IMG/VR virus record: IMGVR_UViG_3300010885_025649 | Coordinates: 148,498 to 212,497 of that record | Reading direction: 5' to 3' (one strand) | Length of the DNA: 64,000 nucleotides | Shown: positions 1-64,000 of the stretch, in pieces | Numbering within the stretch: position 1 is the first letter of the stretch | Layout: every line of letters begins with the position of its first letter | Position numbers and translations under genes: made by a program | Notes under the pieces: generated by a model | What the model saw: the letters and a program-made list of their open reading frames with translations, nothing else | Databases searched by the model: none | Told to the model about the DNA's origin: nothing

Positions 1-15
1 CCCTGGAAGCAATCC

Positions 16-303
16 TTAATCTTGTTTAGGTCGATCAGTTTTATAATAGTTCTCCAAGAACATATCTGCAGTATAATCAGGAAAGTACCACCGGATAAAA
101 GCTTCAAAGAAGGCAGGATCTGTATTCTCCTGAAACCATTCTTCTTCTTTGCCATTAATCACCAAGACAATACCATTCCCTTCACAGAAGAAGTGAGTGA
201 TGGAAGCTTTGGTAATCACCGTAGCGTATTGACCCTCCCCCAACCAAATAAAGGCAGCAGGGTGATCATGGTCACTTACAGTAAATCGCATTGGTATGTA
301 CAC
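16..303 (-). CDS. hypothetical phage protein
   Basis: ORF 16..315; GGAGG 5 nt before GTG at 303 suggests this start. Confidence 0.6.
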   Translation of the reverse strand: MYIPMRFTVSDHDHPAAFIWLGEGQYATVITKASITHFFCEGNGIVLVINGKEEEWFQENTDPAFFEAFIRWYFPDYTADMFLENYYKTDRPKQD

Positions 304-457
304 AGCAACCTCCAAGTAACGTGTATTAGAGGATTAACGTACCTCCAGAAGACTCTTACGAATCAACGCCGAATGCTAGATAGCAAGAGCACCCACACGA
401 TTGCAGCTTAATCTGTGAGGTTAGACTCAGGTCAATCAGGTGACCTTTAAATTGATC

Positions 458-853
458 TTAGCCTGGGATGGAGAGATACTCCCCATTCCCGAAGCGCTTG
501 ATCTGTTCAGGCAGCTCATCCAGAGCTATAGTTGGCCAATAGGGTTGTAAAACCCCCAAAGCTAAAGCGGCCTCCCACACCGCTTTATTATCAACCAAGG
601 GTAGCGTGACCAACACCTTGTGGTGCGCCGGGATGTCTTTGAGGTCTGATGGGTGACGGAGATAGAACTCCGCTCCCAGGTCTTCATCTTCGTCGAGATT
701 GGTGTGCCCTGGGCAGGGCTTGAATACCACCTGGGTCTGAGGATTCTGGCGGCGTGCCTCCTCCTCAGCTACAAGTTCACGGCTACGGACTTGAATGCGG
801 AGCTGGCGCTCCAATGGATACTCAGACATGATCTCTTGAACTGTACGTCCCAC
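458..853 (-). CDS. hypothetical protein, N-terminus resembles HigA/XRE-type antitoxin N-terminal helices
   Basis: MGRTVQEIMSEYPLERQLRIQVRSRELVAEE; GGAG upstream; no HTH follows. Confidence 0.5.
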   Translation of the reverse strand: MGRTVQEIMSEYPLERQLRIQVRSRELVAEEEARRQNPQTQVVFKPCPGHTNLDEDEDLGAEFYLRHPSDLKDIPAHHKVLVTLPLVDNKAVWEAALALGVLQPYWPTIALDELPEQIKRFGNGEYLSIPG

Positions 854-972
854 GAGTCTTCTCCAACTAGAGTTAGTAATGACCCGTCTCAGTATCGTCC
901 CCCAGGCGAGGCCGGATCAAGCGCCCTGGGTGTACGGCTAGGAGTTAAAGGCATCCAAGCTAGCCTGCTAAA

Positions 973-1260
973 CTAAGAGAAACTGTCTAACATAGCCTGC
1001 ACAGCAGCATAGTCCTCTCCCATAAGCTGCTGTAACAGCGGCTCATAGTTAGAGTTACTATACCAACCTGCCAAAGCAAGGCTGAGGGCTTGACGTTGCC
1101 GACTACTCAGGTGAGCAATGTCTGCCTCACAAAGGCAGATATCTAGTAGGCCAGCTTGACCAAAAACATTATCCCACAGAGGGAATGCTACCGCTGCAGG
1201 CCAACGGCGGCATCCGGTCTCCTTCTGGATCTTATCAATCAACTGTTCAACTAATTCCAT
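973..1260 (-). CDS. hypothetical protein
   Basis: 95 aa ORF, AGGAG upstream. Confidence 0.65.
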   Translation of the reverse strand: MELVEQLIDKIQKETGCRRWPAAVAFPLWDNVFGQAGLLDICLCEADIAHLSSRQRQALSLALAGWYSNSNYEPLLQQLMGEDYAAVQAMLDSFS

Positions 1261-1322
1261 GATGATCTCCTAAAGTAATGTAAACAAGTATTATTAATTC
1301 AACTCCCCTAGGAGAGCATGTA

Positions 1323-1393
1323 ACCAATACCCCAGTCAGGAGTCGAACCTGACTGACTGCCTTTGCTAGAGGGAGTCACCGGATGGGGTTGGT
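1323..1393 (-). ncRNA. D-armless tRNA-like structure
   Basis: Minus strand: ACCCCA/TGGGGT stem, GTCAGG-TTCGACT-CCTGAC T-arm, hairpin with loop CTAGCAA; no D-arm, no encoded CCA. Confidence 0.45.
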
Positions 1394-1409
1394 GCTCTGT
1401 CATCTACAG

Positions 1410-1793
1410 TTAATTCCGGTAGAACCCTAAGCACCCAATGGGCTTAGGCTCAGTCGCACTCTTGTACACAGTGCCTCGAACAGTAAGTAGACGATCTGTG
1501 CGCAAGCCTAGCGCTTTACACGCGCTAACGTATAAGGCAGAGACCACGTAGTAATGATCGGTATCTTGTGGATAAGCATCCACCGATGTAAACTCAAACG
1601 TTTTGCATGGTATACCATAGACCGCCTCTGTAAAGCGTTCCTCTTGTTTAGCATTGAGGAGGGTACCCGATGGCTCAATAACTTGTGCAGCCACCTGACC
1701 ATCTTTTACAAGTAGCTTCCGAATCGAAGCATCAAATACAGTACTGTCCTCACGAAACAAGTTGATAATGTGCGGGGTCATGTTGTTGATCAT
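1410..1793 (-). CDS. conserved phage hypothetical protein (N.TPH.I / P.SG / YVVS pattern)
   Basis: 127 aa, AAGGAG RBS; motif pattern recalled from phage hypotheticals. Confidence 0.65.
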   Translation of the reverse strand: MINNMTPHIINLFREDSTVFDASIRKLLVKDGQVAAQVIEPSGTLLNAKQEERFTEAVYGIPCKTFEFTSVDAYPQDTDHYYVVSALYVSACKALGLRTDRLLTVRGTVYKSATEPKPIGCLGFYRN

Positions 1794-1904
1794 GTCAGCT
1801 CCTTTAAAGCAAGGTTTGTTCGCAGGGTTAGGAAACCTGCTCGCCTTGGTCGGTCCAAGGACGGCTCCTTTTATTTAAAGCCCGTGGAGTCAGGGCTGTT
1901 AGAT

Positions 1905-2216
1905 CTAAAGGATGTAACCATCCTTAGGCATGTTAGCCTGAAGGAATTCCAGAATTCGCTGCTGCTGTTGCTGCGTGGTTTTGGGGAAATGATTAAAGAT
2001 AGGTCGGCGCCCATCTTTGTTGTGGATAGAATCCACTCTGACAACAATTTGAGAATCGTTCTCCTCAAGAACCCCGCTTGTCTTGTACATCCCACCCCAA
2101 AGGTGGGGGAAGTACCAGGTTATAGCTTCCATCTCCAACGTCGCACCATTGAAACGCAGCTCGCTAATCCGAGCATTATCCCGTTCAACTAACTGTAAGT
2201 CAGTAACAATGTTCAC
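1905..2216 (-). CDS. hypothetical protein
   Basis: 103 aa, AAGGAG before GTG. Confidence 0.65.
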   Translation of the reverse strand: MNIVTDLQLVERDNARISELRFNGATLEMEAITWYFPHLWGGMYKTSGVLEENDSQIVVRVDSIHNKDGRRPIFNHFPKTTQQQQQRILEFLQANMPKDGYIL

Positions 2217-2345
2217 GATGCTCTCCTTATCCCGTATCGTGGGTATCCGCCAGTCAGGTCAGACTGGATGACCAGGGCTTAGGACCTGGACCCCAGCAGG
2301 TGCTAGGGTGACCTTCATGCCTACCGGAGCAGGCACCCTTCGGTA

Positions 2346-2534
2346 TTAAGTTGCAGATTCAATAGTATATTGAAGTTTATGAGCTATTGCGTATGCTATA
2401 ACTCCTTCAGCTTCCTTTTCATCAAGAGCGCACCGATCCTCATAATGGCTAGTTAGCCAAAAGCACCGCTCTGATAAAGTAATAACCCAACCATTCAAGA
2501 CTTTGTTCCCCACCAACAAAATGGCGTATTTCAC
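2346..2534 (-). CDS. hypothetical protein
   Basis: 62 aa, AAGGAG before GTG. Confidence 0.6.
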   Translation of the reverse strand: MKYAILLVGNKVLNGWVITLSERCFWLTSHYEDRCALDEKEAEGVIAYAIAHKLQYTIESAT

Positions 2535-2583
2535 AGCGCTCTCCTTTTGTTCCGCAACGTGCTTAGGGGCGCATGCACAATAA

Positions 2584-2783
2584 GCCCTCAGTCCAGCAAC
2601 ACCAAGGGGTGCTGCTACACCACAGCGCTCCGGGGTTTACCCCTGTCATGCTGCAATGCTGGAGGCCCGAGCCGTACTCCTGGCCAGACCTCCAAAACCC
2701 TCAAGAGGATTTGGCTGTTAACCCTCAGGGGAGCCAGCCCCCCAGGAGGAAGGCTGTTTGGGCCGAAGGCGAAGACTGAGGGC
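2584..2783 (-). ncRNA. candidate ~200-nt multibranch structured RNA
   Basis: 10-bp closing inverted repeat GCCCTCAGTC (2584-2593)/GACTGAGGGC (2774-2783) enclosing about 7 hairpins; no credible minus-strand ORF. Confidence 0.55.
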
Positions 2784-2849
2784 GAAACTTCGGGTCGGTA
2801 CTAATAAAAGGGTCGGTAGACCCTAGGGAAACTAGGATAATCTACCGAC
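2784..2849 (-). promoter_or_regulatory. junction J1: terminator hairpin (CCTAG-GGAAA-CTAGG family) plus motif, second variant motif
   Basis: GTCGGTAGA..TCTACCGAC immediately after RNAP stop. Confidence 0.7.
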
Positions 2850-2859
2850 GCGTTAAGTG

Positions 2860-5667
2860 TTAGTCAATGCCTAGGTCAACCACACGGTTATATTCTGCTA
2901 CAACTTGTTTCTCCACCCCAAGGGTCAGAGCCACAAAGTAGAAGAAGCCTAGGTGTTTGATGCTACCTTCTCCTTGTTTAACCTTATCTGCTGTAAGAGC
3001 AGTAAAGTACAGGAGTTGGTCCTCAGAGAAGCCAAGAGTGTAAGCTTGAAGCTTATGCTCAATAGCAACCATGAGCGCACCATAGTTAGCCCCTTGAGAC
3101 ACTTGATCAAGGAGGATACGGTAGTCCACCTCAATAGCCTTATAGGCAACCCGAACATCTTCATACTCATCAGTGGGCAGAGCTTGACCCATGATCTCCC
3201 AGCGAGAGAGGTTAGAGGTCAAGGTATCCACATCAAGTACAGGATGCTCAGTCAAGTTGGTGAGGGTTGACCACACGTAGTCTGCTACGTGACCATAGCC
3301 TAGAGAACGAATCTCCGCCAAGTGGGGAGACAATTTCTCATAGGTGGTAGCTTCTGCCACAGCCAAAGCCCGTGCTTTGGTAGCAGTAAAGCCTTGATCA
3401 CGCAGCTCATTAACCCGATCTACCAGCCCATGATCTTTCCACACTTCCTTAAGGTGGGAAATAGCACTAAGGATTGGGCTGATATCTTTGTAGGGCATTT
3501 CACCCACGCCACCCAAAGCTTTCCACAACTTAGTAGCTTCAAGACGAAAGGCATGTAAGCTCAAAGAGCTATCAACCGTCTTCTTCATGCTGTTGAGGAC
3601 CGCTTGGATGTAACGAGCGAACTTGAACCTGATAGATGGCACCGCGCCTTCAGCACCGCTATCATCACCTTTGGTAAAGGCGGCAATCAGACCTGCACTA
3701 TGGTACAGGAACATCAAGGCCTTACCGAGGTTAACAGCGACGCCCACTTTAGCATCCCCTTCTTTGACCACCATAGCCATGACGTTCTTCCACGTAGAGT
3801 CTCCACTATTGGAGTGCTCAGTCTTCGTGGTAAGCGAACCATGGTTGCTGATGCGGGTATCATTTAGGGTAAGGAACTCAGGTAAGATCCCCCCTTCACA
3901 ATCCCCGTCAAAGTCACCTTGAATTTGCCCTTGAGTATAGGGAGTCATCAAGAACGCTGTTTGCTCGCCATGATCAATGACCTTTAAGGCCACCCAGCTA
4001 AAGTCAAACAACGCGGGTGCGCGATGGAAGATCATCACAGAACCCAGGGGGTATTTCCCTTTCAGTTCTGCTGGAACAATTACTTCATCATCTTTAATCC
4101 CGGTGTGGGGTAGGATGGGAAGATTGTATCCAGGCAAGCGATGAGTCAACATACGCTTCTTGAAGGCGTTAGTGAACTCGCTTGTGACATCTTCAAGGAT
4201 GGACTTGGCCAGCGGAAGACCAGCAGCTTGCATACGTAAGGCTAAACCTTGCGTACCAAACTGAGAACCGGCCTCATGCTCTTTGGCCAACGTGAGGAAC
4301 TTGCCCTCATCCCAGAGCTTAGCCATCGCTTGCACCTCTGCAAGAGAGGATACATGGTAGGCAGCTTTTAACTCAGGGTGGGCAAGAGTATCCATGAAGC
4401 GCAGATCTACCCCAAAGTTCAGAAGAGTCTGACGGGGATTAATCCACACGTTCATGATCAACAGTTCCTCAGGTTTGAGGGTGAGCTGATCCCCGTGCTT
4501 GGGCAAAGCGGCACCTTTTGCGCATTGGGTGAAAGCCTCCACAATAAAGCACAAAGAAGCCTCAGGATTGATCTCACGCGCCGCTGCTACCAAGCGTTTC
4601 TGCTTGTGATCAGTAGGCTTATTGATCATACCTTTGGCATTCAACATGCCGTGGTTAAGGAGAGCCGTACCTTGAGCAGGCGTGCAGGTATGCCCCACAG
4701 CCTCAAAGATTTGCTCATCATCAACCACTAACGCAAAGGGGCCATCCATGCTGACCTTGTATTTAATGCCAAGCTCTTTCGCGCTGACAAATACAATGTT
4801 AGCCAGGGAATGAAACAGGGGCGCACCAGGACGAAGGAGCGTTCTAGCCAGTTTATTAGCTAGGGCTGCATCCTCAGTCTGCTGAGGTTTATCTGTCCAC
4901 ACATAGGTCCCAGATGCACCTTTAACCCCTAACAGGTATGGGTGATTAGGGAACGCTGCATGAGCATGCTCAGCAACAGGAGCCATGAAATGCTCTTTGC
5001 CTACATAGGCTTGAGTCAGTTCCGCGCTTTCGATCTGGTACGTTGAAATAGGCTTGTTGGCCCGCACCGCTTCTGCCTCAGCCTTCTTAACGGCCTCATG
5101 ATCTTTGAGGACACTAGCTTTATAATCAAACATGTCAGCGCCCGTAGGACGACCAACTTGTTGAGTAATCAAGCCATTCTCAAACACCATAGGTTTGTAC
5201 CATCCGGCCGCAAATGGGTCAGAGGTTTTAACCTTAGGCAACGGTTTCTGTGGCTGATTGAACGCACCCTTGGTAAAGCTGATGCTATCTTTCCGCGTTA
5301 CTTCAGAAGCATGTGCTTCTTTTTCACACGGGAATTTCACATCAGCATAAGCCCGAGGGAAGGGGCGCTCTTGCTGAGTCCATGCGCGCACTACGCCGTT
5401 GTGGAGCTTCTTAACGCTAACAATCTTATCCAGATTACCATCAGCTTCGATCTTATACAAGATCTTAGCGACAGAGCTGAATGCAGACTGCGGCATTTTG
5501 AAGCCGTCAATAAAGAGGATAGGGTTACCCCGATCATCCCGGACGATTTCCACAAGGTGCGACGAGATAGCCTTCTTGTAGAAGAAGTCAATCACGTAGC
5601 TGCGTACAATCTCATCGGTCTCGGAGACCAATTGAATGCGCGCTTTGACGTTCATGGTTTTAGCCAT
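2860..5667 (-). CDS. single-chain two-barrel RNA polymerase (YonO/cellular-RdRP-like)
   Basis: ILPHTGIKDDEVIVP...VMIFHRAPAL...QGDFDGD (DFDGD at 3901-3915); upstream SMDG...PAQG...NAKG fits the second barrel. Confidence 0.85.
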   Translation of the reverse strand: MAKTMNVKARIQLVSETDEIVRSYVIDFFYKKAISSHLVEIVRDDRGNPILFIDGFKMPQSAFSSVAKILYKIEADGNLDKIVSVKKLHNGVVRAWTQQERPFPRAYADVKFPCEKEAHASEVTRKDSISFTKGAFNQPQKPLPKVKTSDPFAAGWYKPMVFENGLITQQVGRPTGADMFDYKASVLKDHEAVKKAEAEAVRANKPISTYQIESAELTQAYVGKEHFMAPVAEHAHAAFPNHPYLLGVKGASGTYVWTDKPQQTEDAALANKLARTLLRPGAPLFHSLANIVFVSAKELGIKYKVSMDGPFALVVDDEQIFEAVGHTCTPAQGTALLNHGMLNAKGMINKPTDHKQKRLVAAAREINPEASLCFIVEAFTQCAKGAALPKHGDQLTLKPEELLIMNVWINPRQTLLNFGVDLRFMDTLAHPELKAAYHVSSLAEVQAMAKLWDEGKFLTLAKEHEAGSQFGTQGLALRMQAAGLPLAKSILEDVTSEFTNAFKKRMLTHRLPGYNLPILPHTGIKDDEVIVPAELKGKYPLGSVMIFHRAPALFDFSWVALKVIDHGEQTAFLMTPYTQGQIQGDFDGDCEGGILPEFLTLNDTRISNHGSLTTKTEHSNSGDSTWKNVMAMVVKEGDAKVGVAVNLGKALMFLYHSAGLIAAFTKGDDSGAEGAVPSIRFKFARYIQAVLNSMKKTVDSSLSLHAFRLEATKLWKALGGVGEMPYKDISPILSAISHLKEVWKDHGLVDRVNELRDQGFTATKARALAVAEATTYEKLSPHLAEIRSLGYGHVADYVWSTLTNLTEHPVLDVDTLTSNLSRWEIMGQALPTDEYEDVRVAYKAIEVDYRILLDQVSQGANYGALMVAIEHKLQAYTLGFSEDQLLYFTALTADKVKQGEGSIKHLGFFYFVALTLGVEKQVVAEYNRVVDLGID

Positions 5668-5705
5668 GAGTTGGTATTCTCCTTACTAGTGATAGCTTAG
5701 TTGAG

Positions 5706-6281
5706 TTACGCAGCCAATTTGACTGCAAACGCAACAAGGCTAGCAAAGGTGTCTTTGGTGACAACCTTTTTAGCTGCAGGCTCCTTCACTTTAGTAGCAG
5801 AAGCTACCGCAGTAAAGAGTGGCACGGCCACCATTTTGATTTGGCGAGCCGCCCAAGCAGCCGCAGATGCAGCTACTTGTTTGCGTGCCACGCTGGCCGC
5901 TACTTGAGCGCGACGGACTTGCGCCCGCGCAGTCAATACCGCCTGAGCCTTGCGGCACAGTTTGGTGAGCTTATTAACCAACTTGGCTACGGTAGCACCC
6001 AGCAAGCGCTGTTGCGCCCACTGGTACATACCTTTAGTAGCCAGGGCTTTAAGCCCCTTGTTAGCCCGGGCCAACACGGCTTTCACCGCATTGGTTGGTA
6101 GGCTCGCCACGTTACCGTGGAAAGCCCCTTGTTCCGCAACTGCAAGGGCAGCACGAAAAGTAACCGATTTGGCCAGAGTGGCCTTAATGCTGGCCGCTTT
6201 AGCGACCTTTAAAGCCGTAGCTGCAGAGCAGCCACGGAAAGCCACCATATAGGCGGCTAAGTTGTTAACTGTGTTTGACAT
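5706..6281 (-). CDS. Ala/Lys-rich basic protein, possibly nucleic-acid binding
   Basis: 191 aa, very few acidic residues; AAGGAG RBS; directly upstream of RNAP gene. Confidence 0.65.
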   Translation of the reverse strand: MSNTVNNLAAYMVAFRGCSAATALKVAKAASIKATLAKSVTFRAALAVAEQGAFHGNVASLPTNAVKAVLARANKGLKALATKGMYQWAQQRLLGATVAKLVNKLTKLCRKAQAVLTARAQVRRAQVAASVARKQVAASAAAWAARQIKMVAVPLFTAVASATKVKEPAAKKVVTKDTFASLVAFAVKLAA

Positions 6282-6342
6282 GGTTTATTCGCTCCTTTAA
6301 AGTAACGGGTTACCACAACCCACACGCCCAGAAGGAGGGGTG

Positions 6343-6356
6343 CAAATAAAAAGTCG
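6343..6356 (-). promoter_or_regulatory. junction J2: motif without hairpin
   Basis: CGACTTTTTATTTG upstream of the basic protein/RNAP pair. Confidence 0.65.
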
Positions 6357-6388
6357 GTAACCAAAAGGAGCAACCACATACACAATAA

Positions 6389-6487
6389 CTATTGAAGCTT
6401 ATACTTGGGTCGTTCTAAGGGGCCGACCAAACCTCCACGGTCAACAGCAATCACCAAACCGAGCTCAACACTGCTAACAACAGTCAT
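6389..6487 (-). CDS. 32-aa small protein
   Basis: AAGGAGG then MTVVSSVELGLVIAVDRGGLVGPLERPKYKLQ*; translated by hand. Confidence 0.45.
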   Translation of the reverse strand: MTVVSSVELGLVIAVDRGGLVGPLERPKYKLQ

Positions 6488-6547
6488 GTCTAATCCTCCT
6501 TCAAGAATAGGCAGAGAGAAGGCTCCCTGCCTACAAGTTAAAGGAGT

Positions 6548-6844
6548 TTATTTGGCAACAAATTCCCTGCAACCTCTATCTACACTGTGCGGATTAACCG
6601 CACACGACAACGCGGAGCTAAAGCTGTAATACTTACAGCCATAACAAGGCCTTAAAGCCTTTACAATCTCCCAGTCTTCCTCCGAACAGTAGCCTGAGGC
6701 TAGAAAGAAACTAACCTCCTGCTCCGCATACTCAGCTTGACGCTCTTCCTCTTGAGCACAGAGAAGGGCAAGGGCATCAGCCATAATCTCCCCTTGAGAT
6801 TGATCTTTGATTCCCTGTGCTTCAGCGTGTGTGTAGTAACCCAT
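6548..6844 (-). CDS. protein with C-terminal CxxC..CAVNP..C domain (DUF6464-like)
   Basis: CYGCKYYSFSSALSCAVNPHSVDRGCREF. Confidence 0.65.
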   Translation of the reverse strand: MGYYTHAEAQGIKDQSQGEIMADALALLCAQEEERQAEYAEQEVSFFLASGYCSEEDWEIVKALRPCYGCKYYSFSSALSCAVNPHSVDRGCREFVAK

Positions 6845-6877
6845 GGTGCATCTCCATTACGCCACAAATCGAGGTGG

Positions 6878-6948
6878 CTAAATAAAGAGTCGGTATATAC
6901 AGAAAGAAAGTCGTTAACTCCTAGGGAAACTAGGATAAGTTAACGACT
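6878..6948 (-). promoter_or_regulatory. junction J3: hairpin plus tandem motifs
   Basis: AGTCGTTAACT-CCTAGGGAAACTAGG-ATA-AGTTAACGACT. Confidence 0.75.
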
Positions 6949-6955
6949 AGATTAA

Positions 6956-7261
6956 TTAAGCGGTGTAATAGTCAACTACAACCAAATTGCCTTTCAAGAA
7001 GGCAACAAGATCATAGTACTCGCCTTTATTAACATAAATCAAAACCTTCTTAGCCCCAAGAGCCAAGAAAGCTTGAAGCATTTCGCATGCGGTTGCATGT
7101 GAGAGGTTTTTGAACTTGGTGCGATTAGCACCAGTGTTGTAATCTTGCTTAGCCGCACGGAAGCGATTATGCTTGAGGACTAGCACTTGGCGATCCTCCA
7201 CCTCTGAAAACGAGATGCAAAAGGTCAACGCTGGGGTGATAACATTATGTTCTTGTAACAT
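6956..7261 (-). CDS. hypothetical protein
   Basis: ATG at 7261 after GGAGAG; the longer ORF-track start runs through the leader repeat. Confidence 0.65.
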   Translation of the reverse strand: MLQEHNVITPALTFCISFSEVEDRQVLVLKHNRFRAAKQDYNTGANRTKFKNLSHATACEMLQAFLALGAKKVLIYVNKGEYYDLVAFLKGNLVVVDYYTA

Positions 7262-7300
7262 GTGTCTCTCCAATAAGCCGCCTTTAAAAGAGGGCGAACT

Positions 7301-7329
7301 CAAATAAAGAGTCGGGGTTTCCCCCGACT
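7301..7329 (-). promoter_or_regulatory. junction J4: short hairpin plus motif
   Basis: CAAATAAAG-AGTCGGGG-TTTC-CCCCGACT. Confidence 0.75.
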
Positions 7330-7336
7330 TGTTTAT

Positions 7337-7504
7337 TTAGATCTTACCATTCTTAAGAATGGCCTCCTCCCATTCTTGCATAGCCATCCCGAAGACGATC
7401 TCCTGATCATCTTCAGGCGCAGCAGCGGCTGCTGCATATGCTTTGCACACTAGCATAAATAACAACCACTGCTGAGCAGTGGGAGTTACACAATAAACTC
7501 TCAT
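7337..7504 (-). CDS. 55-aa small protein
   Basis: GGAGAG then MRVYCVTPTAQQWLLFMLVCK...NGKI*; translated by hand. Confidence 0.6.
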   Translation of the reverse strand: MRVYCVTPTAQQWLLFMLVCKAYAAAAAAPEDDQEIVFGMAMQEWEEAILKNGKI

Positions 7505-7541
7505 GTTCTCTCCAATAAGCCACCTTTAAAAGAGGGTAGCT

Positions 7542-7555
7542 CAAATAAAGAGTCG
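7542..7555 (-). promoter_or_regulatory. junction J5: motif without hairpin
   Basis: CGACTCTTTATTTG. Confidence 0.65.
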
Positions 7556-7597
7556 CGTTATCACACACAATAATTATGGAACTCTATACTTGGGTCG

Positions 7598-7675
7598 TTA
7601 TAGGTAGGCAACAGCCACACCAACGCTAGCGTTAACCAAACTAAACATGTAACAACTAATCAAAAGCCTGCTCAT
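7598..7675 (-). CDS. 25-aa hydrophobic peptide
   Basis: GGAGG then MSRLLISCYMFSLVNASVGVAVAYL*. Confidence 0.4.
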   Translation of the reverse strand: MSRLLISCYMFSLVNASVGVAVAYL

Positions 7676-7728
7676 GATTAACCCTCCAAAGTAAGTGGGA
7701 GGAAGGCCCCCCACTTTAGACAGGTTAA

Positions 7729-7872
7729 TTATTTCTTAGCTGCGGCAGCTTCTTCATCACGCTCATCTTGAAGCCATTGCTCCCAGTAAGCATCCATCTG
7801 GAGCTTATGAATCCACAGATTCCAAGCCAGTGTGTGGTTCACCAACTTGACAATCATCTTCACTTTAGTCAT
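7729..7872 (-). CDS. 47-aa small protein
   Basis: GGAGAG then MTKVKMIVKLVNHTLAWNLW...AAAAKK*. Confidence 0.6.
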   Translation of the reverse strand: MTKVKMIVKLVNHTLAWNLWIHKLQMDAYWEQWLQDERDEEAAAAKK

Positions 7873-7910
7873 GGTACTCTCCAATGACTCACCTTTAAAA
7901 GAGGGCAAGT

Positions 7911-7940
7911 CAAAGAAAAGGTCGGGATTTCTCCCAACCT
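7911..7940 (-). promoter_or_regulatory. junction J6
   Basis: CAAAGAAA-AGGTCGGGA-TTTC-TCCCAACCT. Confidence 0.7.
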
Positions 7941-7949
7941 TTTAATCAA

Positions 7950-8372
7950 TTAAACAGTGTAATCACGGCACAAAGTGCCAAACCCTAGGGGGTTTACAGT
8001 ACACGGAAGCCGCCACTCCCCGGTGGCGTATTTACACGCCTCACAGGGATTAGGTTCCTGTTCCGCACACCAACGGTTGTAAGCTTCTACCGCATCTGGC
8101 TCAAGCTGTTCATCTTGAGCAAGGTGGTAGGCCTCCCGGCGCTCTTGCTCCGTCAGCTCCCGCGGGTCTAACCATGCGTCATAAGCGGGAGAGTTCTCCC
8201 AAAGACACATAGCGATTTCTTCCCGAATCGCCCGTTGGCGATCAGTGAGCAGACGAGTTGGAACTCCGACCCAAGGATCTTGCAGCACAGACTGCTTAGC
8301 AGCCCAGCGCTCAAAATCCCAGTGGTTTTGGTTGACCAAAACGATCTTGGTAGCCTGAGTAACTTTAAACAT
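7950..8372 (-). CDS. protein with C-terminal CxxC..CTVNP..C domain (DUF6464-like)
   Basis: CEACKYATGEWRLPCTVNPLGFGTLCRDYTV; start MFKVT after AAGGAG. Confidence 0.7.
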   Translation of the reverse strand: MFKVTQATKIVLVNQNHWDFERWAAKQSVLQDPWVGVPTRLLTDRQRAIREEIAMCLWENSPAYDAWLDPRELTEQERREAYHLAQDEQLEPDAVEAYNRWCAEQEPNPCEACKYATGEWRLPCTVNPLGFGTLCRDYTV

Positions 8373-8396
8373 TTGCGCTCCTTTAATAGTGGAGGA

Positions 8397-8472
8397 CAAA
8401 TAAAGAGTCGATAATACTTATCCTAGAAAAGAAGTCGGCAATCCCTAGAGAAACTAGGATAGATTGCCAACT
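8397..8472 (-). promoter_or_regulatory. junction J7: hairpin plus tandem motifs
   Basis: AGTCGGCAATC-CCTAGAGAAACTAGG-ATA-GATTGCCAACT. Confidence 0.75.
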
Positions 8473-8476
8473 CAAA

Positions 8477-8989
8477 TTACCACTTCATGGTAGCCTTAGA
8501 CCAGCCATCCGGAGCTGCATCTAATACTTCCATCAGATCTCCCGCCAGGTGGTAGCTAGCAGGAGAGGGCTTTCCAGAAGGCAAGGTCAGCTTCTGAGGC
8601 TCTTCAGCCTCGAAGTCAACCTGAAGAAATAAACGCACCATTGCATCTATTCCTATAGCTTTGGAAAGCCGAAAGGGAGGTAAGTTGCCCCGGTACGAAA
8701 CCGGCGATAGCGTCACGTCAACGCCAATCACACGATTCTCATACTGAAAGACCACATCAGCACCGTATACCCAATCCAGAATGGACCGGGCAGAACAGGT
8801 GTTGATAGGTCTCCCAATGATCCCCTCCAAGCTTTTCAGCTTACGAACACCTAAGAACCGCTGAGCGGTAGCTAGAAGTTCGACTTCGCTTGGACGAGGC
8901 CATGAGGCAAAGGTAGAGGGATGCAGCTCAATCAAACGAATGAACTGCAACTCAACTACCTTAGGATCGTAATACCCATCTTGGGACAT
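8477..8989 (-). CDS. hypothetical protein, possible PD-(D/E)XK nuclease fold
   Basis: LDWVYGADVVFQYENRVIGVDVT; start MSQDG after GAGG. Confidence 0.5.
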   Translation of the reverse strand: MSQDGYYDPKVVELQFIRLIELHPSTFASWPRPSEVELLATAQRFLGVRKLKSLEGIIGRPINTCSARSILDWVYGADVVFQYENRVIGVDVTLSPVSYRGNLPPFRLSKAIGIDAMVRLFLQVDFEAEEPQKLTLPSGKPSPASYHLAGDLMEVLDAAPDGWSKATMKW

Positions 8990-9067
8990 ACGAGTTCCTC
9001 TTGTATTGTGCCAACTCTTGGACGACCACACCAAGAGTAAGAACTACTGACACAGGATTGTAGGACT

Positions 9068-9116
9068 CAGAAAGAAAGTCGCTAACTTCTAGGGAAACTA
9101 GAATAGGTTAGCGACT
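9068..9116 (-). promoter_or_regulatory. junction J8
   Basis: AGTCGCTAAC-TTCTAGGGAAACTAGAA-TAG-GTTAGCGACT; compensatory change in the inner stem. Confidence 0.75.
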
Positions 9117-9122
9117 AATTAA

Positions 9123-9377
9123 TTACGCGTAGTAACGGCAGGAGCTGCCATTAGCACGGGCGGTACGGCCCGCACGATCAAACTTGACGCGGCTTTTGCC
9201 GTCACGGTTGTTTTTGCTACGGCTAAAGCAGGAACGGCAAGCGCTGGGATTACCCCAGAACCCGCCGTCAAACTTGGCATCGCCTGCCAAGAAGGTTCCG
9301 GAAGCAACGTAATAAAAGAAGGTGTTACCACCTTTCCCGTATACGTAGCTTTCCTCATCGTGAGTAACTTTAAACAT
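9123..9377 (-). CDS. 84-aa basic hypothetical protein
   Basis: start MFKVT after AAGGAG; leader nearly identical to that of 7950..8372. Confidence 0.65.
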   Translation of the reverse strand: MFKVTHDEESYVYGKGGNTFFYYVASGTFLAGDAKFDGGFWGNPSACRSCFSRSKNNRDGKSRVKFDRAGRTARANGSSCRYYA

Positions 9378-9401
9378 TTGCACTCCTTTAATAGTGGAGA
9401 A

Positions 9402-9455
9402 CAAATAAATAGTCGATATATACAGAAAAGAAGTCGAGGGAAGGCCCCTCAACTT
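9402..9455 (-). promoter_or_regulatory. junction J9: hairpin plus tandem motifs
   Basis: AAGTCGAGGG-AAGGC-CCCTCAACTT. Confidence 0.75.
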
Positions 9456-9461
9456 CATTAA

Positions 9462-10034
9462 TTAACGTTTACGCGCCGCCCGAAGGTGGAATACAAAACG
9501 ACTGGGTAAACGATAGCGTTCTGTAAGCGGATCACTCAGGACTGAGATCAGAAGATCCCAATCCCTCTTGGGTAGGGAAGCCACCTTAGGCATTATATCA
9601 AATAACACCCCTGCATCACAAACCCTCCATCTATACCTGATGAAGTTCAGATCTCCATCAAGAAGGTATTCTCTACGCAGGCAAGGTTTTACCTTACCAT
9701 TGTAGTAAACAGAGATTACTCCTCCATCCCGGCGAATGCCAAAGTATGCATTTCTCATTTGTATGAGAATGTATACTAAAGCATTAATTAGCATAAAGTG
9801 CGCATGCACTCGCCCATTATACTTGAAGGGAACTTTAGGCCCCACATCAAATATAATGTCAACATCTGGAAGAAACCCATAGTGGCAGGCTTCCCAAGCC
9901 GTGGCCACCCCGGAGATGGGGAGCCACACCAACACATCCCCTGTAGACAGGGTTACTGTCCGAGTGATTTCAAAATCAAAGGGACACGAAATAAACTGAG
10001 CATACTGCTCATTTGAAAGCATGTAGTGTTTCAT
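9462..10034 (-). CDS. hypothetical protein, paralogue of 11175..11813
   Basis: shared FDF.I/V..V..T.G.V....P and KR..D.LI..LS.P...LRAARK. Confidence 0.65.
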   Translation of the reverse strand: MKHYMLSNEQYAQFISCPFDFEITRTVTLSTGDVLVWLPISGVATAWEACHYGFLPDVDIIFDVGPKVPFKYNGRVHAHFMLINALVYILIQMRNAYFGIRRDGGVISVYYNGKVKPCLRREYLLDGDLNFIRYRWRVCDAGVLFDIMPKVASLPKRDWDLLISVLSDPLTERYRLPSRFVFHLRAARKR

Positions 10035-10097
10035 GGCTTTTTAAACTCCCTTTAGAGTACAGGTAACCACACCTGGAGTCCACAAAAGGGATGAACT

Positions 10098-10144
10098 CAG
10101 AAAAGAAGTCGTAGCTAGCCCCATCATGGCGTTCAGCTACGACT
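10098..10144 (-). promoter_or_regulatory. junction J10
   Basis: CAGAAAAGA-AGTCGTAGCT..AGCTACGACT. Confidence 0.7.
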
Positions 10145-10234
10145 ATCTTAGATATACTCTCTCCTATGCGGTTATTGCAGTAGTACGAGAGCTTCTGTTC
10201 CCAGGCTTATTCAGCCCGATGTATAGAGAAACTC

Positions 10235-10429
10235 TTAGCGGATGTAGATCCGTTTCTGAGTTTTCTCTACTGTGCAAGTTGCGCTATTAAACGCAGGATC
10301 GCACAGGGTATACAACAGTTGATATTCTTGGCGAACATCTTTGTACTGTGTATTACCTACATACACACTATATCCTTGGTACATGACCAAGTGGATAAGT
10401 GTGCTTAGAGAGATTAGTAATGGGTGCAT
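10235..10429 (-). CDS. hypothetical protein
   Basis: 64 aa, GGAG upstream, long structured leader. Confidence 0.55.
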   Translation of the reverse strand: MHPLLISLSTLIHLVMYQGYSVYVGNTQYKDVRQEYQLLYTLCDPAFNSATCTVEKTQKRIYIR

Positions 10430-10545
10430 TACTAACTCCGTAAGTCCCTCCGAGTAACGTCCTTAGGGGTCTACGTATCCGCTATTAATTCTCTTCGACA
10501 AGAGAACCACAGGTTAAACCCGGAGTTGACGGATAAAGTGCAACT

Positions 10546-10594
10546 CAAATAAAGAGTCGGAACTTCCTAGGGAAACTAGGATAAAGCTCCGACT
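10546..10594 (-). promoter_or_regulatory. junction J11
   Basis: AGTCGGAACTT-CCTAGGGAAACTAGG-ATA-AAGCTCCGACT. Confidence 0.75.
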
Positions 10595-10601
10595 ATATCA
10601 C

Positions 10602-11057
10602 TTAAACTGTGTAGTCACGACACCCCTGCCCAAAGGCCAGGGGATTTACGCCACAAGGGAGGAGAGCCTCCCCTGTGGCGTATACACAGCCCTTGCAAAG
10701 GTTTTCCGACTCCGGATATGCCGGTGGCGGACTATATAATTGGTATGCCGGGTGAAGGGCAATATTGCCCTCAAATACCGGTGGCAGATCTTGCCACCGG
10801 TCCTCCCACACCCATACCGTTATGTGACATGCCCAGAAGGGCAGTAACGGTATGGCACCGTCTGCATCCTGCACAGGCAGGATGACCATATAATTATTAA
10901 ATTGCGGATCCTGATAGTGGATCCGAACGCGGGGAGTTTCCCTCGCCTCAATCTTAGCCGTGCTAAGATTAAGGTTGGCTTGGGCTTTCGCCCGTTTTGC
11001 TGCATACGCAGCGTATCCGGGAAACGTAGCCAATGTAGCCAGGTTGGTACGTGCCAT
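10602..11057 (-). CDS. protein with C-terminal CxxC..CGVNP..C domain (DUF6464-like)
   Basis: CKGCVYATGEALLPCGVNPLAFGQGCRDYTV; start MARTN after GGAGAG. Confidence 0.7.
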   Translation of the reverse strand: MARTNLATLATFPGYAAYAAKRAKAQANLNLSTAKIEARETPRVRIHYQDPQFNNYMVILPVQDADGAIPLLPFWACHITVWVWEDRWQDLPPVFEGNIALHPAYQLYSPPPAYPESENLCKGCVYATGEALLPCGVNPLAFGQGCRDYTV

Positions 11058-11095
11058 GTGTCTCTCCAATAAGCCGCCTTTAAAAGAGGGCAGCT

Positions 11096-11171
11096 CAAAT
11101 AAAGAGTCGATAATACTTATCCTAGAAAAGAAGTCGGAACTTCCTAGGGAAACTAGGATAAAGCTCCGACT
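11096..11171 (-). promoter_or_regulatory. junction J12: hairpin plus tandem motifs
   Basis: hairpin identical to J11, spacer identical to J7 and J13. Confidence 0.75.
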
Positions 11172-11174
11172 TAG

Positions 11175-11813
11175 TTATGCTTTACGAGCAGCACGAAGGC
11201 GCGCCACTAAATCTTTAGGCACTTGACGACAAGGACCAGACAAGATACCTATCAAGGTATCATACTCTCGCTTTGAAAACGCGTCCATCCCAGCGATTAG
11301 CCAGGACTCTCCATCGGGACGTTCAACCCTCCAACCGGTGTTAACCGGCACTGGGGACCAAGTCCACCAGCTACCATGAGGTAAGGTAGACTTATGCAGC
11401 AAGGCATAAATCTTGTTACCCCGCTCTAAGTAAAGCGTGTTTCCACTAATTTCTAGCCTCAAACTAAACCTGACCAAGATCTTGATCACCGTGGCAAGGT
11501 GCCACTTATATACGTAAAGCTTAACATTGTAGCGGTTAATCTCCGGTGGCTCAACGGGAGCCAACATTACTGCGGCTACCCAAAGGAGGCAGCGCACCGC
11601 TGCTGGAGGGCAACTTACACCCTCCGCATAGTACGAGCCAGGGGCTAGACACCCCGGAATTTGTGATACCTGTAGGAGAGCGGTATAGCCCTCCTTGGGA
11701 ATGAGTAGAATAACTCGACCCATGGTTGTGGGCACGACGGCCCTCACATTAAAGTCAAACATCCCGGTCAGGATGGACGAAACTTTTTCTTCGGTCACGT
11801 TTACTTTAAACAT
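11175..11813 (-). CDS. hypothetical protein, paralogue of 9462..10034
   Basis: 212 aa, ends LRAARKA. Confidence 0.65.
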   Translation of the reverse strand: MFKVNVTEEKVSSILTGMFDFNVRAVVPTTMGRVILLIPKEGYTALLQVSQIPGCLAPGSYYAEGVSCPPAAVRCLLWVAAVMLAPVEPPEINRYNVKLYVYKWHLATVIKILVRFSLRLEISGNTLYLERGNKIYALLHKSTLPHGSWWTWSPVPVNTGWRVERPDGESWLIAGMDAFSKREYDTLIGILSGPCRQVPKDLVARLRAARKA

Positions 11814-11854
11814 CTTGATGTCTCCAATAAGCCGCCTTTAAAAGAGGGCGAACT

Positions 11855-11920
11855 CAAATAAAGAGTCGATAATACTTATCCTAGAAAAACTGTCGAATGT
11901 AGTGCTAGTACATCCGACAG
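11855..11920 (-). promoter_or_regulatory. junction J13: hairpin plus tandem motifs
   Basis: CTGTCGAATGTA..TACATCCGACAG. Confidence 0.7.
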
Positions 11921-11976
11921 CTTGGTGGTCAGTTATTTAGATTGTCTATCCTCGCAGACCTACGAGGGTTAATTGG

Positions 11977-12420
11977 TTACGGGCTATCCGCGCATAAATC
12001 TTCAATGATGCTTAATACATCATCAAAGTCCTGTGCAGGAAATACAACCCCTAACGAAGTGATGACAGCCCAATTAAAGCCATCATGTTCGTAGAAGCCG
12101 TACACACCCAACTTAAATGTGCCGATAACGACATCTAAGCTAAGTGGTTCCACCACAGGAGGTGCCACAGAATAACCCATAAGTACCTGTCCCCAGATGC
12201 CCAGGTCCGTGGCATAACCCTGAATAGCAGGATTAAGCCCATCGCCATAGGCCCAGTGCAGATGCAGGTCTTCAATAACCTCATGAACGGTAATACGAGT
12301 ACCATCCTTGAAGGCCTTGAATCCCCACACCTCACCTTGTGGGTTATAGATTTGCTCAACAGTAATGTTAAGCTCCTCTACAACCCCAACTGGTGGCAGG
12401 AAGAAATGGAGTTTATCCAT
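11977..12420 (-). CDS. hypothetical protein
   Basis: start MDKLH after AAAGGAG. Confidence 0.65.
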   Translation of the reverse strand: MDKLHFFLPPVGVVEELNITVEQIYNPQGEVWGFKAFKDGTRITVHEVIEDLHLHWAYGDGLNPAIQGYATDLGIWGQVLMGYSVAPPVVEPLSLDVVIGTFKLGVYGFYEHDGFNWAVITSLGVVFPAQDFDDVLSIIEDLCADSP

Positions 12421-12484
12421 GTTCTCCTTTCTCCCGCGTGCAGATAACCAGCTAGTTATCCTACGTCTTATGGAGTTCAATCAA

Positions 12485-12558
12485 CAAATAAAGAGTCGAT
12501 AATAATTAATCTAGAAAAGAAGTCGCTAACCCCTAGAGACTAGGATAAGTTAGCGACT
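12485..12558 (-). promoter_or_regulatory. junction J14: hairpin plus tandem motifs
   Basis: AGTCGCTAACC-CCTAGAGACTAGG-ATA-AGTTAGCGACT. Confidence 0.75.
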
Positions 12559-12564
12559 TAACTT

Positions 12565-12639
12565 TTAGAAGCTAAAGTACGCGATGATCATCGCTATAAT
12601 AGCGATGAACAAAGAACCTTCAGCAATCTTCTTCAACAC
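12565..12639 (-). CDS. 24-aa single-TM peptide
   Basis: TAAGGAGGTGA then MLKKIAEGSLFIAIIAMIIAYFSF*, occupying its own cassette. Confidence 0.6.
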   Translation of the reverse strand: MLKKIAEGSLFIAIIAMIIAYFSF

Positions 12640-12664
12640 AGAAATCACCTCCTTAGGTGTGTAC

Positions 12665-12696
12665 CTAAAGAAGAGGTCGGGGTATTCCCCCGACCT
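12665..12696 (-). promoter_or_regulatory. junction J15
   Basis: AGGTCGGGG-TATTC-CCCCGACCT. Confidence 0.7.
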
Positions 12697-12700
12697 ACTA

Positions 12701-13249
12701 TTAATCTTTACTAAACGTTAAGACACCTCCAGTATCAAGGTAGATACGAAGGATTTCCCAATCGCTTTTATACGATAGGTGTGGAAGGAGTTTTTGAAGA
12801 TCTCCTTTCATACCCATACGTATAAGCAAATCTGGGGTTTGGAGCCACGAACTCCAGTTGAGTTGGTTTGTGCAGTGACTAAACCAATCATTATCTAAAT
12901 TGCCCGTACGAGCAAGTTGACTGATTTGGGAATCAGTCAAGGTGTAAAACTTCTTATCCCGCGCTTTAAGCGGGACAATGAGTTTCCCGGGTAGAGCATT
13001 AGGCCCCACCTGTGCAGCAACTCTCTGCTGTACCCGGATCTCCCCTAAAGGAGTGCCCACGATTCCCCACCAAAGATGGAACAAATCATGAACAGAAGGT
13101 ACTGCTGCCCCCTGTTCAATGTACCACTGACAAAGGGAACCCCCCCCTTGTAGTCTAAATAACTTTATGGGACATTGTTGCTCCGCGTCATCAACGCGGA
13201 TAAACAATAGCGAGCCCATCCGGTGACCACTCTTCTTAGATAATCCCAT
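12701..13249 (-). CDS. hypothetical protein
   Basis: 182 aa ORF, GGAGAGG upstream. Confidence 0.65.
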   Translation of the reverse strand: MGLSKKSGHRMGSLLFIRVDDAEQQCPIKLFRLQGGGSLCQWYIEQGAAVPSVHDLFHLWWGIVGTPLGEIRVQQRVAAQVGPNALPGKLIVPLKARDKKFYTLTDSQISQLARTGNLDNDWFSHCTNQLNWSSWLQTPDLLIRMGMKGDLQKLLPHLSYKSDWEILRIYLDTGGVLTFSKD

Positions 13250-13294
13250 GATCCTCTCCCTGGAGTACCTCTACGAAATTGTAGAGCAGTAGTC

Positions 13295-13333
13295 CAAGAA
13301 AAAGAGTCGGAGGTTGCTAGCCTCCAACTCTTT
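13295..13333 (-). promoter_or_regulatory. junction J16
   Basis: AAAGAGTCGGAGG..CCTCCAACTCTTT. Confidence 0.7.
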
Positions 13334-13339
13334 ATTTAC

Positions 13340-13744
13340 TTATTGCGGTGGGAATTCAAAGAACTCCACGATGGTAGTCAACGGGAGGTGCACCCATTTA
13401 GAGTAATGCACCTCCGTTAACATAACATTTGACGCATAGGGCAGGGTGCCCTCAGTCATGGAGAGTGTAATATGAGGGTGCGTGTTATCGCACACCTCCT
13501 GGATCTCCTCAGGAAGGAGAACTGACAGGGCTTGCACCCTATCATCGTGGTGTGACAGCATAGCTGTCACAATAAGCTGCTGACCAAGCAGGTGTTGATA
13601 GCCGACGCTATCAACCCCGAACTTGAGCGTGCAATGGAAGTGTTTAGCTTCCACTGGAAACTCGAAGTTCACAGCAGCTTTGACTGCTGCGATGGCCTCA
13701 GCAGTCAAAGAAAGCCAAAGAATTCCCTTTGCCATGTCATTCAC
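13340..13744 (-). CDS. 2H phosphoesterase
   Basis: two HxT motifs: FHCTLKF and PHITLS, followed by G..P.ASN.ML; start may be ATG at 13735. Confidence 0.75.
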   Translation of the reverse strand: MNDMAKGILWLSLTAEAIAAVKAAVNFEFPVEAKHFHCTLKFGVDSVGYQHLLGQQLIVTAMLSHHDDRVQALSVLLPEEIQEVCDNTHPHITLSMTEGTLPYASNVMLTEVHYSKWVHLPLTTIVEFFEFPPQ

Positions 13745-13766
13745 CTGGGGTGTGAAAGATTTGCCC

Positions 13767-13814
13767 CAGAAAAGAAGTCGGTAATCCCTAGAGAAACTAG
13801 GATAGATTACCGAC
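13767..13814 (-). promoter_or_regulatory. junction J17
   Basis: GTCGGTAATC-CCTAGAGAAACTAGG-ATA-GATTACCGAC. Confidence 0.75.
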
Positions 13815-13820
13815 AGCTAG

Positions 13821-14168
13821 CTACAGGTAGACCCTGCAGTTAGTCAGGAGTATAGGATACTCCTCTCTTAACCAATCTCGATCCTCCTCTAAAAGAGGGA
13901 CAGGATCCTCATTATCAATACGATAATGAGTGGCACGATTGCACACCTCATCACCGTTCATTATATCTTCAACAATGTAACCATCTAAGGTTACAAACTC
14001 ACTGTTAAACATGGAGCAAAGCTCCTGTGTAATATAGCTCTTACTCCTAAAAGGAGTAATGGGGCCTAAGTCCCCATTGTTAATTTGATCTCTCTCGACT
14101 GTATCCCGGGTAACTTTACCCACAGCCAGTAAACAAAACTCATAGGCCTCAGCAGTAAACTTGATCAT
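13821..14168 (-). CDS. hypothetical protein
   Basis: 115 aa, AAGGAGG RBS. Confidence 0.7.
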   Translation of the reverse strand: MIKFTAEAYEFCLLAVGKVTRDTVERDQINNGDLGPITPFRSKSYITQELCSMFNSEFVTLDGYIVEDIMNGDEVCNRATHYRIDNEDPVPLLEEDRDWLREEYPILLTNCRVYL

Positions 14169-14223
14169 GGTGAACCTCCTTGACAGAGAGGGGAACCACC
14201 CCGAGATCTTTAATAGAGGATCT

Positions 14224-14273
14224 CAGAAAAAGAGTCGAAGACTATAAGAGGAGGCTCTTACAATCTTCGACTC
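14224..14273 (-). promoter_or_regulatory. junction J18
   Basis: GAGTCGAAGA..TAAGAG-GAGG-CTCTTA..TCTTCGACTC. Confidence 0.7.
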
Positions 14274-14276
14274 CAG

Positions 14277-14615
14277 TTAGGCATCATAAACAAGGGTATT
14301 ACCCCCAGCTTTCTGAAAGCCTAAACTTAAGAAGGCCAAGCTCCGATGCTCAGCCAAGCCATCCCCCTCATAAGGAATGGCCATTACTTCAACCCCAGCC
14401 AAGGGGCCAGCGGTCCATTGGCTGAAGGTACGACAAAGCCATCGTACAATCCGGACTTTCGTCCTAACTTCAGCACTAACAATAGTATAACTATTATTAA
14501 TGCTAAAGCTAATAGACCCCGAGCTTGCAGTCCCACGGAACTCAAGCTCAACGGCAACCCCATCAATTAGGGTTACCGCTTTGATAATGTCTAGTTCCAT
14601 ATTAGAAACTATCAC
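14277..14615 (-). CDS. hypothetical protein, paralogue of 14914..15306
   Basis: AIPYEGDGLAEHRSLAFLSLGF; start uncertain, no SD seen. Confidence 0.6.
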   Translation of the reverse strand: MIVSNMELDIIKAVTLIDGVAVELEFRGTASSGSISFSINNSYTIVSAEVRTKVRIVRWLCRTFSQWTAGPLAGVEVMAIPYEGDGLAEHRSLAFLSLGFQKAGGNTLVYDA

Positions 14616-14617
14616 AA

Positions 14618-14647
14618 CAGAAAAAGAGTCGAGGCAGTTGCCCCGAC
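14618..14647 (-). promoter_or_regulatory. junction J19
   Basis: CAGAAAAAGA-GTCGAGGC-AGTT-GCCCCGAC. Confidence 0.7.
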
Positions 14648-14691
14648 ATCTTAGTTAGAATTTCTTACCCGCGCTAACTACGCGGACACCC

Positions 14692-14847
14692 CTAAAGTCC
14701 AGCCCCAAGCTGGTCTAGGGTGATGAACCCTAGCCTCCAAGCTTGAAGCCAACAGTTGGAAGGGGTGCACTCCTCAACTGTTGTGAACATCTTCACTACC
14801 AACTGGCGCTCAGCATCAGTCAGTAACAAAGCTAACTGTGGGCACAT
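14692..14847 (-). CDS. 51-aa small protein
   Basis: TAAGGAGGTGA then MCPQLALLLTDAERQ...GAGL*. Confidence 0.6.
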   Translation of the reverse strand: MCPQLALLLTDAERQLVVKMFTTVEECTPSNCWLQAWRLGFITLDQLGAGL

Positions 14848-14876
14848 AAAGAATCACCTCCTTAAGGTTATGCTCA

Positions 14877-14915
14877 CAGAAAAGAAGTCGAAGGGAAGGC
14901 CCTCCAACTTCTTTT
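14877..14915 (-). promoter_or_regulatory. junction J20
   Basis: AAGAAGTCGAAGGG-AAGG-CCCTCCAACTTCTT. Confidence 0.7.
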
Positions 14916-15306
14916 AGGTGATAAGAAAATAACTATCACCATACTCGGCAAAGCCGAGTGAATCAAGAAATTTGCAGCGGACACTGTGATGGCCATCACC
15001 ATCACAGGGAAACGCGCAAACAATGGTGTTTGCGGGGAGACCCGCGATGTGTGCTTTTACAGCACGGTACGCGGTACGGACCGCGCTTGTTGGGACGACG
15101 CTGTGGTTAGCAGCATTGTAACCAACGGAGCCATTAACATCTGCATCGAGGACGATGCAGCTGACGTAATCATCACCGAAGAAGTCTTCGGTGACGAAGA
15201 AGTTGACGCTAAGCGCGCCAACGGTGATATCAGCATTGAAGCTGACATCAACAGGAGTATTAGATACTCCTGCTTTGAGATTAGTAAGTTGGCGAATGGT
15301 ATTCAT
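14914..15306 (-). CDS. hypothetical protein, paralogue of 14277..14615
   Basis: AFPCDGDGHHSVRCKFLDSLGF; AAGGAGG RBS. Confidence 0.65.
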   Translation of the reverse strand: MNTIRQLTNLKAGVSNTPVDVSFNADITVGALSVNFFVTEDFFGDDYVSCIVLDADVNGSVGYNAANHSVVPTSAVRTAYRAVKAHIAGLPANTIVCAFPCDGDGHHSVRCKFLDSLGFAEYGDSYFLIT

Positions 15307-15341
15307 TCCCCCCCTCCTTCTGTTACCCAGATTAGGTAACT

Positions 15342-15411
15342 CAAATAAAAAGTCGGAGGATACAGAAAGAAAGTCGTTAACTCCTAGGGAAACTAGGATA
15401 AGTTAACGACT
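15342..15411 (-). promoter_or_regulatory. junction J21: hairpin plus tandem motifs
   Basis: hairpin identical to J3. Confidence 0.75.
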
Positions 15412-15417
15412 AGTCAC

Positions 15418-15540
15418 TTAAGGGCAGCGATAAACGATGCAGATGGCTGCATCGAGAGTAGCCAAATACAGGGCTAATCCAACGTTGACAAGAATCGCGG
15501 CGAGGGCCGCGATTAAAATATCCAATGCGTATTTGCGCAT
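15418..15540 (-). CDS. 40-aa membrane peptide
   Basis: AAGGAG then MRKYALDILIAALAAILVNVGLALYLATLDAAICIVYRCP*. Confidence 0.6.
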   Translation of the reverse strand: MRKYALDILIAALAAILVNVGLALYLATLDAAICIVYRCP

Positions 15541-15571
15541 GGTGTCTCCTTGTTACCCAGATTAGGTAACT

Positions 15572-15627
15572 CAAATAAAAAGTCGGTATATACAGAAAAG
15601 AAGTCGGTAACCAAGGGGTTACCGACT
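15572..15627 (-). promoter_or_regulatory. junction J22: hairpin plus tandem motifs
   Basis: AGTCGGTAACC-AAGG-GGTTACCGACT. Confidence 0.75.
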
Positions 15628-15633
15628 ATGAGA

Positions 15634-15840
15634 TTAGAATCCAAGGGCGCTAAGGCCATCTTGGATTGTCTTGAGTCTAGTTGGGGTGGTACGATACCCC
15701 CCTGCTAGACAGACAAGATGAAAATATAAATCTGGGTTTTTTGTACAAAACGGATTTGCCGAGTATACGGTATCCACCGAAGGGGTGAACACGGAAACGG
15801 AAACGGAAACAATCAAAACAAAACGGATTAACTTTGACAT
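15634..15840 (-). CDS. small protein with possible signal peptide
   Basis: MSKLIRFVLIVSVSVSVFTP; TAAGGAG RBS; first gene of the array. Confidence 0.6.
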   Translation of the reverse strand: MSKLIRFVLIVSVSVSVFTPSVDTVYSANPFCTKNPDLYFHLVCLAGGYRTTPTRLKTIQDGLSALGF

Positions 15841-15863
15841 TTGAACTCCTTAATAGTGGAGGA

Positions 15864-15877
15864 CAAATAAAGAGTCG
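15864..15877 (-). promoter_or_regulatory. junction J23: first motif of the array, no hairpin
   Basis: CGACTCTTTATTTG with no upstream co-oriented gene. Confidence 0.7.
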
Positions 15878-16063
15878 AGGCACAGAGGCTCCCAGTGTCA
15901 AGGGTATGAGCTAAAAAATCTAGACGAAAACACATATATGCCGGGGGGGTATAGCAAGTACATATATGGCCTATTCAGAAAATTTCTAATTTTTTGGTGG
16001 GAAGTCGGAATTTCCCGATTCGAATCTGATATGGTTAGAAAGTATACACCGGAGAGTTGCCTT

Positions 16064-16807
16064 ATGCCATTTTTAAATACCCTAATCGGATTCCTATCCG
16101 AGAATACTAACGGTGGGGTTATTGTAGATGTAACTCAGAAAGATTCACCAATAATCTACGTGAACAAAGCTTTTGAAGAACTTACAGGATATAGCGCTAC
16201 AGAAGTAATAGGAAAGAACTGCAGATTTTTACAAGGCGGCGACAAGAATCAAGTCGGCATTCTACAATTAGGATTAGCGATTAACCAAGGAATAGGCTGT
16301 AAAGTATTGCTCCGCAATTATAGAAAAGACGGCTTAATGTTTTGGAATGATTTAGCAATCACGCCAATCAAAGATGACGAAGGAAAGGTAAAATATTATA
16401 TAGGAATTCAATCCGATATAAGTGCAAGATTAGAAGGAACAAGAAGTTCTCAGGATACTTTAATCAAGTTCACTAAACTGGACATGGAGTTATTACAGAT
16501 CCAAAGAGACATAAGTAATCTATTAAAGATTGTACAGATTGGAAATGGTAACCCGAGTTTAATTCGTAGAGTGGACAAAGTGGAAACAAGATTAGATGAC
16601 GTGCAAAAAGATATCTCTGAGTTAAAAGCTTTATATATAAGTGAAAGTGAATCTATCAGAGATACTTTAGGAACAATAGTAGAGAACACGCAGACTAATA
16701 AGGGCACAACCAGTGCAGCAATAATTACAGCAATAGCCACAACAATCATAGGATTACTAACTATTTTTGGTCCTCAATTAGTAACCTTATTACATTTAGT
16801 TAAGTAA
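16064..16807 (+). CDS. LOV (PAS) flavin photoreceptor domain + coiled coil + C-terminal TM helix
   Basis: PIIYVNKAFEELTGY..GKNCRFLQG (16211-16237)..NYRKDG..FWN..YYIGIQSD; GGAG precedes ATG at 16064 (ORF track start 15938). Confidence 0.85.
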   Translation: MPFLNTLIGFLSENTNGGVIVDVTQKDSPIIYVNKAFEELTGYSATEVIGKNCRFLQGGDKNQVGILQLGLAINQGIGCKVLLRNYRKDGLMFWNDLAITPIKDDEGKVKYYIGIQSDISARLEGTRSSQDTLIKFTKLDMELLQIQRDISNLLKIVQIGNGNPSLIRRVDKVETRLDDVQKDISELKALYISESESIRDTLGTIVENTQTNKGTTSAAIITAIATTIIGLLTIFGPQLVTLLHLVK

Positions 16808-16831
16808 CCTTAATACCCGATATTACTTTCC

Positions 16832-19800
16832 TCAAGTAGTCATTACAGACATATCATTCCCGGCCACATCTTGGAAGTGGTATTCATATTCCTGATTATT
16901 AATAGAACTAAGATAAGAAGTCTGATTTAATTCAGAATCATCATATTCATCAATAGAATCAGTAATAGAGACCTCCGCGATATTAAGAACATCAGACTCT
17001 CCAGCAGAGTTAATAAGCTCAAGCCGATATCTTTCAGCTTGGGCTTGTTCATATTCATTCTCAATAGCTTGAGCAGTCAAGGAAGTAACAGGGGATTCTT
17101 CTCTAGTAGCTGTCCGGACAGCCATAGCCGCAGATAACCCCGCGGCAAGCGCACCAAACGCGGCAGTAATAAGTCCGGATCCCATATTAGCAAGACCACG
17201 AGAAGCAAGTTCTCCAACATTAGTACCTTCTTTCCCTATAAATTTAGCAATAGGTGTTGTAATAACATCAGATAGGATAGTACTACCAACAATATTTCCT
17301 GCAAGACCGAGGGCATAGCCCCCTAAGATTTCATGTCGGGTATCACTATCAGACATATCCCTCATAGATTTAACTGCAGAGGTAATATCCGAGGCCATCA
17401 TAAAAGCGGATCTCATAGGAGCGAAAGTATTAGAAGACATAAGGCCATGACCAACAGATCTACCTAATTCAGCAGGATCAGTATTAGACTCTCTACCTAA
17501 AGCGCCACCAACAATAGAAGCACCGATAGTAGTAACTGCCAGCATACCATATCCAAGGAATCCCATAGGAGTATTATTAGACATAGCATTTTTAAAGTTT
17601 CTAATAAGGCCACTAGGAGGATTAATATGTGCGCGCAGTTCATTAGATTGCGCTAATCTAGTAACCATTTCATTAGCTTCATAAGGATTCATTTGTTTAA
17701 TATTATTATGTAAAGCATTAGAGAGATCCACAAGATTTTGATTATGTTCATTAGAATCTGGTGCTGAAGTAGACTCATAAGCAGCTTGTGCAATAAACAT
17801 CATAGTTTCCTTAGCAGTTTGTCCAGAGATACCTAATCTAGAAGCATCACTAATAGCACGATCAATAATAAGTTTTCTACCTACAATTCGTTTAGCCGTT
17901 TCATAATCAATTACTTTGCTTTGTGGTCCAGCACTAGTAGAATATTCATGAGTATAACTTGCAGTACTGGGGTCAGTACCAATCATACCCGTAGCTCTAA
18001 TATAAGAAACACCATTAACAATTTTACCAGAACCATTAACATAAATTTCCCCTGGGAAAGCTCTAGGACCATGGCTAGAATATTCAAGAATTTTATCAAC
18101 AGCATCACTAAAAGTCTTAGTCTTCATAGTCTCATCAATAGAGGCTCTAAAGCCAGACATAATTTCTTTAATATTTACATTATGTAATTTACCTCTACCA
18201 AGGATATCAGTAATAGTAGTACCAGCACCTTCACGGCTAGCAAAGTTTACTGATTCCGTAATAAGGGCTTGACCAATATGTGCAGCGGCCAAAGCCAAAT
18301 CACCAATATCAGCTTTACTTTCAGTAGTTAAAGCTTTCTGAACCCCATACATCTTTTGAATATTAAGTAATCCTTTATGCATAAGTTCATTAACTTTATT
18401 ACGGGCATCAGGAACAGAAAGGGGATCAAAGTCAATAGAACCCAATCCAGCTTCACCAAAAGGAGCAATAGTATTACTAGTATTAATACGACTAGCCATA
18501 AGTTCACGCTCATTTAAAGTAGAAGTAACAAACTTAAATAGATCATGATACTGGTGTGCTTGTAGAACTCTATTCATAGTATCTTGAAGATCCTTAGTAT
18601 AAGTAACAGTACCAGTAGTATCAGTAGCAAAAGCTCTAAGAGCAGCAATATCAGAATTATTCATTGCCGATCTACCCAGACTATCTTCTGCAAGCGTAAC
18701 CAACCGGGTAATCTTCTCACTACTCCCTCCAGTAACTAATTCTTCATCTAAGGTTTGGAATAAGTTAGCCGCAATTCTACGAATAGTTTGCAGTTTAGTA
18801 TGAGGAACTTCTTTAGCAAAGTCATGAGCAATTTCATCACTACTAAGAGATCCCACATGTGCTGCAAGAGCACCATAGCTTAAATTTGTAAGGATTTTAT
18901 TAGAGATAGATTCTGTAAGTGGAGTACCGGCATTACCTTGGACAGCAGATATATAATCTGCAACAGGATTAAGAAGCCCAGTAGCTTGAACAGCTTGATC
19001 AAGAGCTGCAGGTTGCAACTTAGTTTTAGTAGGCTTGTCTTCATAAGCATTCTCATACAATTGATTTAATGCAGTATACATTTCGCTAGGAGATACTCCG
19101 GTAGCAGCATTAGGTTTAATACCTTCTCTTCCCAGCATTTGCATTTGATAAGCAATACGAGATACAGACTCAATCGTTCTAGCTTTAGCTTTACCCATAC
19201 TATCCGCTTGTAAAAACTCATGACTAAATATATGAGAAGTAGTATCATAAAGCATACCCATATACTTAGTAGCCACTTGAGCAGTTTGTTGAGTAGCAGC
19301 CGCGGCTATATTTTGAGGCATAATAACAGGGAACATTAGTTTAAGGTAACTATTAACAGTTCCTTCATTAGCAGAATACGCAGCCAAATGTTGGCTTAAG
19401 GTTGGATTACCTTGTATAGTATTAAGTTTATCTTCAACAGAAGCAGATTTAAAAGCTGCGGCGCCTGCCGCTCCAAGTTCTGTTGAGACAACAGTTTCAA
19501 ACTCAGCACTATGAAAGTGATCAATAATTTTAGTAGTAGATTCATACTGTGCTCTACCAAACTTATTAAGAAGAATAGAGTCTTCAATTGTTTGGGCATT
19601 AAGTCCAGAAAGAACTCTTGATTGACGTTTGAAGGTAGCTAAGATATTAGTATCAGAGGTAACATTTGCTGTTACTTGTTCATGAAGACTAACAATACGT
19701 TTATCCTCCATAATTCTTTCAGCAGTTTCTTCAGCAGATGTTGGGCCAAGTACACCATAAAGTGCATCATAAGTACTATGAACCGCATCAACTCCTGAAG

Positions 19801-22800
19801 TACCATAAGGAATAACAGTAGTATTTACCGCTTGTCCAGCGCTACGTAATCTATTAGTAGAATCTGTTACAGCTTGACTAATATCTGTAGTAGTAGGTGT
19901 TCTACCCAGGCGTCTACCAATAATAGCATCACGTTCAGCCATTGCTTGTGCGCTACTAGTAAGAGCTTGAATGGTAGCCATATCCCCGTCATAATCCCCT
20001 TGCTGGTAGCCCATAGCAAACTTAGACACGAATATACTATCAGAATTATTCGCGAATCCTAGCTGCACTCCGCGTCTTCCAGCAGCACGATTATTAAGAG
20101 TTCTCAGAGTAATAACCTTCAAAGCGGCGGGGGCAACACCCTGAGGTGCTCCTGCTCTTAGGAACATACTAAAGAATCTATCACTATATGCATCCACCTT
20201 AAGCATACTAAAAGTGTCATTAATAACACCTAATAGATTACGATCATAGCCTTGTTTAGTAGTAGGATCTAAGATACCATAAGATTCCGCATGATGACGA
20301 AGACTATAGCCATTAAGTTTAATATCATCTAATATAGAACTGCCAGCAGTAGAACCAACCAAAGTACTCTTTAGAGTAGTTTCATCTAAAGTAAAGGGAT
20401 TTGTAACAAAAAACTTAGGGTTAGTATAAGTATGAGCTTTAGTTAAAATATCAAACCCACTATCTAAGATTTCTTGATCTGCTCCCCCAGAGTAATAAGA
20501 TTTATTAGATTTAGCTTTAGTAACATAATCATTCACCACACGTAATGCAGGATTAAGTCCCAGAGCAATTTCTCCCAACTTAACCTGATTAGATTCCATA
20601 GTAACACCAGAACCCCCGGCCGCTCTATGAATAGTGGTAGATAAGTATTGTTGATAAGTATCAGAATCAAGTAGGTTAGAAAGCGCTGTAATATAATTCC
20701 TCTTAGCCTCATTAAGAGATTTCAGGTAAGAATACTCTTCAATAGATAACCCGTAGTTAATAAGCTTTTTACCATTAGCATTACTAACATTCTGACTCAT
20801 ATATTGAATCTTAGACATATTAGTATCAGGATCTATTTCCTTTAAGGAAGTCGGCATTTGGTTAAAGACTTTAGTAATCTCTTGTTGACTTAGAACAAGT
20901 CTATTAATATATTGATCTGCATTATCTCTATTAGGATTTACATTAATAGATAATTGTTTAAGTTGTTCTGCTCCCAGTACAGGAATAAGTTCAAAGTCTA
21001 AGATAGTAGATTCAATATTTCTATGTACTCTAACTGCATTAGGAATAGCGGCCCCTAATTCAAATGTAGGAATCAGGACAGTACCCTTCTGCCTTGCGGC
21101 AAGTACTTCCTGTCTATATTTATACATATCAGTTTCATTAATTCCACCTGCTGTTCTATCTGCCGCAGAGGTATTAACTAAGGTTTGTATTTTAGTATTT
21201 AAATCTATTTTATTAGTACTAGATAATACATAACCAACAGCAGATTCTTTAGCTGATCTATACATAGAATCATACAAACTATGAATAGCCATAGCTTGAT
21301 TTCTTGTCTCTTCATTTACGACCAAGTGAGTAAGATCTAATCCACCATGCCATTGAGTATCAAAGGCAGGAGCAAATTCAGTTAAGCCTTGACTAAAAGC
21401 GCCGACAAGGAACATTCTCCCAATAGCTTGTTGAGTTAATTGTCTTAAGAGACCTATCTGTGATTGTTCACCGACAAGATCAGCAAAGGGAGTATTAGCA
21501 GTAAAGCCAAGGTGATCTGAATCATTAGCATAGTGTTCATATAAAGAAGCGTACTGACTAAACATATTAGCAGAAGTCTTGCGGCCAAATCTGGTATCAT
21601 CTGCTCTAAAGGTATCTTGAGATAAAGTAATCAGATTAAAGTTAGGAATAATCTGTTGTAATCTTTGTAGAGCTGTATTATCTTTTGGTTTAGCCCCGAG
21701 CATTTGTCCTAATACAGAAGAGACTAAACCATCTAGTTCCTCATTAGCTGGGATTCTACTAGCTCTAACTTGTGTTTTAACCTGAGTATATAAAGAAACA
21801 GCTTCAATCAAGTAATAAGTAAAGTCTAATTTATGAGCTTGTGCTTGTTTTGCAGGAAGGATAAATCCAAACTTCTGACTTTGAGGACTCATTACTTCTG
21901 TATAAGCCTCTTTAAACAACTGATTAATATATTGTGCAGGATCAGCATGTTGTATAAACTGATATAATTCATTATAGAAACCATGAGGAGACCCCGCAGT
22001 ATAATAACTTTGCATAGCTGCCTTGACTTCAGGAGGTGTTTTATTATAGAAATCAATTTGCTCCTTAGACATTTTATTAACTAAACTTTCAGTAAGCTTT
22101 TTAACATCCTCAATAACTTCTTGAGTAAGTGTCTGCAAATGTTTAGTAGAACTATGTGTTTGAAGATTTCTTAATTCCATAATCTTCATGAAATCATCTT
22201 CATTAGTAGCCATTAACGCGCCATATCTAAGTTTAAGGGCACCAGACATTTTAGGTTGTGTCCCATACTTAAACTGTTTAGGAGATACAAGTCTATTAAT
22301 AAGAGGGCTAGCTGTTGCCAAAGATCCCTTAAGTTTTGTTCTAAAGTCAGCACCATCATTAACAAAGAGTTTATCTTCATCAAAGACATCATTATTCATC
22401 AAGACATCTTGAACAGCATTACTAAGTCTAAGGAATCTTCTAGCCCCAATACCTCCATAAATACCATCTAAGGCATTTGCTTGCGTTTCGGCATAAGTTC
22501 TATTCATACCTGCGGTAGGACCTTTAGTATCAAGCAATCTAGCAGTAGGATTAGTATAAAGTTTAGCTTTAAAAGTGACAGCAGTATTACCAGATTGTTC
22601 TGGATCCACATTAATCATAACAAACTGCATTTTAGCGCCGGTTCTATTTTCAGCTAAGTTAGGAACTTCAACAGTAAAACCTGCCCCCATACCAACAGAT
22701 TTCTGTAGATTAGTAACAGCAACTTTAAATTCATCTTCAGTATAAAAGTTACCCGCAGTAACTAAATCTCTTAGTTTAGTAACTAAGTTATTATGTGTGT

Positions 22801-25800
22801 TTTGATCTGCGGTTGTTTTATAGGGTTGGAATCTGATAGTAAGATCTACTAACCGCACTTGTGTAGTATCTAAAAGATCATAACCTATTTCAGGATTAAG
22901 TCCGGCCTCACCAGTCGTAAGTGCAACCACTTGCAGTGGTTCCCGAGGTCTTTCTATAGCAGCAAGCTGAGCTAATCTTAAAGCATCACTAGCTTCACCA
23001 TAACCCATATGATAAACGGGTTCAGGCAAACCTGTTTCTCTAAACTGATTAGTAGCAGGATTAAACTGCCCATATTGATAAGAGAATCTAGGCGAAGCCA
23101 AGTTCTTAGTTCTTTGTCCTAATTGCCCAATAGATTTATGTGCTGTAAGAACGGCAACCATAGGAATTCTAAAAGGAGTTCCCGCGGCAGTATTACCGGT
23201 AACATCATCAAGTTTGTCATAAGCCTGCATTCTAAAAGCAGCTTCCATAGTAAGAATAGAAGCAGCAGGATCTCCAATCTGAGTAATAGCTCCAAGCTTC
23301 TTAGCTTTATATCCTTTAGTTAATTGGCTTTGCATAGACAGAGAATACATAGTCTCTGAAGTACCATCAAGGTTATAAACAACTCCTTCAACTCCTGGAG
23401 AATCCGGACTAACTGGAGCCACTTTAATAACTTGTTCATTAGTAGTAAATAGATCATCATACATAAAAGGTTGATACTTATTACTATCCCCAAGTTGAGA
23501 ATACCCCATAGTTTTAGTAGGGATAGGAACAGAAGCTTTAGTAAGCATTTTAAAGATAATACGCATCTCTTCGGTATTAAATCTACTCAGATCTTCGTTA
23601 GTTCCGGTAGATTTAATAATTCTATATTTCATCAAGCGCATTTTATCAACAGTATCAGTAAGAGTAAGATCAGGATTATCCAATGCTCTATCATAAGCGC
23701 GTAATCTTTGTACCAATTGATATTCCGCGATCTGTCCTAAAGCAATAATAGCTTGAGCGGAATTAAGTTTAACAGTTTGATTAGCCCCAAAAGTTCTACC
23801 AGCAATAACACGTTCTTTATCTCCGGTATTAATAAGCATACTTGAGATTAAGGTGTCATATTTCTGCATATAGATATCACCTTTTTCAGTGAACCCAATA
23901 TCATAGTTAAATACATCTTCCCCTGCATATTTAAGTCTAATTCTAAGACCTGATTGCGGTATTCCTGGTAAATGTTCTTGCATAAAGAGTTTAGAATTTA
24001 ATCCACCCTTTTGATTAAATTCCATAGTTTGTCTAATAAGCTCACTAGCTTTATTCCAAGAAGCTTTAGTACCAAATGCTTGTCTAGCCGCATTATTAAA
24101 CTCCGCAGTACTACTATAAATAGGACTACGACCACTAAGGGTATCTTCTCTAAAGAGTCCAAGTTCTTGTAGTCCTGATTTAAGTTGCCCTAATAATTGT
24201 GGATCATGTGAGTCTTTATTACCAATAAACAAACCAGTCTCAGTATTACTGCGCAAAGCTCTAGCACTAATATTAGCCGAGGTCATCAATCCATATTGGG
24301 CATCACCATACTGATTAGTAACCAACATACTAGTTTGGTGTTGAAATCTTTGTGTAGACGAAAATCTAATCTTCCCGGCGGCAACAAGTCTATCAAATTC
24401 CCCGGGGTTAGTAGTATCAAAATATCGTCTAGCTTGTTCTAATCTAACATCCCCCCCAAGTTCTAATGGAGATCCCAGCATTAAAGTAAATCTATCTGTA
24501 TTTAAAGCCTTAAGTATCTTAGTACTTATACCCGAAATAGTATTAGAAGATAGATCTAACTGATTAGTTAGTAAGTATCCTCTAGAAGTGCCCTCATCTA
24601 AGACAGTTTGTAATAATTTATCCAGAGCAAGTTCATTAAGGTTACTACCCGTAGTACCAATAGGCCCTCTAGTATCTATAAGAGCAGTAGTTTGATATTT
24701 AGTAACTGCATCTATAGCATCAGTAACCAATAATTGTTGATACTGGGTACCAAGGCTAGCTCCAGTAAACACAGATTCCACCCCAGCGCTATATTGTCTA
24801 ATCTGTTTACCAACCAAAGTACTATCATTAAGCAGATTAGAGCCATGTAAACCAACAAACATTTGGTTAAACTGTGATGGATTAGTATAAGGTTCAGACA
24901 TTCTACCAGTAGCACTAGGAGTTAAGTTCTGTTTACCCAACCCAGCAAATGCTATAAGTTGCCCATCCCCATACACAGATATATTCTTTTGGTGTTCAAT
25001 TCCGCCACTAGAACCACTACTAAGATCTTCATGGAAAACCCCAGAGGCACGAATCATATCATCAATAGCATTTACATTTCCACTAGTAAACGCATCCAGA
25101 TAAGTTCTACCCCCAACAATAGATCTTAAAGCATCACTATTAAGAACAATAGAGCCACCCCTACCTTGTTGTAAGAATGCTAGATTAATATCTAGTTTAC
25201 CCCCATATTCAGCATCAGCCAATTGTAATAAGTTCTTAGCCATAGCAAAGACTTCCAAGTTACCTGAGGTAATACTACTAGAAGGTGCTTGCACAGTTAA
25301 GTTAATAGTTAATTTATTAAGGCTATTCTTAACAGTACTTCTAGGATTAAGTAGATAATCTGTAGCTGCGATCAGCATTTGATTAATCTGCCCTTCTTGT
25401 TGGAAGAAGGAGCTAAAGATAGTCGCTTCACTAAAAGCAACAGGACCAATACCCGCAGCAGCAAACACATTAGCAAAGCTAGCTAAAGTAGGAGCACTAA
25501 GAATACCAGTAGGAGTTTCAGTAACATTTAGTAGAGATCTAAACCCCAAAGGATCCTCATTAAACTTAATACCTTTACGAACACTAGCAATACCCACAGT
25601 ATCAAGCAAGAAGTGATTAGCCATAACAACCTGCATAGCACTAGAAGCAATGGCACTCATATTCAAATAGAAGTCATCATTAGCAAGCCTATCTGAGTCA
25701 AGAGTATTAATAGCAACTCCAGACTTAGTATAGAAATTTCTAAGTTCAGAGCTATAACTTTCTACAGGTTTAAAGAATGGTTGTAATGCACGTTTAAGTC

Positions 25801-26383
25801 TTCTATTAGGTTCTTGAGTAGGGTCAAAGTAATTAAATGCATTAGTGCCGGCCTCCATAAACAAGCTCAAACCTTCTCCTAAAGTTTGTCTATAAGATTG
25901 AACTTCAGCAGTTTCTTGGAATTGATAAGCATCCGCAGCTTCAATATTAGCTTCCAAATCTAAGAATGCCGTTTCAGAGGCGGAGCTACCAGCTCTATCA
26001 ACATGATATTGTCTAGCAGCTTGACTAATAGCAGTAGCTAAATCCTTATTACTACTCATTGCAGTAAGTCTGAACTTTCTAATAGTACTACCATCAGGAG
26101 CTAATTCGCTTTGCACAACTAAGCGATTATCTACAAAGTAATTATCTTGCCCAAATGGAGACGCACCTCTACGATAATAATAGGGGTTACTATCCCCGGA
26201 CATATCAGTACCAGGAGACTGGAACATCTTATCTCTAAAGACGCGTCTATTAGCATTTCTAGTATCATAGACCCCAGCAATACCTTTATCAATAAGCGCA
26301 GCAACATTATCATCAGAGGTAATGGCATAACCGCCCTGATAATACTGTCCTGTTATTTTATTCAAGAAACTATTATTGCGCAT
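16832..26383 (-). CDS. giant (~3,180 aa) protein with two-barrel RNAP active site; candidate virion RNA polymerase
   Basis: MFLRAGAP...IFVSKFAMGYQQGDYDGD (DYDGD at 19982-19996); TARLLDTKGP; PLD-like motifs; hydrophobic C-terminal helices; ATG at 26383 (track start 26398). Confidence 0.7.
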   Translation of the reverse strand: MRNNSFLNKITGQYYQGGYAITSDDNVAALIDKGIAGVYDTRNANRRVFRDKMFQSPGTDMSGDSNPYYYRRGASPFGQDNYFVDNRLVVQSELAPDGSTIRKFRLTAMSSNKDLATAISQAARQYHVDRAGSSASETAFLDLEANIEAADAYQFQETAEVQSYRQTLGEGLSLFMEAGTNAFNYFDPTQEPNRRLKRALQPFFKPVESYSSELRNFYTKSGVAINTLDSDRLANDDFYLNMSAIASSAMQVVMANHFLLDTVGIASVRKGIKFNEDPLGFRSLLNVTETPTGILSAPTLASFANVFAAAGIGPVAFSEATIFSSFFQQEGQINQMLIAATDYLLNPRSTVKNSLNKLTINLTVQAPSSSITSGNLEVFAMAKNLLQLADAEYGGKLDINLAFLQQGRGGSIVLNSDALRSIVGGRTYLDAFTSGNVNAIDDMIRASGVFHEDLSSGSSGGIEHQKNISVYGDGQLIAFAGLGKQNLTPSATGRMSEPYTNPSQFNQMFVGLHGSNLLNDSTLVGKQIRQYSAGVESVFTGASLGTQYQQLLVTDAIDAVTKYQTTALIDTRGPIGTTGSNLNELALDKLLQTVLDEGTSRGYLLTNQLDLSSNTISGISTKILKALNTDRFTLMLGSPLELGGDVRLEQARRYFDTTNPGEFDRLVAAGKIRFSSTQRFQHQTSMLVTNQYGDAQYGLMTSANISARALRSNTETGLFIGNKDSHDPQLLGQLKSGLQELGLFREDTLSGRSPIYSSTAEFNNAARQAFGTKASWNKASELIRQTMEFNQKGGLNSKLFMQEHLPGIPQSGLRIRLKYAGEDVFNYDIGFTEKGDIYMQKYDTLISSMLINTGDKERVIAGRTFGANQTVKLNSAQAIIALGQIAEYQLVQRLRAYDRALDNPDLTLTDTVDKMRLMKYRIIKSTGTNEDLSRFNTEEMRIIFKMLTKASVPIPTKTMGYSQLGDSNKYQPFMYDDLFTTNEQVIKVAPVSPDSPGVEGVVYNLDGTSETMYSLSMQSQLTKGYKAKKLGAITQIGDPAASILTMEAAFRMQAYDKLDDVTGNTAAGTPFRIPMVAVLTAHKSIGQLGQRTKNLASPRFSYQYGQFNPATNQFRETGLPEPVYHMGYGEASDALRLAQLAAIERPREPLQVVALTTGEAGLNPEIGYDLLDTTQVRLVDLTIRFQPYKTTADQNTHNNLVTKLRDLVTAGNFYTEDEFKVAVTNLQKSVGMGAGFTVEVPNLAENRTGAKMQFVMINVDPEQSGNTAVTFKAKLYTNPTARLLDTKGPTAGMNRTYAETQANALDGIYGGIGARRFLRLSNAVQDVLMNNDVFDEDKLFVNDGADFRTKLKGSLATASPLINRLVSPKQFKYGTQPKMSGALKLRYGALMATNEDDFMKIMELRNLQTHSSTKHLQTLTQEVIEDVKKLTESLVNKMSKEQIDFYNKTPPEVKAAMQSYYTAGSPHGFYNELYQFIQHADPAQYINQLFKEAYTEVMSPQSQKFGFILPAKQAQAHKLDFTYYLIEAVSLYTQVKTQVRASRIPANEELDGLVSSVLGQMLGAKPKDNTALQRLQQIIPNFNLITLSQDTFRADDTRFGRKTSANMFSQYASLYEHYANDSDHLGFTANTPFADLVGEQSQIGLLRQLTQQAIGRMFLVGAFSQGLTEFAPAFDTQWHGGLDLTHLVVNEETRNQAMAIHSLYDSMYRSAKESAVGYVLSSTNKIDLNTKIQTLVNTSAADRTAGGINETDMYKYRQEVLAARQKGTVLIPTFELGAAIPNAVRVHRNIESTILDFELIPVLGAEQLKQLSINVNPNRDNADQYINRLVLSQQEITKVFNQMPTSLKEIDPDTNMSKIQYMSQNVSNANGKKLINYGLSIEEYSYLKSLNEAKRNYITALSNLLDSDTYQQYLSTTIHRAAGGSGVTMESNQVKLGEIALGLNPALRVVNDYVTKAKSNKSYYSGGADQEILDSGFDILTKAHTYTNPKFFVTNPFTLDETTLKSTLVGSTAGSSILDDIKLNGYSLRHHAESYGILDPTTKQGYDRNLLGVINDTFSMLKVDAYSDRFFSMFLRAGAPQGVAPAALKVITLRTLNNRAAGRRGVQLGFANNSDSIFVSKFAMGYQQGDYDGDMATIQALTSSAQAMAERDAIIGRRLGRTPTTTDISQAVTDSTNRLRSAGQAVNTTVIPYGTSGVDAVHSTYDALYGVLGPTSAEETAERIMEDKRIVSLHEQVTANVTSDTNILATFKRQSRVLSGLNAQTIEDSILLNKFGRAQYESTTKIIDHFHSAEFETVVSTELGAAGAAAFKSASVEDKLNTIQGNPTLSQHLAAYSANEGTVNSYLKLMFPVIMPQNIAAAATQQTAQVATKYMGMLYDTTSHIFSHEFLQADSMGKAKARTIESVSRIAYQMQMLGREGIKPNAATGVSPSEMYTALNQLYENAYEDKPTKTKLQPAALDQAVQATGLLNPVADYISAVQGNAGTPLTESISNKILTNLSYGALAAHVGSLSSDEIAHDFAKEVPHTKLQTIRRIAANLFQTLDEELVTGGSSEKITRLVTLAEDSLGRSAMNNSDIAALRAFATDTTGTVTYTKDLQDTMNRVLQAHQYHDLFKFVTSTLNERELMASRINTSNTIAPFGEAGLGSIDFDPLSVPDARNKVNELMHKGLLNIQKMYGVQKALTTESKADIGDLALAAAHIGQALITESVNFASREGAGTTITDILGRGKLHNVNIKEIMSGFRASIDETMKTKTFSDAVDKILEYSSHGPRAFPGEIYVNGSGKIVNGVSYIRATGMIGTDPSTASYTHEYSTSAGPQSKVIDYETAKRIVGRKLIIDRAISDASRLGISGQTAKETMMFIAQAAYESTSAPDSNEHNQNLVDLSNALHNNIKQMNPYEANEMVTRLAQSNELRAHINPPSGLIRNFKNAMSNNTPMGFLGYGMLAVTTIGASIVGGALGRESNTDPAELGRSVGHGLMSSNTFAPMRSAFMMASDITSAVKSMRDMSDSDTRHEILGGYALGLAGNIVGSTILSDVITTPIAKFIGKEGTNVGELASRGLANMGSGLITAAFGALAAGLSAAMAVRTATREESPVTSLTAQAIENEYEQAQAERYRLELINSAGESDVLNIAEVSITDSIDEYDDSELNQTSYLSSINNQEYEYHFQDVAGNDMSVMTT

Positions 26384-26499
26384 ATAGTTAACTAACAACT
26401 TACTATACTATATAGCAAAAGTATGGTAATATCTAAGGATGCGCAGATTACACAAGGCGCAGGTACTAAAATAAAACTAGTTTACAACGGACACACAAA

Positions 26500-26919
26500 A
26501 TGAGAAAGGATAAGTTTTACAAGATCACGCTACCAACCGGGTTAGTAATTGAATTCAGAGAACCATTATTCAAAGAAGTAGAAACATTAAAGCATCAGTG
26601 GAAGAGCAAATTAGCAGCTAAGCAAATTGTATTAACCGATTTAGTTCCGGCCGCATGCATTGAAACTATTAATGGACAAGCTCCAGAAGAGCCAGATCCT
26701 ATTGCATTACTAAGCACAATGGTATACAGAGATGTATGTGCTTACACTAACTTCTTCAATGGAATGTGTATGCCTCCTGACTTGGCCAAACAGATTGAGG
26801 AAGCAGATTACAATAGTTTTTTCGAGACGGGGGAGATCAACTTCCAGACCAAGAACAACTTCGAGACTTCCGATGGCAAAGAGACCGTAGTCGTCAAGAA
26901 AACCGCCCAGAAACCTTAA
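26500..26919 (+). CDS. tail assembly chaperone-like protein (gpG-like)
   Basis: ITLPTGLVIEFREP..ACIETING; slippery T TTT TTC near the 3' end. Confidence 0.6.
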   Translation: MRKDKFYKITLPTGLVIEFREPLFKEVETLKHQWKSKLAAKQIVLTDLVPAACIETINGQAPEEPDPIALLSTMVYRDVCAYTNFFNGMCMPPDLAKQIEEADYNSFFETGEINFQTKNNFETSDGKETVVVKKTAQKP

Positions 26920-27416
26920 GTAAATATCGGCATAATCGTATAACCACTTGGGAAAAGAGAGTATTTCCTACACCTGTACAGTTTGCTCATCTTTCCCCAA
27001 TTGGCCCAATATTCCCGGAAGTAACTATATTAGATGGAATCTTCTACTTTGTATATAGTCACTTCTTATATAGACGAACTACAAAGTTTCGAGATAACAA
27101 GTACGATTTAACCAGGGCAATACAAGAAAGATTAATTGATGACTATATAAATAGTTATGAGTTGCGAGATCTATATGAAATAAGTAAAGGTTGGGGAATG
27201 CCTGCTTTTGCTGAGCCATTAACTGAGTTATCATATTTCTTAGTAGCCGCATTAAACTCAATACATTTAGAATATGTAGCAAAACTAAATAGACAGAAAC
27301 AGGAAGAAGAACAAAAAATATTTAAGAAGTTTGAAGAAGTTAATAAACCTGCACCTCAAGGTCCACCAAGAGTTGAGAGTGCATTAACCAAAGTACATGT
27401 ACGAGGATTAAGTTAA
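26817..27416 (+). CDS. -1 frameshift extension (gpGT-like)
   Basis: -1 frame opens at the heptamer 26817-26823 (TAG immediately before) and stays open to 27416. Confidence 0.65.
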   Translation, partial: FFRDGGDQLPDQEQLRDFRWQRDRSRQENRPETLSKYRHNRITTWEKRVFPTPVQFAHLSPIGPIFPEVTILDGIFYFVYSHFLYRRTTKFRDNKYDLTRAIQERLIDDYINSYELRDLYEISKGWGMPAFAEPLTELSYFLVAALNSIHLEYVAKLNRQKQEEEQKIFKKFEEVNKPAPQGPPRVESALTKVHVRGLS

Positions 27417-28919
27417 ATGGCACAAAGAGGAAGGCCTAAAGGCAGTACCGTTAGAAATAATAACTCATCAGAGTTTGATTTTAGCGCAATGAATAAGCCA
27501 GTCTCTGGGGCAAAACAAGTAGGTACAAATCTAAATCCATTTAATGCAAGTCTAGTCCAAAGTTATTATAGATTACCTACGAATGCGATTCAGAGTTATA
27601 TATACGCAGCAACAGTAGAACCTACTATTCACGGAGCATTAGAATTAATCATCCGTAGTTTAGTAGGTGCTATTGGTAGTTATGAACACCCCAATAAAGA
27701 AATACAAGATTTTGTTAGACAGAACTTATTAGAATTAGATGAAAGTTTAAGTAATATCTTTTATAACTTAACCTATAATAATTTAACTGCGGGATATGCA
27801 GTAGGTGAGAATATTTGGGCTTTAAAGAATGAGCAATGGTGGTTAAAGAATGTAGCTTGTTATCACCCTGCATCAATATTCTTCAGTGTTAACCACAGAG
27901 GAATTCTAACAGAAGGTGAAGCCAGTTTATTCGGCCCCTATACTACTGGAGTTTGGCAGCATCAATTCATGGGTACACCAATGAGACTACCCAGAAATAA
28001 ACTAATAATCACCGCTCACAAGAAAAGAGATAATAATTATTATGGGGAGTCAGCTATCAAACCCATATATAATCATTACTTAGCTAAAGGTCAAGTACTG
28101 CCCATGCAGTTAGTAGCATTAGATAGATATGGTAGTCCATTAATCCATGCTAATGTACCTGCAATGCCTACAACCAGAATGTTAGAAGATCCAATTACTA
28201 AAGAGATTCGTCCTATGAGTATGGCAGAAGATCTAACAGAGAAAGTTAGCAATCTACAAACCGGTAGTACTATTGTTACAGAGCAGCCGCCAGGAGCTAA
28301 CATTCAACCAATCAAGATTGAAGCTATTACAACCAGTAATAACTTTGGTAAGTCTTTTGATAATGCTACCCAACAATACAATAGAGAAATCTATAGAGGC
28401 TTATTAGTTCCGCAGTTATTATTAGAAACCCAAACCGGAGTAATCGGACAAGGCGGGGCACCAATACACTTTGAAGTATTCAAGATTATGTTACAGAGTT
28501 TATATGAAGAAGTAATGGGGCCATTTCTAAGAGAGACTATTGGATCATTAGTATGGTATAACTTTAATGAGCGTAATCCGGGTAGCTTTCCTTTTATGCA
28601 CAAAGATATTGCTACACAAGAACGCATTGCAGCATTACTAAAACAAGCTGTAGTGGATGGATTCCTAGACTACAATAATATTCAAGATCTAGATTATGGC
28701 AGAAGACTATTAGGATTACCACAATCTAATACGGATGAATTAGCCTCACATGCTAAACAGGTAAGAGATAGAACTAGTAGCAAGCCTGAAGAAATTAAAA
28801 CAGCAGGACAAGTCTTGAAGCAAGGATTAGCTGCACAAGACTTTACACCAGAACAGATACAAGCAATCTATCATTGGTTAGAAGAAGCATTAGATTTAAA
28901 TAAGGAAGAAGAAGAATGA
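27417..28919 (+). CDS. portal protein (Mu gp29/DUF935-like)
   Basis: AGYAVGENIW, NYYGESAIKPIY, LDRYGSP; size and position. Confidence 0.8.
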   Translation: MAQRGRPKGSTVRNNNSSEFDFSAMNKPVSGAKQVGTNLNPFNASLVQSYYRLPTNAIQSYIYAATVEPTIHGALELIIRSLVGAIGSYEHPNKEIQDFVRQNLLELDESLSNIFYNLTYNNLTAGYAVGENIWALKNEQWWLKNVACYHPASIFFSVNHRGILTEGEASLFGPYTTGVWQHQFMGTPMRLPRNKLIITAHKKRDNNYYGESAIKPIYNHYLAKGQVLPMQLVALDRYGSPLIHANVPAMPTTRMLEDPITKEIRPMSMAEDLTEKVSNLQTGSTIVTEQPPGANIQPIKIEAITTSNNFGKSFDNATQQYNREIYRGLLVPQLLLETQTGVIGQGGAPIHFEVFKIMLQSLYEEVMGPFLRETIGSLVWYNFNERNPGSFPFMHKDIATQERIAALLKQAVVDGFLDYNNIQDLDYGRRLLGLPQSNTDELASHAKQVRDRTSSKPEEIKTAGQVLKQGLAAQDFTPEQIQAIYHWLEEALDLNKEEEE

Positions 28920-29197
28920 TAAAAGAATATAAAGAGTTTCTACAAAAAGCAATGAATTCAAATACTTTAATAGGTCTAGATACTGTGGAATATCCTGGGT
29001 TAAGATTAATGAATATCTTAACTTTAGGTAGAGAAACCTTTGTAGCAAATGTTATCTGTGCAAAAGACTTAAAGACTTATTTATATAGAGTAATGTTACC
29101 TTATACAGCTATTCAAAGTGTAATATATTATCCTGCAACTTGGGAAAGTTTATTTGGGGATGATGATTTAGAATCAGAAATTGAATACGAGGATTAA
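28916..29197 (+). CDS. hypothetical protein
   Basis: 93 aa, overlaps portal stop. Confidence 0.6.
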   Translation: MIKEYKEFLQKAMNSNTLIGLDTVEYPGLRLMNILTLGRETFVANVICAKDLKTYLYRVMLPYTAIQSVIYYPATWESLFGDDDLESEIEYED

Positions 29198-30142
29198 GTG
29201 AATATCATTGATGAAACCACAGCAATAGAACTTATTAAAAATATCCAATTACTTTCTAACACAGAGCAATTAGATATTATTAATAAGTTCTATTATCGTT
29301 TAAGTAATCATATGAATCCTACAGAAGATATTATTGCAGCAACAGCAGTATTAGCTAACTACTTAAGAACTAAGAATAATAAATTAGATATCTTTACAAA
29401 CTATCTGGCAAAGAGGCAAAAAGTTCTCTTTATATGCACCTCTACAAGGTATGAAAAACACAGCGGGGATATTCCCAAGAGTACTGAACTTGCATATATT
29501 GTGCAACGTAAACTTGGACAAGACAAGGTGACTGTGATGGATGCATATAAGCTGAACATTTATGTCTGCGAAGGTAATGTGTCAGCAAGGGAAGGAAACA
29601 ATTGTGGTGTAAAAGAAGCCAAGCTTATAGATAGCACAAAGAATCCCACAGGCTATCATAGGTGTTGGGCTTCTATAAATAATCCCACAGATGAATTATG
29701 GAAGATCAGTAAAGCTATATTTGAAAGTGATGTTATAGTATTCTGTTTATCAAATCGCTGGGGTAGTGGTTGTGCAATATATCAAAAGATTAAAGAGAGA
29801 TTAAACTGGATTATTAATAGAGTAGACACCTTAAAAGAAACTCCGATAATAATTAATAAAGACTTAGGATTAATAATCACAGGACATAACTGGGGCACAG
29901 AAGAGTTACTTCTTAAAGAACAACAAGTGTGGAATATGTTTGGATTTAATACCCCTAATGAGCTACAGATTAGTTATCAATTTAGTAATGATATTACTAC
30001 AACAACTCCAGAAAGTTATTCAGAAACATATAAGAAGTTTGAACAAGTCTTTAATGTTAATTTAATAACAAATGATTATTTAGCAAGAATTATAATAAAT
30101 CCATACACAGGATTAAAACAAGATGGAGCCGATTTAAAATGA
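29198..30142 (+). CDS. flavodoxin-fold NAD(P)H-dependent FMN reductase-like protein
   Basis: VLFICTSTR..KSTELA..CEGNVS..HRCWAS..DELWKISKAIFESDVIVF..RWG. Confidence 0.7.
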   Translation: MNIIDETTAIELIKNIQLLSNTEQLDIINKFYYRLSNHMNPTEDIIAATAVLANYLRTKNNKLDIFTNYLAKRQKVLFICTSTRYEKHSGDIPKSTELAYIVQRKLGQDKVTVMDAYKLNIYVCEGNVSAREGNNCGVKEAKLIDSTKNPTGYHRCWASINNPTDELWKISKAIFESDVIVFCLSNRWGSGCAIYQKIKERLNWIINRVDTLKETPIIINKDLGLIITGHNWGTEELLLKEQQVWNMFGFNTPNELQISYQFSNDITTTTPESYSETYKKFEQVFNVNLITNDYLARIIINPYTGLKQDGADLK

Positions 30143-30333
30143 TAACAAGAAAAGGATTAAATGTCCAAGCAAGAAAGAATACAAATAATAAATATCAAGC
30201 TTATTTATATTGGGAGAACAGGCCTATTAGTATTAAAGCTTTAAGTGAAGAAGAATTTGAAACCGAAGCAGATGTATTAATAAACTTTAAAGATAAGATA
30301 AAAGATATTAAACTTAAACATAGGGATTTATAA
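30139..30333 (+). CDS. hypothetical protein
   Basis: 64 aa, coupled to both neighbours. Confidence 0.55.
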   Translation: MITRKGLNVQARKNTNNKYQAYLYWENRPISIKALSEEEFETEADVLINFKDKIKDIKLKHRDL

Positions 30334-31775
30334 TGAACAGTTTTGAATGGAATGGCTTAACTATAGTTATTGAATATAACGAAGGGGATATTCGCTTTGG
30401 CCGATATTGGTCTTGTAAGTATGGTTATATAGAAGACTACTTAGGAGAAGATGGTGTAGAGTTAGATTGTTATGTTGGAGATAACTTAGATAGCCCCAAT
30501 CTATTTTTACTACAGCAAGTACGCTTAGATGGTACTCCGGATGAATCTAAAGTAATGATTGGATTTAATGATATTGATGAGGCTAAACAAGCTTATATTA
30601 GATGCATGCCTGTAAGATTCTTTGGGGGCATTAAACCAATTAGTTTTGATAGCCTTGAATATTTTCAGAACAAGATCTATACAACTACTCAACCGGTAAG
30701 ATTTATTATTGATTATACTGTTCCTAATACTATAGAAGGAATTGATGCATATTTTGCAGATCCATTCTGTAAGGAATTAACCCAAGCACAGATCGCAGCT
30801 ATTGCGGATAGCCCTGCAATGTATGAATGTTATTCTAATACTGTCTTTATAGATAAAGCTATCCATGCTAAAGCTGTAGCTAAAGCTAAGAATAAGTTTG
30901 ATGTATGGCCTAGTGCATATGGCAGTTTATACATGACCAAATTATACAAAAGTATGGGAGGAAGATTCCGTGCGGAGAAGAACTCAACTAATGCTTTAAG
31001 TAATACTACTATTAGTTGGTCTAGTGGTTGGCAAGTATTAAGTAATAAAGGAGAAGTCTTAGAAGTAAAAGACAATACTACTAGACCTAAATGTTTATCT
31101 TATGATACCTGGAAAGCATCTATTTCTCCGGAGATCCTAAGTGCTTATACTACAAAGTATGAAGTTCAAAGTAATACCGTAGAGTTAAAAACCCGTGCTG
31201 AAAAATACTCATCTTTATCAGAAGAATTATTAAGTATGTTTAATTTAAGTGATGGTGAAGATGACGATGCAGATTTACTTGAAGATTATATCCATCACAA
31301 CTGCACAGATTATACATATGATCAATTAGCAGAGATGCAAGATGAAGATCATATTCTTAATACTTTAATGGAATTATACGGTACAGAATATAATGATAGT
31401 GAAATAGAAGGGCTGGAAGAAGAGTTATCTGCGAATTATTATATTCCTAGTAAGTACAAAGATAAAGAAAGTGGAGGACTAACCAATAAAGGCATCTCGT
31501 ATTCCAATAGGAAGTTTGGCACCAAGTTAAAAGCAGGAGTGCAACACAAACCCCGAAGTCCTGAAGAGTTTCGTCGTCAAGGATTATTCTTAACTAGAAT
31601 GTATGGTCCTAATTCACATGGCCCTTTAACCAATGCAGATGGTACTCCAACCCGCCGAGCATTACAGGCAAAGAAGTGGAATAGTAAGATTCCTAAAACG
31701 GCCGATGATGTTAGGGTATTATATAAAAAAGGCAAACGGTTATTAGAAACTTATAGTAGATTAAAGGATAAATAA
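30333..31775 (+). CDS. multidomain head-module protein with inorganic-pyrophosphatase-like N-terminal domain
   Basis: YGYI...GEDGVELDCYVG..DESKVMIGF; then WPSAYGS..YKSMGG and GGLTNKG..FLTRM..PTRRAL..KKW phage modules. Confidence 0.65.
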   Translation: MNSFEWNGLTIVIEYNEGDIRFGRYWSCKYGYIEDYLGEDGVELDCYVGDNLDSPNLFLLQQVRLDGTPDESKVMIGFNDIDEAKQAYIRCMPVRFFGGIKPISFDSLEYFQNKIYTTTQPVRFIIDYTVPNTIEGIDAYFADPFCKELTQAQIAAIADSPAMYECYSNTVFIDKAIHAKAVAKAKNKFDVWPSAYGSLYMTKLYKSMGGRFRAEKNSTNALSNTTISWSSGWQVLSNKGEVLEVKDNTTRPKCLSYDTWKASISPEILSAYTTKYEVQSNTVELKTRAEKYSSLSEELLSMFNLSDGEDDDADLLEDYIHHNCTDYTYDQLAEMQDEDHILNTLMELYGTEYNDSEIEGLEEELSANYYIPSKYKDKESGGLTNKGISYSNRKFGTKLKAGVQHKPRSPEEFRRQGLFLTRMYGPNSHGPLTNADGTPTRRALQAKKWNSKIPKTADDVRVLYKKGKRLLETYSRLKDK

Positions 31776-32689
31776 TGCATACCGGAACAACTGTTGCAGT
31801 AGAAGAAGCTCCAGATTCTATAGCACCTGGACAAGATAGTGAGGATTGTCTAAGCACAAACTATAAGAAAGTATTTAATAATGATCAGTTATCAAAACTT
31901 TCAGATAAAGTAACTGAGGCATTAACTATTCACATGGGATTAAAAGAGATCTTAACTAATACTGAAAAGTTAAGTGAAGAATATAGTAATTACTTAGCAA
32001 AGACTTTAACATTAACTAATCAGCTATTAAGCTTAGGTATTAATCAAGATTTAAGCCAGCTAAGTAGCTTAGGTAAAAGTAATCCAAAGAATCAATTTAA
32101 TTTTATAGCAACTAGTTTACAAGCAGTAAGTACAGAATTGCAGGAATCACTTAGTATTAATGTTCCTGGTAGTGTTTATACAATGACCTTAGATAATCCG
32201 CTACCAGATCAAACTCCTTTAGACAATGAACCGGCTAAGCCACAAGAAGATGCATTATTCAAAGTGCAAGAAGAGATGGATTCTAAACAAAATGGTTACG
32301 ATAAGACTGGCTTAAAGAGTTTATATACCGGGCAACAATTCTATAGTAATTTAGTGGATGCGGCTGATTATAATTGTGGATTTGACGAATGCCCATTATT
32401 TAGTTATAGTATGGATGTACTCGGGGTACCAGAAGATGAGGTAGATTTAAGTACATTCGTATTAAGTAAACTAGATGGTAGTGCTAGAAAAGCTTTAGCT
32501 GCCAGTGAATTTGGATTACCCAAAGAGCGTAGGTTTCCTTTAAATGATAAAGCCCATGTATTAGCAGCCTTACGCATGTTTAAGTTAGGTAAGAATCTAA
32601 GTGATGCACAAAAGAGCAGTCTAAAAGCTAAGATACATGCTAAAGCTAAAGAGTATGGAATTGAAGTAGCAAGCGCAGAAAAACCCTAG
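31775..32689 (+). CDS. head-module protein with C-terminal DUF6582-like domain
   Basis: RKALAASEFGLPKERRFPLNDKAHVLAALRMF..AKAKEYGIE. Confidence 0.6.
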   Translation: MHTGTTVAVEEAPDSIAPGQDSEDCLSTNYKKVFNNDQLSKLSDKVTEALTIHMGLKEILTNTEKLSEEYSNYLAKTLTLTNQLLSLGINQDLSQLSSLGKSNPKNQFNFIATSLQAVSTELQESLSINVPGSVYTMTLDNPLPDQTPLDNEPAKPQEDALFKVQEEMDSKQNGYDKTGLKSLYTGQQFYSNLVDAADYNCGFDECPLFSYSMDVLGVPEDEVDLSTFVLSKLDGSARKALAASEFGLPKERRFPLNDKAHVLAALRMFKLGKNLSDAQKSSLKAKIHAKAKEYGIEVASAEKP

Positions 32690-32727
32690 CAATTAGTATA
32701 TAGTATAAAGAAGTTAGAGAAATAGTA

Positions 32728-34017
32728 ATGGCAGACAAACTACCAGATTTGAAAATCCCAGTTGCCAGATTAGGTACATGGCACCACCCCCGTTATGGCA
32801 GAGTTTCCTTCCGCCAATCCGACTTCAATGACATGAAAAGGAACTTTACTAATAGTGAGGCGGGGTTTAAACCTTATTTAACTTATGGACATGTACAAGG
32901 TGCTCAGGAACATTTAGAGAAGTATCCACCTACAATAGATGGATCTATTTCTAGAGGCACTTTAAAAGAATTACTACAAGAAGGGGATGTATTATATGGA
33001 ATCTTTATTCCAACAAATCAAACAATTGTTGATCAGATTAAAGAGTCTGGATACAGACATGCTTCTGGGGAATTTACAAGAGGTGCTATGTCCAAGAACA
33101 GTGGTCAGAATATTGGTACATTATTAACAGCAGTCGCATTAACCAACGCACCATACTTACCAAACTTACCTTTAGCAACAACGCTAAGCATAAGCACAGA
33201 TTACCCCAAGGATTTTATGCTAAGTTCTTATACAGATGAAGAAGTTCTAACCTATGGAGCTTCTGTTTTAGAAGAACTGTCAATGTTATTAAGCAGTAGT
33301 CAAATAAACGAGGACAAAATGGATTTAAACGCAGTAAGAGTAGTCGAAGGCCACGAACAATTAGATGGAGTTATTAAGCCTCCAACACTAGACGGCCCTA
33401 ACGTTCCTAAATATCCACCAAACGCAGACATGGCCCCAGTAGATTATCCAATCCTTCCTACTCAAGTACAGCAAGAAAATGTTACTACTTTGAGTGCGAA
33501 TCCATTTGCTGCCAAGCCTGCTGATGAAAAAGCTAAGGATAAAGATATGGAAGACAAACTTGAGAAAATGTCTGCAGCAATCGCAACATTAAGTAGTACT
33601 GTAGCTACATTATCTCAAGCCAACGCTAATTTACAGACCCAGTTAAGTAATACTCAGCAAGAAGCCTCAAGATTCACTCAGTATGAAAGAGAAGCTAATA
33701 GAGCAGCAATCAAATCTCAATTGTTATCTGAAGGTATTCCTTTAGGAATGGTTGAACAAGTATTTAGACTTGCTACCAGTTCATCTTCAAATACTATTAA
33801 GTTATCTAATGGTGCCGACAGTGACTTATTTGCTTGGGGTGTTGACTTGTTAAGATCTATTCCTTCTACCATGAGAGTAAATCCTAGCCAAGTTGGTCAG
33901 CAATTAAGTAGTAATGCCGTAGCTCAAGGTCAAGAAAACATCTTCGCAAAAGTGGTTAGTCCTGAGCATGCTGAAGCATTACGTAAAGTAAAGATTAATT
34001 ATAACGGAGTATACTAA
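32728..34017 (+). CDS. capsid maturation protease/scaffold (Mu gpI-like)
   Basis: GTWHHPRYG..YRHASGEF..LTAVALTNAPYL; coiled-coil C-terminal half; precedes capsid gene. Confidence 0.8.
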   Translation: MADKLPDLKIPVARLGTWHHPRYGRVSFRQSDFNDMKRNFTNSEAGFKPYLTYGHVQGAQEHLEKYPPTIDGSISRGTLKELLQEGDVLYGIFIPTNQTIVDQIKESGYRHASGEFTRGAMSKNSGQNIGTLLTAVALTNAPYLPNLPLATTLSISTDYPKDFMLSSYTDEEVLTYGASVLEELSMLLSSSQINEDKMDLNAVRVVEGHEQLDGVIKPPTLDGPNVPKYPPNADMAPVDYPILPTQVQQENVTTLSANPFAAKPADEKAKDKDMEDKLEKMSAAIATLSSTVATLSQANANLQTQLSNTQQEASRFTQYEREANRAAIKSQLLSEGIPLGMVEQVFRLATSSSSNTIKLSNGADSDLFAWGVDLLRSIPSTMRVNPSQVGQQLSSNAVAQGQENIFAKVVSPEHAEALRKVKINYNGVY

Positions 34018-34019
34018 CA

Positions 34020-35177
34020 ATGGCTGAATTAGCAACAGGCTTATATACACCATTTACTAGTCAAGGTGACATTCTACAAACGGGTACTACACAACTAACT
34101 GAACTTGCCCGTTCTTACGAGCAGCTTGGTAGTAGTAGTGTTTTAGATATTTTCTTCCCTGTAAGAAATGTCCCAGAATATAGAGTTAATATTGAACGTA
34201 AGAAATTCGGTGTGGGACTTTCCCAATTAGTTGATCCAGTATCTCGTTCTAGTTTCTTGCCAAAAGCTAAGTTTGAAAGACTATCTGTAGAACCTTTAAC
34301 TATTAAAGAAGCAGGTACAATCTCTCAATACGATATCAACACTGCTCGTAGAGTTGGTACTTTGAATGAGACTGCTGGATTGCTAAACATTGTAGAATTA
34401 GTCCAAATGTTAGTTATGCGCAGAAACAACTTGTGGAACTTGTTAAAGTCTCAAGTATTACTTGGAACCATTAATTATAGTGATCCTTCAAGAGGTGTTA
34501 CTAAAGTCATTTCCTCAGGTATTCCTTCTGGTAACTTTAGAGATATTGTTACTAACTATGGAGCTTCTGGAGCATGGTCTCAATTAGATACTGCTAGAGT
34601 GATTAGTCAGTTGTTATTTGAATACACAAGATTGCTAGAATCTGGTAAGGCGCAACCTTCTCACATTATTATGCATCCTAGACTAGTAACTATTCTAACC
34701 ATGAACCAAGAGATTCGTGAGTTAGGTTCTAGAGAATATCACACTCAAATGGGATTAGTTTCCTATGAGAATGGTAGATTAGCTGGGTTGGCAGGTTTGC
34801 GTATTGTAGAACAGCAAGGTATTTATGAAGATCCTGCTGATAACACTGTAAAGAGTATTTGGCCTATTAACCAAGTAGTTATCATTTGTAAGACTTCTTT
34901 TGATAGTTCAGCAATTGCTCCCACTGTAGGTAGAATGCACTATACATTATCTGAAGCTCCTGATGGACTTCCTGGAATGTATATTAGAGTTAGTCCTCCT
35001 AACCAAATCCCTGAACCTCAAGGTATCTCTATTGAATTAGGTGATTCTGGATTGCCTTTCCTAGTGTATCCTGAATGGGTAGCTGTATTGACTGTTGATA
35101 CTGCTGCTGCGCTTAACGCCATTATTCCTAGTGCTGTTGCGAATAACGTTGCAGTTCTTGGTCCTAACAGTAAGTAA
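34020..35177 (+). CDS. major capsid protein
   Basis: 385 aa after the protease; LDIFFP, IIMHP..L pattern of gpE-like capsids. Confidence 0.75.
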   Translation: MAELATGLYTPFTSQGDILQTGTTQLTELARSYEQLGSSSVLDIFFPVRNVPEYRVNIERKKFGVGLSQLVDPVSRSSFLPKAKFERLSVEPLTIKEAGTISQYDINTARRVGTLNETAGLLNIVELVQMLVMRRNNLWNLLKSQVLLGTINYSDPSRGVTKVISSGIPSGNFRDIVTNYGASGAWSQLDTARVISQLLFEYTRLLESGKAQPSHIIMHPRLVTILTMNQEIRELGSREYHTQMGLVSYENGRLAGLAGLRIVEQQGIYEDPADNTVKSIWPINQVVIICKTSFDSSAIAPTVGRMHYTLSEAPDGLPGMYIRVSPPNQIPEPQGISIELGDSGLPFLVYPEWVAVLTVDTAAALNAIIPSAVANNVAVLGPNSK

Positions 35178-35197
35178 CAATAAGGTAGGTAAAACAA

Positions 35198-35833
35198 ATG
35201 CCAAATATCACATATCTGCAACAATTAGGTTCTGGCGATCAACAAAGAGTAAACTCCTTAGGTACTTCTTACGGTATGATCAGTGGTAACAGTGGGATTC
35301 TAATTGGTCCTGAATGCAGCATTACTTCTAATGCTTTAACTGTTCCCGATCTTCAAATCAAGTTTGAAGGACTTGTATATTTTATTACTGGTGCTAACTA
35401 CACAACTACATCTGTACTTAATGGTTATGCTTCTGCTCCTGATACCCACTCTGGCGGATACAACGTTTATATTCACCCTAAGTTGGCAGCAACTGGGTCT
35501 GAATTACTAGACGCCACCACTCCACTAGAAGTTAAGATTGCTAGCTTTGCGTTTGCAACATATCCTACAGGAACGTCAACCTATAACATAGCTAACGCCA
35601 CTGGCCCTGCTGGTGTACTAGCAACCCTTCCTGGAAGTTATCCTGCTATTCAATATGATTCATTTAACACAGCGAATCCTATTCCTGAAGCTAACGTGTT
35701 TACTTCTGATGCAGTCAATGGTACCCGTAGAATTAGATACTACTCTAGAGATATTCTATTGTGCAAAATCTATCTAAATGCTAGTGGACAAACTGTAGTA
35801 GTAGATAACAACGCAAGACAAGTCACAATCTAA
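35198..35833 (+). CDS. probable virion (head decoration) protein
   Basis: between capsid gene and terminator; position only. Confidence 0.5.
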   Translation: MPNITYLQQLGSGDQQRVNSLGTSYGMISGNSGILIGPECSITSNALTVPDLQIKFEGLVYFITGANYTTTSVLNGYASAPDTHSGGYNVYIHPKLAATGSELLDATTPLEVKIASFAFATYPTGTSTYNIANATGPAGVLATLPGSYPAIQYDSFNTANPIPEANVFTSDAVNGTRRIRYYSRDILLCKIYLNASGQTVVVDNNARQVTI

Positions 35834-35851
35834 GCTAAACAATGCTATAGT

Positions 35852-35890
35852 ATGGGTGGTAGGGGGAGACCTTATCACCCATTTTTATTT
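35852..35890 (+). terminator. intrinsic terminator after capsid operon
   Basis: ATGGGTGGTAGGGG-GAGA-CCTTATCACCCAT followed by T-tract. Confidence 0.75.
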
Positions 35891-35901
35891 AGGAGTATTC
35901 T

Positions 35902-36303
35902 ATGTATTATGTAAAAGTATTAGTACCAATTCCAGAACAACCCTCTTGGGCTGTAGGAAAGATTATGCAAGTATCTGCTAGAAGTTATAATGAAATATTA
36001 TCTGATCCTAAGCTAAGAGCTAAGTTTGAACCACAACCAGTTAAAATAGCTACACCTTCTTTAAGTACTAATACTTTAGATTACTTAATAGATACGTTAG
36101 CTCATACTGCAGAACAACAAGTCACACAAACAATAGAACAAGAACTATCTCAAGTAGTAGCTGATATTGCTCCTGCAGTTAAACCAGTAGAAGATGTCAT
36201 TGATATTGTTAATAATCCTGTAAACGCAGTGGTATCAGAACTATTCCATCTTATAGATCCTAAGATTAAATCTCCTATAGATGATTTGATTAATCCTAAA
36301 TAA
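35902..36303 (+). CDS. hypothetical protein
   Basis: 133 aa, AGGAG RBS. Confidence 0.65.
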   Translation: MYYVKVLVPIPEQPSWAVGKIMQVSARSYNEILSDPKLRAKFEPQPVKIATPSLSTNTLDYLIDTLAHTAEQQVTQTIEQELSQVVADIAPAVKPVEDVIDIVNNPVNAVVSELFHLIDPKIKSPIDDLINPK

Positions 36304-36320
36304 TAAGGATATAATATTAA

Positions 36321-38129
36321 ATGCAAGATATATCAAGGTTTAGACTTACAGTAAGTTTCCCAGATATAACATCTGGGTTAACTGTTACTGATATGCAATT
36401 AACTATTAATATGGTACGTAGTCTAAACGTAGTATTTAGTAGTACAGTTAGTCCTACAGATGCTGAGATACAGAATATTATAGTTAACTTTGGAGACCCT
36501 CAAGTAGCAATCTACTTACAAGCTTGTCAAGATGTAAATGGAAAGTATTTATTTGCAGATTACAATTCTTTATCCGGTGCTCTACAGAATAACCAGAGTT
36601 TAAGAGATGGTTTAAGAGCAGCGACTGCTCATTTCTCTGCAGCTTATTTAATCAATTCTAAAGTTGGTCAGATTGAACAGCAACAAAAGATTGCTAAGCA
36701 GCATGAAGATACAGCTATTAGAATACTAACCCTATTACTAAAACCACAAGTACTTACTACTATGAATACTTCTAGTAGTACTACAGGAACTGCTAGTGAT
36801 TATGTTAGTATGTATTTCTCCATGGCGCCTCAAGTAATCTTTAATAATAATATCCTAAATGATTTAGTTCCATATCCGTATATAACCTTAGTAAGAAATA
36901 AACAGAGAGCACAAGCAGTATTAAACTACGGTGGTAGAGTAAGTACTGTTGAGTTTGCTAATGGTGATAATAGTATTGATATTATTAGTAAGATCTCAGA
37001 TCAAATTAATAGTGAACCCAATCTAAACTTAATCACAGTACCGCATCAAGATAACGATACTCCTACTACTATAGTTAAGTTTGGTTATAGTTCTATTCAA
37101 GACTTTAGTGCAGATCAACAAAGTATACTATTAAGTGCACAGAATTATATGCCTGTTAGTATCGATGAATTAAGAATTCATGGTAGATTATTAGATGCGC
37201 TACAAGATACAGAAGCGGTTACAATATATCTACAAAGATTAACTAATGGCAAGGGGACAATAACCTTAGGCAGTAACACAAGTTTTGATAATATATATAC
37301 AGTTACAGGAACCAGCACTTTATTTACCCAAGAAGTTAGTTTAGGCGATTCCATTATAGTTAATGGCAATACATATCAAGTAGTTAATATAACCAGTGAT
37401 ACAGACTTAGAGATAAAGAGTTTATCAGGAACTCCTAGTTTTACCGCAGCCAGTTATACAATACAAGAACCCGGAATACCAGAAGTAGTTTATGGAACAC
37501 AACACGATTATAATACTTTAACTAAGACTGGACCTTATGGATTACTAATCAATATAACTAATTCTAATGGTACAGTAGTTACCACCAATACTAATGCTAA
37601 TAGTGTAATTAATACATTCTATTTCAGCGGCACTACCACAGCCACGCGTACTTTACAATATAGAATATCTACGACTCCTAGTGGGGCAATACCTCCTCAA
37701 GGAATCTATACAATAAATGTTACTACAGGCACTACTGCAGAGCAATTAGTATTATTATTACTTAATGATATTTACAGTAACAGAAACACTAATTTCCTTT
37801 TAGGAGCATTAACTAGTATCAGCACTGCTATACAAATGACAGGTTTCAGAAGAACAGATCCACAGTATCAATTAATCATAGATATATTAGTAGTACCTAC
37901 AGGAATAACATTTGCTAGAGGTACTACAAGTGTTGTTAGAGGTTCTTTTAGTACAAGTGCTAAGAGTTTAATACTAGATACCTCTTTAGCTGCGGGTAAT
38001 GTAAGTAATGATGTTAGTCCAAATACAGGAATTCCTGTAGGAACTTTAATATCTAAATATAAACCAAATAGTGATATGCAACGGGTATTAGATCGAATTA
38101 ATGATTCTTATGGATTACGAGGCTACTAA
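36321..38129 (+). CDS. virion structural protein (possible head-tail adaptor with appended beta domains)
   Basis: helical N-terminus, Thr-rich beta C-terminus; position. Confidence 0.5.
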   Translation: MQDISRFRLTVSFPDITSGLTVTDMQLTINMVRSLNVVFSSTVSPTDAEIQNIIVNFGDPQVAIYLQACQDVNGKYLFADYNSLSGALQNNQSLRDGLRAATAHFSAAYLINSKVGQIEQQQKIAKQHEDTAIRILTLLLKPQVLTTMNTSSSTTGTASDYVSMYFSMAPQVIFNNNILNDLVPYPYITLVRNKQRAQAVLNYGGRVSTVEFANGDNSIDIISKISDQINSEPNLNLITVPHQDNDTPTTIVKFGYSSIQDFSADQQSILLSAQNYMPVSIDELRIHGRLLDALQDTEAVTIYLQRLTNGKGTITLGSNTSFDNIYTVTGTSTLFTQEVSLGDSIIVNGNTYQVVNITSDTDLEIKSLSGTPSFTAASYTIQEPGIPEVVYGTQHDYNTLTKTGPYGLLINITNSNGTVVTTNTNANSVINTFYFSGTTTATRTLQYRISTTPSGAIPPQGIYTINVTTGTTAEQLVLLLLNDIYSNRNTNFLLGALTSISTAIQMTGFRRTDPQYQLIIDILVVPTGITFARGTTSVVRGSFSTSAKSLILDTSLAAGNVSNDVSPNTGIPVGTLISKYKPNSDMQRVLDRINDSYGLRGY

Positions 38130-39346
38130 TGAAACCTTTAATATTAGGCTTAACTAAAATCAACTTTACTACTAACACCTTTCCAATAGTACAGTTTTAT
38201 GGAATTAACTTTACTAATATACAAACTATACAAGTTTATAATCTTAGTGGAATTACTTTTAATATAATTAAAGAATCTTTACAAGATAACTTCTTTGAAG
38301 CAGTTGCAGTAGTAGCTTTACCTAATGGCTATACGCCTGTATATGCAACGGGATATGTAACTGTAGTAAATAACTTAGGAGAAGAAAGTAATACAGTTCC
38401 TATAAATATAACTAAGACTACAGATTTAATAACTACACAAGATTTAATCTATAATACTTTATTAGGATTAGCCAACAATCCTTTATTAACCAGTCCTCCA
38501 TTTAAAAATGCTGATGGTACCGATCAATATCCTGATCCAGCCACTGGAAAGAATTATGTATTGTCCACCATTAGAGATTACGCAGGATTTGCTCCTGATC
38601 CGGGATTAACCCTATCTGTATATCCTTATTCAACTAGAGAGAATAAACTCTTACCAGCTATTACAACAAACACTGGGACCTATTATAAAGACTACACATT
38701 AGCAGGAAATAAAACTCTTGGACAATGTAAAGAGATAACCATGTTAGTAATTGAATTAAGATTAACTGGGCCGGCATTAGATAATCAAACTACTATAACA
38801 ACAGCATCTGGAAAAGTAACACAGAAGTTAGACACATATGAAGGTGTAATAAGAGCTTACACAGAACTAATCAGAAGAATCTTACAGTATGATTTATTTG
38901 GGATTAACAACTTAGCCAAAGCTACCACATTAATTAAAGTAGATTATAAGAGTTCTAGCCCTTTTACTGACTCAGGTATTTATTTCCACTTAGTAGAAAT
39001 GTATTGGGAAGTAGAATTGTTCAAGACTAATTATTATGCATATACAGTTCCTGCTACTACAATTGATATTCAGTATAGTTTAGATGATATCTACCCGAGT
39101 ACTTTACCAGCTAACAGTATTATAACAATTACACAATTAGCAACTACCATACCATTACCAAGTCAGTGGTTACCAGGAAACACAACACAATACAACAGCA
39201 GCTTTACATTTATATATACAATAGGAGATCCTGGACTTGCAGGAGCTTTTACATCAGTTAATATAACTTGCCCAGATAATACAGGGTATTTATTATATTA
39301 TGACAACAGTGGTTTACTAATAAACAAGACTATTACAACAGGATAA
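38129..39346 (+). CDS. virion structural protein (possible neck/tail terminator)
   Basis: directly before sheath; position only. Confidence 0.5.
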   Translation: MKPLILGLTKINFTTNTFPIVQFYGINFTNIQTIQVYNLSGITFNIIKESLQDNFFEAVAVVALPNGYTPVYATGYVTVVNNLGEESNTVPINITKTTDLITTQDLIYNTLLGLANNPLLTSPPFKNADGTDQYPDPATGKNYVLSTIRDYAGFAPDPGLTLSVYPYSTRENKLLPAITTNTGTYYKDYTLAGNKTLGQCKEITMLVIELRLTGPALDNQTTITTASGKVTQKLDTYEGVIRAYTELIRRILQYDLFGINNLAKATTLIKVDYKSSSPFTDSGIYFHLVEMYWEVELFKTNYYAYTVPATTIDIQYSLDDIYPSTLPANSIITITQLATTIPLPSQWLPGNTTQYNSSFTFIYTIGDPGLAGAFTSVNITCPDNTGYLLYYDNSGLLINKTITTG

Positions 39347-39350
39347 TCAT

Positions 39351-42300
39351 ATGGCAACCGACCAAAGAACTCCACGGGTATTAATTTCAGAACCAACTAA
39401 TACAATAGTTGCTCCACGTACGGTAAATTTAAACCGCATTGGAGTTTATGGCAGGTTTAGAAGAGGCCCTGCAAATACCCACACAACATTATCATCTAGA
39501 GATACCTTTTCTCGTAGATACGGAATTGATACAAACCCAGGATCCCTATGTGTACAGACCGCATTTGATCAAGGTGCTGGTGACTTTGCTATTTATAGAA
39601 TTGTCCCAGGAGCTAGTGCAGCTACCGCCACTATTACCCTAACAGGAATTGTTGGTACTGCAGGAACTCAAGATGTTGCCTTATGGCATTATAAAAGTGG
39701 AGATACTAGTGGTACTGGTGTTGTAGTTGCTTATGCAGTAACCTCAATTGGGGAAACCGCTGCAACTATTATGAACAGATTAGTTAGTAATATTAACGCC
39801 AACCCTGTAACCGTTGGAAGATTAAACGCCGTGTATAATAGCACAGCTACTCCAAGTATTACTTTAACTACAACTACTATTGGTGCCGCTGCAAACACTG
39901 AGCAGTATTATATAGCAGTAGGAAGTAGTGGATTAAGTGGAGCGACACCAACATTTGCTAGTGGAGGCTATACCTTTAGTGGTGGAGCTAATGCCGCTAC
40001 TGCAGGATCTATTACTTTATATGATGCTACTGGCTTGTTACCTTTAGTAACTATCACAGATGTATCTGTAGGATACTCTAACTTAGTACTTACTGTTACC
40101 GCTGGTATTGGTAGTAGTAAATGGAACCTAACAGTACAAGATCAAAGTGCTAGTAATAACACAGTAAGTACTGTAGATGCTTTTGGTAACCCTATTGTTA
40201 GTAACGTTACTCAAAGTGGAAGACAAGAAGTATATACCGGATTAGATTTCCTTAACTTAGATATTCTAGGATTTATGCAGCAATTTGATAAGTCTGAATA
40301 TATCAAAGCACAATATGTTGGTAGAGGTGGACCTAATGCTGCTGGCCCTAATGGAATTAGTGATATTAACTTACGTCCTACAAGAGCAGGAAAGCAATAT
40401 GCAGTAAGTCTTACAAGAGGTTATAGACCTAATACTCAAGATGACACCGGGTATACCTTTGTTAAATCTTTAATAAGTGTAAGCCAAACAGTAAGAAATG
40501 CATTTAATCCTACTACCACAACTACTACAACTTTTACTCAAGGTATTGATTATAAGTTGACTGGTAATACCGTTGATTGGTTGTATGATTCACTAGATCT
40601 AGCACAACCAGGAACAGTTACAGTTACTTCTGCTAACTACTATCAAGTAATTGGTACTAATACAACCTTCTTAACTACGTTTAGTGTTGGTAACTTAATT
40701 AAATTTAATAGTGTCTCTTACACAATCGCTAGTATTACTAATGATTTATTATTAACTCTAACAACTCCTGCTGCCGCCACAAGTGGAGCTTCTTATGTTA
40801 GAGATGATAACAGCACAGTTAACGAACCTATTAACGCGACCTCTATGATTATGCCTGCAGTAGGCAGCACAGTAGCCGCAGCTAACTCAGGAGCAGGTAC
40901 TGGCTCTTTAACTAACGCCACTACTTATTACTACGTAGTATGTGCAGGAGATGCTGGTGGATATACTACTTTAGGAACTGTGGTTAACGTTGCTGCTACA
41001 AGTACAGGAACTATTAACTTAACCTGGACTGCAGTAAGTAATGCTACTAAATACAGAGTATTCAGAAAGACTACTACTATTTCTGCTGGTGATACTTCAG
41101 TAAGTTACTATGATATTCTTAGTGGAACTACACTTAACTACTTAGATACTAACGCTGCCCCTACAGGAACTGCTACTGTTCCTTCTTCTAACACAACTAC
41201 CGGAGTATTAGCAGCAGTTACAGGACTAAACGCAGCTACTACATACTTCTATACTGTTTGTGCTTCTCCTGATAACGTAAACTTCACTACTATTAGTGGT
41301 AACGTACCAAGTGCAGTTGTAAGTAGCACAGGAATTGTAAACGTGACTTGGCCTATTTCTGCTGGTGCTAACTACTACAGAGTATTCAGAAAGCCAACAA
41401 CTATTATTAGTGCAGGTGATACTACTATTGGTTATTACACAATTACTGGTGGAAACATTACTACACTAGCTGATACTTTAGGAAGTCTTAATGCTACTAC
41501 TGCCACAGTTCCTAGTACTAATGGTACCGGGTTAGCTACAGTACTTAGCACAACTCCTACTACTGTTACAGGAACTGGTACAGCCTTTATTAACCAGTTT
41601 GCAGTTGGGGATACAGTTACTATTCGTACTAGAGCTTATAGCGGGGCTGCAACGCCTTTAGTATTAACCGCTACTACAGATGGAACTACTACTACAGTAA
41701 CAGCACAACAACCTTATGCTTTTATTAATGCTAGTAACGTACCAGTAATTCAATTAGGTGATATTATCAGAATTGGTTCTGAGAATCGTAAGATTACAGC
41801 TATTACAAGTGCAACCGTAGTTGTAGTAGATTATGCATTCGCAGCTAACACTACCCAACCTTTATACATTGTACAAGATAGAGTGATTACTGCTATTGGA
41901 AGTAACACTTCCTTAACTGTAAGTTCTGCCTTTACTTACTTTGGAGCTAACTTAGCTTATGAAATCCTACGTAGAGAATTCTATACAGCTAACATTGTTT
42001 CTTGTAAAGACACAACAGTTGTAACAACTCCTTTATATGGTGGAAGTGATGGTCCTTTACCAAGTGCTCAAGATTATATCAATGCTATTAACACCAGTAA
42101 CACTTATAACTTGAACTATATTGTAGTTGGTGCTGAAGCAGGAATCGTAGATAACTTTAACGTACATGCTGCACAAATTACTGCTGTAGATAACTCTGTA
42201 GAACTAACCGGATTACGTATTGCAATCTTACAAGCTCCTAAATCTTGGACTACTACAGATACAATTGTAAGTAACTCCTTAACTTATGCACAACCAAGTG

Positions 42301-42923
42301 TATATAAAGGTGGAGCAGTAATGGTTTATAGTTGGCACACATATACAGCACAGACTTCTGTAGCTCCTCTTAGTGTTCCTGGTAATGGTTTCTATGTAGG
42401 GCACTTAGCAAGTACACCTTTCTATGTAAGTCCTGCTGCTCGTAGATCCAGTCCTACTATCAAGAATATTGTAGATACCACTCTAACAACCTCCCAAGAT
42501 TACTACAATGCTATTGCTGATGCAGGCTTCGAAGCCTTAATCTTAGACCCCGCTATTGGTCAATATCACTGTTTAACTGGGAAGACTACTTCTACTGATT
42601 CTAACTGGGTATATATCTCTGTAAGACGTGTATATAACGTATTACGTGAGAACATCTACTTTGCGTTAAGTTGGGTTAAATCTGAACCAGCAAGTACACA
42701 AAACAGCTACTACAATAGAATTAATGACTCTGTAGATAATATCTTACAAAATGCTAAGAATCAAGGGATTATTGAGGCATTTGTACCAACAACTTCTACT
42801 GCTAGTAGTTCTGACAGAGCGGCCGGGATTGTTAAAGTCTATACATCTATTACCCCTGTATATCCTGCAGACTTTATTAATCTTGAGATCAATCGTAGTA
42901 TCCCATTAGCAATCAATATTTAA
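39351..42923 (+). CDS. tail sheath protein with large inserted beta-rich domains
   Basis: TPRVLISE..GRFRRGP N-terminus; YISVRRV..WVKSEP..ITPVYPADFI C-terminus. Confidence 0.9.
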   Translation: MATDQRTPRVLISEPTNTIVAPRTVNLNRIGVYGRFRRGPANTHTTLSSRDTFSRRYGIDTNPGSLCVQTAFDQGAGDFAIYRIVPGASAATATITLTGIVGTAGTQDVALWHYKSGDTSGTGVVVAYAVTSIGETAATIMNRLVSNINANPVTVGRLNAVYNSTATPSITLTTTTIGAAANTEQYYIAVGSSGLSGATPTFASGGYTFSGGANAATAGSITLYDATGLLPLVTITDVSVGYSNLVLTVTAGIGSSKWNLTVQDQSASNNTVSTVDAFGNPIVSNVTQSGRQEVYTGLDFLNLDILGFMQQFDKSEYIKAQYVGRGGPNAAGPNGISDINLRPTRAGKQYAVSLTRGYRPNTQDDTGYTFVKSLISVSQTVRNAFNPTTTTTTTFTQGIDYKLTGNTVDWLYDSLDLAQPGTVTVTSANYYQVIGTNTTFLTTFSVGNLIKFNSVSYTIASITNDLLLTLTTPAAATSGASYVRDDNSTVNEPINATSMIMPAVGSTVAAANSGAGTGSLTNATTYYYVVCAGDAGGYTTLGTVVNVAATSTGTINLTWTAVSNATKYRVFRKTTTISAGDTSVSYYDILSGTTLNYLDTNAAPTGTATVPSSNTTTGVLAAVTGLNAATTYFYTVCASPDNVNFTTISGNVPSAVVSSTGIVNVTWPISAGANYYRVFRKPTTIISAGDTTIGYYTITGGNITTLADTLGSLNATTATVPSTNGTGLATVLSTTPTTVTGTGTAFINQFAVGDTVTIRTRAYSGAATPLVLTATTDGTTTTVTAQQPYAFINASNVPVIQLGDIIRIGSENRKITAITSATVVVVDYAFAANTTQPLYIVQDRVITAIGSNTSLTVSSAFTYFGANLAYEILRREFYTANIVSCKDTTVVTTPLYGGSDGPLPSAQDYINAINTSNTYNLNYIVVGAEAGIVDNFNVHAAQITAVDNSVELTGLRIAILQAPKSWTTTDTIVSNSLTYAQPSVYKGGAVMVYSWHTYTAQTSVAPLSVPGNGFYVGHLASTPFYVSPAARRSSPTIKNIVDTTLTTSQDYYNAIADAGFEALILDPAIGQYHCLTGKTTSTDSNWVYISVRRVYNVLRENIYFALSWVKSEPASTQNSYYNRINDSVDNILQNAKNQGIIEAFVPTTSTASSSDRAAGIVKVYTSITPVYPADFINLEINRSIPLAINI

Positions 42924-42933
42924 GGAGTTCATA

Positions 42934-43605
42934 ATGTCTATTTTAAGTAAAGCGCCAGGGAATGCTGAATTAGTCCCATTTTCTGGATATGATTGTCAAG
43001 TATGGCTAGCAAACCAAGCAGATGGTAAACCAGTATTAGTGGGTGAATATACCTCTGGTACATTTACCATCAGAGATGCTACTGAAGCATACTTAACATT
43101 CAACCAAAGAATCCCTATGTATCTAAACGGAGAGATTCAGATTGCATGGGTATTAGAAAGAGGACTATTAGATCTAGGAATGATTCAAGAGATCTTTGGG
43201 GAAACCCAAATGACAAGAGCAGATAGATTTAATAGAGGTCCCAGATTCTCTTTAACTTTTAATGTAAATGCAGATGACTTATCTTCTAGTGGTTTAGTAT
43301 CAGGTAGTCCCGAAGGCTCCGGTGCTCAATCTAACACCATTGATTTCTCTAAAGGGGGCTATGTTAATAATAACCCTAATGATTTAAGCTTCGCAGAAAG
43401 ATACCCAGGATCTCCTACTACGGGTGCATTAAGACCCAGATCTACATCTTCTAGACTTAAATTAGAGATGTGTAAATCAGATAGTTTTTCTATGGCAGCT
43501 ATGTCAGGCCGACCTGTAGTAGCTACTCAGATTCAAGGACTAGCTGAAGGTTGGAAAATATTAGAGGGTAATAAAGGTTATAGTCCTCTTGGCCCCTTGT
43601 TCTAA
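42934..43605 (+). CDS. tail tube protein
   Basis: follows sheath, followed by terminator; beta-rich. Confidence 0.7.
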   Translation: MSILSKAPGNAELVPFSGYDCQVWLANQADGKPVLVGEYTSGTFTIRDATEAYLTFNQRIPMYLNGEIQIAWVLERGLLDLGMIQEIFGETQMTRADRFNRGPRFSLTFNVNADDLSSSGLVSGSPEGSGAQSNTIDFSKGGYVNNNPNDLSFAERYPGSPTTGALRPRSTSSRLKLEMCKSDSFSMAAMSGRPVVATQIQGLAEGWKILEGNKGYSPLGPLF

Positions 43606-43628
43606 AGTTCGTAATCATAATCCTATAT

Positions 43629-43660
43629 TAGACACTGTAGCAATGCAGTGTCTATTTTTT
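43629..43660 (+). terminator. intrinsic terminator after tube gene
   Basis: TAGACACTG-TAGCAATG-CAGTGTCTA-TTTTTT. Confidence 0.8.
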
Positions 43661-43696
43661 ATGTTATACTTTTAAAGTAATATATAAACAACAACA

Positions 43697-44089
43697 ATGG
43701 AAGAATCTAAAGACTGGAAAGTTTGGGTAAGTAATACAGAAGGGACCACGTTAGTAGGAGAATATAAGACAGGAACTTTTACTATTTACTGTAGTGTAGA
43801 ACAAGAAATAATGACTATGGAAAGTAGAATACCTAAATATTTAGCCGGGGAAAAACAAATAAAATGGAAACTAGAAGACGGTAGTTTAGATCATGATTTA
43901 ATTACTAAGTTACGCCCCGAAAGAAAATATAGTTCAGGAATACGATTCTTTATTACAGGAAATACTATAAACGGGCCAGTAAAGTTATCATCATTAGCCT
44001 CAGATTACTTTAATATTTCTGGTGAAGAGAAGGTATTAGATAGCACAACCATTGTTGGCTATGCAGAAGAATATGATATAATACAATAG
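43697..44089 (+). CDS. tail tube paralogue
   Basis: VW...LVGEYKTGTFTI..RIPKYLAGEKQIKW.LE.G.LD matches 42934..43605. Confidence 0.7.
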   Translation: MEESKDWKVWVSNTEGTTLVGEYKTGTFTIYCSVEQEIMTMESRIPKYLAGEKQIKWKLEDGSLDHDLITKLRPERKYSSGIRFFITGNTINGPVKLSSLASDYFNISGEEKVLDSTTIVGYAEEYDIIQ

Positions 44090-44110
44090 TAAATTAAGGT
44101 AATAATAACA

Positions 44111-44983
44111 ATGCTTACAAATTGCAAGATCTGGGTATATTCCAAGAAAGGTTTATGTACAGGCACATCAACATTAGTTGGTAGATATGAAAAGGGAAAC
44201 TTTAGTGCTGAGATTGTAGAAGAGGCCTATCTAGACCTTAGTAAAAGAGTACCTACATATTTGGGCGAGGTAAAAATATATTGGGAATTAGAAGATGGAA
44301 GTTTAGATACAGAACAAATCCTTAAGTTATCTCAACAAGATCCAACAATCAAATTCTTTATGACAGCTTGTACGGATGCCCCTATAACATCAGTCTCAGG
44401 CCTCCCATCCGAATCTCCTGGAATACTTAAACCAGGAATACTTGAATTTATTGAATGTAAATCTGATAGTTTCTTTGATCGGAACAATAAAGGCATTACA
44501 TCTATTAAGGGCACCGCTGAAGGTTGGACAGTAGTACATGATATTAAATTTAACCTAGATTGTTTAAAAGTAGATAACTTAGCAACTAGATTATCTAAAG
44601 GTGAAACAGTAAAAGAAAGAGGGCACTTCAAAGTTTGGCTTAGCTTACGAGATATGCCTTGTGAAGTATTAGTGGGAGAATATAAGATTGGAGAAGCAAA
44701 GTATAATGTAGATTTAGGAGAAGACAATCCAGATCCCTTAAGTAAATCTTCCTTCAAGACTAAAGTTAGTTGGAGATTTAGAGATGGCGAATTAGATTAC
44801 GAACTTATTAATTGTTTACTAAAAAGAGCCAAGTATTATAATAGTCCTTATGAATTTTATATCATAGTAAATAGAAATAAACTATTTAATTTAGAATCTG
44901 AATTCCTTACTGAAGAAGCTGCTAAAGAAGCCAAAGAGAGTAAACTAATTACCGGAATTGCTAATGGTTATCAGAAACTATAA
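44111..44983 (+). CDS. tandem double tail tube paralogue
   Basis: two repeats of KI/VW..LVG.Y..G..W...DG.LD..G.A.G. Confidence 0.7.
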   Translation: MLTNCKIWVYSKKGLCTGTSTLVGRYEKGNFSAEIVEEAYLDLSKRVPTYLGEVKIYWELEDGSLDTEQILKLSQQDPTIKFFMTACTDAPITSVSGLPSESPGILKPGILEFIECKSDSFFDRNNKGITSIKGTAEGWTVVHDIKFNLDCLKVDNLATRLSKGETVKERGHFKVWLSLRDMPCEVLVGEYKIGEAKYNVDLGEDNPDPLSKSSFKTKVSWRFRDGELDYELINCLLKRAKYYNSPYEFYIIVNRNKLFNLESEFLTEEAAKEAKESKLITGIANGYQKL

Positions 44984-44990
44984 TTTAACC

Positions 44991-45086
44991 TTATTCTGGA
45001 CTCAATCCTACTTCATCTGCTCGTGTGGCGGGGTCACTATTGACACCCTCAAAAAGTACATCTAGAACCAAGGGAAAGAAGCATGA
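44991..45086 (+). pseudogene. tnpA: tnpA C-terminal remnant with nonsense codon
   Basis: LFWTQSYFICSCGGVTIDTLKKYI*NQGKEA*; overlaps tnpB start as ATGA. Confidence 0.8.
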
Positions 45087-46309
45087 GAATCACCTACCAG
45101 TACCGGATGCGCCCACCCCCTAACCAAGAAGCCACAATGCTTGATTGGTTAGAACTGTTACGGAAGCAGTACAACTACCACTTGGGTGAGCGTCTGGACT
45201 GGGAACGGCTCAATAAATGCCCTGTAGACCGTTGCTCTATTATCAGTTGTCCAATTGCCCCACCCAAAGACAGACCTAGCTATTACAGCCAACAAAATGA
45301 CCTACTCAATACCAAGAAGCTGTTTCCTGAGTACAAAGCTATTCACTCTCAGGTACTTCAAGATTGCGTAAAACGTATTGACCGCACTTGGCAGCGATTC
45401 ACTCAAGGGGACAGTAACGGTAAGCGGTCAGGCCGTCCTCGATTCAAAAGCAAAGGCCGCTATCACTCATTCACTTACACCCAGATGAAACCAGGATGCT
45501 TGGATGGGAAACTGCTTACCCTGCCCAAGCTGGGAGTCATCAAGCTTATTTTGCATCGTCCCATCCCAAACGGCTTTGTTATCAAAACCGCTACCGTCAC
45601 GCATCGGGCGGACGGGTGGTATGTGTCCTTATCCTTGCTCTGTGATGATGTGCCCCTTTTGGCTCCAGACCCAAACCCAGAAAATACGATAGGGATTGAC
45701 TTAGGGCTAAAGGCGTTCCTGGTCACACCTGAAGGTGAAGAAGTTGCTATTCCACAACATTACCGCAAAGCTGAGAAGAAGCTAAGGCGCATACAACGTC
45801 AGCTATCCAAGAAGAAAAAGGGCAGCAACAACCGCAATAAAGCCCTACGCCGGGTTGCCAAATTGCAGCAACGCACGGCTAACCAACGTAAAGATTTTCA
45901 CCACAAGACAGCTTCTAATCTTGTGGTAAAGCATCAGGTCATTGCTCATGAAGACCTGAACATCAAAGGCTTGGCAAAGTCCAGACTAGCCAAGTCAGTC
46001 AATGATGCCGGATGGGGTCAATTCCTGTCAATTCTCGCTGTCAAAGCTGCAAATGCTGGACGGATGACGATAGCAGTGAATCCAAACGGCACAAGTCAAG
46101 AATGTTCTAGCTGTGGAACGCACGTCCCCAAGACCTTAGCCGACAGGTGGCATAACTGCCCTAGCTGTGCCCTGAGTCTTGACCGTGACCACAATGCAGC
46201 CCTGAACATCAAACAAAAGGCGGTGGGTCATCCCGTCTCTGCTAGGGGAGGCTTCCAGGATGCTGGGCCAATGAACCTAGAAGCCCGCTCTATACCGCTT
46301 TGCGGTTAG
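45083..46309 (+). CDS. tnpB: RNA-guided endonuclease TnpB
   Basis: GIDLG, AHEDL, DRDHNAA RuvC motifs; CSSC..CPSC zinc ribbon. Confidence 0.95.
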   Translation: MRITYQYRMRPPPNQEATMLDWLELLRKQYNYHLGERLDWERLNKCPVDRCSIISCPIAPPKDRPSYYSQQNDLLNTKKLFPEYKAIHSQVLQDCVKRIDRTWQRFTQGDSNGKRSGRPRFKSKGRYHSFTYTQMKPGCLDGKLLTLPKLGVIKLILHRPIPNGFVIKTATVTHRADGWYVSLSLLCDDVPLLAPDPNPENTIGIDLGLKAFLVTPEGEEVAIPQHYRKAEKKLRRIQRQLSKKKKGSNNRNKALRRVAKLQQRTANQRKDFHHKTASNLVVKHQVIAHEDLNIKGLAKSRLAKSVNDAGWGQFLSILAVKAANAGRMTIAVNPNGTSQECSSCGTHVPKTLADRWHNCPSCALSLDRDHNAALNIKQKAVGHPVSARGGFQDAGPMNLEARSIPLCG

Positions 46310-46346
46310 AGTCGGGAGTATGTCACTAAACTAAATAACACTTTAA
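46200..46346 (+). ncRNA. predicted TnpB omega-RNA (scaffold to TCAC 46326, guide about 46327-46346)
   Basis: known TnpB architecture; 5' boundary approximate. Confidence 0.5.
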
Positions 46347-46413
46347 GACTAGGCCCTGCCTAGTTTTCTAGTATTAAGTAGGATATACTATATACAAACA
46401 GCTCAGTGAACTT

Positions 46414-49400
46414 ATGAAAATATATAATGATCGCGCTAGACATAATGGTACTAAAGACACCCCTGTATTATACAGAGGAATGAACCCGGGAATAACTTGT
46501 AGCCAAGGCGGTAATGACGCATTAACTCCTAAGTTTGTCTTGGTAGGAGTTGATAGAAGTTCTGATAACTTATTAAGCTCAGCTTATCCACAGATACAAG
46601 CCCTATGTAGTAAAGTATTCAATGGCCCCGTAGATAAATATGGGCAGTATTTAATAGCAGGCCAAATGGGAACCTTCAGATTCCATTCTGCTGTAGTAAG
46701 AATGACAAGATTCTTTGCAGTATCCAGTGCAACTATTACTTTAAGCATAGATGCAGATCAATATAATAAAAGCTGCGGTGGATTAAATACATTACAATAT
46801 GATGATCTTAAAGAAGCTACTAAGATAGACTTAAGTAATGTAAAACTTAAGACTGATAGTAGTGCGTCGATAAAAACCCAAACAGCTACTTCAACAACAA
46901 CTCTTCCACCATTTTTATACACATTATATCCAGACCTAGAAGTAAGAATCTTTGGTGGCTATAGCAAAGATAAATATGTAGAATCTACAGATTGGATGGA
47001 AGATAATTGGCAGTCTACAGATTCGGAACTAGCCCCAATATTCTGGGGAGTTATAGATACAATTAGTGTAAGTATCCAAAGCACGAATATATTCATTAGT
47101 CTAAACTTAAGAGATAATATTAGATACTTTGTAGATACTAACTTAGTACAAGAGATTTTGCCCAGTAAAAATAATACTGCAGGTAATAGCCTAACTAGAT
47201 TTGAAGTATTATCTTCAGTAATTTTAAACACCTTTTATAGATCTTCAGATGCAAGATTAATAAGTTCTTCCATTGATACTAATAATCCAGATGCTATAAT
47301 TAATCCTATTGGATTTAATCTTACCGATCCTGAAACAAGAAGGAAAGCTGTAGGAGCTACTGCTAAAGATGGAGGAACATTATCTGGGAATGCCCCAGTA
47401 TTTACCAAGGAGCAAACGCCAGAACGAATTCCACAATATACATTTACAGCATTACCAAGACCTGTATACTTACAACCGGCTGTAGCTTTTGTTAGTGGAA
47501 GTGGCGGCAACTTAATTCAATGTGCAACACTACCAACAGACCCTGAGGTTAAGAAAGCTTTAACAGATAACAACACTAAGACACGAGGAGAGTTATTAAC
47601 TTTAGCAATTAGTAACTCAACCCAAGCAGATACAACTAATATAAAGAAGTTAGCTGCTTTTAAAGCCGCCTTCTTAAGCAATATATATCTTGCTAAAAAT
47701 AGTGTGTTACAAACCCCATCTTTAGACTTACTTAGCACAGGTAACGCCACGGGCAGCTACTCTCAAGAAAGTCAAATAAGCGCAGCCAAAGGTATAACTA
47801 ATAATAATGGTGACACCTTTCAAGATGTGTTTACAAAAGCTAATAGCGATACAACCAGATATAGTACTGAGACTTTACAAACCATATTTACAAATGGTAT
47901 TACAGCTTTTGATTCTTTAAAAGACAAAACATACACGTCAGCATTAAATAAGAAACCACCTAGTAATTTTGGCTCTGGTACCTTAACTAAAGCAGATCTA
48001 ATAGCTTATATATTAGATACTAAAAGCGTAGACTTACAACAGAACACTCAAAGCTTAAGTGATACAGTACAAACTTATACTTATTTAAATGAAGGTTCTG
48101 CCCCACCGCCTAATATAGATACCGTAGCTCAAACCATGGGGAATTACATCGTTACTAAAGGCTTCGCCCAATTATCAATGGTAGACCCGGATGATGTCAA
48201 GAACTACTTTCAGTATCAAGCTTTGGGAGATCCCTATAGATTAGATAAGATAGGATTACCTCCATTTGCTTTTATCTATACTCAGCGCAGTTATATCTCA
48301 GGTGATAGCGCCACACCTAATTTATTCAAGGTAACTAACAAAGCACCTATAGATGTATTAAAGCACTTAGGAACTACTGAAGCGGTACCCACAGAGTTCT
48401 TCTTTGATCATAGAACAGGACATTACTTTTATATTCCTAAAGCTAGCGCATTTGACTTTAATATAAGTAATGATGTTAAGCAGTATTTAAATAACTCAAG
48501 TCAGCTATCTACTTTAGGTGGACTTATTACAAGCACTAATGAAACCTTGGCTAGTACTACAGCAGATAGTACTACACAAGATGATGAGGTAACTGCAGCC
48601 CAAGCCACTATTACTGAAGCTAATAAGCAAGGGTTTGCAATTACAGGTAAAGATGGTAAAACTATTTACAAAATTAGACCTATAACGACCAACGATCTAA
48701 CCTACTTTTCCCAAGTGGCAACCCCAGTAGACAGGCTACCAAATAAAGATCCCTCTACAATTTATTACACAAATGGTGGAGGATTCCTAGAACCTAATAG
48801 AAATATACAAAGAATTAAATCAGATCCCACAGGAAATAACTATGATGCTTTTATTTTAGATCCCGCAGCAAAAGTAACAGATACTCTTTATGAACAAACT
48901 ACAGATGGCAGTAAAAAACCATTAGGCTCAGTTTTATCTGTATTACGTACCTCACCATTTACGCATTTTACTCTTACACCAACAGATAAAAATAATCCAA
49001 TAGTGCAGCAACTAAAAGATGCCACAGATATAGTTAATAAAGCTGCTACAAATAAAACACAAGCTAACCAAACAATAAGCAAACTAAATAAACAGGTTAG
49101 TGATTACAAAGCCCAACAAGATACTATAACCAAACAGCAAGAAGCTTTACTAGCAGCCAATCCTGATCTAGCAAAGACTCTAACTGCCCCGGCTGATGCA
49201 ATCCCCAGACACTATTATGCTGTACTAGAGGATACTCAGATTAAAGATCTAAGAGATCCCTCAGGTAAATCTAGTGTAATCATTCCTAAATCAGTTAGTA
49301 ATTGTAAAGTAGAATGGTCTTCTTTTGGTATGAAGACAGATATCCACATGACTAACCAGAAAGGAATTAATAATGGAACACTACAAGGTGTTGGTTTACA

Positions 49401-49944
49401 CGCAGGAATTATTATAGATGAAAGAGCCGGGATACCTAACTATGCCATCCCACCCAGAAATGTATTTATCTTTGATGAAACTGCTGACGAGAACATGACA
49501 AACGAGAACTTTGCAGTAGTTATGGCTATGGCTAGACTATGGGGTAGAGATACTAAAGTAGCTTTAATAACTATTCCTGGAGATCCCGGAGTTATTATTG
49601 GAGAAACAGTTAAGTTATACAAGACTATATTAAATACTAATAATATCTTACAGTTATCTGCAGAAGCTAATAAAAGTGTTAATGATCAGAATGCTAGATT
49701 ACATGCCAGCGGATGTAACTTAGGACAAGGTGTTACTAATGCCGATAGTAAAAATCAACTTACTACAGTAGTCTATCAAGCTGATGTGCAAGGACTATTC
49801 GTTAACTTAAGTGATAGTCATAAAGATCCTTATACCACAACCGAAGAAGGTTATACGTATAGAATAGAAGCAGTGTCTCACATTTATAGACCTAATACAG
49901 ATGTAGGATTTGAAACCCAGCTATCTTTAATTGAGGTGATTTAA
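46414..49944 (+). CDS. baseplate hub-like protein with large insertions
   Basis: C-terminal ITIPGDPGVIIGETVKL..YRIEAVSH..GFETQLSL; IFWGVIDTI. Confidence 0.6.
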   Translation: MKIYNDRARHNGTKDTPVLYRGMNPGITCSQGGNDALTPKFVLVGVDRSSDNLLSSAYPQIQALCSKVFNGPVDKYGQYLIAGQMGTFRFHSAVVRMTRFFAVSSATITLSIDADQYNKSCGGLNTLQYDDLKEATKIDLSNVKLKTDSSASIKTQTATSTTTLPPFLYTLYPDLEVRIFGGYSKDKYVESTDWMEDNWQSTDSELAPIFWGVIDTISVSIQSTNIFISLNLRDNIRYFVDTNLVQEILPSKNNTAGNSLTRFEVLSSVILNTFYRSSDARLISSSIDTNNPDAIINPIGFNLTDPETRRKAVGATAKDGGTLSGNAPVFTKEQTPERIPQYTFTALPRPVYLQPAVAFVSGSGGNLIQCATLPTDPEVKKALTDNNTKTRGELLTLAISNSTQADTTNIKKLAAFKAAFLSNIYLAKNSVLQTPSLDLLSTGNATGSYSQESQISAAKGITNNNGDTFQDVFTKANSDTTRYSTETLQTIFTNGITAFDSLKDKTYTSALNKKPPSNFGSGTLTKADLIAYILDTKSVDLQQNTQSLSDTVQTYTYLNEGSAPPPNIDTVAQTMGNYIVTKGFAQLSMVDPDDVKNYFQYQALGDPYRLDKIGLPPFAFIYTQRSYISGDSATPNLFKVTNKAPIDVLKHLGTTEAVPTEFFFDHRTGHYFYIPKASAFDFNISNDVKQYLNNSSQLSTLGGLITSTNETLASTTADSTTQDDEVTAAQATITEANKQGFAITGKDGKTIYKIRPITTNDLTYFSQVATPVDRLPNKDPSTIYYTNGGGFLEPNRNIQRIKSDPTGNNYDAFILDPAAKVTDTLYEQTTDGSKKPLGSVLSVLRTSPFTHFTLTPTDKNNPIVQQLKDATDIVNKAATNKTQANQTISKLNKQVSDYKAQQDTITKQQEALLAANPDLAKTLTAPADAIPRHYYAVLEDTQIKDLRDPSGKSSVIIPKSVSNCKVEWSSFGMKTDIHMTNQKGINNGTLQGVGLHAGIIIDERAGIPNYAIPPRNVFIFDETADENMTNENFAVVMAMARLWGRDTKVALITIPGDPGVIIGETVKLYKTILNTNNILQLSAEANKSVNDQNARLHASGCNLGQGVTNADSKNQLTTVVYQADVQGLFVNLSDSHKDPYTTTEEGYTYRIEAVSHIYRPNTDVGFETQLSLIEVI

Positions 49945-50606
49945 TGATTATAGATCCAAGCCTACCCCAACCATTAGATAACCCCAAAGGGTTAATGACT
50001 TTGTGGAATCGTCTAGGTGATAATGAATATAACCATAAACATGATATGGGAATATTCCCGGCTATTATTATTGATAACAGTAATTGGCAACGCGGCGTAT
50101 ATCTTATAGCCAACTTACAAATAGCAGGGAATAAAACTTATGCTGTAGATACTACACAGAATATTAGTTTTGGCTCTGGGAGTAATAAAAGAATAGAACT
50201 AAATACTAAAGTAGTTGTAAACTGTAATGGTTATAATAGTAATGGTGAATATTATATTGTTGGGATTATCCCTTCAGTAATTCACATGAATAGTGATAAG
50301 ATAGATACTAGTAGCGCCACCACTAATGCATTACCTTATGTACCTGAGATAGAGAACTCTAATAATCATATAGAGGTTAAATCAGGAGATCTATTTAGTG
50401 GAACCAACTCTCAAGTATCTTTATCAGATGGTGTTAACTCTTCTACATATCATAGAGGAACTAAATCAGAGAATATAGAATCAGGACATATAGTTATGAA
50501 TACAGGATTCTGTATCCCCGCCCATGAATATTTAGCTACTGATATGGTACAAGTAAGTCAAAGTAATATAAATCTTAGTAATAAATTGAGTTCATATGTG
50601 GAATAG
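49944..50606 (+). CDS. possible baseplate spike N-terminal (OB-fold) protein
   Basis: GIFPAIIIDN; follows hub gene. Confidence 0.4.
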   Translation: MIIDPSLPQPLDNPKGLMTLWNRLGDNEYNHKHDMGIFPAIIIDNSNWQRGVYLIANLQIAGNKTYAVDTTQNISFGSGSNKRIELNTKVVVNCNGYNSNGEYYIVGIIPSVIHMNSDKIDTSSATTNALPYVPEIENSNNHIEVKSGDLFSGTNSQVSLSDGVNSSTYHRGTKSENIESGHIVMNTGFCIPAHEYLATDMVQVSQSNINLSNKLSSYVE

Positions 50607-51993
50607 TACAATAGATACAGAATTAAAGAGAACAAATGATTTGACTGTACTAACTAATAGTCTGCAGCCAATTATCTTAAGCATTCTACAAAGTTATAAC
50701 TTTGTCCCTATTATTAAATATATAGAAACTAATACTGCCACCGGTTATATAGGAGATCAAACTAGCTTTATAAATACTTTAAGTAATTATACAAAAGCAC
50801 AATATGATTTATTATATCCAACTAAACGAGAAGTAGACAGCACATATTCTTCGAGAAGTTCTAATATATTTAACCTGACTAATAGTGTAACGGCAACTCC
50901 TTATGCAACTATTGAACAAGATAACCAACATAGAAAAGATAACATTAATAGAACTAACCAGTTAACTTTACATTTAAGTTCTAAGCAAAGAGCTATTAGT
51001 GATATTTGTAATACAGTAGTTAATAGCTTTGATTTAGATTTAATAGATTACACTAATGCAATCTTAGAAAGCATTATTAAGCTTCAATGTTTGCAGAACT
51101 TATGTTTAGATTTAGATGGAACTATTGCTAATGAAACCTTACATTCCAAGCGCACTTTTAGTTTAGATACACATGAATATAAAGATTTGCAAAGCGGATT
51201 ATATGCTAACCAAACTTTGTATTGGAAAGGTAATCTAATATATCTAAGCGGATTACAATTATTAAGCTTTAATCAAACTACTATAGATGGATTAGTAGGA
51301 AATCTTATAGGTAAAGTATTAAATGGAATCTACTTAAAGGATTTACAAACCAATACTTATAGCGCTAAACAATTAATAGATAAGGCTAATAATTATTTAA
51401 TAACTGTGTGGCAACCTATAAAAGATCTACTAACTACTCACCAACAAATCTTAAGCACAAAGACTCCAAGTGATACTTATCAGAAGTTAGTTGATGGTAA
51501 CATTCCATATCCTCCAGGAACACTAACTATAGATGACTATTTATATGTAGCCTTTAGAAATGAACTAACAGATTCACAAAGAGTAGATTTAAGAACTTGG
51601 TATATATTCTGGAATTCAGATAATTATTATTTATCTGCCCAAAGCGCAGTAGATAACTATTTATATCCCAGTGGGTTCGTATATACCGTAACCGCGCTTC
51701 TAGTTATCTATTTATATTTATGTAAATTAACTCCGGCTAATATTCCTACATATCTAAATATAATGAATGATTTAGTTAATTATTATGGGATATCTTTACC
51801 ACAAACAAAGAGTTATTATTCAACTGTTATAAGCAGATTAACTCCAAGTACTAGTTATGATAGTTTATTTAAACTCTTTAGTATCTTATTAGCTGGAATA
51901 AACACACAATTAGGTGGGGAGCATATAGTTATTCAAAGCTTAACTACTATACATTCAGGAAGTCAATCAGGAGAATTATTAAGCTATGATTAG
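50596..51993 (+). CDS. hypothetical protein
   Basis: 465 aa, overlapping neighbours. Confidence 0.6.
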   Translation: MWNSTIDTELKRTNDLTVLTNSLQPIILSILQSYNFVPIIKYIETNTATGYIGDQTSFINTLSNYTKAQYDLLYPTKREVDSTYSSRSSNIFNLTNSVTATPYATIEQDNQHRKDNINRTNQLTLHLSSKQRAISDICNTVVNSFDLDLIDYTNAILESIIKLQCLQNLCLDLDGTIANETLHSKRTFSLDTHEYKDLQSGLYANQTLYWKGNLIYLSGLQLLSFNQTTIDGLVGNLIGKVLNGIYLKDLQTNTYSAKQLIDKANNYLITVWQPIKDLLTTHQQILSTKTPSDTYQKLVDGNIPYPPGTLTIDDYLYVAFRNELTDSQRVDLRTWYIFWNSDNYYLSAQSAVDNYLYPSGFVYTVTALLVIYLYLCKLTPANIPTYLNIMNDLVNYYGISLPQTKSYYSTVISRLTPSTSYDSLFKLFSILLAGINTQLGGEHIVIQSLTTIHSGSQSGELLSYD

Positions 51994-52573
51994 TAATAGA
52001 CAGAATATAACAAATGGTTTAAATAACATAAGTATTAATGCTATGCAGCAAAGCAATTCATTAGTACAAATTAGTGGTGAGATAAGTAGAACAGAAGCTA
52101 TTAAGAATAAGCTAGATAGTATGTTAAGTAGTGCTAAGAGTTATGTAACCTTACCAACTATTACACAAGTACAAGGGTATAATGATACACAATACTCTGC
52201 TTTATTTACTGATATCGGATTAGAAAAGAACAATACAAGTTACGGCCGCACATTAATTTATGATAGCAAAGCAGATAAAGTTAATGAGTTAACTGATAAC
52301 GCCACTGCAGGTATAAGTAGTCCGGAATATGTAGCAGCAATATCTTCTAATTATTCAGCAGATGTAGTTGATGAAGCCTTATATAAGAATGTATTACCTA
52401 ATCAGCCTATAGATACCATGACACAGGTGCAAGCTAATATGTCTAACTCTGATACTACTTCAAGTAGTAGTGATAGTTCAACAGCACAAACCATAGTTAA
52501 ATCTACATTACAGTTAAGTTTAGCAACATTGAATATAAATAAATTAAATCTTATGGGATTAACCTATGGCTAA
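51986..52573 (+). CDS. hypothetical protein
   Basis: 195 aa, overlapping neighbours. Confidence 0.6.
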   Translation: MISNRQNITNGLNNISINAMQQSNSLVQISGEISRTEAIKNKLDSMLSSAKSYVTLPTITQVQGYNDTQYSALFTDIGLEKNNTSYGRTLIYDSKADKVNELTDNATAGISSPEYVAAISSNYSADVVDEALYKNVLPNQPIDTMTQVQANMSNSDTTSSSSDSSTAQTIVKSTLQLSLATLNINKLNLMGLTYG

Positions 52574-53510
52574 TATTACACAAACATCTGCAGAAATAGC
52601 ATCACCATCAACTGAAGGTAATAAGATACAGACTGCTTTATTAGAAGCTACTGATAAGAAACACTTGGATCAGTTAGAGAATGCTGGATTATTATTGCCG
52701 CAGTATGCACAGACGCTACGAGATGAATTAAGTAGAATTAAAGATCCTTTAGTACCTCTTACAGATACCATATTAAAAGATGTATTAGGGCGGTCTATAT
52801 TTAATTACCATAAGTTAGGATTAGAAGCTTTAGGAAATACCTATGAGGCTAATAAGATAGAAATAACTAGCAACCGCCATATACTTAGTAGTAATAGTAT
52901 GACCTTAAGTAGTGATTCCTTATTATTATTAACCAGTCCTATACTACAGACACAATCTTTAGATTCAATAGAAACTATTAGTAATACTAAATACAGTGAG
53001 ATTCATTTAGAATGGGAACAGTTAGGTACCAGTATTAGTTCTATAAATGGCTTTAAAATATTAAATGTTGGTGGTAGTTATACATCTATATTAGGAGTTA
53101 ATTATAGCAGTTCTATTGGTAATAATTATACAGAGATTATCCAAGGACAACAGAGTATAAGAGTATTAGGAAGTCCTACTGCAGATAGCTCTTTAGATAG
53201 TTCTCTAGCCGCCAAGTATAGTTATGCTAAGGGTGTAGAGGTATTAATACAAGACACCTTTAAACGCGAAGTAGATGGCACTGAGACAACATTAAATGCA
53301 GATACAGTTACCAGAACTTATGAAGCTGATTACAATACCGAAGTTAAAGGAACTAGAACAGATACTTTAGATGTGGACTATAACATAGAAGTTAGTGAAG
53401 ATTATAATCTGGTAGCGGATACTATAAATATCACAGGTAATAACCAGATTACTTTACAAGTAGGAAGCACAGCAATTAGAATCAGAAACGGCGCCATTTA
53501 TATAGGATAG
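52566..53510 (+). CDS. spike beta-helix protein (gp5/VgrG C-terminus-like)
   Basis: 8-residue periodic TEVKGTRT/IEVSEDYN repeats ending ITLQVGSTAIRI. Confidence 0.6.
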   Translation: MANITQTSAEIASPSTEGNKIQTALLEATDKKHLDQLENAGLLLPQYAQTLRDELSRIKDPLVPLTDTILKDVLGRSIFNYHKLGLEALGNTYEANKIEITSNRHILSSNSMTLSSDSLLLLTSPILQTQSLDSIETISNTKYSEIHLEWEQLGTSISSINGFKILNVGGSYTSILGVNYSSSIGNNYTEIIQGQQSIRVLGSPTADSSLDSSLAAKYSYAKGVEVLIQDTFKREVDGTETTLNADTVTRTYEADYNTEVKGTRTDTLDVDYNIEVSEDYNLVADTINITGNNQITLQVGSTAIRIRNGAIYIG

Positions 53511-53516
53511 AAACAT

Positions 53517-54167
53517 ATGTCATCATGTAGTCAACAGTTTAATAATTTAATTAACGCGGCTGTACAAGATGCAGCCAACTTTGTAGTACCAATAGTAGCA
53601 GATTACTTTCAGCCTTTAGCAGATAAATTGTCTAGTTTCTTTAATCAAAACAAAGGATTAGACTTTGCTAGTATTCAAAACAATATAAATGATTTTATTA
53701 ATACGAATATTACAGACACAATTAAGCAGTTAAGTAAAGACCTAACTGCAGCAAATACAAGTATTAATAAATATATTCAACAGCAAATAAAAGAGGCTTT
53801 AGATAATGTATATAGTACAGTAACAGATAGCATTACATCTTTATTTGGGAAAGCTTCTTTAGATTATTTAGCTAATAGTTTACCCGCATTACAAAGCACC
53901 TTAGGATGTTTACTTACTGATCAATTAGGGCCATTAAATGATTTACTAAATGCTAAAGATAAACTAGTAGATGATTTAACAACTGAATTAGCCAATGGAA
54001 CTAATCTATTAAATACAATTACTAGTTATACTCCTCAACCAATGATTAATACTGCGTTATCTAATTACATGGCTATTCCTGGAATTCAACAAGCAGAACA
54101 AGTAGTTAAAACAGCTTTAGATAATAGATTAAAAGGTAAAGCTATAGTAGCCACAGGTAACCCTTAA
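53517..54167 (+). CDS. helical hypothetical protein
   Basis: 216 aa. Confidence 0.55.
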   Translation: MSSCSQQFNNLINAAVQDAANFVVPIVADYFQPLADKLSSFFNQNKGLDFASIQNNINDFINTNITDTIKQLSKDLTAANTSINKYIQQQIKEALDNVYSTVTDSITSLFGKASLDYLANSLPALQSTLGCLLTDQLGPLNDLLNAKDKLVDDLTTELANGTNLLNTITSYTPQPMINTALSNYMAIPGIQQAEQVVKTALDNRLKGKAIVATGNP

Positions 54168-54805
54168 GCAAGTCCTAAGGCTTGTTTAGCATGTGCCCAG
54201 CAAACAATTCTATCAGTTTCTCCATTAGTACCACCATTAATAGCTCTACCTATTTGCTTAAAGGAATTAAGATCTTTCTTATCCGCCAATTCATTTAGTT
54301 CACGAGTATACCAGAACCAACCTGCGCTCATACAAGCAAATCTTGGTGTAGCTAATAAATCAGGACTCATTACTAAAGTTAGCTCTGAGGGAATTAGTTT
54401 GCGCTTAAATAATTCTCTAGATAGAAAAGTATAATTAGCTTTACCTGTAAGCTGAATTAATCCACGCCCCCTATATTTATAGCCATCAGTAGGAATTGTA
54501 TTCCCCATACGATTGGCATAAACTATATTAGCAATCTTATCTGGTTTACGGGCATTTACTAGCGCTGTAGCATAGTTAAAGTATTTAGGGAATGTCTTAA
54601 GTAATCCCTGCACGCCATAGTTAAGATTCTCTACAACTGCTGTAAGAGCAGCGCTTTCATGTGCAATCTGTGCTAAGAATGCAGCTTGTCTATAAGAAGT
54701 ATTTATCTCGAATACAATACAAGTCTCATTAATAAATGGTAAATACTTATCAGCATTAGCATCAGAACATCTAATAGCCTGCATTAATTGTTGTTTAGTT
54801 ATCAT
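54164..54805 (-). CDS. GH19-family endolysin
   Basis: AAFLAQIAHES, YRGRGLIQLTGKANY, INGGTNG..DR. Confidence 0.9.
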   Translation of the reverse strand: MITKQQLMQAIRCSDANADKYLPFINETCIVFEINTSYRQAAFLAQIAHESAALTAVVENLNYGVQGLLKTFPKYFNYATALVNARKPDKIANIVYANRMGNTIPTDGYKYRGRGLIQLTGKANYTFLSRELFKRKLIPSELTLVMSPDLLATPRFACMSAGWFWYTRELNELADKKDLNSFKQIGRAINGGTNGETDRIVCWAHAKQALGLA

Positions 54806-54891
54806 TTTTGTATCTCATTCATAGTGTATATATAAATAACCGCTGTGATTATAACAAGAGCAGCCGCGGTAAGTCCTAATCCATAAACCAT
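54802..54891 (-). CDS. 29-aa single-TM peptide coupled to endolysin
   Basis: AAAGGAG then MVYGLGLTAAALVIITAVIYIYTMNEIQK*; ATGA overlap with endolysin start. Confidence 0.6.
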   Translation of the reverse strand: MVYGLGLTAAALVIITAVIYIYTMNEIQK

Positions 54892-54909
54892 ATTAGTCTC
54901 CTTTATTAT

Positions 54910-55935
54910 CTATAAAGTAATTATAGTAGTTAAAACAGATTGATTCCAGAAGTATAATCTGGGATGTCCTGAAGCAGTTTCATCAGCAACAACATAAACT
55001 AATCTAGGAGATAAACCAATAACTCCTACAGTAGCTAAAGCATAAGTATTAAATTGAATTAATGGAGTTGCATTAACTATTCTAGAATCATCTCCAGCAG
55101 CTACAGTACCGATAGTTGTACCAGTATTCTTACTAGCCGCATCTCCTAATGGAACCGCTCCATTAACATTATCCCCTAAATTAACTGTACCAACTGGAGC
55201 ATTAGTAACTACTAAATCATTAGCTGTGCTAGGAATATTAGTAGGAATAACATAATCCAATTGCGCAGGTAATACAGTTACATTAGGTAATTGTGTTGTG
55301 CTGAGAATAGTCTGAGATTGATCTTGTAACCCACCTCCATAAGCGCTAATAGTTAAGTTAGTAAATGTGGTTAATAGTGGCAACACAACAATAACTGTAA
55401 TAGTATTCCCAGTAATAATAGTCTTACCTGATATAGGAATACCATTAGCATTAATACTAGAAGTGGTATTGGTAGAAGTTATTGTAACTGCTTTAGTATT
55501 AGTATTTAAAGTAATTACTGGAGATGTATAAGTATTAGTTAGTGCATTATAAGTCCAACCAATAAAGCTAATATAAGTTAAAGTCTGTAATAAGTTATCC
55601 GGGTAAGTATATTCTTGTCTAGTTAATACAGAATTTACTGCATATTGTGTAGTGGCCACAGAAGTATCTAATGCATAATTAATAACTGAGTAATCTCTAT
55701 AAACAGAATAAGTAGAACTATTTAATCGTTTAATCTTAGCTGGTTGAATATCCTGGATTAAACTTCTAGTCTTACTAATAAGAATATCTGTGCTGCCAAT
55801 ATATTCATCCGTTCCTTGTGTATACCGGATTCCTAAAGTAGGTTCTAATTCTACTTGTGTATAAGTTTGATATTGTGTATCTGGGGTAATAATATTAGCA
55901 CCGACAATATCATTACCATCAACATATAAAGCCAT
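54910..55935 (-). CDS. virion/fibre-associated protein
   Basis: LGDAASKNTGTTIGTVAAGDDSRI fibre-type motif. Confidence 0.55.
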   Translation of the reverse strand: MALYVDGNDIVGANIITPDTQYQTYTQVELEPTLGIRYTQGTDEYIGSTDILISKTRSLIQDIQPAKIKRLNSSTYSVYRDYSVINYALDTSVATTQYAVNSVLTRQEYTYPDNLLQTLTYISFIGWTYNALTNTYTSPVITLNTNTKAVTITSTNTTSSINANGIPISGKTIITGNTITVIVVLPLLTTFTNLTISAYGGGLQDQSQTILSTTQLPNVTVLPAQLDYVIPTNIPSTANDLVVTNAPVGTVNLGDNVNGAVPLGDAASKNTGTTIGTVAAGDDSRIVNATPLIQFNTYALATVGVIGLSPRLVYVVADETASGHPRLYFWNQSVLTTIITL

Positions 55936-55941
55936 ATTATA

Positions 55942-56202
55942 TTATCCTATTTGAACGTACATACCTTTAATCTGTTTACCACCACAGGGATGTTGATCTC
56001 CAACTCTATGTGCTTTAGCTCCTACTATAAATACTCTAGAAGACCCTGTACTAGCTTTAACACCGCAACAGGTAAGATTATCTACACTTCTAGCTGCTGC
56101 TTTACCACCTACAAATACTTTATTCTGTGTAACTAGAAGTAATCCCGGGCAGCTATTACATGCCCCTTTAGATTCTCTAGTTAATGTGTAGCCGAGTCGC
56201 AT
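55942..56202 (-). CDS. PAAR-domain spike tip protein
   Basis: VFVGGKAAARSVD..TGSSRVFIVGAKAHRVGD..CG. Confidence 0.8.
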   Translation of the reverse strand: MRLGYTLTRESKGACNSCPGLLLVTQNKVFVGGKAAARSVDNLTCCGVKASTGSSRVFIVGAKAHRVGDQHPCGGKQIKGMYVQIG

Positions 56203-56423
56203 GATTTAACCTCCCACACATGAGAAGAAATCTCCTGTGCTACTTCTGCTGGACTAGTTGCTAAGTATACACTGTTATCTTTAGGCTCACCTATAATAAT
56301 ATATCCTGTAGCTAATAAAGAAGCATTGCCTTTAATTGTGATTACCAAACCATGATCTTCCTCAGTAATATCAAGTTGATTTAATAGTCTAAACAACTTT
56401 ATTATGTTATTAAATAGTTTCAT
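56181..56423 (-). CDS. hypothetical protein
   Basis: probable start MKLFNN. Confidence 0.5.
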   Translation of the reverse strand: MKLFNNIIKLFRLLNQLDITEEDHGLVITIKGNASLLATGYIIIGEPKDNSVYLATSPAEVAQEISSHVWEVKSCDSATH

Positions 56424-56479
56424 CCGAGATTCCCATGTATAATTAATATATAATACATTATACATTACATAGACTAAAA

Positions 56480-57544
56480 ATGGTAGCAACAACATTATTA
56501 GATCAATTAGGCACAGATATTAATTGGGACGGCGATATAGGGATAATAACTAGAGATACTACAAGTGGTTATATAGATTTAACCTCATTAGTAAGCTTAG
56601 TAAAAGGCCCCGTAACAAACTACGTATATGTATACCAAGTAATAACAATAACCCCTACCAGTACATATTTAGGAATTATCAACGCGGCTATACAGAACTG
56701 TAATTATGAAGTTATTAATGATTACTCTTTAGTTGACGGTAATAATAACCCTATACTTTCAGTAATAGCCGATAATATAACTACAACTAGTAGTTTAACC
56801 TTGACACTAAATCTGGTAGCTGCAGCATATACAACTCCAAGTTATACAGTTAAATTACTTGGTAGTACTGGCAATGATATTACATCTCAATTCACAATTA
56901 ATATTGGAGTTGTTAATCAGGAAGTAATCTTACAGCAGCCCATAACTATAACCGCTTTAAGTAGTCAGAACATAGTTGGAAACATTAATATACTTACAAG
57001 TAACTTTCAGTACGGCGCCTATATGATTAATGCTATTAATAACTACACTTATATTAGTGATACGTTAACTAATACTCCAGTAACAGTTAACTTATATATT
57101 AAAAACGCAATAGCAAAGACTTTAACTTATACATTACAAATAGTAGATACGCAAGCTTATACAATAGTAGATTTATTAACTATAAGTGGATTAGAGAATC
57201 TAGATAAAGCTTTATTAAGGCGGCTAAATACACCACAAACATATATAGGTAGATTCATAGGAAGTATAGATGGATTAAGAACAGTAGACTTTAACTATGG
57301 TAATAGTTTGTATAATATCTTAAGTGAGCCACAAAGCGCAGCTAATTTCACAGATATACAGAATAGTATACGGAATGCATTATTAGCAGATCTTAGAGTA
57401 AGTACTGTTGATGTAAGTTTAACCTCACCAGCTCCAAGTAATGGACAGTTATTAATAAATATAAACTATGCCATTAGTGGAACCAATTCAACCAAGAATT
57501 TAGTTATTGGTTTTAATGGTAATAGTTTTGTAACAGTTTCATAG
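56480..57544 (+). CDS. baseplate wedge/sheath initiator (gp25/XkdS-like) with insertion
   Basis: ISGLENLDKALLRRLNTP..NYGNSL..ALLADLRV. Confidence 0.7.
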   Translation: MVATTLLDQLGTDINWDGDIGIITRDTTSGYIDLTSLVSLVKGPVTNYVYVYQVITITPTSTYLGIINAAIQNCNYEVINDYSLVDGNNNPILSVIADNITTTSSLTLTLNLVAAAYTTPSYTVKLLGSTGNDITSQFTINIGVVNQEVILQQPITITALSSQNIVGNINILTSNFQYGAYMINAINNYTYISDTLTNTPVTVNLYIKNAIAKTLTYTLQIVDTQAYTIVDLLTISGLENLDKALLRRLNTPQTYIGRFIGSIDGLRTVDFNYGNSLYNILSEPQSAANFTDIQNSIRNALLADLRVSTVDVSLTSPAPSNGQLLININYAISGTNSTKNLVIGFNGNSFVTVS

Positions 57545-57556
57545 GAGTATAAATTA

Positions 57557-58624
57557 ATGGTAGATTTTTTAACATATGATCAAATGTTTAGTGGTGTTGA
57601 GAATAACTTAAAGACTCAAGCACAACCACTAACAGATTTTAACCAAGGGGCTGGACTAAGAATGCTAGTCCAAGCATTTGTAGCCACATTAAGTTTAAGA
57701 GAAACAAGATTAACTGAATTGCAGAAGTCCTTTTATATCAAGACTGCAACAGGCACAGATTTAGATAATAGATTAGCTGACTTTGATTTCTATAGAATAG
57801 GTGGTAGTTATAGCACAGGAGCAATAACTATAAGCGGTACTGGTATTAGCGGCAGTATTACTATTCCTGCTAATAGTCTATTAATAGATCCTAATACTCA
57901 ATACAGATATAGAACTAGTGATTTAGTATCCCTCTCTAATAACATATCTAAGACAGTTAATGTAACTGCAGAAGCAGAAGGATTCCTGAGTAATCAAAGT
58001 GTCGGAACTTCATTAAGCTTTGTTTCGTATCCCACAATAACCGCTACGGTAAGCACAGCTATAACCGCAGGTAATATTACAGAAACAGATGCAGGATTTG
58101 TGCAAAGATTCATTAGTTATATAACTTCATTATCTAAATCTACTAAAGATGCAATCTTAAGTAGTGTACTCGGGGTTTCCGGAGTAGTAAGTGCTTATGT
58201 AGATAATATAACTAGTGTTCCCGGGGCATTTAATGTATATATAGATGATGGCAATGGCACAGCTAGTCAAAGCTTATTAGATTCAGTAGCTACGGCAGTT
58301 GGAACTGTAAGCGCTGCGGGAACTTATTATACTGTAAAGGCTATTACACAAGTACCAATAGTAGTAACTCTTACAGTTAAAACTACTAATACTTTAGATA
58401 CTAATTTATTAAGTAACATAACTACTAATCTAACCACATTATCTAACAGTTTAGTAATAGGGCAGACCTTATATTTAAGTCAGATACAACAAGCTGTAAT
58501 GAATACTACAAGTACTTCTAGTGTTATCTTAAATGCTACTATTAGTTCACCTCTTACAGATACTATAATAGATAATACTAAGATTATTAGATTTAGTAGT
58601 ATAGGAGTAAGTTATGCAAGCTAG
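57557..58624 (+). CDS. baseplate J-like protein
   Basis: TDFNQGA..TATGTDLD..ETDAGFVQR..VSGVVSA. Confidence 0.85.
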   Translation: MVDFLTYDQMFSGVENNLKTQAQPLTDFNQGAGLRMLVQAFVATLSLRETRLTELQKSFYIKTATGTDLDNRLADFDFYRIGGSYSTGAITISGTGISGSITIPANSLLIDPNTQYRYRTSDLVSLSNNISKTVNVTAEAEGFLSNQSVGTSLSFVSYPTITATVSTAITAGNITETDAGFVQRFISYITSLSKSTKDAILSSVLGVSGVVSAYVDNITSVPGAFNVYIDDGNGTASQSLLDSVATAVGTVSAAGTYYTVKAITQVPIVVTLTVKTTNTLDTNLLSNITTNLTTLSNSLVIGQTLYLSQIQQAVMNTTSTSSVILNATISSPLTDTIIDNTKIIRFSSIGVSYAS

Positions 58625-59723
58625 TAATTTAATAGATACCGATTATCTAACAGCAGACTTTCTACAAGCAGTTAAGTATTACATACCTACAAACACTAGT
58701 TTTAGTTGGTTTGATATTACTACACCTCAATTAGATTCTCTACTAACAAGTCTTGCAGAAACCTTTGCTAAACAAGAAGAGCGAAGATTACTACTAAGAT
58801 TTAATACTTTATTAGAATATGCTAAAGCTTCTGATTTAGATACATTAGCTGCAGACTTTAATATAACCCGGCTAGCAGATGAGACTGATGCTAAGTTCTA
58901 TAGCCGAGTAAAGTTATATATCTTAGGTGAAAGATGTACAGTAAGTGGTATTAGTGCATTTATAAAATCAATTGGTTATTTAGATACAGAGTTTACTATT
59001 ACAGAAAGCTGGAGAAGTCTTAAACCGGTTGATGGTGATGTAGGAGTTGTAAGTCCTAAACGAGATGGCTTTAGAGCTGACTATGATATTACTCCATATG
59101 GAAATACTATTCAGCCAGGATATATACAAATAGCTTTAGTTACTCCCAGTACAGATGATCCCAGATATGAATCCTTATTAGAACTACTTGATTTAGTTGT
59201 AGCAAGTGGAGTCAAAGTAACCTTCACCATGCTTAATCTTAGTATTCTATCAAATACTTTAAACACATTTACTATTACAACTACTCCAACAGTAATTATA
59301 AATACAGAAGAAGCAGACATATTTACTAATGAGTTTAGTGCAGAGTTTGCTAGTCAGACTAATAACTTAAATATCTATATGTTTGATTCTGTAACTCCAA
59401 TAACTGCCACTATAACTAGTGGGGATTATATCAAAACATTTACACTTAGTTTAGATAGAACAAACTTGCCAGATACAGTTACATTTAGCGCACAAGGATT
59501 ACCTGCCGGGGCTAGTGCTAGTTTTACTCCTATGACTACAAATGGGAATACCACAACAGTTACATTAACTTTTAGTCCTGGAACTGCCACAGGTACTTAT
59601 CCAATAGTATTAATAGCAAATGCAGGAAACAAACAAGCACAGATAAATGTAAATGTAACCAGAACTGGTGGAACTTTAACAGGACAACCAATGGGATTAT
59701 TACTAGCATTCACTTATAGTTAA
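58614..59723 (+). CDS. baseplate wedge protein with C-terminal Ig-like domain
   Basis: LDTLAADFNITRLADETDAKFYSRV; GLPAGASASFTP. Confidence 0.7.
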   Translation: MQASNLIDTDYLTADFLQAVKYYIPTNTSFSWFDITTPQLDSLLTSLAETFAKQEERRLLLRFNTLLEYAKASDLDTLAADFNITRLADETDAKFYSRVKLYILGERCTVSGISAFIKSIGYLDTEFTITESWRSLKPVDGDVGVVSPKRDGFRADYDITPYGNTIQPGYIQIALVTPSTDDPRYESLLELLDLVVASGVKVTFTMLNLSILSNTLNTFTITTTPTVIINTEEADIFTNEFSAEFASQTNNLNIYMFDSVTPITATITSGDYIKTFTLSLDRTNLPDTVTFSAQGLPAGASASFTPMTTNGNTTTVTLTFSPGTATGTYPIVLIANAGNKQAQINVNVTRTGGTLTGQPMGLLLAFTYS

Positions 59724-59735
59724 AGGATATTTAAC

Positions 59736-60644
59736 ATGACAGATACAATAAGAACACAGACAGATTTACTAAGCTTATTCGCCGCAGCACAAACTCCGGG
59801 ATCTATTAATTCTCAAGATATGAGGGATACAATTGTTACATTATTTAATAGAGGTCGCCAGATCTTATTATCTAACGTAACCTATTATGTTAGAACAGAT
59901 GGTAATGATAGTAATAGTGGTTTAGGTAATGATGCAGGCAGCGCTTTCCTCACAGTTAATCAATTTATAAATACTGTAACCACCTTAGAGTTAAATGGGT
60001 ATACAGTAACCTGTCAATTAGCTGATGGAACTTATACAGTACCTATAGTATTAAAGGATTATAATAGTCGGGGTTCAGTAGTAATCCAAGGAAATATCAG
60101 TAATGCTTCTAGTGTAATAATCCAAACTACTAATGCTGATTGTATTAGTGCTACTAATATTCAAAGCGCCTACACTATTCAATATGTAAAGCTAAGCACA
60201 ATAACTTATGGTAGTTGTATTAGATTAGATAATAGTGTCTTGAATATTAATAACTTGAATTACGGAACTGCAGTAACTGCGCATAATATGTTAACCAAGC
60301 ATTCTATATTAAATTGTGGCAACTTTGCTATTAGTGGTGGAAGTGCTTATCATTGGTACTTAGATACAGTTAGTAGTGTATATGCTACAGGAATAACAAT
60401 AACAATAACTAATGTGCCCACCTTCACAGTTTTTATTTATGCTATACATAATAGTATGGCTTATTTAACTTCACTAACAATTAATGGAACTGCCGCAGGT
60501 ACCAGATACACTGCTTTTAGAAATGCTACAATATTTACTAATGGGGGAGGCCCAACATACTTACCAGGAAATATAGCAGGAACCCCAGTATCAAATGGCA
60601 CAGCAGCTAATTATCTAACCTCACTATATGGATTATATGTCTAG
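59736..60644 (+). CDS. tail fibre/receptor-binding-type beta-helix protein
   Basis: TYYVRTDGNDSNSGL..AFLT..LADGTY. Confidence 0.65.
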   Translation: MTDTIRTQTDLLSLFAAAQTPGSINSQDMRDTIVTLFNRGRQILLSNVTYYVRTDGNDSNSGLGNDAGSAFLTVNQFINTVTTLELNGYTVTCQLADGTYTVPIVLKDYNSRGSVVIQGNISNASSVIIQTTNADCISATNIQSAYTIQYVKLSTITYGSCIRLDNSVLNINNLNYGTAVTAHNMLTKHSILNCGNFAISGGSAYHWYLDTVSSVYATGITITITNVPTFTVFIYAIHNSMAYLTSLTINGTAAGTRYTAFRNATIFTNGGGPTYLPGNIAGTPVSNGTAANYLTSLYGLYV

Positions 60645-61239
60645 TATATTTGTACAGCGCAATCAATTAACTAATATTAGTTTAGTAATAAACAAGGCTA
60701 ATTACAATGGGCAAGTAACTCTAAGTGTTAGTGTTAATAGCCCACAGATTGAGGTATTTATTAGTGAGATAATTACAAGTAGCAATAGAGTTAGATTAGC
60801 TGTATTAGCTCAAGCTGCCCCTGGAGTATATACTCTAACTATAAATGCAACAGGTACAGGAGTAGTCATACAACCCATAATTATATCAATGACAGTATTA
60901 GGGAACTTTAATCCGACTATAATTAGTACAAATACTATTTATCCTGTAATACAAATAAATGGTATAACAAAGTTTACAGGAGTAATTATTAAAGGTAATA
61001 CTAATATTGTTGGAAGTATTAAAAGCACTAATACTATATATCAGAACACAAATGTAATAAGTATAGTTAAGAATACTAATATAATTACTAAGAATGCTTT
61101 AGAGGGAATAACCACACTTACAGGAACCATTACAGTTATTCCTTATGGTGGTGCTTTAAATGGTGTTACCAGAACCACCGGTATAATTAGTAAGAATGCT
61201 TTAGAAGGAGTTATTAAGTTTACTGGGGTAATCAGTTAA
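60628..61239 (+). CDS. virion protein with Ig-like domain
   Basis: APGVYTLTINATG; repeated KNALEG. Confidence 0.55.
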   Translation: MDYMSSIFVQRNQLTNISLVINKANYNGQVTLSVSVNSPQIEVFISEIITSSNRVRLAVLAQAAPGVYTLTINATGTGVVIQPIIISMTVLGNFNPTIISTNTIYPVIQINGITKFTGVIIKGNTNIVGSIKSTNTIYQNTNVISIVKNTNIITKNALEGITTLTGTITVIPYGGALNGVTRTTGIISKNALEGVIKFTGVIS

Positions 61240-61298
61240 CATTTACCAATAGATTAAAGATATACTAAAACTACAACAATTAATTTATAGGACAAATC

Positions 61299-62021
61299 AT
61301 GGCCGCAATAGCAACAAATTCTTGTATAACAAGAGAGAACAATATTTACTTTAGCAATGCTTTAACTGTTACACCTCCCGATAGAACCAAGTTCTATGTA
61401 GCCCTATTAAACTTCACCGCATTTAGTAATACCATAACTTCTACCGGATCTGGTACCAGTTTAACTCTTGGAGTTACTATCGGGACTAACTTAGTAGTTG
61501 GTTCTAGAGTTAGATTTACCACTACTAATACTTTACCTGCTCCTCTAGCACTTGCCACAGATTATTATGTAGTAAGTTTCCCGGGTGGTACCGGTGGTAG
61601 CACATTAACAGTATCTTTAACTCCCGGTGGATCTGCAATTACCTATACTACAACTGGTGCTGGAACTCACACTTTAACTGAGCAAGCTCCCAGTAGAATA
61701 GATACAATGGCGCACTTTATCAGAAGTGAATTACCTGTAACTAATGGTTATGCTAGAGCAAACGTAGTATTTGCCACAGCTACATTTGATACAGTAAACC
61801 TAGTAGCTTATCCTGCAACTGCGGTAGCAAGTTTTACTGCTACAACTGCTTATGCATTTAACACAGTAGTTCTTCTAGAAGATGCTAGTGCTACTGTAGG
61901 AAGTACTACTGGTGGTGTTACCTTCTTTGATAATACTATTACTGGTACTGTACCAACAAGTGGACTAAGCTTTAACATTACTCCTAGAACCGCTAATAGT
62001 AATACTTTAACTGGGGTTTAA
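61299..62021 (+). CDS. virion structural protein
   Basis: VRFTTTNTLPAPLALATDYYVV module; NGYAR. Confidence 0.6.
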   Translation: MAAIATNSCITRENNIYFSNALTVTPPDRTKFYVALLNFTAFSNTITSTGSGTSLTLGVTIGTNLVVGSRVRFTTTNTLPAPLALATDYYVVSFPGGTGGSTLTVSLTPGGSAITYTTTGAGTHTLTEQAPSRIDTMAHFIRSELPVTNGYARANVVFATATFDTVNLVAYPATAVASFTATTAYAFNTVVLLEDASATVGSTTGGVTFFDNTITGTVPTSGLSFNITPRTANSNTLTGV

Positions 62022-62044
62022 TACTTTATAAGTGAGATTATATA

Positions 62045-64000
62045 ATGGGAACAGCAATACCAAATTACTATAACACCTTTGATAGAACTAAAGGCTATAA
62101 TGAGCTTTTATTTATTAGCGGTGTAGATAGATATTTACAAAGCAGAGAACTAAACGAATTACAAAGTATTATTAAAGATCAGATTAAATTATTAGGAGAT
62201 AAGTTATTCCTCCAAGGTAACCCTATTATGGGATTACAAGTATCTATTACCTTTGATAATACTAATGGAACAGGCACAGTAACTTTTAGTGGAACTACAG
62301 TAACCGGAAGCGGGACTAATTTCCTAACCTTCTTTAGTCCTAACGATAAGATTAAGATTGGTTCTAATATAGGTGTAGTAAGTAGTATTACTAGTGATAC
62401 CACATTAACTTTAACCGCAGCTATTCCTACAATTACTGTAGGAACCAGTTATAGTAAGCAGAATAACTATAAAGCATTAATTAATGATGGCCTTGTATAT
62501 TACAATGGAACATTAATTAATTACACAGCTAATGGCAATAAGGTTGCATTAACTGGTGTAGGTACAGAGATTATTGGATTGATTCCTACTAATACTACTA
62601 TCACAGAAGTAGAAGATCCCAGTTTAAGAAACATTGCTATTGGAACTCCCAGCTTAGGATTTCCAGGAGCATATAGAAATCAATTAACCTTAACTGCTGG
62701 GAAGAATACAGCCAGTAATACTCCCAATGCAGGGATGGTAGAACTCCAAACTATTCAAGATGGAACATTAGTAGTTAATACTTTAGTTACTACTAACCTC
62801 AACTCTAATTATGTTACTAGAGCAGCTTTAGATGATATCTTAGCTGTAAGAATATATGATTTATTTGGGCATGTAATTACCGAAGGATTTAATTGTAAAC
62901 TACAGACTTCAACGAATACTAATAACTTTAGATTAGCCGTAAGTCCAGGAAAAGCTTTAGTTAGTGGTTATGAAGTTATTAATAATGAAACTCAATATAT
63001 AGAATTACCAAAAGCTTTAGATACAAGACTACAATCTCAGGAATCTCATGTATTTAATACTACTAATGCTAGCGGGTATATTAACTTTAAAGGACAGATT
63101 CCAGACAGCGGCACTATAAAAATAGTAATTAATAATATTCTAGTTAATAATAAAACCACTACTGTTACTATTAATTACCCGGTAAGTAATCTAACCATTC
63201 TTAGTCTGCGGCAATTGGTTAATAATCTAGTAGCACTTCTTAATGGCACAGATCAAAGTCTTACAACAATATCTTCTGGTAATAGTGATACACCGACTAC
63301 TATTTATGGTGCTTTAAGTAATCAATTTAGTTGTTCTGCAGATGATTTAACTCTAGGTCAACTTAATATTAAGCTATTACATAGTGGTAATAACAATATA
63401 AGTATCACAGTAACCACACCTTATTCTAGTGGTAAGCAACTTAATCAAAGAAATGCTGGACTATTATGTGATGGTTCCTTTGCTACCTTAGGTACAGGTG
63501 TAGCACAAATAGCAGGTGGATCAGGTTCTAGGACTATAGCTTTAAACCTAACTCCAGTACAAAGCATAACCAGTGTTACCGGATTAGTGCCTGTATCTCA
63601 GACATTAACTAGAGGGGCCAGCACAGCAGATTTACTGGGCAATACACCTGTAGGAACTATTACTAGTGTTACTGCTAAAGATATAGCAGCGGTTACAGAT
63701 TTATCTGCTAGTAGTGCAGCTACTGTATTAGATGTCACAAGTACTATTGTTGGTTATGACCTTATAGTTAATATGAAAGGTAATCAACAAAAGCATCCAA
63801 TCTATTTAACTATTGAGAACTTAAGTGCAGGAGCTACTATAATTAGTACTCCTAATGTAACTACTATTAGTGGAGTTACTTGTGTATTAGTTACCCCTAA
63901 TGATTTAGGTGGTAAAGCAGGAACTAATGTATATTTCACTACTACCAGCGCGCCTGTAAGTTTCACTAGTAGATGCTTAGTAGATCAAACTAATATTGAT
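62045..64000 (+). CDS. DUF4815-like baseplate/tail fibre protein (runs off window)
   Basis: MGTAIPNYYNTFDRTKGYNELLF..YLQSRELNELQSIIKDQI; absent from ORF track, consistent with no stop in the window. Confidence 0.75.
   Translation, partial: MGTAIPNYYNTFDRTKGYNELLFISGVDRYLQSRELNELQSIIKDQIKLLGDKLFLQGNPIMGLQVSITFDNTNGTGTVTFSGTTVTGSGTNFLTFFSPNDKIKIGSNIGVVSSITSDTTLTLTAAIPTITVGTSYSKQNNYKALINDGLVYYNGTLINYTANGNKVALTGVGTEIIGLIPTNTTITEVEDPSLRNIAIGTPSLGFPGAYRNQLTLTAGKNTASNTPNAGMVELQTIQDGTLVVNTLVTTNLNSNYVTRAALDDILAVRIYDLFGHVITEGFNCKLQTSTNTNNFRLAVSPGKALVSGYEVINNETQYIELPKALDTRLQSQESHVFNTTNASGYINFKGQIPDSGTIKIVINNILVNNKTTTVTINYPVSNLTILSLRQLVNNLVALLNGTDQSLTTISSGNSDTPTTIYGALSNQFSCSADDLTLGQLNIKLLHSGNNNISITVTTPYSSGKQLNQRNAGLLCDGSFATLGTGVAQIAGGSGSRTIALNLTPVQSITSVTGLVPVSQTLTRGASTADLLGNTPVGTITSVTAKDIAAVTDLSASSAATVLDVTSTIVGYDLIVNMKGNQQKHPIYLTIENLSAGATIISTPNVTTISGVTCVLVTPNDLGGKAGTNVYFTTTSAPVSFTSRCLVDQTNID

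What the first reader, a model, noticed from the sequence alone, without database searches (positions are those of the whole stretch)
2584..2783. ~200-nt multibranch non-coding RNA directly downstream of the RNAP gene
Seen on the minus strand: a perfect 10-bp closing stem GCCCTCAGTC/GACTGAGGGC encloses successive hairpins. These include CAGCCT..GGGCTG, GGCT..AGCC, AAATCCTC/GAGGGTTT, GGAGGTCTG/CGGGCCTCC, GCAGC..GGGGTAAACCCC..GCTGT and AGCAGCACC-CCTT-GGTGTTGCT, with G-U wobbles favouring this strand. The first G of the closing stem lies 10 nt after a variant CGAC motif, i.e. at the predicted +1. I do not recognise the family. Inference: a discrete phage ncRNA (RNAP cofactor, decoy, sponge or ribozyme) or an elaborate leader for 2346..2534.
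Basis: partly seen in the sequence, partly recalled or inferred. Interest (0 to 1): 0.72.

Follow-up and report, generated by a model that had tools for sequence, protein, structure and literature searches.

The report
Structured RNA leader after phage polymerase
A very stable 200-base folded RNA domain does sit in the non-coding gap after a phage RNA polymerase gene, but it has no known family and no diverged relatives to test, and it looks most like a structured leader for the next genes, in a region where nearly all the RNA is unusually folded.

Summary
Window 2584-2783 (minus strand) folds into a closed six-hairpin domain: -112.6 kcal/mol, z -5.4, with closing-stem pair probabilities of at least 0.99 in context. 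15 of its 73 pairs are G-U. The signal weakens on the plus strand and disappears with DNA energy parameters. No ORF covers it on the coding strand. No Rfam family matches.

The neighbouring 935-aa gene is a real but very divergent single-chain two-barrel RNA polymerase. It has a DFDGD motif and fold matches to QDE-1, crAss phage phi14:2 virion polymerase, P74 gp62 and P32 gp64.

The element is not unique in kind. It lies in a roughly 15-kb stretch of a GC-rich island in a 212-kb freshwater jumbo phage. There, sense-strand RNA structure is pervasive (median z -3.3; 21% of 200-nt windows reach z -5.4 or lower), including inside ORFs. 25 copies of a 16-nt CGAC motif precede small genes in that stretch. 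The element is the lowest-energy 200 nt of the stretch and the strongest outlier within its nearest 5.7 kb.

Covariation could not be tested, because the only relatives are 99.94-99.96% identical. No RNA-seq run was listed.

Best reading (about 0.4): a cis-acting structured 5' leader for the operon after the polymerase gene. A discrete ncRNA remains possible.

The parts
2860..5667 (-). 935-aa single-chain two-barrel (beta'-like) RNA polymerase gene. It is the last gene of the CGAC-motif cassette array.
   Evidence: The protein carries QGDFDGD. All seven PDB sequence hits of the family profile are weak (E 0.05-0.55), and they are all largest or beta'-type RNAP subunits matched at the DxDGD loop. 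The confident core of the AlphaFold model (residues 285-610) matches QDE-1, crAss phi14:2 virion RNAP, P74 gp62 and P32 gp64 RNAP at Foldseek E 1e-6 to 3e-4. There is no Pfam or PHROG hit.
2807..2854 (-). Terminator-like cassette hairpin (GTCGGTAGA...TCTACCGAC) with the conserved core TTATCCTAGTTTCCCTAGG, followed by a T-run.
   Evidence: Inverted repeat I9. The same core hairpin precedes CGAC motifs at 15376, 6913 and 2815, with close variants at 10559 and 9081. The consensus scan flags part of it as terminator-like.
2800..2815 (-). CGACCCTTTTATTAG, the best local copy of the island's 16-nt motif (consensus CGACTCTTTATTTGAG). Candidate promoter.
   Evidence: The motif has 25 copies on the minus strand only, most of them (20) 24-65 nt upstream of an SD plus start codon. 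Its role as a promoter is inferred.
2784..2797 (-). Second, degenerate CGAC element (CGACCCGAAGTTTC). With the next bases it reads GAAGTTTCGCCCTC, which resembles the start of canonical cassette UTRs (GAGTTCGCCCTC).
   Evidence: GTACCGACCC is also found in locus L004, upstream of a closed RNA domain.
2584..2783 (-). The closed multi-hairpin RNA domain. P1 is 2783-2773 with 2594-2584. P2 is 2770-2763 with 2728-2721. P2a is 2756-2748 with 2743-2735. P3 is 2712-2706 with 2701-2695. P4 is 2694-2682 with 2673-2660. P5 is 2659-2617. P6 is 2616-2595.
   Evidence: fold, z-score, pair probabilities. (strand and RNA specificity). (no Rfam family). (no ORF).
2713..2719 (-). AACAGCC heptamer in the single-stranded junction between P2 and P3. 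A second copy at 2752-2758 is half in P2a.
   Evidence: Unpaired probability is 0.95-1.00 for all seven bases. The 212-kb genome has only 4 minus-strand copies, and 3 of them lie within about 900 nt after the RNAP gene. Four copies lie in the matching non-coding stretch of L005.
2535..2583 (-). Linker from the fold to the next gene: UUAUUGUG tail, then a local hairpin that pairs the Shine-Dalgarno sequence (AAGGAG, 2546-2541) and the GTG start.
   Evidence: SD G residues unpaired with probability 0.02-0.12; the first two start-codon bases 0.01-0.03, the third 0.63. The terminator-like alternative hairpin at 2608-2585 plus CTTATTGTG is, where the number of such sites did not exceed chance.
2346..2534 (-). 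62-aa ORF (GTG start) that the fold would lead into.
   Evidence: Its SD-spacer-GTG-AA region repeats at 2212-2228 for the next ORF (repeat D8). No Pfam or PHROG hit.

Best explanation
The element is a cis-acting, highly structured 5' leader domain of the transcription unit that starts just after the polymerase gene.

Proposed sequence of events:
1. Transcription of the pre-early cassette array ends at the conserved hairpin plus T-run (2854-2800).
2. A new transcript starts at one of the two CGAC elements (2815 or 2797), so the 200-nt domain sits within about 0-20 nt of the RNA's 5' end.
3. The closing stem and six tightly packed hairpins bury that 5' region. This would protect the downstream mRNA (the 62-aa ORF and, by inference, the genes after it; no further canonical CGAC motif lies downstream) from 5'-end-dependent and single-strand-specific RNases. 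It would also insulate that mRNA from the upstream unit.
4. A separate small hairpin gates the ribosome binding site.

What is shown: the fold, its RNA and strand specificity, its non-coding nature, its position relative to the motifs and the ORF, and the polymerase identity of the neighbouring gene.

What is inferred: that the CGAC motif is a promoter, where the transcript starts, that no termination occurs before the ORF, and the stabiliser or insulator role itself.
For: - **Fold:** it is real and RNA-specific.
- **Non-coding:** no ORF on the coding strand.
- **Position in a cassette:** it sits in a cassette of the island's standard form, hairpin then CGAC motif then UTR then SD then ORF. 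For most of the 25 motif copies (20) the UTR is 24-65 nt; here it is about 250-270 nt, and the fold accounts for the extra length.
- **UTR match:** the first bases of the fold (TTTCGCCCTC) match the first bases of canonical cassette UTRs.
- **No strong terminator:** none lies between the fold and the SD. The only candidate is a weak UUAUUGUG tail, and terminator-like sites in the region are no more frequent than chance (8 found, 5.9 +/- 2.6 expected).
- **No downstream motifs:** no canonical CGAC motif occurs downstream of 6356, so the genes after the RNAP may depend on this start region.
- **Most stable gap:** the intergenic gap holding the fold is the most stable of all gaps downstream (-0.45 kcal/mol per nt).
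- **Distant homologue loci:** the two GC-rich loci with distant RNAP homologues also have their longest non-coding, strongly folded stretch directly after the polymerase gene. L004 has 650 nt, including a 258-nt domain closed by a 20-bp stem (z -5.4). L005 has 394 nt (z -3.3).
- **Precedents (from my own knowledge, not checked here):** 5'-terminal stem-loops stabilise ompA mRNA and phage SP82 early RNA. T7 has an RNase III hairpin (R1.1) and tandem promoters directly after its polymerase gene.
Against: - There are no transcript data, so the 5' end, the 3' end and even transcription itself are unverified (no RNA run was listed).
- Structure conservation has not been shown. The single SNP against the relatives falls in an unpaired base. 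A covariance model of the fold finds nothing in L003-L005 or elsewhere in the 82 kb of this genome that was searched.
- The whole region is hairpin-rich, ORFs included. The fold may therefore need no function of its own.
- Most of the other motif copies (20 of 25) have short UTRs of 24-65 nt without such a domain, so a stabiliser is not generally required.
- The closing stem followed by UUAUUGUG could end a discrete roughly 210-nt RNA instead.
Confidence: 0.4

Rival explanations
1. It is a discrete, trans-acting small RNA of about 200-220 nt. It would be transcribed from the CGAC element and ended by the closing stem plus the UUAUUGUG tail. Its single-stranded AACAGCC junction and its GGA-containing loop would bind a protein, possibly the polymerase or another early protein.
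For: - The fold is closed at both ends by a 10-11 bp G+C-rich stem immediately followed by a U-rich tail. A local alternative hairpin at 2608-2585 is also followed by that tail.
- At 62% GC it is well above the local 49%.
- AACAGCC is fully exposed in the junction. It is almost confined to the non-coding RNA after the polymerase gene, both here and in L005.
- The fold is a compact, self-contained unit in every context folded.
Against: - The U-tail is weak (5 U in 8), and terminator-like sites do not exceed chance.
- No antisense targets of 14 nt or more exist in the phage genome; matches of 12-13 nt are at chance level.
- There is no Rfam family, no paralogue and no detectable homologue.
- The AACAGCC statistics are post hoc, and L004 lacks the motif.
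- The ORF's SD lies only 37 nt after the fold.
Confidence: 0.2
2. The fold has no dedicated function. It is simply the non-coding instance of a region-wide selection for, or mutational bias toward, hairpin-rich sense RNA. It could be a spacer or a decayed gene cassette that kept the regional hairpin habit.
For: - Median z of 200-nt minus-strand windows across window 1-16000 is -3.3, and 21% of windows reach z -5.4 or lower.
- ORFs such as 5706-6281 (z -10.8) and 14914-15306 (z -9.8) are chains of near-perfect hairpins.
- Long-range closing stems also occur inside ORFs (I4, I6, I7).
- A perfect 10-bp closing pair alone is within chance.
- The next gap downstream (2217-2345) is a similar hairpin chain.
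Against: - It is the lowest-energy 200-nt segment of the 16 kb by 13 kcal/mol, and the only window within 1-5700 to reach z -5.4.
- Its GC content is 13 points above the local level.
- The hairpins abut with almost no linkers and are enclosed exactly by the stem.
- It lies in the weakly structured end of the gradient, where the background median z is -1.4 to -2.4.
- The RNAP homologues in L004 and L005 also carry their longest folded non-coding stretch at this position.
Confidence: 0.25
3. It is a catalytic or processing RNA: either a new self-cleaving ribozyme, or a structured cleavage signal that cuts the polycistronic early RNA after the polymerase message. The twister-like element 240 nt downstream would do the same for the next gene.
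For: - A sub-threshold Twister-P5 match lies at 2273-2344. It scores 23.5 bits against a gathering score of 37.6, with E 0.016 in an 801-nt search. P1, P2 and P4 are present, and the L4 loop UCCUAAGC can still form the T2 pseudoknot with GGG (and my own reading of that alignment).
- From my own knowledge: T7 places an RNase III site directly after its polymerase gene.
- From my own knowledge: self-cleaving ribozymes tend to cluster in phage-like contexts.
Against: - No ribozyme model touches 2584-2783 at any threshold.
- The twister-like hit is below threshold and dropped out of the wider scan.
- That hit lacks the conserved GC of the T1 pseudoknot.
- The element has no continuous helix of 20 bp or more for RNase III.
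- The loops show no GNRA or receptor motifs.
Confidence: 0.07
4. The signal acts at the DNA level: hairpin or cruciform extrusion used by the phage polymerases or by replication, as with the N4 hairpin promoters or the T7 origin after gene 1.
For: Tandem promoter-like motifs sit directly after a polymerase gene. The phage appears to carry several two-barrel polymerase-like proteins.
Against: With DNA parameters the fold is not better than shuffles on either strand (z -1.7 and -2.5). 15 of the 73 pairs are G-U, so the complementary strand loses 17 kcal/mol.
Confidence: 0.05

Closest known systems
5'-terminal mRNA stabiliser stem-loops (E. coli ompA leader, Bacillus phage SP82 early-RNA stabiliser, ermC leader). 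Recalled from the literature, not checked here.
   Same: A stable structure at or very near the 5' end of a message, upstream of the ribosome binding site, acting in cis.
   Different: Known stabilisers are single hairpins or short purine tracts of 20-60 nt. This is a 200-nt closed six-hairpin domain, and its distance from the true 5' end is unknown.
Phage T7 region directly after gene 1 (RNase III site R1.1 and tandem promoters phi1.1A/phi1.1B). Recalled from the literature, not checked here.
   Same: A structured RNA element and tandem phage-promoter-like motifs immediately downstream of the phage's own polymerase gene.
   Different: T7 RNAP is a single-subunit right-hand polymerase; this one is a two-barrel enzyme. 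R1.1 is a roughly 60-nt irregular hairpin and an RNase III substrate; here no helix exceeds 13 bp. There is no sequence relation.
Thermus phage P23-45 transcription cascade: a virion two-barrel RNAP reads a strongly conserved AT-rich promoter motif upstream of pre-early genes, including the gene for a second, non-virion two-barrel RNAP (PMC10770324).
   Same: The 935-aa protein's model matches P74 gp62 and P32 gp64. A strongly conserved T-rich 16-nt motif precedes about 25 small genes, and the polymerase gene is last in that array. A giant 3188-aa neighbour carries GDYDGD.
   Different: No structured RNA domain after the polymerase gene came up in the promoter-related passages of that paper that I read. 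This phage is a 212-kb myovirus-like genome (portal and sheath hits). The cascade here is inferred from sequence only.
Genome-scale ordered RNA structure of RNA viruses and RNA phages such as MS2. Recalled from the literature.
   Same: Pervasive, sense-strand-specific folding that runs through coding regions.
   Different: Here it is confined to about 15 kb of a dsDNA phage and graded along the region. The genome itself is not RNA.
Rfam families (6S RNA, riboswitches, tRNA-like elements, large phage-associated RNAs such as GOLLD and ROOL, self-cleaving ribozymes)
   Same: Its size class and phage context overlap with several of these.
   Different: No family reaches its gathering score anywhere in the 64-kb window. 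The best sub-threshold hits on the element are 14-17-bit microRNA models, which are noise.

Membership tests
Any Rfam 15 family | Covariance-model score at or above the family's gathering threshold | tested here: not met
   No gathering-level hit in the whole window. With lax filters on 2200-3000, only mir-296 (17.1 bits; gathering score 66) and mir-15 (14.2; gathering score 57) touch the element.
Conserved structured ncRNA (general criterion) | Compensatory base changes in homologues | not testable with these tools
   The only sequences carrying it are 99.94-99.96% identical, with one SNP in an unpaired base. IMG/VR and metagenome scans, an exhaustive HMMER search with the neighbouring protein, and model R1 gave no diverged copy.
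Thermodynamically exceptional fold | MFE well below dinucleotide shuffles, on one strand, and robust in context | tested here: met
   z -5.41 with 0 of 200 shuffles as good. Plus strand z -3.6. P1 pair probabilities at least 0.99 in a 461-nt context. However, 21% of island windows reach the same z.
Cis-regulatory 5' leader / riboswitch-like element | Lies between the transcription start and the ribosome binding site of the regulated gene | tested here: inconclusive
   It lies between the promoter-like CGAC motifs and the SD of ORF 2346-2534. The motif's promoter role and the start site are inferred.
Cis-regulatory 5' leader / riboswitch-like element | Expression platform: mutually exclusive terminator/antiterminator folds, or SD sequestration coupled to the sensor domain | tested here: inconclusive
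   The SD and GTG are paired by a separate local hairpin. An alternative 3' hairpin (2608-2585) competes with P6 and P1. No coupling between them can be shown.
6S-type RNA polymerase decoy | Long, mostly double-stranded rod with a central open-promoter-like bubble | tested here: not met
   The fold is a five-way junction of short hairpins. There is no 6S model hit.
Intrinsic terminator | G+C-rich stem directly followed by a U-tract | tested here: inconclusive
   P1, or the local hairpin at 2608-2585, is followed by CUUAUUGUG. The scan flags it, but sites in the region (8) do not exceed shuffles (5.9 +/- 2.6).
tRNA / tmRNA / tRNA-like | Cloverleaf recognised by ARAGORN or the Rfam tRNA clan | tested here: not met
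   ARAGORN finds no gene in the window. No Rfam hit.
Twister ribozyme (for the neighbouring element at 2273-2344, not the finding itself) | Rfam gathering score; P1, P2 and P4 helices; T1 and T2 pseudoknots; conserved L4 loop | tested here: inconclusive
   23.5 bits against a gathering score of 37.6. P1, P2, P4 and an L4-like loop UCCUAAGC are present and T2 is possible. The GC that should form T1 is CA in the alignment. The consensus features are recalled from memory.
Two-barrel (beta'/Rpb1-type) RNA polymerase (for the neighbouring 935-aa gene) | DxDGD metal-binding loop in a double-psi beta-barrel; fold similarity to known two-barrel polymerases | tested here: met
   DFDGD motif. Profile hits are limited to RNAP largest subunits at that loop, and are weak (E 0.05-0.5). 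Foldseek E 9e-7 to 3e-4 to QDE-1, phi14:2 virion RNAP, P74 gp62 and P32 gp64. The model is confident only in the core (mean pLDDT 47).

The most novel reading that the evidence does not exclude
The 200-nt domain is one dedicated module of a previously undescribed phage strategy.

In this reading, a jumbo phage has a cascade of two-barrel RNA polymerases. DxDGD motifs occur in the 3188-aa, 935-aa and 1171-aa proteins. The phage writes its first-expressed roughly 15 kb as deliberately hairpin-saturated sense RNA, graded from the start of the region. The purpose would be to make uncoupled, phage-polymerase-made transcripts resistant to host RNases or RNA-targeting defences.

The closed domain after the polymerase gene, with its exposed AACAGCC sites (shared with a 24%-identical homologue locus), would be a protein- or polymerase-binding RNA that marks the switch from the first to the second transcription class.
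Probability: 0.15. Interest if true: 0.8.

Novelty: new member of a known kind. Interest (0 to 1): 0.45.

Why it matters
Taken alone, the element is an orphan structured leader or small RNA in an uncultured freshwater jumbo phage. It is worth recording, but cannot be tested without transcripts or diverged relatives.

Its setting is the more unusual part. It sits in a GC-rich, ORFan-only island with:
- 25 copies of a phage-specific 16-nt motif;
- a very divergent single-chain two-barrel RNA polymerase, with only 8 hits at E 0.001 or better (the query's own cluster included) among 1.8 billion representative proteins;
- sense-strand RNA folding at levels normally seen in RNA viruses.

If that architecture is adaptive, it bears on how phage-polymerase transcripts made without coupled ribosomes survive in the host. 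It would also offer a new set of promoter, terminator and leader parts that belong to a two-barrel polymerase.

Tried and rejected
- **Rfam:** gathering-level scan of the whole window. E-value scans of 2200-3000, 1-16500, 1230-1950, L003-L005 and L013:11500-15200. Nothing hit the element; only sub-threshold noise plus the twister-like hit.
- **ARAGORN:** no tRNA or tmRNA.
- **Phage collection:** BLASTN and TBLASTN gave no match.
- **Homologue hunts:** The search for related loci with the RNAP in IMG/VR and metagenomes found only 100%-identical proteins. The word-index protein search found only the query's own cluster. Exhaustive HMMER gave 8 hits, the nearest at 26% identity.
- **Pattern search:** AACAGCCAAA...GAGGGTTTT in IMG/VR returned the near-identical contig and six stretches that look like chance matches, three of them copies of one sequence and two of another.
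- **Covariance model R1:** built from the fold, it found no second copy in 100 kb that included L003-L005.
- **BLASTN between the non-coding stretches of the window, L004 and L005:** only short matches with E above 1.
- **Sequencing runs:** two DNA runs and no RNA run were listed. Laying the contigs gave no variation in the element.
- **Antisense or paralogue search in the phage genome:** nothing beyond chance.
- **A second promoter class downstream of the RNAP:** CCGACC-type words are not enriched.
- **Other DxDGD proteins:** hhalign against the RNAP profile and PDB searches were uninformative.
- **The genome search 'relatives':** not available for virus records.
- **Plus-strand ORFs 2547-2804 and 2573-2779:** judged to be by-products of GC-rich sequence on the non-coding strand. 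This was not tested further.

Full report
**What the window is.** The window is the last 64 kb of a 212,497-bp IMG/VR virus record, estimated 91% complete. Its source is a freshwater metagenome. A Mu-type portal and a tail-sheath domain mark it as a large tailed, contractile-tail phage. Most of the genome is 30-38% GC. Genome 136-164 kb (window about -12,000 to 15,900) is 42-50% GC. All plausible genes in this island lie on the minus strand. None of about 25 proteins tested has a Pfam family above threshold.

**The observation.** An 11-pair closing stem (ten Watson-Crick pairs and one U-G) encloses a nested arm (P2/P2a) and four directly abutting hairpins. The energy is -112.6 kcal/mol and z is -5.41 against 200 dinucleotide shuffles. 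In a 461-nt context the closing pairs keep probability 0.99-1.00, and the mean over all 73 pairs is 0.87.
- Fifteen pairs are G-U. The plus strand is 17 kcal/mol weaker (z -3.6).
- With DNA parameters neither strand beats shuffles convincingly. The signal is therefore specific to minus-sense RNA.
- The minus strand has no ORF of 30 aa or more in the 325-nt gap.
- A perfect 10-bp closing pair alone is within chance. The interior hairpins alone give z -4.1.

**The neighbouring gene.** The 935-aa ORF has no Pfam, PHROG or phage-database match. The evidence that it is a polymerase is:
- It contains QGDFDGD.
- Its few distant homologues share an RDxDGD-x-(M/L/A/G)-S-(L/V/I)-x-x-P block that resembles the beta' NADFDGDQMAVHVP loop.
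- All profile hits in the PDB are largest or beta'-type RNAP subunits matched at that loop, though the E-values are weak (0.05-0.5).
- The AlphaFold model is poor overall (mean pLDDT 47) but confident in residues 285-610.
- That model matches QDE-1, the crAss-like phi14:2 virion polymerase, and the P74 gp62 and P32 gp64 polymerases at Foldseek E 9e-7 to 3e-4.

'RNAP gene' is therefore right, but it is a single-chain two-barrel enzyme, not a T7-type one.

**The CGAC motif.** A 16-nt motif with consensus CGACTCTTTATTTGAG, and a sister form CGACTTCTTTTCTRG, occurs 25 times on the minus strand between 6356 and 15877. A shorter form of the pattern, CGAC[TC][CT]T, occurs 20 times on the minus strand of window 1-16500, once on its plus strand and once in the other 47.5 kb of the window. 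Most copies (20 of 25) lie 24-65 nt upstream of a Shine-Dalgarno sequence plus start codon. Several follow a conserved hairpin, TTATCCTAGTTTCCCTAGG.

This is the pattern of a phage-specific promoter set with terminator-promoter cassettes. The closest documented analogue is Thermus phage P23-45. [quoted passage not shown]

In this phage the polymerase gene is the last gene of the motif array. The neighbouring 3188-aa protein carries GDYDGDMATI, and a 1171-aa island protein carries AADFDGDQ. For these two proteins I have motif evidence only.

**Anatomy around the finding.** Reading the minus strand 5' to 3':
1. Polymerase stop codon (2860).
2. Cassette hairpin (2854-2807).
3. CGACCCTTTTATTAG (2815-2800).
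4. CGACCCGAAGTTTC (2797-2784).
5. The fold (2783-2584).
6. UUAUUGUG and a small hairpin that pairs the SD and the GTG start (2583-2532).
7. A 62-aa ORF.

The bases GAAGTTTCGCCCTC at the start of the fold resemble the canonical post-motif UTR start GAGTTCGCCCTC. So the fold begins where cassette UTRs begin, but the UTR here is about 250-270 nt instead of 24-65 nt. No canonical motif occurs further downstream. This anatomy favours a leader. The stem-plus-U-tail could in principle end a discrete RNA, but terminator-like sites here do not exceed chance.

**The context changes the weight of the z-score.** Sense-strand folding is pervasive in this part of the island.
- In 150-nt windows, 67-83% have z below -2 between genome 148 and 164 kb, against about 10% elsewhere.
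- In 200-nt windows the median z is -3.3, and 21% reach -5.4 or lower.
- The median deepens steadily, from -1.5 (window 1-2500) and -2.4 (the polymerase ORF) to -6.0 (14001-15900).
- ORFs with good ribosome sites are chains of near-perfect hairpins.
- The left half of the island has broadly similar GC (42-48%) but ordinary z, so composition is not the cause.

Against this background the finding is not unique in kind. It is still the lowest-energy 200 nt of the 16 kb, by 13 kcal/mol. It is the only segment within 1-5700 to reach z -5.4. It is 62% GC in a 49% GC neighbourhood.

**Comparative evidence.** All sequences carrying the element are 99.94-99.96% identical. The one SNP is in an unpaired base, so covariation cannot be assessed.

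The polymerase has only 8 hits at E 0.001 or better (its own cluster included) among 1.84 billion representative proteins. The two GC-rich loci with homologues (L004 and L005, 24-25% identity) also carry their longest non-coding, strongly folded stretch directly after the polymerase gene.
- L004 has 650 nt. It includes GTACCGACCC followed by a 258-nt domain closed by a 20-bp stem, z -5.4.
- L005 has 394 nt, starting with a hairpin plus CGACTCTTTTACTAG.

This is positional and architectural similarity only. The covariance model of the fold finds nothing in these loci, and BLASTN finds only short matches with E above 1.

One short word stands out. AACAGCC has four minus-strand copies in the whole genome, and three of them are in non-coding RNA within about 900 nt after the polymerase gene. 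Two are in the fold, one of them fully unpaired. In L005 all four sense copies lie in the matching stretch; L004 has none. This was noticed post hoc and should be treated as a lead.

**Expression.** No RNA-seq run was listed as holding the sequence. The two DNA runs add nothing. Transcription, ends and processing are therefore untested.

**Conclusion.** The most economical reading is a cis-acting structured leader at the head of the transcription unit after the polymerase gene, likely serving stability or insulation (confidence about 0.4). The rivals are:
- a discrete protein-binding small RNA (0.2);
- no dedicated function beyond the regional hairpin habit (0.25);
- a ribozyme or processing signal (0.07);
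- a DNA-level signal (0.05).

It belongs to no described family. Whether it founds one cannot be decided with the sequences now available.

Noticed in passing
window 1260-15900, minus strand: Pervasive sense-strand RNA structure that runs through ORFs and deepens toward 15900. Median z of 200-nt windows goes from -1.5 to -6.0. ORFs such as 5706-6281 and 14914-15306 are chains of near-perfect 8-12 bp hairpins. I know of no description of this in a dsDNA phage.
   Followed up: partly
window 6356-15877, minus strand: 25 copies of a 16-nt motif (CGACTCTTTATTTGAG or CGACTTCTTTTCTRG), most of them (20) 24-65 nt upstream of an SD plus start codon. Several follow the conserved hairpin TTATCCTAGTTTCCCTAGG. 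This is a candidate promoter/terminator cassette set for a phage polymerase.
   Followed up: partly
genome 136,000-164,400 (window about -12,500 to 15,900): A 28-kb island of 42-50% GC in a 30-38% GC genome. All genes are on one strand, and no protein there has a Pfam family above threshold. The same right-hand island junction is present in a second IMG/VR contig.
   Followed up: partly
window 2273-2344, minus strand: Sub-threshold Twister-P5 match (23.5 bits; gathering score 37.6; E 0.016 in 801 nt). It has P1, P2 and P4, an L4-like loop UCCUAAGC, and a possible P3 hairpin. The T2 pseudoknot can form, but the conserved GC of T1 is missing. It lies between the 62-aa and 103-aa ORFs.
   Followed up: partly
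window 1325-1394, minus strand: A tRNA-like fragment: an acceptor-like stem plus a T-arm with loop TTCGACT (GGTTCGACTCC). It lies in the gap before ORF 973-1260, near where the strongly structured zone ends. Neither ARAGORN nor Rfam calls it.
   Followed up: partly
window 19979-19996 (in ORF 16832-26398, minus strand) and L013:7343-10858 (genome about 138221): Two further large proteins carry beta'-type metal-loop motifs: GDYDGDMATI at residue 2135 of the 3188-aa protein, and AADFDGDQ in the 1171-aa protein. This suggests up to three two-barrel polymerase-like proteins in one phage. Sequence searches gave no further support.
   Followed up: partly
window 2752-2758, 2713-2719, 1894-1900 (minus strand); L005:4240-4392: The heptamer AACAGCC is almost confined to the non-coding RNA after the polymerase gene, both here and in a locus whose polymerase is about 25% identical. 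It is absent from L004.
   Followed up: partly
L013:12324-13869 (genome 142,324-143,869): A 1.5-kb AT-rich stretch without ORFs splits the island. It has direct repeats (for example ATAACTTCTATAAATCAGATTAGA and CAGTGAATATACTTAGATTTA) and sigma-70-like promoters, including TTGACT-17-TATAAT before the 188-aa gene. It could be a regulatory or origin region.
   Followed up: no
window 2212-2228 and 2530-2546: Two consecutive genes share the initiation region AAGGAGAGC-NNN-GTGAA (repeat D8).
   Followed up: no
window 15938-16807, plus strand: The lone plus-strand gene at the island boundary encodes a PAS-domain protein with a weak holin-like C-terminus.
   Followed up: no
window 13340-13744, minus strand: Weak, sub-threshold similarity of a 134-aa early protein to 2H phosphoesterases, including anti-CBASS Acb1 (E 0.0025) and the tRNA-ligase CPD domain (E 0.00085).
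   Followed up: no
window 7302-7432, minus strand: Sub-threshold PrrB/RsmZ-type match (23.3 bits; gathering score 44) in the ORF-poor, thrice-repeated cassette region 7265-7936.
   Followed up: no

What the first reader, a model, noticed from the sequence alone, without database searches (positions are those of the whole stretch)
2784..26383. Candidate new system: two phage two-barrel RNA polymerases plus a dedicated promoter/terminator cassette array
Seen: two separate genes carry the DxDGD Mg-binding motif preceded by an R..P strand (935 aa, DFDGD; ~3,180 aa, DYDGD). A non-sigma70 motif precedes nearly every gene from 2.8 to 15.9 kb, including the operon for the smaller RNAP, and I saw no copy in the structural region. 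Established: N4 and phiKZ use a virion RNAP followed by a non-virion RNAP; crAss-like phages pack a single-chain two-barrel RNAP; SPbeta YonO transcribes late genes. Inference: the giant enzyme is injected and reads CGAC-Y-rich-G promoters, producing the YonO-like enzyme for later genes. I do not know of this pairing of two single-chain two-barrel RNAPs in a cyanobacterial myovirus.
Basis: partly seen in the sequence, partly recalled or inferred. Interest (0 to 1): 0.92.

Follow-up and report, generated by a model that had tools for sequence, protein, structure and literature searches.

The report
Phage RNA polymerase with private signals
An uncultured freshwater giant phage related to Microcystis cyanophages encodes its own single-chain RNA polymerase at the end of a 10-kb row of small genes that each carry the same private start and stop signals, while the idea that a second, 3,183-residue neighbouring protein is an injected polymerase remains unproven.

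Summary
The 935-aa ORF (2860-5667, minus) carries HRAP...GDFDGD, and its model matches all solved single-chain two-barrel RNA polymerases: phi14:2 gp66, QDE-1, P23-45-type gp64 and RDR2 (Foldseek E 2e-6 to 2e-5). I take it to be a new, nearly orphan member of that clade.

The CGAC + pyrimidine-rich + G box occurs 27 times against 0.3 expected. All copies lie on the gene strand between 6343 and 15877, and a looser scan adds a copy at 2815. They form two classes. One is a promoter-like 14-mer, CGACTCTTTATTTG, followed by a 5'UTR. The other is a covarying, very stable hairpin ending in CGACTTCTTTTCTG, which looks like a terminator. Of 22 genes in the row, 20 are preceded by a box.

The giant protein is not verified as a polymerase. 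It has a single DYDGD with an RAGAP strand upstream. It shows no significant sequence or profile similarity to any polymerase, and its structure prediction failed. Indirect support is that syntenic giant proteins of Ma-LMM01-type cyanophages, 40 of 40, keep GDxDGD.

The claimed novelty of the pairing is weakened, because Thermus phage P23-45 already has exactly this scheme. My verdict is a new variant of a known kind. It is interesting mainly because it predicts phage polymerases in cultured Ma-LMM01, which is currently thought to rely on the host enzyme.

The parts
2860..5667 (-). 935-aa single-chain two-barrel RNA polymerase gene (candidate non-virion polymerase). The catalytic GDFDGD is encoded at nt 3901-3915.
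   Evidence: Translation. The weak PDB sequence hits all fall in register on the NADFDGD barrel of largest subunits. AlphaFold core aa 283-613 has block-mean pLDDT 51-92. Foldseek against PDB: 6vr4 gp66 2.4e-6, QDE-1 3e-6, gp64/gp62 7.5e-6 to 4.2e-5, RDR2 1.7e-5. Foldseek against BFVD: P23-45 gp64 2.3e-6, crAss-like pieces.
5706..6281 (-). 191-aa Ala/Lys/Val-rich basic protein, 38 nt upstream of the polymerase gene and evidently co-transcribed with it. It may be a partner or a nucleic-acid-binding factor.
   Evidence: No Pfam hit. The last promoter-like box (6343-6356) precedes this gene.
6343..15877 (-). Array of about 22 short genes with 13 promoter-like boxes (CGACTCTTTATTTG; high coordinates 15877, 15585, 15355, 12498, 11868, 11109, 10559, 9415, 8410, 7555, 7314, 6892, 6356) and 16 hairpin + CGACTTCTTTTCTG elements (15606, 15376, 14890, 14631, 14237, 13780, 13309, 12679, 12525, 11136, 10111, 9436, 9081, 8437, 7924, 6913).
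   Evidence: 27 matches against 0.3 expected, and none on the plus strand.
2801..2849 (-). Terminal copy of the conserved hairpin (GTCGGTAGA..TATCCTAGTTTCCCTAGG..TCTACCGAC + CCTTTTATTAG), immediately after the polymerase gene. It marks the end of the box-bearing region.
   Evidence: -21.2 kcal/mol, z -5.9. Downstream intergenic regions lack the box.
16832..26383 (-). Giant 3,183-aa protein (ORF open from TTG at 26398). The single GDYDGD is at nt 19982-19996, an HKD-like stretch at about aa 674-758, and hydrophobic segments at aa 2945-2963 and 3074-3095. It is a candidate virion-delivered polymerase, unverified.
   Evidence: Negative results. It is syntenic with Ma-LMM01 gp080.
15938..16807 (+). 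289-aa LOV-type PAS protein with a C-terminal hydrophobic helix, between the giant gene and the array and divergent from the array. It is a neighbour, and I have not shown it to be part of the system.
   Evidence: PAS_9 E 5.6e-22. GKNCRFLQG motif.

Best explanation
This is the early-transcription module of an uncultured jumbo myovirus of at least 212 kb, organised like the two-polymerase scheme of Thermus phage P23-45.

A GC-rich block (44-50% G+C in a 33-38% genome) begins at 15.9 kb with a row of about 22 short genes on the minus strand. Most of these genes are their own transcription unit. Each unit has a 14-nt box, CGACTCTTTATTTG, lying 25-60 nt before the start codon and followed by a small 5'UTR hairpin and a ribosome-binding site; I read this as the promoter. 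Each also has a stable, covarying hairpin whose 3' arm ends in the same CGAC and runs into TTCTTTTCTG; I read this as the terminator. The last unit encodes a basic 191-aa protein and a 935-aa single-chain two-barrel RNA polymerase. One more hairpin closes the region.

Because the boxes precede the polymerase gene itself and stop right after it, the enzyme that reads them should exist before the 935-aa enzyme is made. The most likely candidate is a polymerase brought in with the DNA. The 3,183-aa GDYDGD protein encoded next to the portal gene fits that role. The 935-aa enzyme would then transcribe later genes from other, still unidentified signals.

Shown: the fold class of the 935-aa protein; the existence, strand bias, placement and covariation of the boxes and hairpins; and the restriction of the composite hairpin-plus-box cassette to this array in the 212-kb contig.

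Inferred: which box is promoter and which is terminator; that host polymerase does not read them; that the giant protein is a polymerase and is injected; and the temporal order.
For: The 935-aa protein as a polymerase:
- In-register catalytic-barrel hits.
- Foldseek top hits are exactly the solved single-chain two-barrel enzymes, over 488-630 aligned columns. BFVD agrees.
- D585, D587, G588, D589 and P551 are invariant in its 7-member family.

The boxes:
- 27 against 0.3 expected, and 29 to 0 strand bias.
- 20 of 22 genes are preceded by a box.
- The hairpin family is 99.3% paired, with 6 pairs showing compensatory changes, while GTCG/CGAC and the inner TATCCTAGTTTCCCTAGG stay invariant.
- Hairpin stability is -18 to -30 kcal/mol, z -5.6 to -7.8.
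- There is no excess of sigma-70-like sites.
- The composite cassette is found in IMG/VR only in this phage's contigs, 7 per genome, all inside the array.

Precedent:
- In P23-45, gp96 reads 14 conserved promoters in a 9-kb pre-early region that contains the gp64 polymerase gene, and 7 terminators share a 26-nt motif (PMC10770324).

The giant protein:
- Its only DxDxD is GDYDGD, preceded by RAGAP..ALKVI. This resembles the 935-aa barrel (targeted BLASTP E 9e-4).
- The gene sits beside and divergent from the portal gene, like Ma-LMM01 gp080, whose 40-member family keeps RSPPPG...GD[FWL]DGD without exception.
- There are five weak collinear profile matches to that family.
Against: - No polymerase fold or second barrel could be shown for the giant protein. 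The AlphaFold model had pLDDT 35.8.
- The giant protein has no significant similarity to the 935-aa family, the gp080 family, or any PDB, Pfam or PHROG entry.
- The gp080-family profile itself hits only HKD/PLD nucleases in the PDB, not polymerases.
- The targeted BLASTP compared hand-picked pieces.
- Seven genes in the array are preceded only by the hairpin class. Either read-through is needed or that class also initiates, so the promoter and terminator assignment is not settled.
- The two box classes are so alike that one factor may read both.
- The published Ma-LMM01 transcriptome was interpreted as fully dependent on host sigma-70 (PMC5780444).
- There are no transcript data for this phage.
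Confidence: 0.45

Rival explanations
1. A T7-like order of events. Host RNA polymerase transcribes the array from one or a few ordinary promoters near 15.9 kb. The hairpin + U-rich elements are ordinary intrinsic terminators or attenuators, or RNA-stabilising or processing sites. The CGACTCTTTATTTG box is an RNA-level element such as a leader or translation signal. The 935-aa polymerase then takes over for later genes. The giant protein is a non-polymerase ejection or internal virion protein whose DYDGD is fortuitous or belongs to another metal site.
For: - The hairpins have textbook intrinsic-terminator geometry.
- In one UTR family the box pairs with the Shine-Dalgarno region in the predicted fold (fifth sequence).
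- TATTAT or TATATAC lies just upstream of 8 of the 13 boxes.
- There is no polymerase evidence for the giant protein beyond a short motif.
- The giant protein has an HKD-like stretch.
- Ma-LMM01 is reported to use host sigma-70 promoters.
Against: - There is no excess of sigma-70-type sites.
- The -10-like hexamer is missing from 5 of the 13 boxes.
- The invariance of GTCG/CGAC at the stem base, while the neighbouring pairs covary, points to sequence-specific recognition rather than mere stem formation.
- The box is confined to one strand and to one region that ends exactly at the polymerase gene. That is the pattern of dedicated phage promoters.
Confidence: 0.25
2. The 935-aa polymerase itself reads the CGAC boxes as a self-amplifying early system. 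A first round would come from host polymerase read-through or from packaged copies of the 935-aa enzyme. The giant protein plays no part in transcription.
For: - The only verified phage polymerase in the window is the 935-aa enzyme.
- Its operon carries the box.
- A distant relative's contig (L007) also shows small genes separated by repeated hairpin + TCTTTTTTG elements next to the polymerase gene.
Against: - In known systems such as T7 and P23-45, the polymerase gene is read by a different enzyme from the one it encodes (T7 from my own knowledge).
- The boxes end right after the polymerase gene instead of extending into downstream genes, as would be expected for its own regulon.
Confidence: 0.2
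3. The repeated hairpin and box units are selfish miniature repeats, REP- or MITE-like, that have spread through intergenic spacers of a horizontally acquired GC-rich island. They have no role in transcription.
For: - There are extended near-identical copies of 60-90 nt (families D1-D5).
- The island's composition differs from the rest of the genome.
Against: - Orientation is strictly single (29 to 0).
- Placement relative to start codons is fixed.
- There are compensatory changes in the stems.
- There are no copies elsewhere in the 212-kb genome.
Confidence: 0.05

Closest known systems
Thermus phage P23-45 two-polymerase system (gp96 tape-measure-fused virion RNAP + gp64 non-virion RNAP; PMC10770324)
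   Same: - It has a giant virion protein carrying DFDGD plus a smaller single-chain two-barrel polymerase.
- The smaller polymerase gene lies inside a roughly 9-kb block of short genes.
- Those genes carry a strongly conserved promoter motif (14 sites) and a conserved terminator motif (7 sites).
- The 935-aa model matches gp64/gp62 structures (E 7.5e-6 to 4.2e-5; BFVD gp64 2.3e-6 over 447 columns).
   Different: - The host phage here is a contractile-tailed jumbo phage related to cyanophages, not a siphovirus of Thermus.
- The giant gene lies next to the portal gene, and I have not shown it to be the tape measure.
- The polymerase nature of the giant protein is unverified.
- There is no sequence similarity to gp96 or gp64.
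- Here the promoter-like and terminator-like boxes share one core, CGAC + T-rich.
crAss-like phage phi14:2 gp66 virion RNA polymerase (PDB 6VR4)
   Same: - It is the best structural match of the 935-aa model (E 2.4e-6).
- It is a giant virion-packed two-barrel enzyme of the kind proposed for the 3,183-aa protein.
   Different: - For gp66, early transcripts showed no common upstream motif, and middle and late genes use host polymerase (bioRxiv 10.1101/2020.03.07.982082).
- Here a sharp motif exists and a second phage polymerase is present.
- The 935-aa protein is less than half the size of gp66.
SPbeta YonO
   Same: - It is a single-chain two-barrel polymerase of similar size (839 aa).
- There is an in-register match of RSPHLF...DNDGD with the SHP...DxDGD barrel of the 935-aa family.
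   Different: - The similarity is confined to one barrel, E 0.035 for a single comparison.
- tblastn of the 935-aa protein against 50,697 phage records finds nothing.
- I would not call it a member of the YonO family in the narrow sense.
Ma-LMM01-type cyanophage proteins gp080 (3,562 aa) and gp064 (1,673 aa)
   Same: - These are the nearest cultured relatives by capsid and portal.
- gp080 is syntenic with the window's giant gene and has RSPPPG...GDFDGD. gp064 has QRTP...GDADGDQCGGI and lies directly upstream of the published early genes gp054-063.
- So a pair of one giant and one smaller DxDGD protein recurs there.
   Different: - There is no significant sequence or profile similarity between the window proteins and gp080 or gp064.
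- Neither Ma-LMM01 protein is described as a polymerase in the paper I read.
- I saw no CGAC-type cassette in the Ma-LMM01 early region.
Phage N4 virion RNA polymerase with hairpin promoters
   Same: It is a giant (about 3,500 aa) ejected polymerase that reads a few early promoters containing hairpins (from my own knowledge; PMC13434306 was listed but not read).
   Different: - The N4 enzyme is T7-like, not two-barrel.
- The T7-type motifs I searched for are not convincingly present in the giant protein, and no PHROG hit was found.

Membership tests
Single-chain two-barrel RNA polymerases (QDE-1 / gp66 / gp64 / YonO clade): the 935-aa protein | Catalytic double-psi barrel with the DxDxD metal-binding loop preceded by an R/H-x-P strand | tested here: met
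   HRAP...GDFDGD. All 8 PDB profile hits fall on this barrel of largest subunits. D585, D587, G588, D589 and P551 are invariant in the family alignment.
Single-chain two-barrel RNA polymerases: the 935-aa protein | Overall fold matching solved members, with the second barrel and connecting elements in one chain | tested here: met
   The top 7 Foldseek hits against the PDB are gp66, QDE-1, gp64/gp62 and RDR2, all with probability 1.00 and 488-630 aligned columns. BFVD agrees. Caveat: the whole-model pLDDT is 49, only aa 283-613 is confident, TM-scores are low, and I did not map the basic residues of the second barrel.
Single-chain two-barrel RNA polymerases: the 935-aa protein | Bridge helix and trigger loop after the catalytic barrel | tested here: inconclusive
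   The C-terminal half (aa 614-935) is predicted helical, but block-mean pLDDT stays at or below 52.
Single-chain two-barrel RNA polymerases: the giant 3,183-aa protein | DxDxD loop with an upstream R-x-P strand | tested here: met
   A single GDYDGD at aa 2135, with RAGAP 53 aa upstream. The GDxDGD profile score is reached by about 3 of 500 shuffles.
Single-chain two-barrel RNA polymerases: the giant 3,183-aa protein | Double-psi barrel fold around the motif, plus a second barrel | tested here: inconclusive
   Single-sequence AlphaFold of aa 1450-2640 gave mean pLDDT 35.8 and pTM 0.25.
Single-chain two-barrel RNA polymerases: the giant 3,183-aa protein | Detectable sequence or profile similarity to any known polymerase family | tested here: not met
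   Pfam, PHROGs and PDB sequences give nothing. hhalign against the 935-aa family is not significant. tblastn against phages finds nothing. Such families are known to share little beyond the motif, so this is weak negative evidence.
YonO family in the narrow sense | Significant full-length similarity to YonO | tested here: not met
   hhalign gives E 0.035 and probability 1.5% over 97 columns of one barrel only. There is no tblastn hit in the phage records, which include SPbeta.
P23-45-type two-polymerase early transcription | The non-virion polymerase gene lies inside a block of short genes that carry one conserved promoter motif | tested here: met
   Compare. That the box is a promoter is an inference.
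P23-45-type two-polymerase early transcription | A conserved, sequence-specific terminator element in the same block | tested here: met
   Nine hairpins share an invariant core and covarying stems, and there are 17 hairpin + CGAC-T-rich elements in all.
P23-45-type two-polymerase early transcription | A virion-carried polymerase that transcribes that block | not testable with these tools
   This needs virion proteomics and rifampicin or ChIP experiments. The phage is known only from metagenomes.
Intrinsic (hairpin + U-tract) terminators | A stable G+C-containing stem-loop directly followed by a U-rich run on the transcribed strand | tested here: met
   47 terminator-like sites against 16.1 expected, mostly on the minus strand. 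Stability is -18 to -30 kcal/mol. The tails read UUCUUUUCU.
N4-type (T7-like) virion RNA polymerase | T7-family motifs (T/DxxGR, motif B Rx3Kx6-7YG, motif C), or a PHROG or Pfam hit | tested here: not met
   There is no Rx3K..YG match, and only scattered short K..YG and T/DxxGR matches. There is no PHROG or Pfam hit. The motif patterns were recalled from memory.

The most novel reading that the evidence does not exclude
Freshwater Ma-LMM01-type cyanophages and this jumbo relative all carry a previously unrecognised pair of two-barrel RNA polymerases. One is a giant, virion-delivered enzyme of more than 3,000 aa (the gp080 family, at least 40 members, with an invariant GDxDGD). The other is a smaller non-virion enzyme (gp064, or the 935-aa protein here). 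Early infection would then be independent of host polymerase, contrary to the current reading of the Ma-LMM01 transcriptome. In this phage one recognition core, CGAC + T-rich, would serve both initiation and termination by the injected enzyme.
Probability: 0.3. Interest if true: 0.8.

Novelty: new variant of a known kind. Interest (0 to 1): 0.62.

Why it matters
If the reading is right, the P23-45 strategy is not a curiosity of Thermus siphoviruses. In that strategy an injected giant two-barrel polymerase turns on a second, soluble one through private promoters and terminators. The same strategy would recur in large contractile-tailed phages related to bloom-controlling Microcystis cyanophages.

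The finding offers four concrete things:
- A compact 14-nt promoter candidate and a defined terminator hairpin for a new, nearly orphan polymerase family, which could be useful as orthogonal transcription parts.
- A testable prediction in a cultured system, namely that Ma-LMM01 gp080 and gp064 are polymerases.
- A large uncharacterised family of giant phage proteins with an invariant GDxDGD.
- A possible explanation for why Ma-LMM01 infection leaves host transcription untouched.

If the giant protein turns out not to be a polymerase, what remains is still a new two-barrel polymerase with an unusually clean regulatory array.

Tried and rejected
- Word-index homologue searches for both proteins returned only the proteins themselves.
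- An IMG/VR scan with the giant protein found only this phage's own contigs. The family alignment A1 was too divergent for a locus scan.
- The 935-aa protein and giant-gene DNA against 50,697 phage records gave no match.
- Rfam gave nothing above noise in 1-17 kb.
- The 14-mer alone in IMG/VR gave only scattered single chance hits elsewhere.
- Comparisons of the giant protein with the Ma-LMM01 gp080 family were all non-significant: BLASTP, a 1,294-position HMM, phmmer and BLASTP against 40 members, and hhalign. Only the GDxDGD box and weak collinear windows stood out.
- The gp080-family profile against PDB sequences gave no polymerase, only HKD/PLD nucleases and coiled coils.
- Ma-LMM01 gp064 against the 935-aa family and against the PDB gave nothing significant.
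- No RLxK..RP-type motif, like that conserved in the 935-aa family, was found in the giant protein.
- I looked for a second conserved motif that could serve the 935-aa enzyme. There is no clear repeat in the 10 kb downstream of its gene. TATA[GC]TAT occurs in 4 structural-module spacers but is not enriched overall, 22 against 21.6.
- An N4-like or T7-like identity of the giant protein was rejected for lack of motifs.
- A chimeric assembly as the cause of the GC jump was rejected, because the junction is present in independent contigs of 212 kb and 155 kb.
- I did not run Foldseek on the giant model, because a model with pLDDT 35.8 gives meaningless matches.


Full report
**What the window is.** The window comes from an uncultured phage seen in several freshwater metagenome assemblies. 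These are JGI contigs of 212,497, 155,514 and 48,591 bp plus a Logan contig. From 26.5 kb onward it encodes a contractile-tail virion module: portal, major head protein, sheath and baseplate wedge. The nearest cultured relatives by head protein and portal are the Microcystis myoviruses of the Ma-LMM01 group and Microcoleus phage My-WqHQDG, at only 26-28% identity. G+C is 0.46-0.50 from 1 to 16 kb and 0.30-0.41 afterwards. The GC-rich block runs for about 21 kb, past the window start. The junction is present in independent contigs, so it is not an assembly chimera.

- The 935-aa ORF (2860-5667, minus) reads ...VMIFHRAPALFDFSWVALKVIDHGEQTAFLMTPYTQGQIQGDFDGDCEGG....
- The giant ORF (16832-26398, minus; 3,183 aa from the ATG at 26383) has one DxDxD, GDYDGD at aa 2135, preceded by ...MFLRAGAPQGVAPAALKVITL....
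- CGACTYYTTWTYTG with at most one mismatch occurs 27 times against 0.30 expected. Every copy is on the minus strand between 6343 and 15877.
- A looser definition gives 29 minus-strand and 0 plus-strand hits in 71 kb, including one at 2815 just behind the 935-aa gene.
- Reading the spacers on the gene strand, 20 of 22 genes have a box upstream.

**Anatomy of the cassette.** There are two classes.
- Thirteen copies are the near-invariant 14-mer CGACT(C/T)TTTATTTG. It lies 25-60 nt before the start codon and is followed at once by a small hairpin and a Shine-Dalgarno sequence.
- Seventeen copies are a hairpin whose 3' arm ends in CGAC and runs into TTCTTTTCTG, or close variants of that.
- Where both occur (7 composite cassettes), the hairpin class always comes first, 7 or 13 nt before the 14-mer.
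- Nine hairpins form one family, with GTCG and CGAC invariant at the base and an invariant inner TAT-CCTAG-TTTCC-CTAGG. The five outer-stem pairs between them covary. Overall 99.3% of cells are paired, 6 pairs have changes on both sides, and 0 of 500 shuffles reach the covariation score.
- The hairpins are very stable, at -18 to -30 kcal/mol with z from -5.6 to -7.8.
- Terminator-like sites are three-fold enriched, while sigma-70-like sites are not.
- The composite cassette is found in IMG/VR only in this phage's contigs, seven times per genome, all within the array.
- The sequence-specific stem base, strict orientation and confinement to one block argue for dedicated signals read by a specific protein. 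They argue against generic terminators or selfish repeats.

**The 935-aa protein is a two-barrel RNA polymerase.**
- It has no Pfam or PHROG hit.
- Only seven distant relatives turned up in an exhaustive search of 1.84 billion representatives.
- Its family keeps D585, D587, G588, D589 and P551 invariant.
- Single-sequence and profile searches of PDB sequences return only the NADFDGD barrel of largest subunits, in register, with E from 0.04 to 2.
- An AlphaFold model from the 7-sequence alignment is poor overall (pLDDT 49) but confident in the core, aa 283-613.
- Foldseek puts exactly the solved single-chain two-barrel enzymes on top: phi14:2 gp66 (2.4e-6), QDE-1 (3.0e-6), P23-45-type gp64/gp62 (7.5e-6 to 4.2e-5) and RDR2 (1.7e-5). 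Multisubunit largest subunits and P23-45 gp96 follow.
- BFVD gives uncharacterised viral proteins (1e-10), P23-45 gp64 (2.3e-6 over 447 columns) and crAss-like polymerase fragments.
- Against YonO there is only an in-register one-barrel match, E 0.035. 'YonO-like' is therefore right at clade level only.

**The giant protein is unresolved.**
- Nothing significant appears in Pfam, PHROGs, PDB sequences or phage records.
- It has no close relatives.
- The single-sequence AlphaFold model of aa 1450-2640 was unusable, with pLDDT 35.8.
- A hand-picked comparison of about 100-aa pieces around the two motifs gives E 9e-4, matching R-A-x-P..ALKVI..QGD[FY]DGD. This is suggestive, but the pieces were selected.

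The best indirect evidence for a polymerase reading is comparative.
- Ma-LMM01 has a 3,562-aa gene, gp080, in the same place: next to the portal gene and divergent from it.
- gp080 carries ...IQRSPPPGN...LLNPISFITSNLGDFDGDTF....
- All 40 relatives retrieved (2,186-5,384 aa) keep D[FWL]DGD at about 50-78% of their length.
- The most divergent members read RRGGAPAG, close to the window's RAGAPQG.

The link between the window's giant protein and that family is nevertheless not significant by BLASTP, phmmer, HMM or hhalign. Only the GDxDGD box stands out, with about 3 of 500 shuffles scoring as well, together with five weak collinear window-profile matches. One of these is an HKD-like stretch that Pfam also hints at. 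The gp080 family itself does not hit polymerases in PDB sequences. I put the chance that the giant protein is a polymerase at roughly 45%.

**Mechanism.** The closest worked example is Thermus phage P23-45. Its tape-measure-fused virion polymerase gp96 transcribes a 9-kb pre-early block from 14 conserved promoters. That block contains the gene for the second single-chain polymerase, gp64, and seven terminators share a 26-nt motif (PMC10770324). The present array has the same logic: a block of short units with one promoter-like box and one terminator element, ending with the polymerase operon, after which the boxes stop. A box in front of the polymerase operon implies a reader that exists before that polymerase does. 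Seven genes have only the hairpin class upstream. Either termination is partial or that class also supports initiation. The shared CGAC + T-rich core leaves open that one recognition module serves both functions.

New here:
- The 935-aa enzyme belongs to a nearly orphan family.
- The signal array is exceptionally clean.
- The setting is a jumbo myovirus related to cyanophages.
- Ma-LMM01 itself encodes two DxDGD proteins. One is gp080. The other is gp064 (1,673 aa...GIQRTPMG...NEGDADGDQCGGI...), which lies directly upstream of the early genes gp054-063.

The published transcriptome study concluded that all Ma-LMM01 classes depend on host sigma-70 and found no phage-specific motifs (PMC5780444). 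Testing gp080 and gp064 is therefore the practical way to settle this.

**Limits.**
- There are no expression data.
- The promoter and terminator roles are assigned from position and structure only.
- The second barrel of the 935-aa enzyme is inferred from alignment length, not mapped residue by residue.
- Only 71 kb of the genome, which is at least 212 kb, was inspected for further polymerase genes.

Noticed in passing
window 15938-16807 (+): A phage-encoded LOV-type photosensor candidate. It has PAS_9 at E 5.6e-22 with the canonical flavin-cysteine motif GKNCRFLQG, then a coiled-coil-like stretch and a C-terminal hydrophobic helix. It sits between the giant gene and the early array, divergent from the array.
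   Followed up: partly
window 1-16000 and L001 1-21000: A block of about 21 kb with 44-50% G+C in a genome of 33-38% G+C. It coincides with the early region, including the polymerase gene. I have no explanation for it.
   Followed up: partly
window 45083-46309 (+): A 408-aa transposase (PHROG 506, E 9.5e-108) lies inside the tail gene module, between a 290-aa ORF and the 1,176-aa ORF.
   Followed up: no
window 5706-6281 (-): A 191-aa, extremely Ala/Lys/Val-rich basic protein is co-transcribed with the polymerase (38-nt gap). It has no Pfam hit and could be a polymerase partner or a DNA/RNA-binding protein.
   Followed up: partly
L133 9812-14833 (-) and L131 12701-23389 (-) (Microcystis phage Ma-LMM01, NC_008562.1: gp064 43811-48832, gp080 57700-68388): The cultured cyanophage Ma-LMM01 encodes two DxDGD proteins. 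gp080 (3,562 aa) has RSPPPG...GDFDGD and is syntenic with the window's giant gene. gp064 (1,673 aa) has QRTP...GDADGDQCGGI and lies just upstream of the published early genes. Neither is described as a polymerase in PMC5780444.
   Followed up: partly
proteins P0010-P0049 (alignment A3 for 14 of them): A family of at least 40 giant phage proteins (2,186-5,384 aa) has an invariant D[FWL]DGD. The 14 aligned members also carry two HKD-type motifs near the N-terminus (NHPK..SD..IGT.N; H566/K568/N607). The only PDB hits are vaccinia nicking-joining enzyme and PLD4.
   Followed up: partly
L001 20300-21840 (about 4.6-6.2 kb beyond the window start): A 1.5-kb non-coding, AT-richer stretch with several 2-3-copy direct repeats lies at the far edge of the GC-rich block. 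It could be an origin or a terminus region.
   Followed up: no
window 26404, 32699, 35846, 46384 (+): TATA[GC]TAT occurs in four spacers of the structural module, upstream of a 139-aa ORF, a 429-aa ORF, a 133-aa ORF and the 1,176-aa ORF. It is not enriched window-wide (22 against 21.6), but it is a possible late-promoter lead.
   Followed up: partly
window 11060-11109 (-) and the similar leaders at 7314, 7555, 7924 and 11868: In this leader family the CUCUUUA of the 14-mer is predicted to pair with the UGGAGAG ribosome-binding region (-20 kcal/mol, z -4.2). Read-through transcripts might therefore be translationally masked, while box-initiated ones are not. Other leader families do not show this.
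   Followed up: no
L007 1-7832 (contig of distant relative P0003): The contig of a 26%-identical relative of the 935-aa polymerase also has small same-strand genes separated by repeated hairpin + TCTTTTTTG or TTCTTTTTCTG elements.
   Followed up: partly

Follow-up and report, generated by a model that had tools for sequence, protein, structure and literature searches.

A CGAC-plus-pyrimidine signal at the gene boundaries of a phage early block is most likely stop/start punctuation for a phage-encoded non-standard RNA polymerase

How are transcripts stopped and started in a 13-kb block of small early genes in which every gene boundary carries the same short signal? The block lies on the minus strand of a 64-kb window (the whole stretch of DNA that was analyzed), which is part of the 155-212 kb genome of an uncultured freshwater tailed phage with a contractile tail (sheath and gp25). 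An earlier note, made from the sequence alone, described 23 junctions with about 31 copies of one 14-nt motif, CGAC followed by a pyrimidine tract and a G, and proposed that this motif is dual-coded, ending one transcript and starting the next to give monocistronic units. We find that the observation itself is real, while the interpretation is only partly supported, as the signal comprises two sequence classes rather than one and its start and stop activities are inferred from sequence alone.

To test whether the motif is specific to the block, we ran a pattern search allowing up to 1 mismatch, which found 29 matches against 2.33 expected (shuffle maximum 8), 27 of them on the minus strand between 6343 and 15877. 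A stricter regular expression identified 29 copies in the block, all co-oriented with the genes, and none on the other strand, in 16001-64000, in 1-2780 or in the 10 kb beyond the left end of the window. Together with the degenerate copies at 11895 and 2815 this gives the ~31 copies and 23 junctions of the earlier note, and in all we count 29 strict and 5 degenerate copies between 15877 and 2797. The 8 tandem junctions and the replacement of GTCG by GTTG in 5 hairpins were likewise confirmed.

The strict copies fall into two classes that had been missed. The T-type (CGACTTCTTTTCTG-like, 16 copies) is always in a hairpin, while the P-type (CGACTCTTTATTTG, 13 copies) lacks a hairpin in 11 copies and is invariant at 12 of 14 positions, with one further position nearly so, although its flanks are shuffled among two spacer and three leader modules. 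Where both classes occur the order is always T then P, 21 or 27 nt apart, and the 8 junctions with this arrangement look more like a terminator followed by a promoter than one dual signal. Only 2 P-type copies (10559 and 7314) and the 9 T-only junctions are candidates for true fusion. However, many junction copies are recent duplicates, with repeats of 34-84 nt at 88-100% identity, so the invariance of the P-type overstates independent selection.

We next asked whether the hairpins behave as terminators. Twenty copies form the 3' arm of a hairpin (dG -9.5 to -23 kcal/mol) that starts 22-124 nt after a stop codon. For the nine long hairpins, 126 of 126 cells are paired, 5 pairs change on both sides and 0 of 500 shuffles reach the observed covariation score. 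Across all 20 stems there are 225 Watson-Crick and 15 G-U pairs and no A-C mismatch, and the sense strand is the more stable in 16 of 20. Further, terminator-like sites number 46 against 13.6 expected, whereas sigma-70-like promoters are not enriched (12 against 15.2 expected). These data fit terminators tuned for the sense RNA. The claim that the conserved G opens a new leader hairpin is loose, as the first paired base lies -9 to +7 from it when the tract is included in the fold. The tract can also pair with the ribosome-binding site, which would also suit a transcribed 5' UTR element.

CGAC itself is constrained as sequence, as the earlier note had proposed. It is invariant in all copies, and all 34 sense-strand CGACs in the block lie at junctions. 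The 10.5 kb of coding sequence holds 1 CGAC against 21 GTCG, with 16.7 expected from synonymous shuffles, while the next 20 genes downstream hold 9 against 10 (Fisher p = 0.0025, rate test p = 0.0009), so that the word is essentially banned from coding sequence in this block only. However, all CGA-containing tetramers are depleted about 2.5-fold in these genes, so part of the CGAC deficit is generic.

Which polymerase could read such a signal? The earlier note did not identify one. We found that the last gene of the block encodes a 935-aa homologue of two-barrel (double-psi beta-barrel) single-subunit RNA polymerases, belonging to a very rare family. DxDGD is invariant in the family alignment, PDB sequence hits fall only on the catalytic barrel of RNA polymerase largest subunits, and hits in a viral library include RNA polymerases. 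The top Foldseek hit of the predicted structure is QDE-1 (E = 5e-6), although the model has low overall confidence (mean pLDDT 48.7, with the core at 60-90). A neighboring 3188-aa ORF carries a single DxDxD motif (GDYDGD) and is a candidate virion-delivered polymerase. This assignment remains unproven, as we detected no similarity to any polymerase beyond the six-residue motif, and its fold prediction was unsuccessful.

Conservation in distant relatives further supports the constraint on CGAC. In the relatives L005 and L006, whose polymerases are about 25% identical, only the polymerase is detectably homologous, yet both carry CGAC(T/C)(C/T)TT..CT(G/A)G signals, with or without hairpins, before and after their polymerase genes, and one hairpin is nearly identical to that at 9436 in the window. 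Their polymerase genes show the same trend in CGAC against GTCG (1 against 10 in L005, 3 against 8 in L006). Another lineage, represented by L004 and L016, uses a different conserved hairpin/T-run/AGTG signal with the same layout, and has a hairpin-less copy before the first early gene. Hairpin-less copies sit where only a start signal makes sense: before the first unit of the block (15877), where there is nothing to terminate, and upstream of the polymerase operon (6356), and likewise upstream of the polymerase genes of L006 and, in that lineage's own motif, of the first early gene of L016.

Table. Junctions and principal genes of the early block and its neighbor
Positions	Strand	Feature	Details
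15864..15877	-	Junction 1 (J23 of the earlier note)	P-type CGACTCTTTATTTG, no hairpin, 24 nt before the first early gene; upstream neighbor is a divergent plus-strand PAS gene; GC content shifts here
15572..15626	-	Junction 2	Hairpin 15603-15626 with T-type 15593-15606, then P-type 15572-15585 (21-nt offset)
15342..15410	-	Junction 3	Long hairpin with T-type 15363-15376, then P-type 15342-15355
14877..14908	-	Junction 4	T-only; GTTG...CGAC hairpin plus CGACTTCTTTTCTG; stem closely resembles the hairpin after the L006 polymerase gene
14618..14647	-	Junction 5	T-only; start codon 18 nt after the G, no Shine-Dalgarno sequence
14224..14271	-	Junction 6	T-only; 17-bp hairpin (dG -23)
13767..13814	-	Junction 7	T-only; long hairpin family
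13296..13328	-	Junction 8	T-only; position 14 is T and the next base is G; tract can pair 13 bp with the downstream ribosome-binding site
12666..12694	-	Junction 9	T-only variant CGACCTCTTCTTTA
12485..12557	-	Junction 10	Hairpin with T-type 12512-12525, then P-type 12485-12498 (27-nt offset)
11855..11918	-	Junction 11	Hairpin with degenerate T (CGACAGTTTTTCTA, 11882-11895), then P-type 11855-11868
11096..11170	-	Junction 12	Hairpin with T-type 11123-11136, then P-type 11096-11109
10546..10593	-	Junction 13	Truly fused; long hairpin whose 3' arm runs straight into a P-type motif
10098..10143	-	Junction 14	T-only
9402..9453	-	Junction 15	Hairpin with T-type 9423-9436, then P-type CGACTATTTATTTG 9402-9415
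9068..9115	-	Junction 16	T-only; long hairpin family
8397..8471	-	Junction 17	GTTG-type hairpin with T-type 8424-8437, then P-type 8397-8410
7911..7938	-	Junction 18	T-only variant CGACCTTTTCTTTG, followed by leader module 'a'
7542..7597	-	Junction 19	CGACCCAAGTATA element (from 7597), then hairpin-less P-type 7542-7555
7301..7328	-	Junction 20	Truly fused; short hairpin plus P-type
6879..6947	-	Junction 21	Hairpin with T-type 6900-6913, then P-type 6879-6892 (ends in A)
6343..6412	-	Junction 22	CGACCCAAGTATA element (from 6412), then hairpin-less P-type 6343-6356; only motif ahead of the two-gene unit that ends with the polymerase gene
2784..2849	-	Junction 23	Closing hairpin 2812-2849 with CGACCCTTTTATTA, then CGACCCGAAG (from 2797); last CGAC signal of the block
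5706..15840	-	24 small early genes	24-212 aa, almost all with no known family
2860..5667	-	Two-barrel RNA polymerase homologue	935 aa; last gene of the block
16832..26398	-	Candidate virion-delivered polymerase, unproven	3188-aa ORF; GDYDGD at residue ~2135

Given this pattern, we hypothesize that the signals are promoter cores of a phage-encoded, non-host RNA polymerase that overlap intrinsic-type terminators, a reading we hold with moderate confidence. In this view, the core word is CGAC followed by nine mostly pyrimidine bases and a purine, in which CGAC would be the specificity element, the T-rich stretch the melting region and the purine would lie at or next to +1. As CGAC in most junctions is also the last four base pairs of an RNA hairpin with the tract as its U-tail, the signal that ends the upstream transcript would overlap the one that can start the next. 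The near-invariant P-type (CGACTNTTTATTTG) would be the strong, hairpin-independent promoter that opens the block and drives the polymerase operon, while the T-type would be primarily a terminator that probably keeps weaker start activity; nine genes have nothing else in front of them. However, a T-type that already started transcripts would be redundant at the 8 tandem junctions. The polymerase that reads the signals is most likely already present at infection, with the 3188-aa protein as the candidate, and the 935-aa polymerase would then take over the downstream genes, which lack the motif. The anatomy, covariation, strand specificity, CGAC avoidance, conservation in relatives and polymerase fold come directly from our analyses, whereas start and stop activity, dual use of the T-type, the +1 position, monocistronic units and the question of which polymerase reads what rest on inference.

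The alternative that survives best, which we regard as possible but less likely, is a division of labor without dual coding. T-type units would be only terminators or attenuators and P-type units only promoters, sharing CGAC because the same polymerase recognizes that word both to start and, in a hairpin/U-tract context, to pause and release, with the nine T-only junctions as leaky stops inside operons. The strict order, the fixed offsets and the unequal distribution of hairpins support this view, and banning bare CGAC from long genes such as the 2.8-kb polymerase gene fits a stop or pause role better than a start role. Thermus phage P23-45 also has a sequence-specific stop motif for its virion polymerase. 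However, six consecutive T-only junctions (14890 to 12679) would put seven genes behind up to six strong hairpin/U-tract stops (dG -11 to -23). Further, T-like sequences in L006 and L005 occur without hairpins directly upstream of genes, including the polymerase gene, and in L016 and L004 a single fused signal is the rule, one of which even separates the two halves of a split polymerase gene.

It would seem unlikely that the signals act as RNA-level punctuation, in which the block is transcribed from one or a few promoters, the CGAC-tract sites are cleavage or stability signals for an endoribonuclease and the hairpins protect the 3' ends of the processed monocistronic RNAs. The sense-RNA tuning of the hairpins, the possible pairing of the tract (if transcribed) with the ribosome-binding site and a perfect TTGACA 20 nt upstream of the first motif agree with this reading, and strand-specific avoidance of a 4-mer in coding sequence is what a sequence-specific RNase would impose. 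However, a cleavage word would not need the nine-base tract and purine conserved at fixed length across phages, and one nuclease would have to handle CGAC both base-paired (20 of 34 copies) and single-stranded. The motif also stops exactly where the polymerase gene ends, which ties it to a transcription switch, and the downstream genes of the same phage tolerate CGAC. Least likely are ordinary host-polymerase promoters and intrinsic terminators packaged as repeated recombination cassettes like the PeSLs of T4-type phages, with the CGAC conservation coming from cassette copying: although the junctions are modular with reassorted spacers and leaders, the 34-84 nt repeats are 88-100% identical, the flanked genes have no known family and include paralogues and AT-rich hexamers such as TATTAT and TATATA lie just upstream of eight P-type copies, five P-type copies lack the hexamer, sigma-70-like sites are not enriched, and copying explains neither the same word in L005 and L006, where nothing but the polymerase is alignable, nor the CGAC ban.

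Composite terminator/promoter elements are already known from the PeSL cassettes (promoter-early stem-loops) of T4-type phages (PMC2839356, PMC4122927). As here, these are repeated between small genes of no known family in a myovirus, with a stem-loop that attenuates upstream transcription, a promoter for the next gene and modules that look reassorted. However, PeSLs are ~100 bp with a separate consensus sigma-70 promoter read by the host polymerase, whereas the elements described here are 14-75 nt and share a non-host word between the stem foot and the presumed promoter, a word that is excluded from coding sequence. A precedent for the proposed polymerases is P23-45, in which a giant virion protein carrying a two-barrel polymerase (gp96) reads its own conserved promoters in a block containing the gene for a second, non-virion two-barrel polymerase (gp64), stops at a conserved 26-nt motif, and is followed by a change of promoter class after that block (PMC10770324). 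We detected no sequence similarity to gp64 or gp96, and the P23-45 motifs differ in that an AT-rich promoter and a separate stop motif are used, while here start and stop share CGAC and overlap. In addition, the virion role of the giant ORF is unproven, and the phage described here has a contractile tail.

The layout also recalls T7-group promoters, in which an AT-rich stretch is followed by CGACT, an AT-rich melting stretch and G at +1 (T7 core CGACTCACTATAG, P-type CGACTCTTTATTTG), and T7 RNA polymerase also stops at a hairpin plus U-run. However, we found no T7-type polymerase motif in the giant ORF or in any ORF longer than about 200 aa in the window, the polymerase found here is of the two-barrel kind, and the P-type is one base longer with an optional upstream AT-rich part. 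Finally, phage N4 (PMC4496689) likewise has a giant (~3200-3500 aa) protein next to an early block containing genes for a second polymerase, and hairpins associated with its early signals. N4 virion RNA polymerase promoters need a DNA hairpin of 5-7 bp with a 3-nt loop, whereas the stems here are 7-17 bp with 4-7 nt loops, most P-type copies have no hairpin, and the G-U pattern points to RNA hairpins.

The window is phage DNA, encoding a Mu-type portal, a tail sheath and a gp25-like baseplate protein, and it is identical to parts of two public viral contigs of 155,514 and 212,497 bp from freshwater metagenomes, except that it differs from all three public copies at four bases inside the polymerase gene, which changes three residues. 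Elsewhere the copies are identical apart from two further single-base differences in one of them, L002 (2950, 2772). Searches of annotated phages for near-identical DNA and protein returned no match, and Pfam and PHROG scans of the early proteins found essentially nothing. The G+C content falls sharply from 0.46-0.50 between position 1 and about 15,900 to 0.33-0.38 beyond (16000-64000), and the step lies exactly at the first motif. The early and polymerase block and the virion gene block look like modules of different origin. The G+C content of the related contigs L005 and L006 (0.52) and of the relative L004 (0.41) also differs. The motif-bearing block lies entirely in the high-GC part on the minus strand and begins next to a divergent plus-strand PAS-domain gene, which lies between the giant ORF and the early block. 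The features discussed here are collected in the table.

Positions of the features discussed (window coordinates unless another sequence is named)
Feature	Position	Strand	Detail
First P-type motif	15877	-	stands alone before the first early gene
P-type ahead of the polymerase unit	6356	-	only signal ahead of the two-gene unit
Fused hairpin/P-type junctions	10559; 7314	-	hairpin runs straight into the P-type
Degenerate motif copies	11895; 2815	-
CGACCC(A/G)AAG element overlapping an ORF	6412	-	tail of a doubtful 32-codon ORF
Noncoding element matching that at 6412	7597	-
Two-barrel polymerase gene	2860-5667		935 aa, last gene of the block
Four-base difference from the public copies	5262-5274		inside the polymerase gene
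Giant ORF	16832-26398	-	3188 aa, GDYDGD at residue ~2135
Giant ORF of the relative L016	L016 1-6683		3170 aa, GDLDGD at residue ~2230
Split polymerase of L016	L016 10001-12493		450-aa and 350-aa ORFs
Distant polymerase homologue	L014 8468-11872; L015 1922-5326		623 aa
Genes after the polymerase gene	1-2800; L001 12809-20295	- (window)	long leaders, no CGAC motif
38-nt stretch shared with L006	1860-1897
Noncoding repeat-rich stretch	L001 20296-21841		1.5 kb
Strong hairpins without CGAC or a U-tract	7675-7729; 6487-6548	-	before ORFs of 25 and 32 codons
Tracts complementary to a ribosome-binding site (examples)	13296-13309; 12666-12679
Putative 2H phosphoesterase	13340-13735	-	HCTL and HITL motifs
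PAS-domain gene	15938-16807	+
Pyrophosphatase-like/DUF6321 gene	30333-31775	+	among the head genes
Mu-type portal	27417-28919
Tail sheath	39351-42923
gp25-like baseplate protein	56480-57544

The pattern described in the earlier note is present in the sequence. A pattern search allowing one mismatch gave 29 hits against 2.33 expected (maximum of 8 in shuffled sequences), of which 27 are true copies on the minus strand between 6343 and 15877. A stricter expression found 29 copies in the block and none on the other strand, in the remaining 48 kb or in the 10 kb beyond the left end of the window. Together with two degenerate copies these reproduce the 31 copies in 23 junctions counted in the note, as well as its 20 hairpin-borne copies, 8 tandem junctions and 5 GTTG arms. 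We placed 25 genes with Shine-Dalgarno sites and found that each hairpin follows a stop codon and that each last motif lies 18-117 nt before the next start codon.

The 20 hairpins carry two sequence features of intrinsic (factor-independent) terminators. They are stable (dG -9.5 to -23) and lie 22-124 nt after stop codons, and the nine bases that follow CGAC are mostly U, interrupted by C or A. A generic scan for terminator-like sites found 46 against 13.6 expected. The nine long hairpins share a conserved tip and a variable, fully compensated lower stem in which all 126 cells pair, five pairs change on both sides, and no shuffle in 500 reaches the observed covariation. Over all 20 stems there are 225 Watson-Crick and 15 G-U pairs with no A-C mismatch, and the sense strand folds better in 16 of 20, so the hairpins are made for the sense RNA. 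No Rfam family matched. As scans for more relatives returned only the same phage or nothing, orthologue-based covariation was impossible, and the comparative evidence rests on four sequences, L004, L005, L006 and L016.

What the earlier note took for one 14-nt motif is in fact two classes. The T-type (16 copies; CGACT(T/C)(C/T)(T/C)TT(T/C)CT(G/A)) is always the foot of a hairpin, while the P-type (13 copies; CGACT(C/T/A)TTTATTT(G/A)) is invariant at 12 of 14 positions and nearly so at a 13th, and has no hairpin in 11 copies. In all eight tandem junctions the order is T then P, at 21 or 27 nt, and nine junctions are T-only. Two junctions, in which a hairpin runs straight into a P-type, are truly fused. 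Around the constant P core, two spacer modules and three leader modules are combined in different ways. Two strong hairpins without CGAC or a U-tract precede tiny hydrophobic ORFs, and each is followed by a conserved CGACCCAAGTATA...TTATTGTGT element and then a hairpin-less P-type. Paralogue families also occur among the early genes (g12, g17 and g22; g3 and g5; g11 and g14), with three proteins sharing a ~30-aa Cys-rich C-terminal module (up to 70% identity) and several genes sharing the start MFKV together with their leader module. Another early protein, with two H-x-T/S motifs, gave weak hits to 2H phosphoesterases, including the anti-CBASS protein Acb1 and an RNA-ligase PHROG, and may be a counter-defence enzyme.

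We also found that CGAC is a reserved word, which the note had missed. All 34 sense-strand CGACs between 15877 and 2797 sit at junctions, comprising 29 motifs, two degenerate motifs and three CGACCC(A/G)AAG elements, only one of which overlaps an ORF. The 25 early genes (10,545 nt of coding sequence) hold 1 CGAC against 21 GTCG, whereas the 20 genes just downstream, from the same phage and of similar G+C (6,183 nt), hold 9 against 10. The polymerase genes of L005 (2,862 nt) and L006 (2,868 nt) hold 1 against 10 and 3 against 8, respectively. Synonymous-codon shuffles predict 16.7 CGAC in the early genes, and although all CGA-containing tetramers are depleted there to about 0.4-fold, CGAC is at 0.06-fold. 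The contrast between early and downstream genes gives Fisher p = 0.0025 and a rate test p = 0.0009. A strand-specific ban confined to the motif-bearing block means that whatever reads CGAC acts on this block, and acts on one strand.

The last gene of the block, whose product was likewise not identified in the note, encodes a protein with a QGDFDGD motif. Its only PDB sequence hits, though weak (E = 0.04-0.55), all align to the catalytic double-psi beta-barrel of RNA polymerase largest subunits. A word-indexed protein search with this protein found only itself, and an exhaustive HMMER scan of 1.8 billion representative proteins found only seven distant homologues, in which the residues of DxDGD (D585, D587, G588 and D589) are invariant. 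An AlphaFold model has a confident core (pLDDT 60-90) but is poor overall (mean pLDDT 48.7). Its top Foldseek match is the two-barrel polymerase QDE-1 (7y7r_B; E = 5e-6, probability 1.0, 564 columns), followed by cyanobacterial and plant polymerase subunits, and viral-library hits include viral RNA polymerases. The catalytic motif and the predicted fold thus place the protein with the two-barrel (DPBB) single-subunit RNA polymerases such as QDE-1, YonO, crAss-like gp66 and P23-45 gp64/gp96. In L016 the polymerase is split into two ORFs separated by one of that phage's own junction elements. A distant homologue, in the sequences L014 and L015, lies directly after a reverse-transcriptase gene in what looks like a bacterial chromosome (GatB, MnmE and RNase E/G are nearby) and may be part of a defence-type gene pair.

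The adjacent giant ORF contains exactly one DxDxD motif, at about two-thirds of its length. In L016 a giant ORF in the same gene neighbourhood has a single GDLDGD at a similar relative position; both giants have a weak PLD-like Pfam hit, and both lie next to an early block that contains a two-barrel polymerase gene. However, profile comparison, PDB search and pairwise BLAST to the L016 giant gave nothing beyond the motif, a word-indexed protein search with the window's giant ORF found only itself, and its single-sequence structure prediction was unusable (pLDDT 36). No T7/N4-type polymerase motif was found in it. Its role as a virion polymerase is a hypothesis.

Between the window and L005 and L006 only the polymerase genes align at the protein level, yet both relatives carry the motif. 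L006 has hairpin-borne CGACTCTTTTACTGG and CGACTCTTTCTCTAGG, a hairpin-less CGACCTTTTTTCTAGG about 60 nt before its polymerase gene and, after that gene, a hairpin almost identical to the one at window 9436, ending in CGACTCTTTTACTAGG. L005 has the motif before and after its polymerase gene and hairpin-less copies further on. L004 and L016 use another conserved signal, a hairpin ending in CCTCCTATTTTTTAGTG, which lies around the polymerase gene and in L016 even between the two halves of the split polymerase gene. Further downstream, L004 and L016 switch to a second signal, GCGCTACCGCGC followed by a T-run and GGA. A hairpin-less version precedes the first early gene of L016. The design of hairpin foot, T-tract and purine at every early gene boundary is therefore a family trait, and the words co-vary with the polymerase lineage.

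We next asked what might read these signals. Sigma-70-like sites are not enriched (12 against 15.2 expected), none is recurrent at the junctions and their spacing is inconsistent, so a host sigma-70 reading was rejected. A Bacteroidota-type -7 element was also considered, as TTTATTTG resembles TAnnTTTG, but was set aside because the genes use strong Shine-Dalgarno sites. The motif stops exactly at the end of the polymerase gene. The genes beyond it have long (50-325 nt), G+C-rich, structured leaders with no CGAC motif and no hairpin/U-tract, and a search for a second shared motif in these intergenic regions yielded only weak candidates. Three elements of this region are shared with L006, namely a 38-nt stretch, YTAACAGCC and a tRNA T-arm-like GGTTCGACTCC, although ARAGORN called no tRNA.

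We therefore read CGAC-tract-purine as a phage-polymerase promoter core that overlaps intrinsic-type terminators, in which the P-type would be the strong start signal and the T-type mainly a stop signal with probable residual start activity. The CGAC ban inside genes argues that the word also matters during elongation, as a pause or release signal, and this is the best support for genuine dual use. The closest worked example is Thermus phage P23-45, in which a virion two-barrel polymerase reads its own promoters, transcribes the gene for a second polymerase and stops at a conserved motif (PMC10770324). The layout of the junctions, their covariation and strand specificity, the avoidance of CGAC, the recurrence of the design in relatives and the polymerase fold (from a model) come from the analysis itself, whereas initiation and termination at these sites, the position of +1 and the assignment of a polymerase to each signal are inferred without any RNA ends. 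Several observations argue against this reading. The T-then-P tandems look like separate stop and start signals, and many copies are recent duplicates. Leader helices do not begin sharply at the purine, although the note had held that the conserved G often opens a leader hairpin. The pyrimidine tract can also pair with the ribosome-binding site of the next gene, by up to 13 bp, such that read-through transcripts would mask that site while transcripts started at the purine would not, but this may simply reflect base composition. The note's interpretation of dual-coded stop/start signals is thus only partly supported.

Of the alternatives, a division of labour, with the T-type and P-type as separate stop and start signals, survives best, and RNA processing is less likely. 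Host-read cassettes like the PeSLs of T4-type phages, which are composite terminator/promoter elements carrying host sigma-70 promoters (PMC2839356, PMC4122927), are the least likely as sigma-70-like sites are not enriched here, although within this one genome, with no pair of related genomes to show exchange, the spacer and leader modules are reassorted around an invariant core and repeats are 88-100% identical.

Among other known systems, N4 hairpin promoters, which require a short DNA hairpin (5-7 bp stem, 3-nt loop) upstream of +1, do not fit because 11 of 13 P-type copies have no hairpin and the stems here are 7-17 bp with loops of 4-7 nt. The P-type resembles the T7 promoter core in layout, but no T7-type polymerase motif B pattern was found in the giant ORF or in any window ORF over about 200 aa, a search that covers only 64 kb of the 155-212 kb genome, of which a further 10 kb of flank was seen. 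Phage-polymerase punctuation is already known, and what would be new here is the form that it takes in an almost unsampled polymerase family.

A more far-reaching possibility, which we consider unlikely though the evidence does not rule it out, is a previously undescribed phage transcription system in which CGAC on the sense strand is read by a virion-delivered giant two-barrel polymerase both to start and to stop. The same protein-nucleic acid contact would nucleate initiation at CGAC-tract-purine and, when CGAC is met during elongation at the foot of a nascent hairpin, would trigger release. This would explain why the word is reserved for gene boundaries and purged from every early gene, and sister lineages would have evolved other dialects of the same grammar along with their polymerases.

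If our main reading is correct, this is a compact, polymerase-specific stop/start code from a nearly unsampled family of single-subunit two-barrel RNA polymerases. It would show how a phage can run an early programme independent of the host polymerase using 14-nt signals, and it offers a clean natural case for asking whether promoter recognition and termination can share one contact. The system could supply orthogonal promoter, terminator and polymerase parts for synthetic biology, and the reserved-word statistic is a simple sequence-only way to detect such private transcription grammars in metagenomic phages.

Finally, two further features lie outside the motif-bearing block. A protein with inorganic pyrophosphatase-like and DUF6321 domains is encoded among the head genes, and about 7.5 kb downstream of the polymerase gene, in the sequence L001, there is a noncoding, AT-rich stretch full of direct and inverted repeats that may be a replication origin or a genome end.
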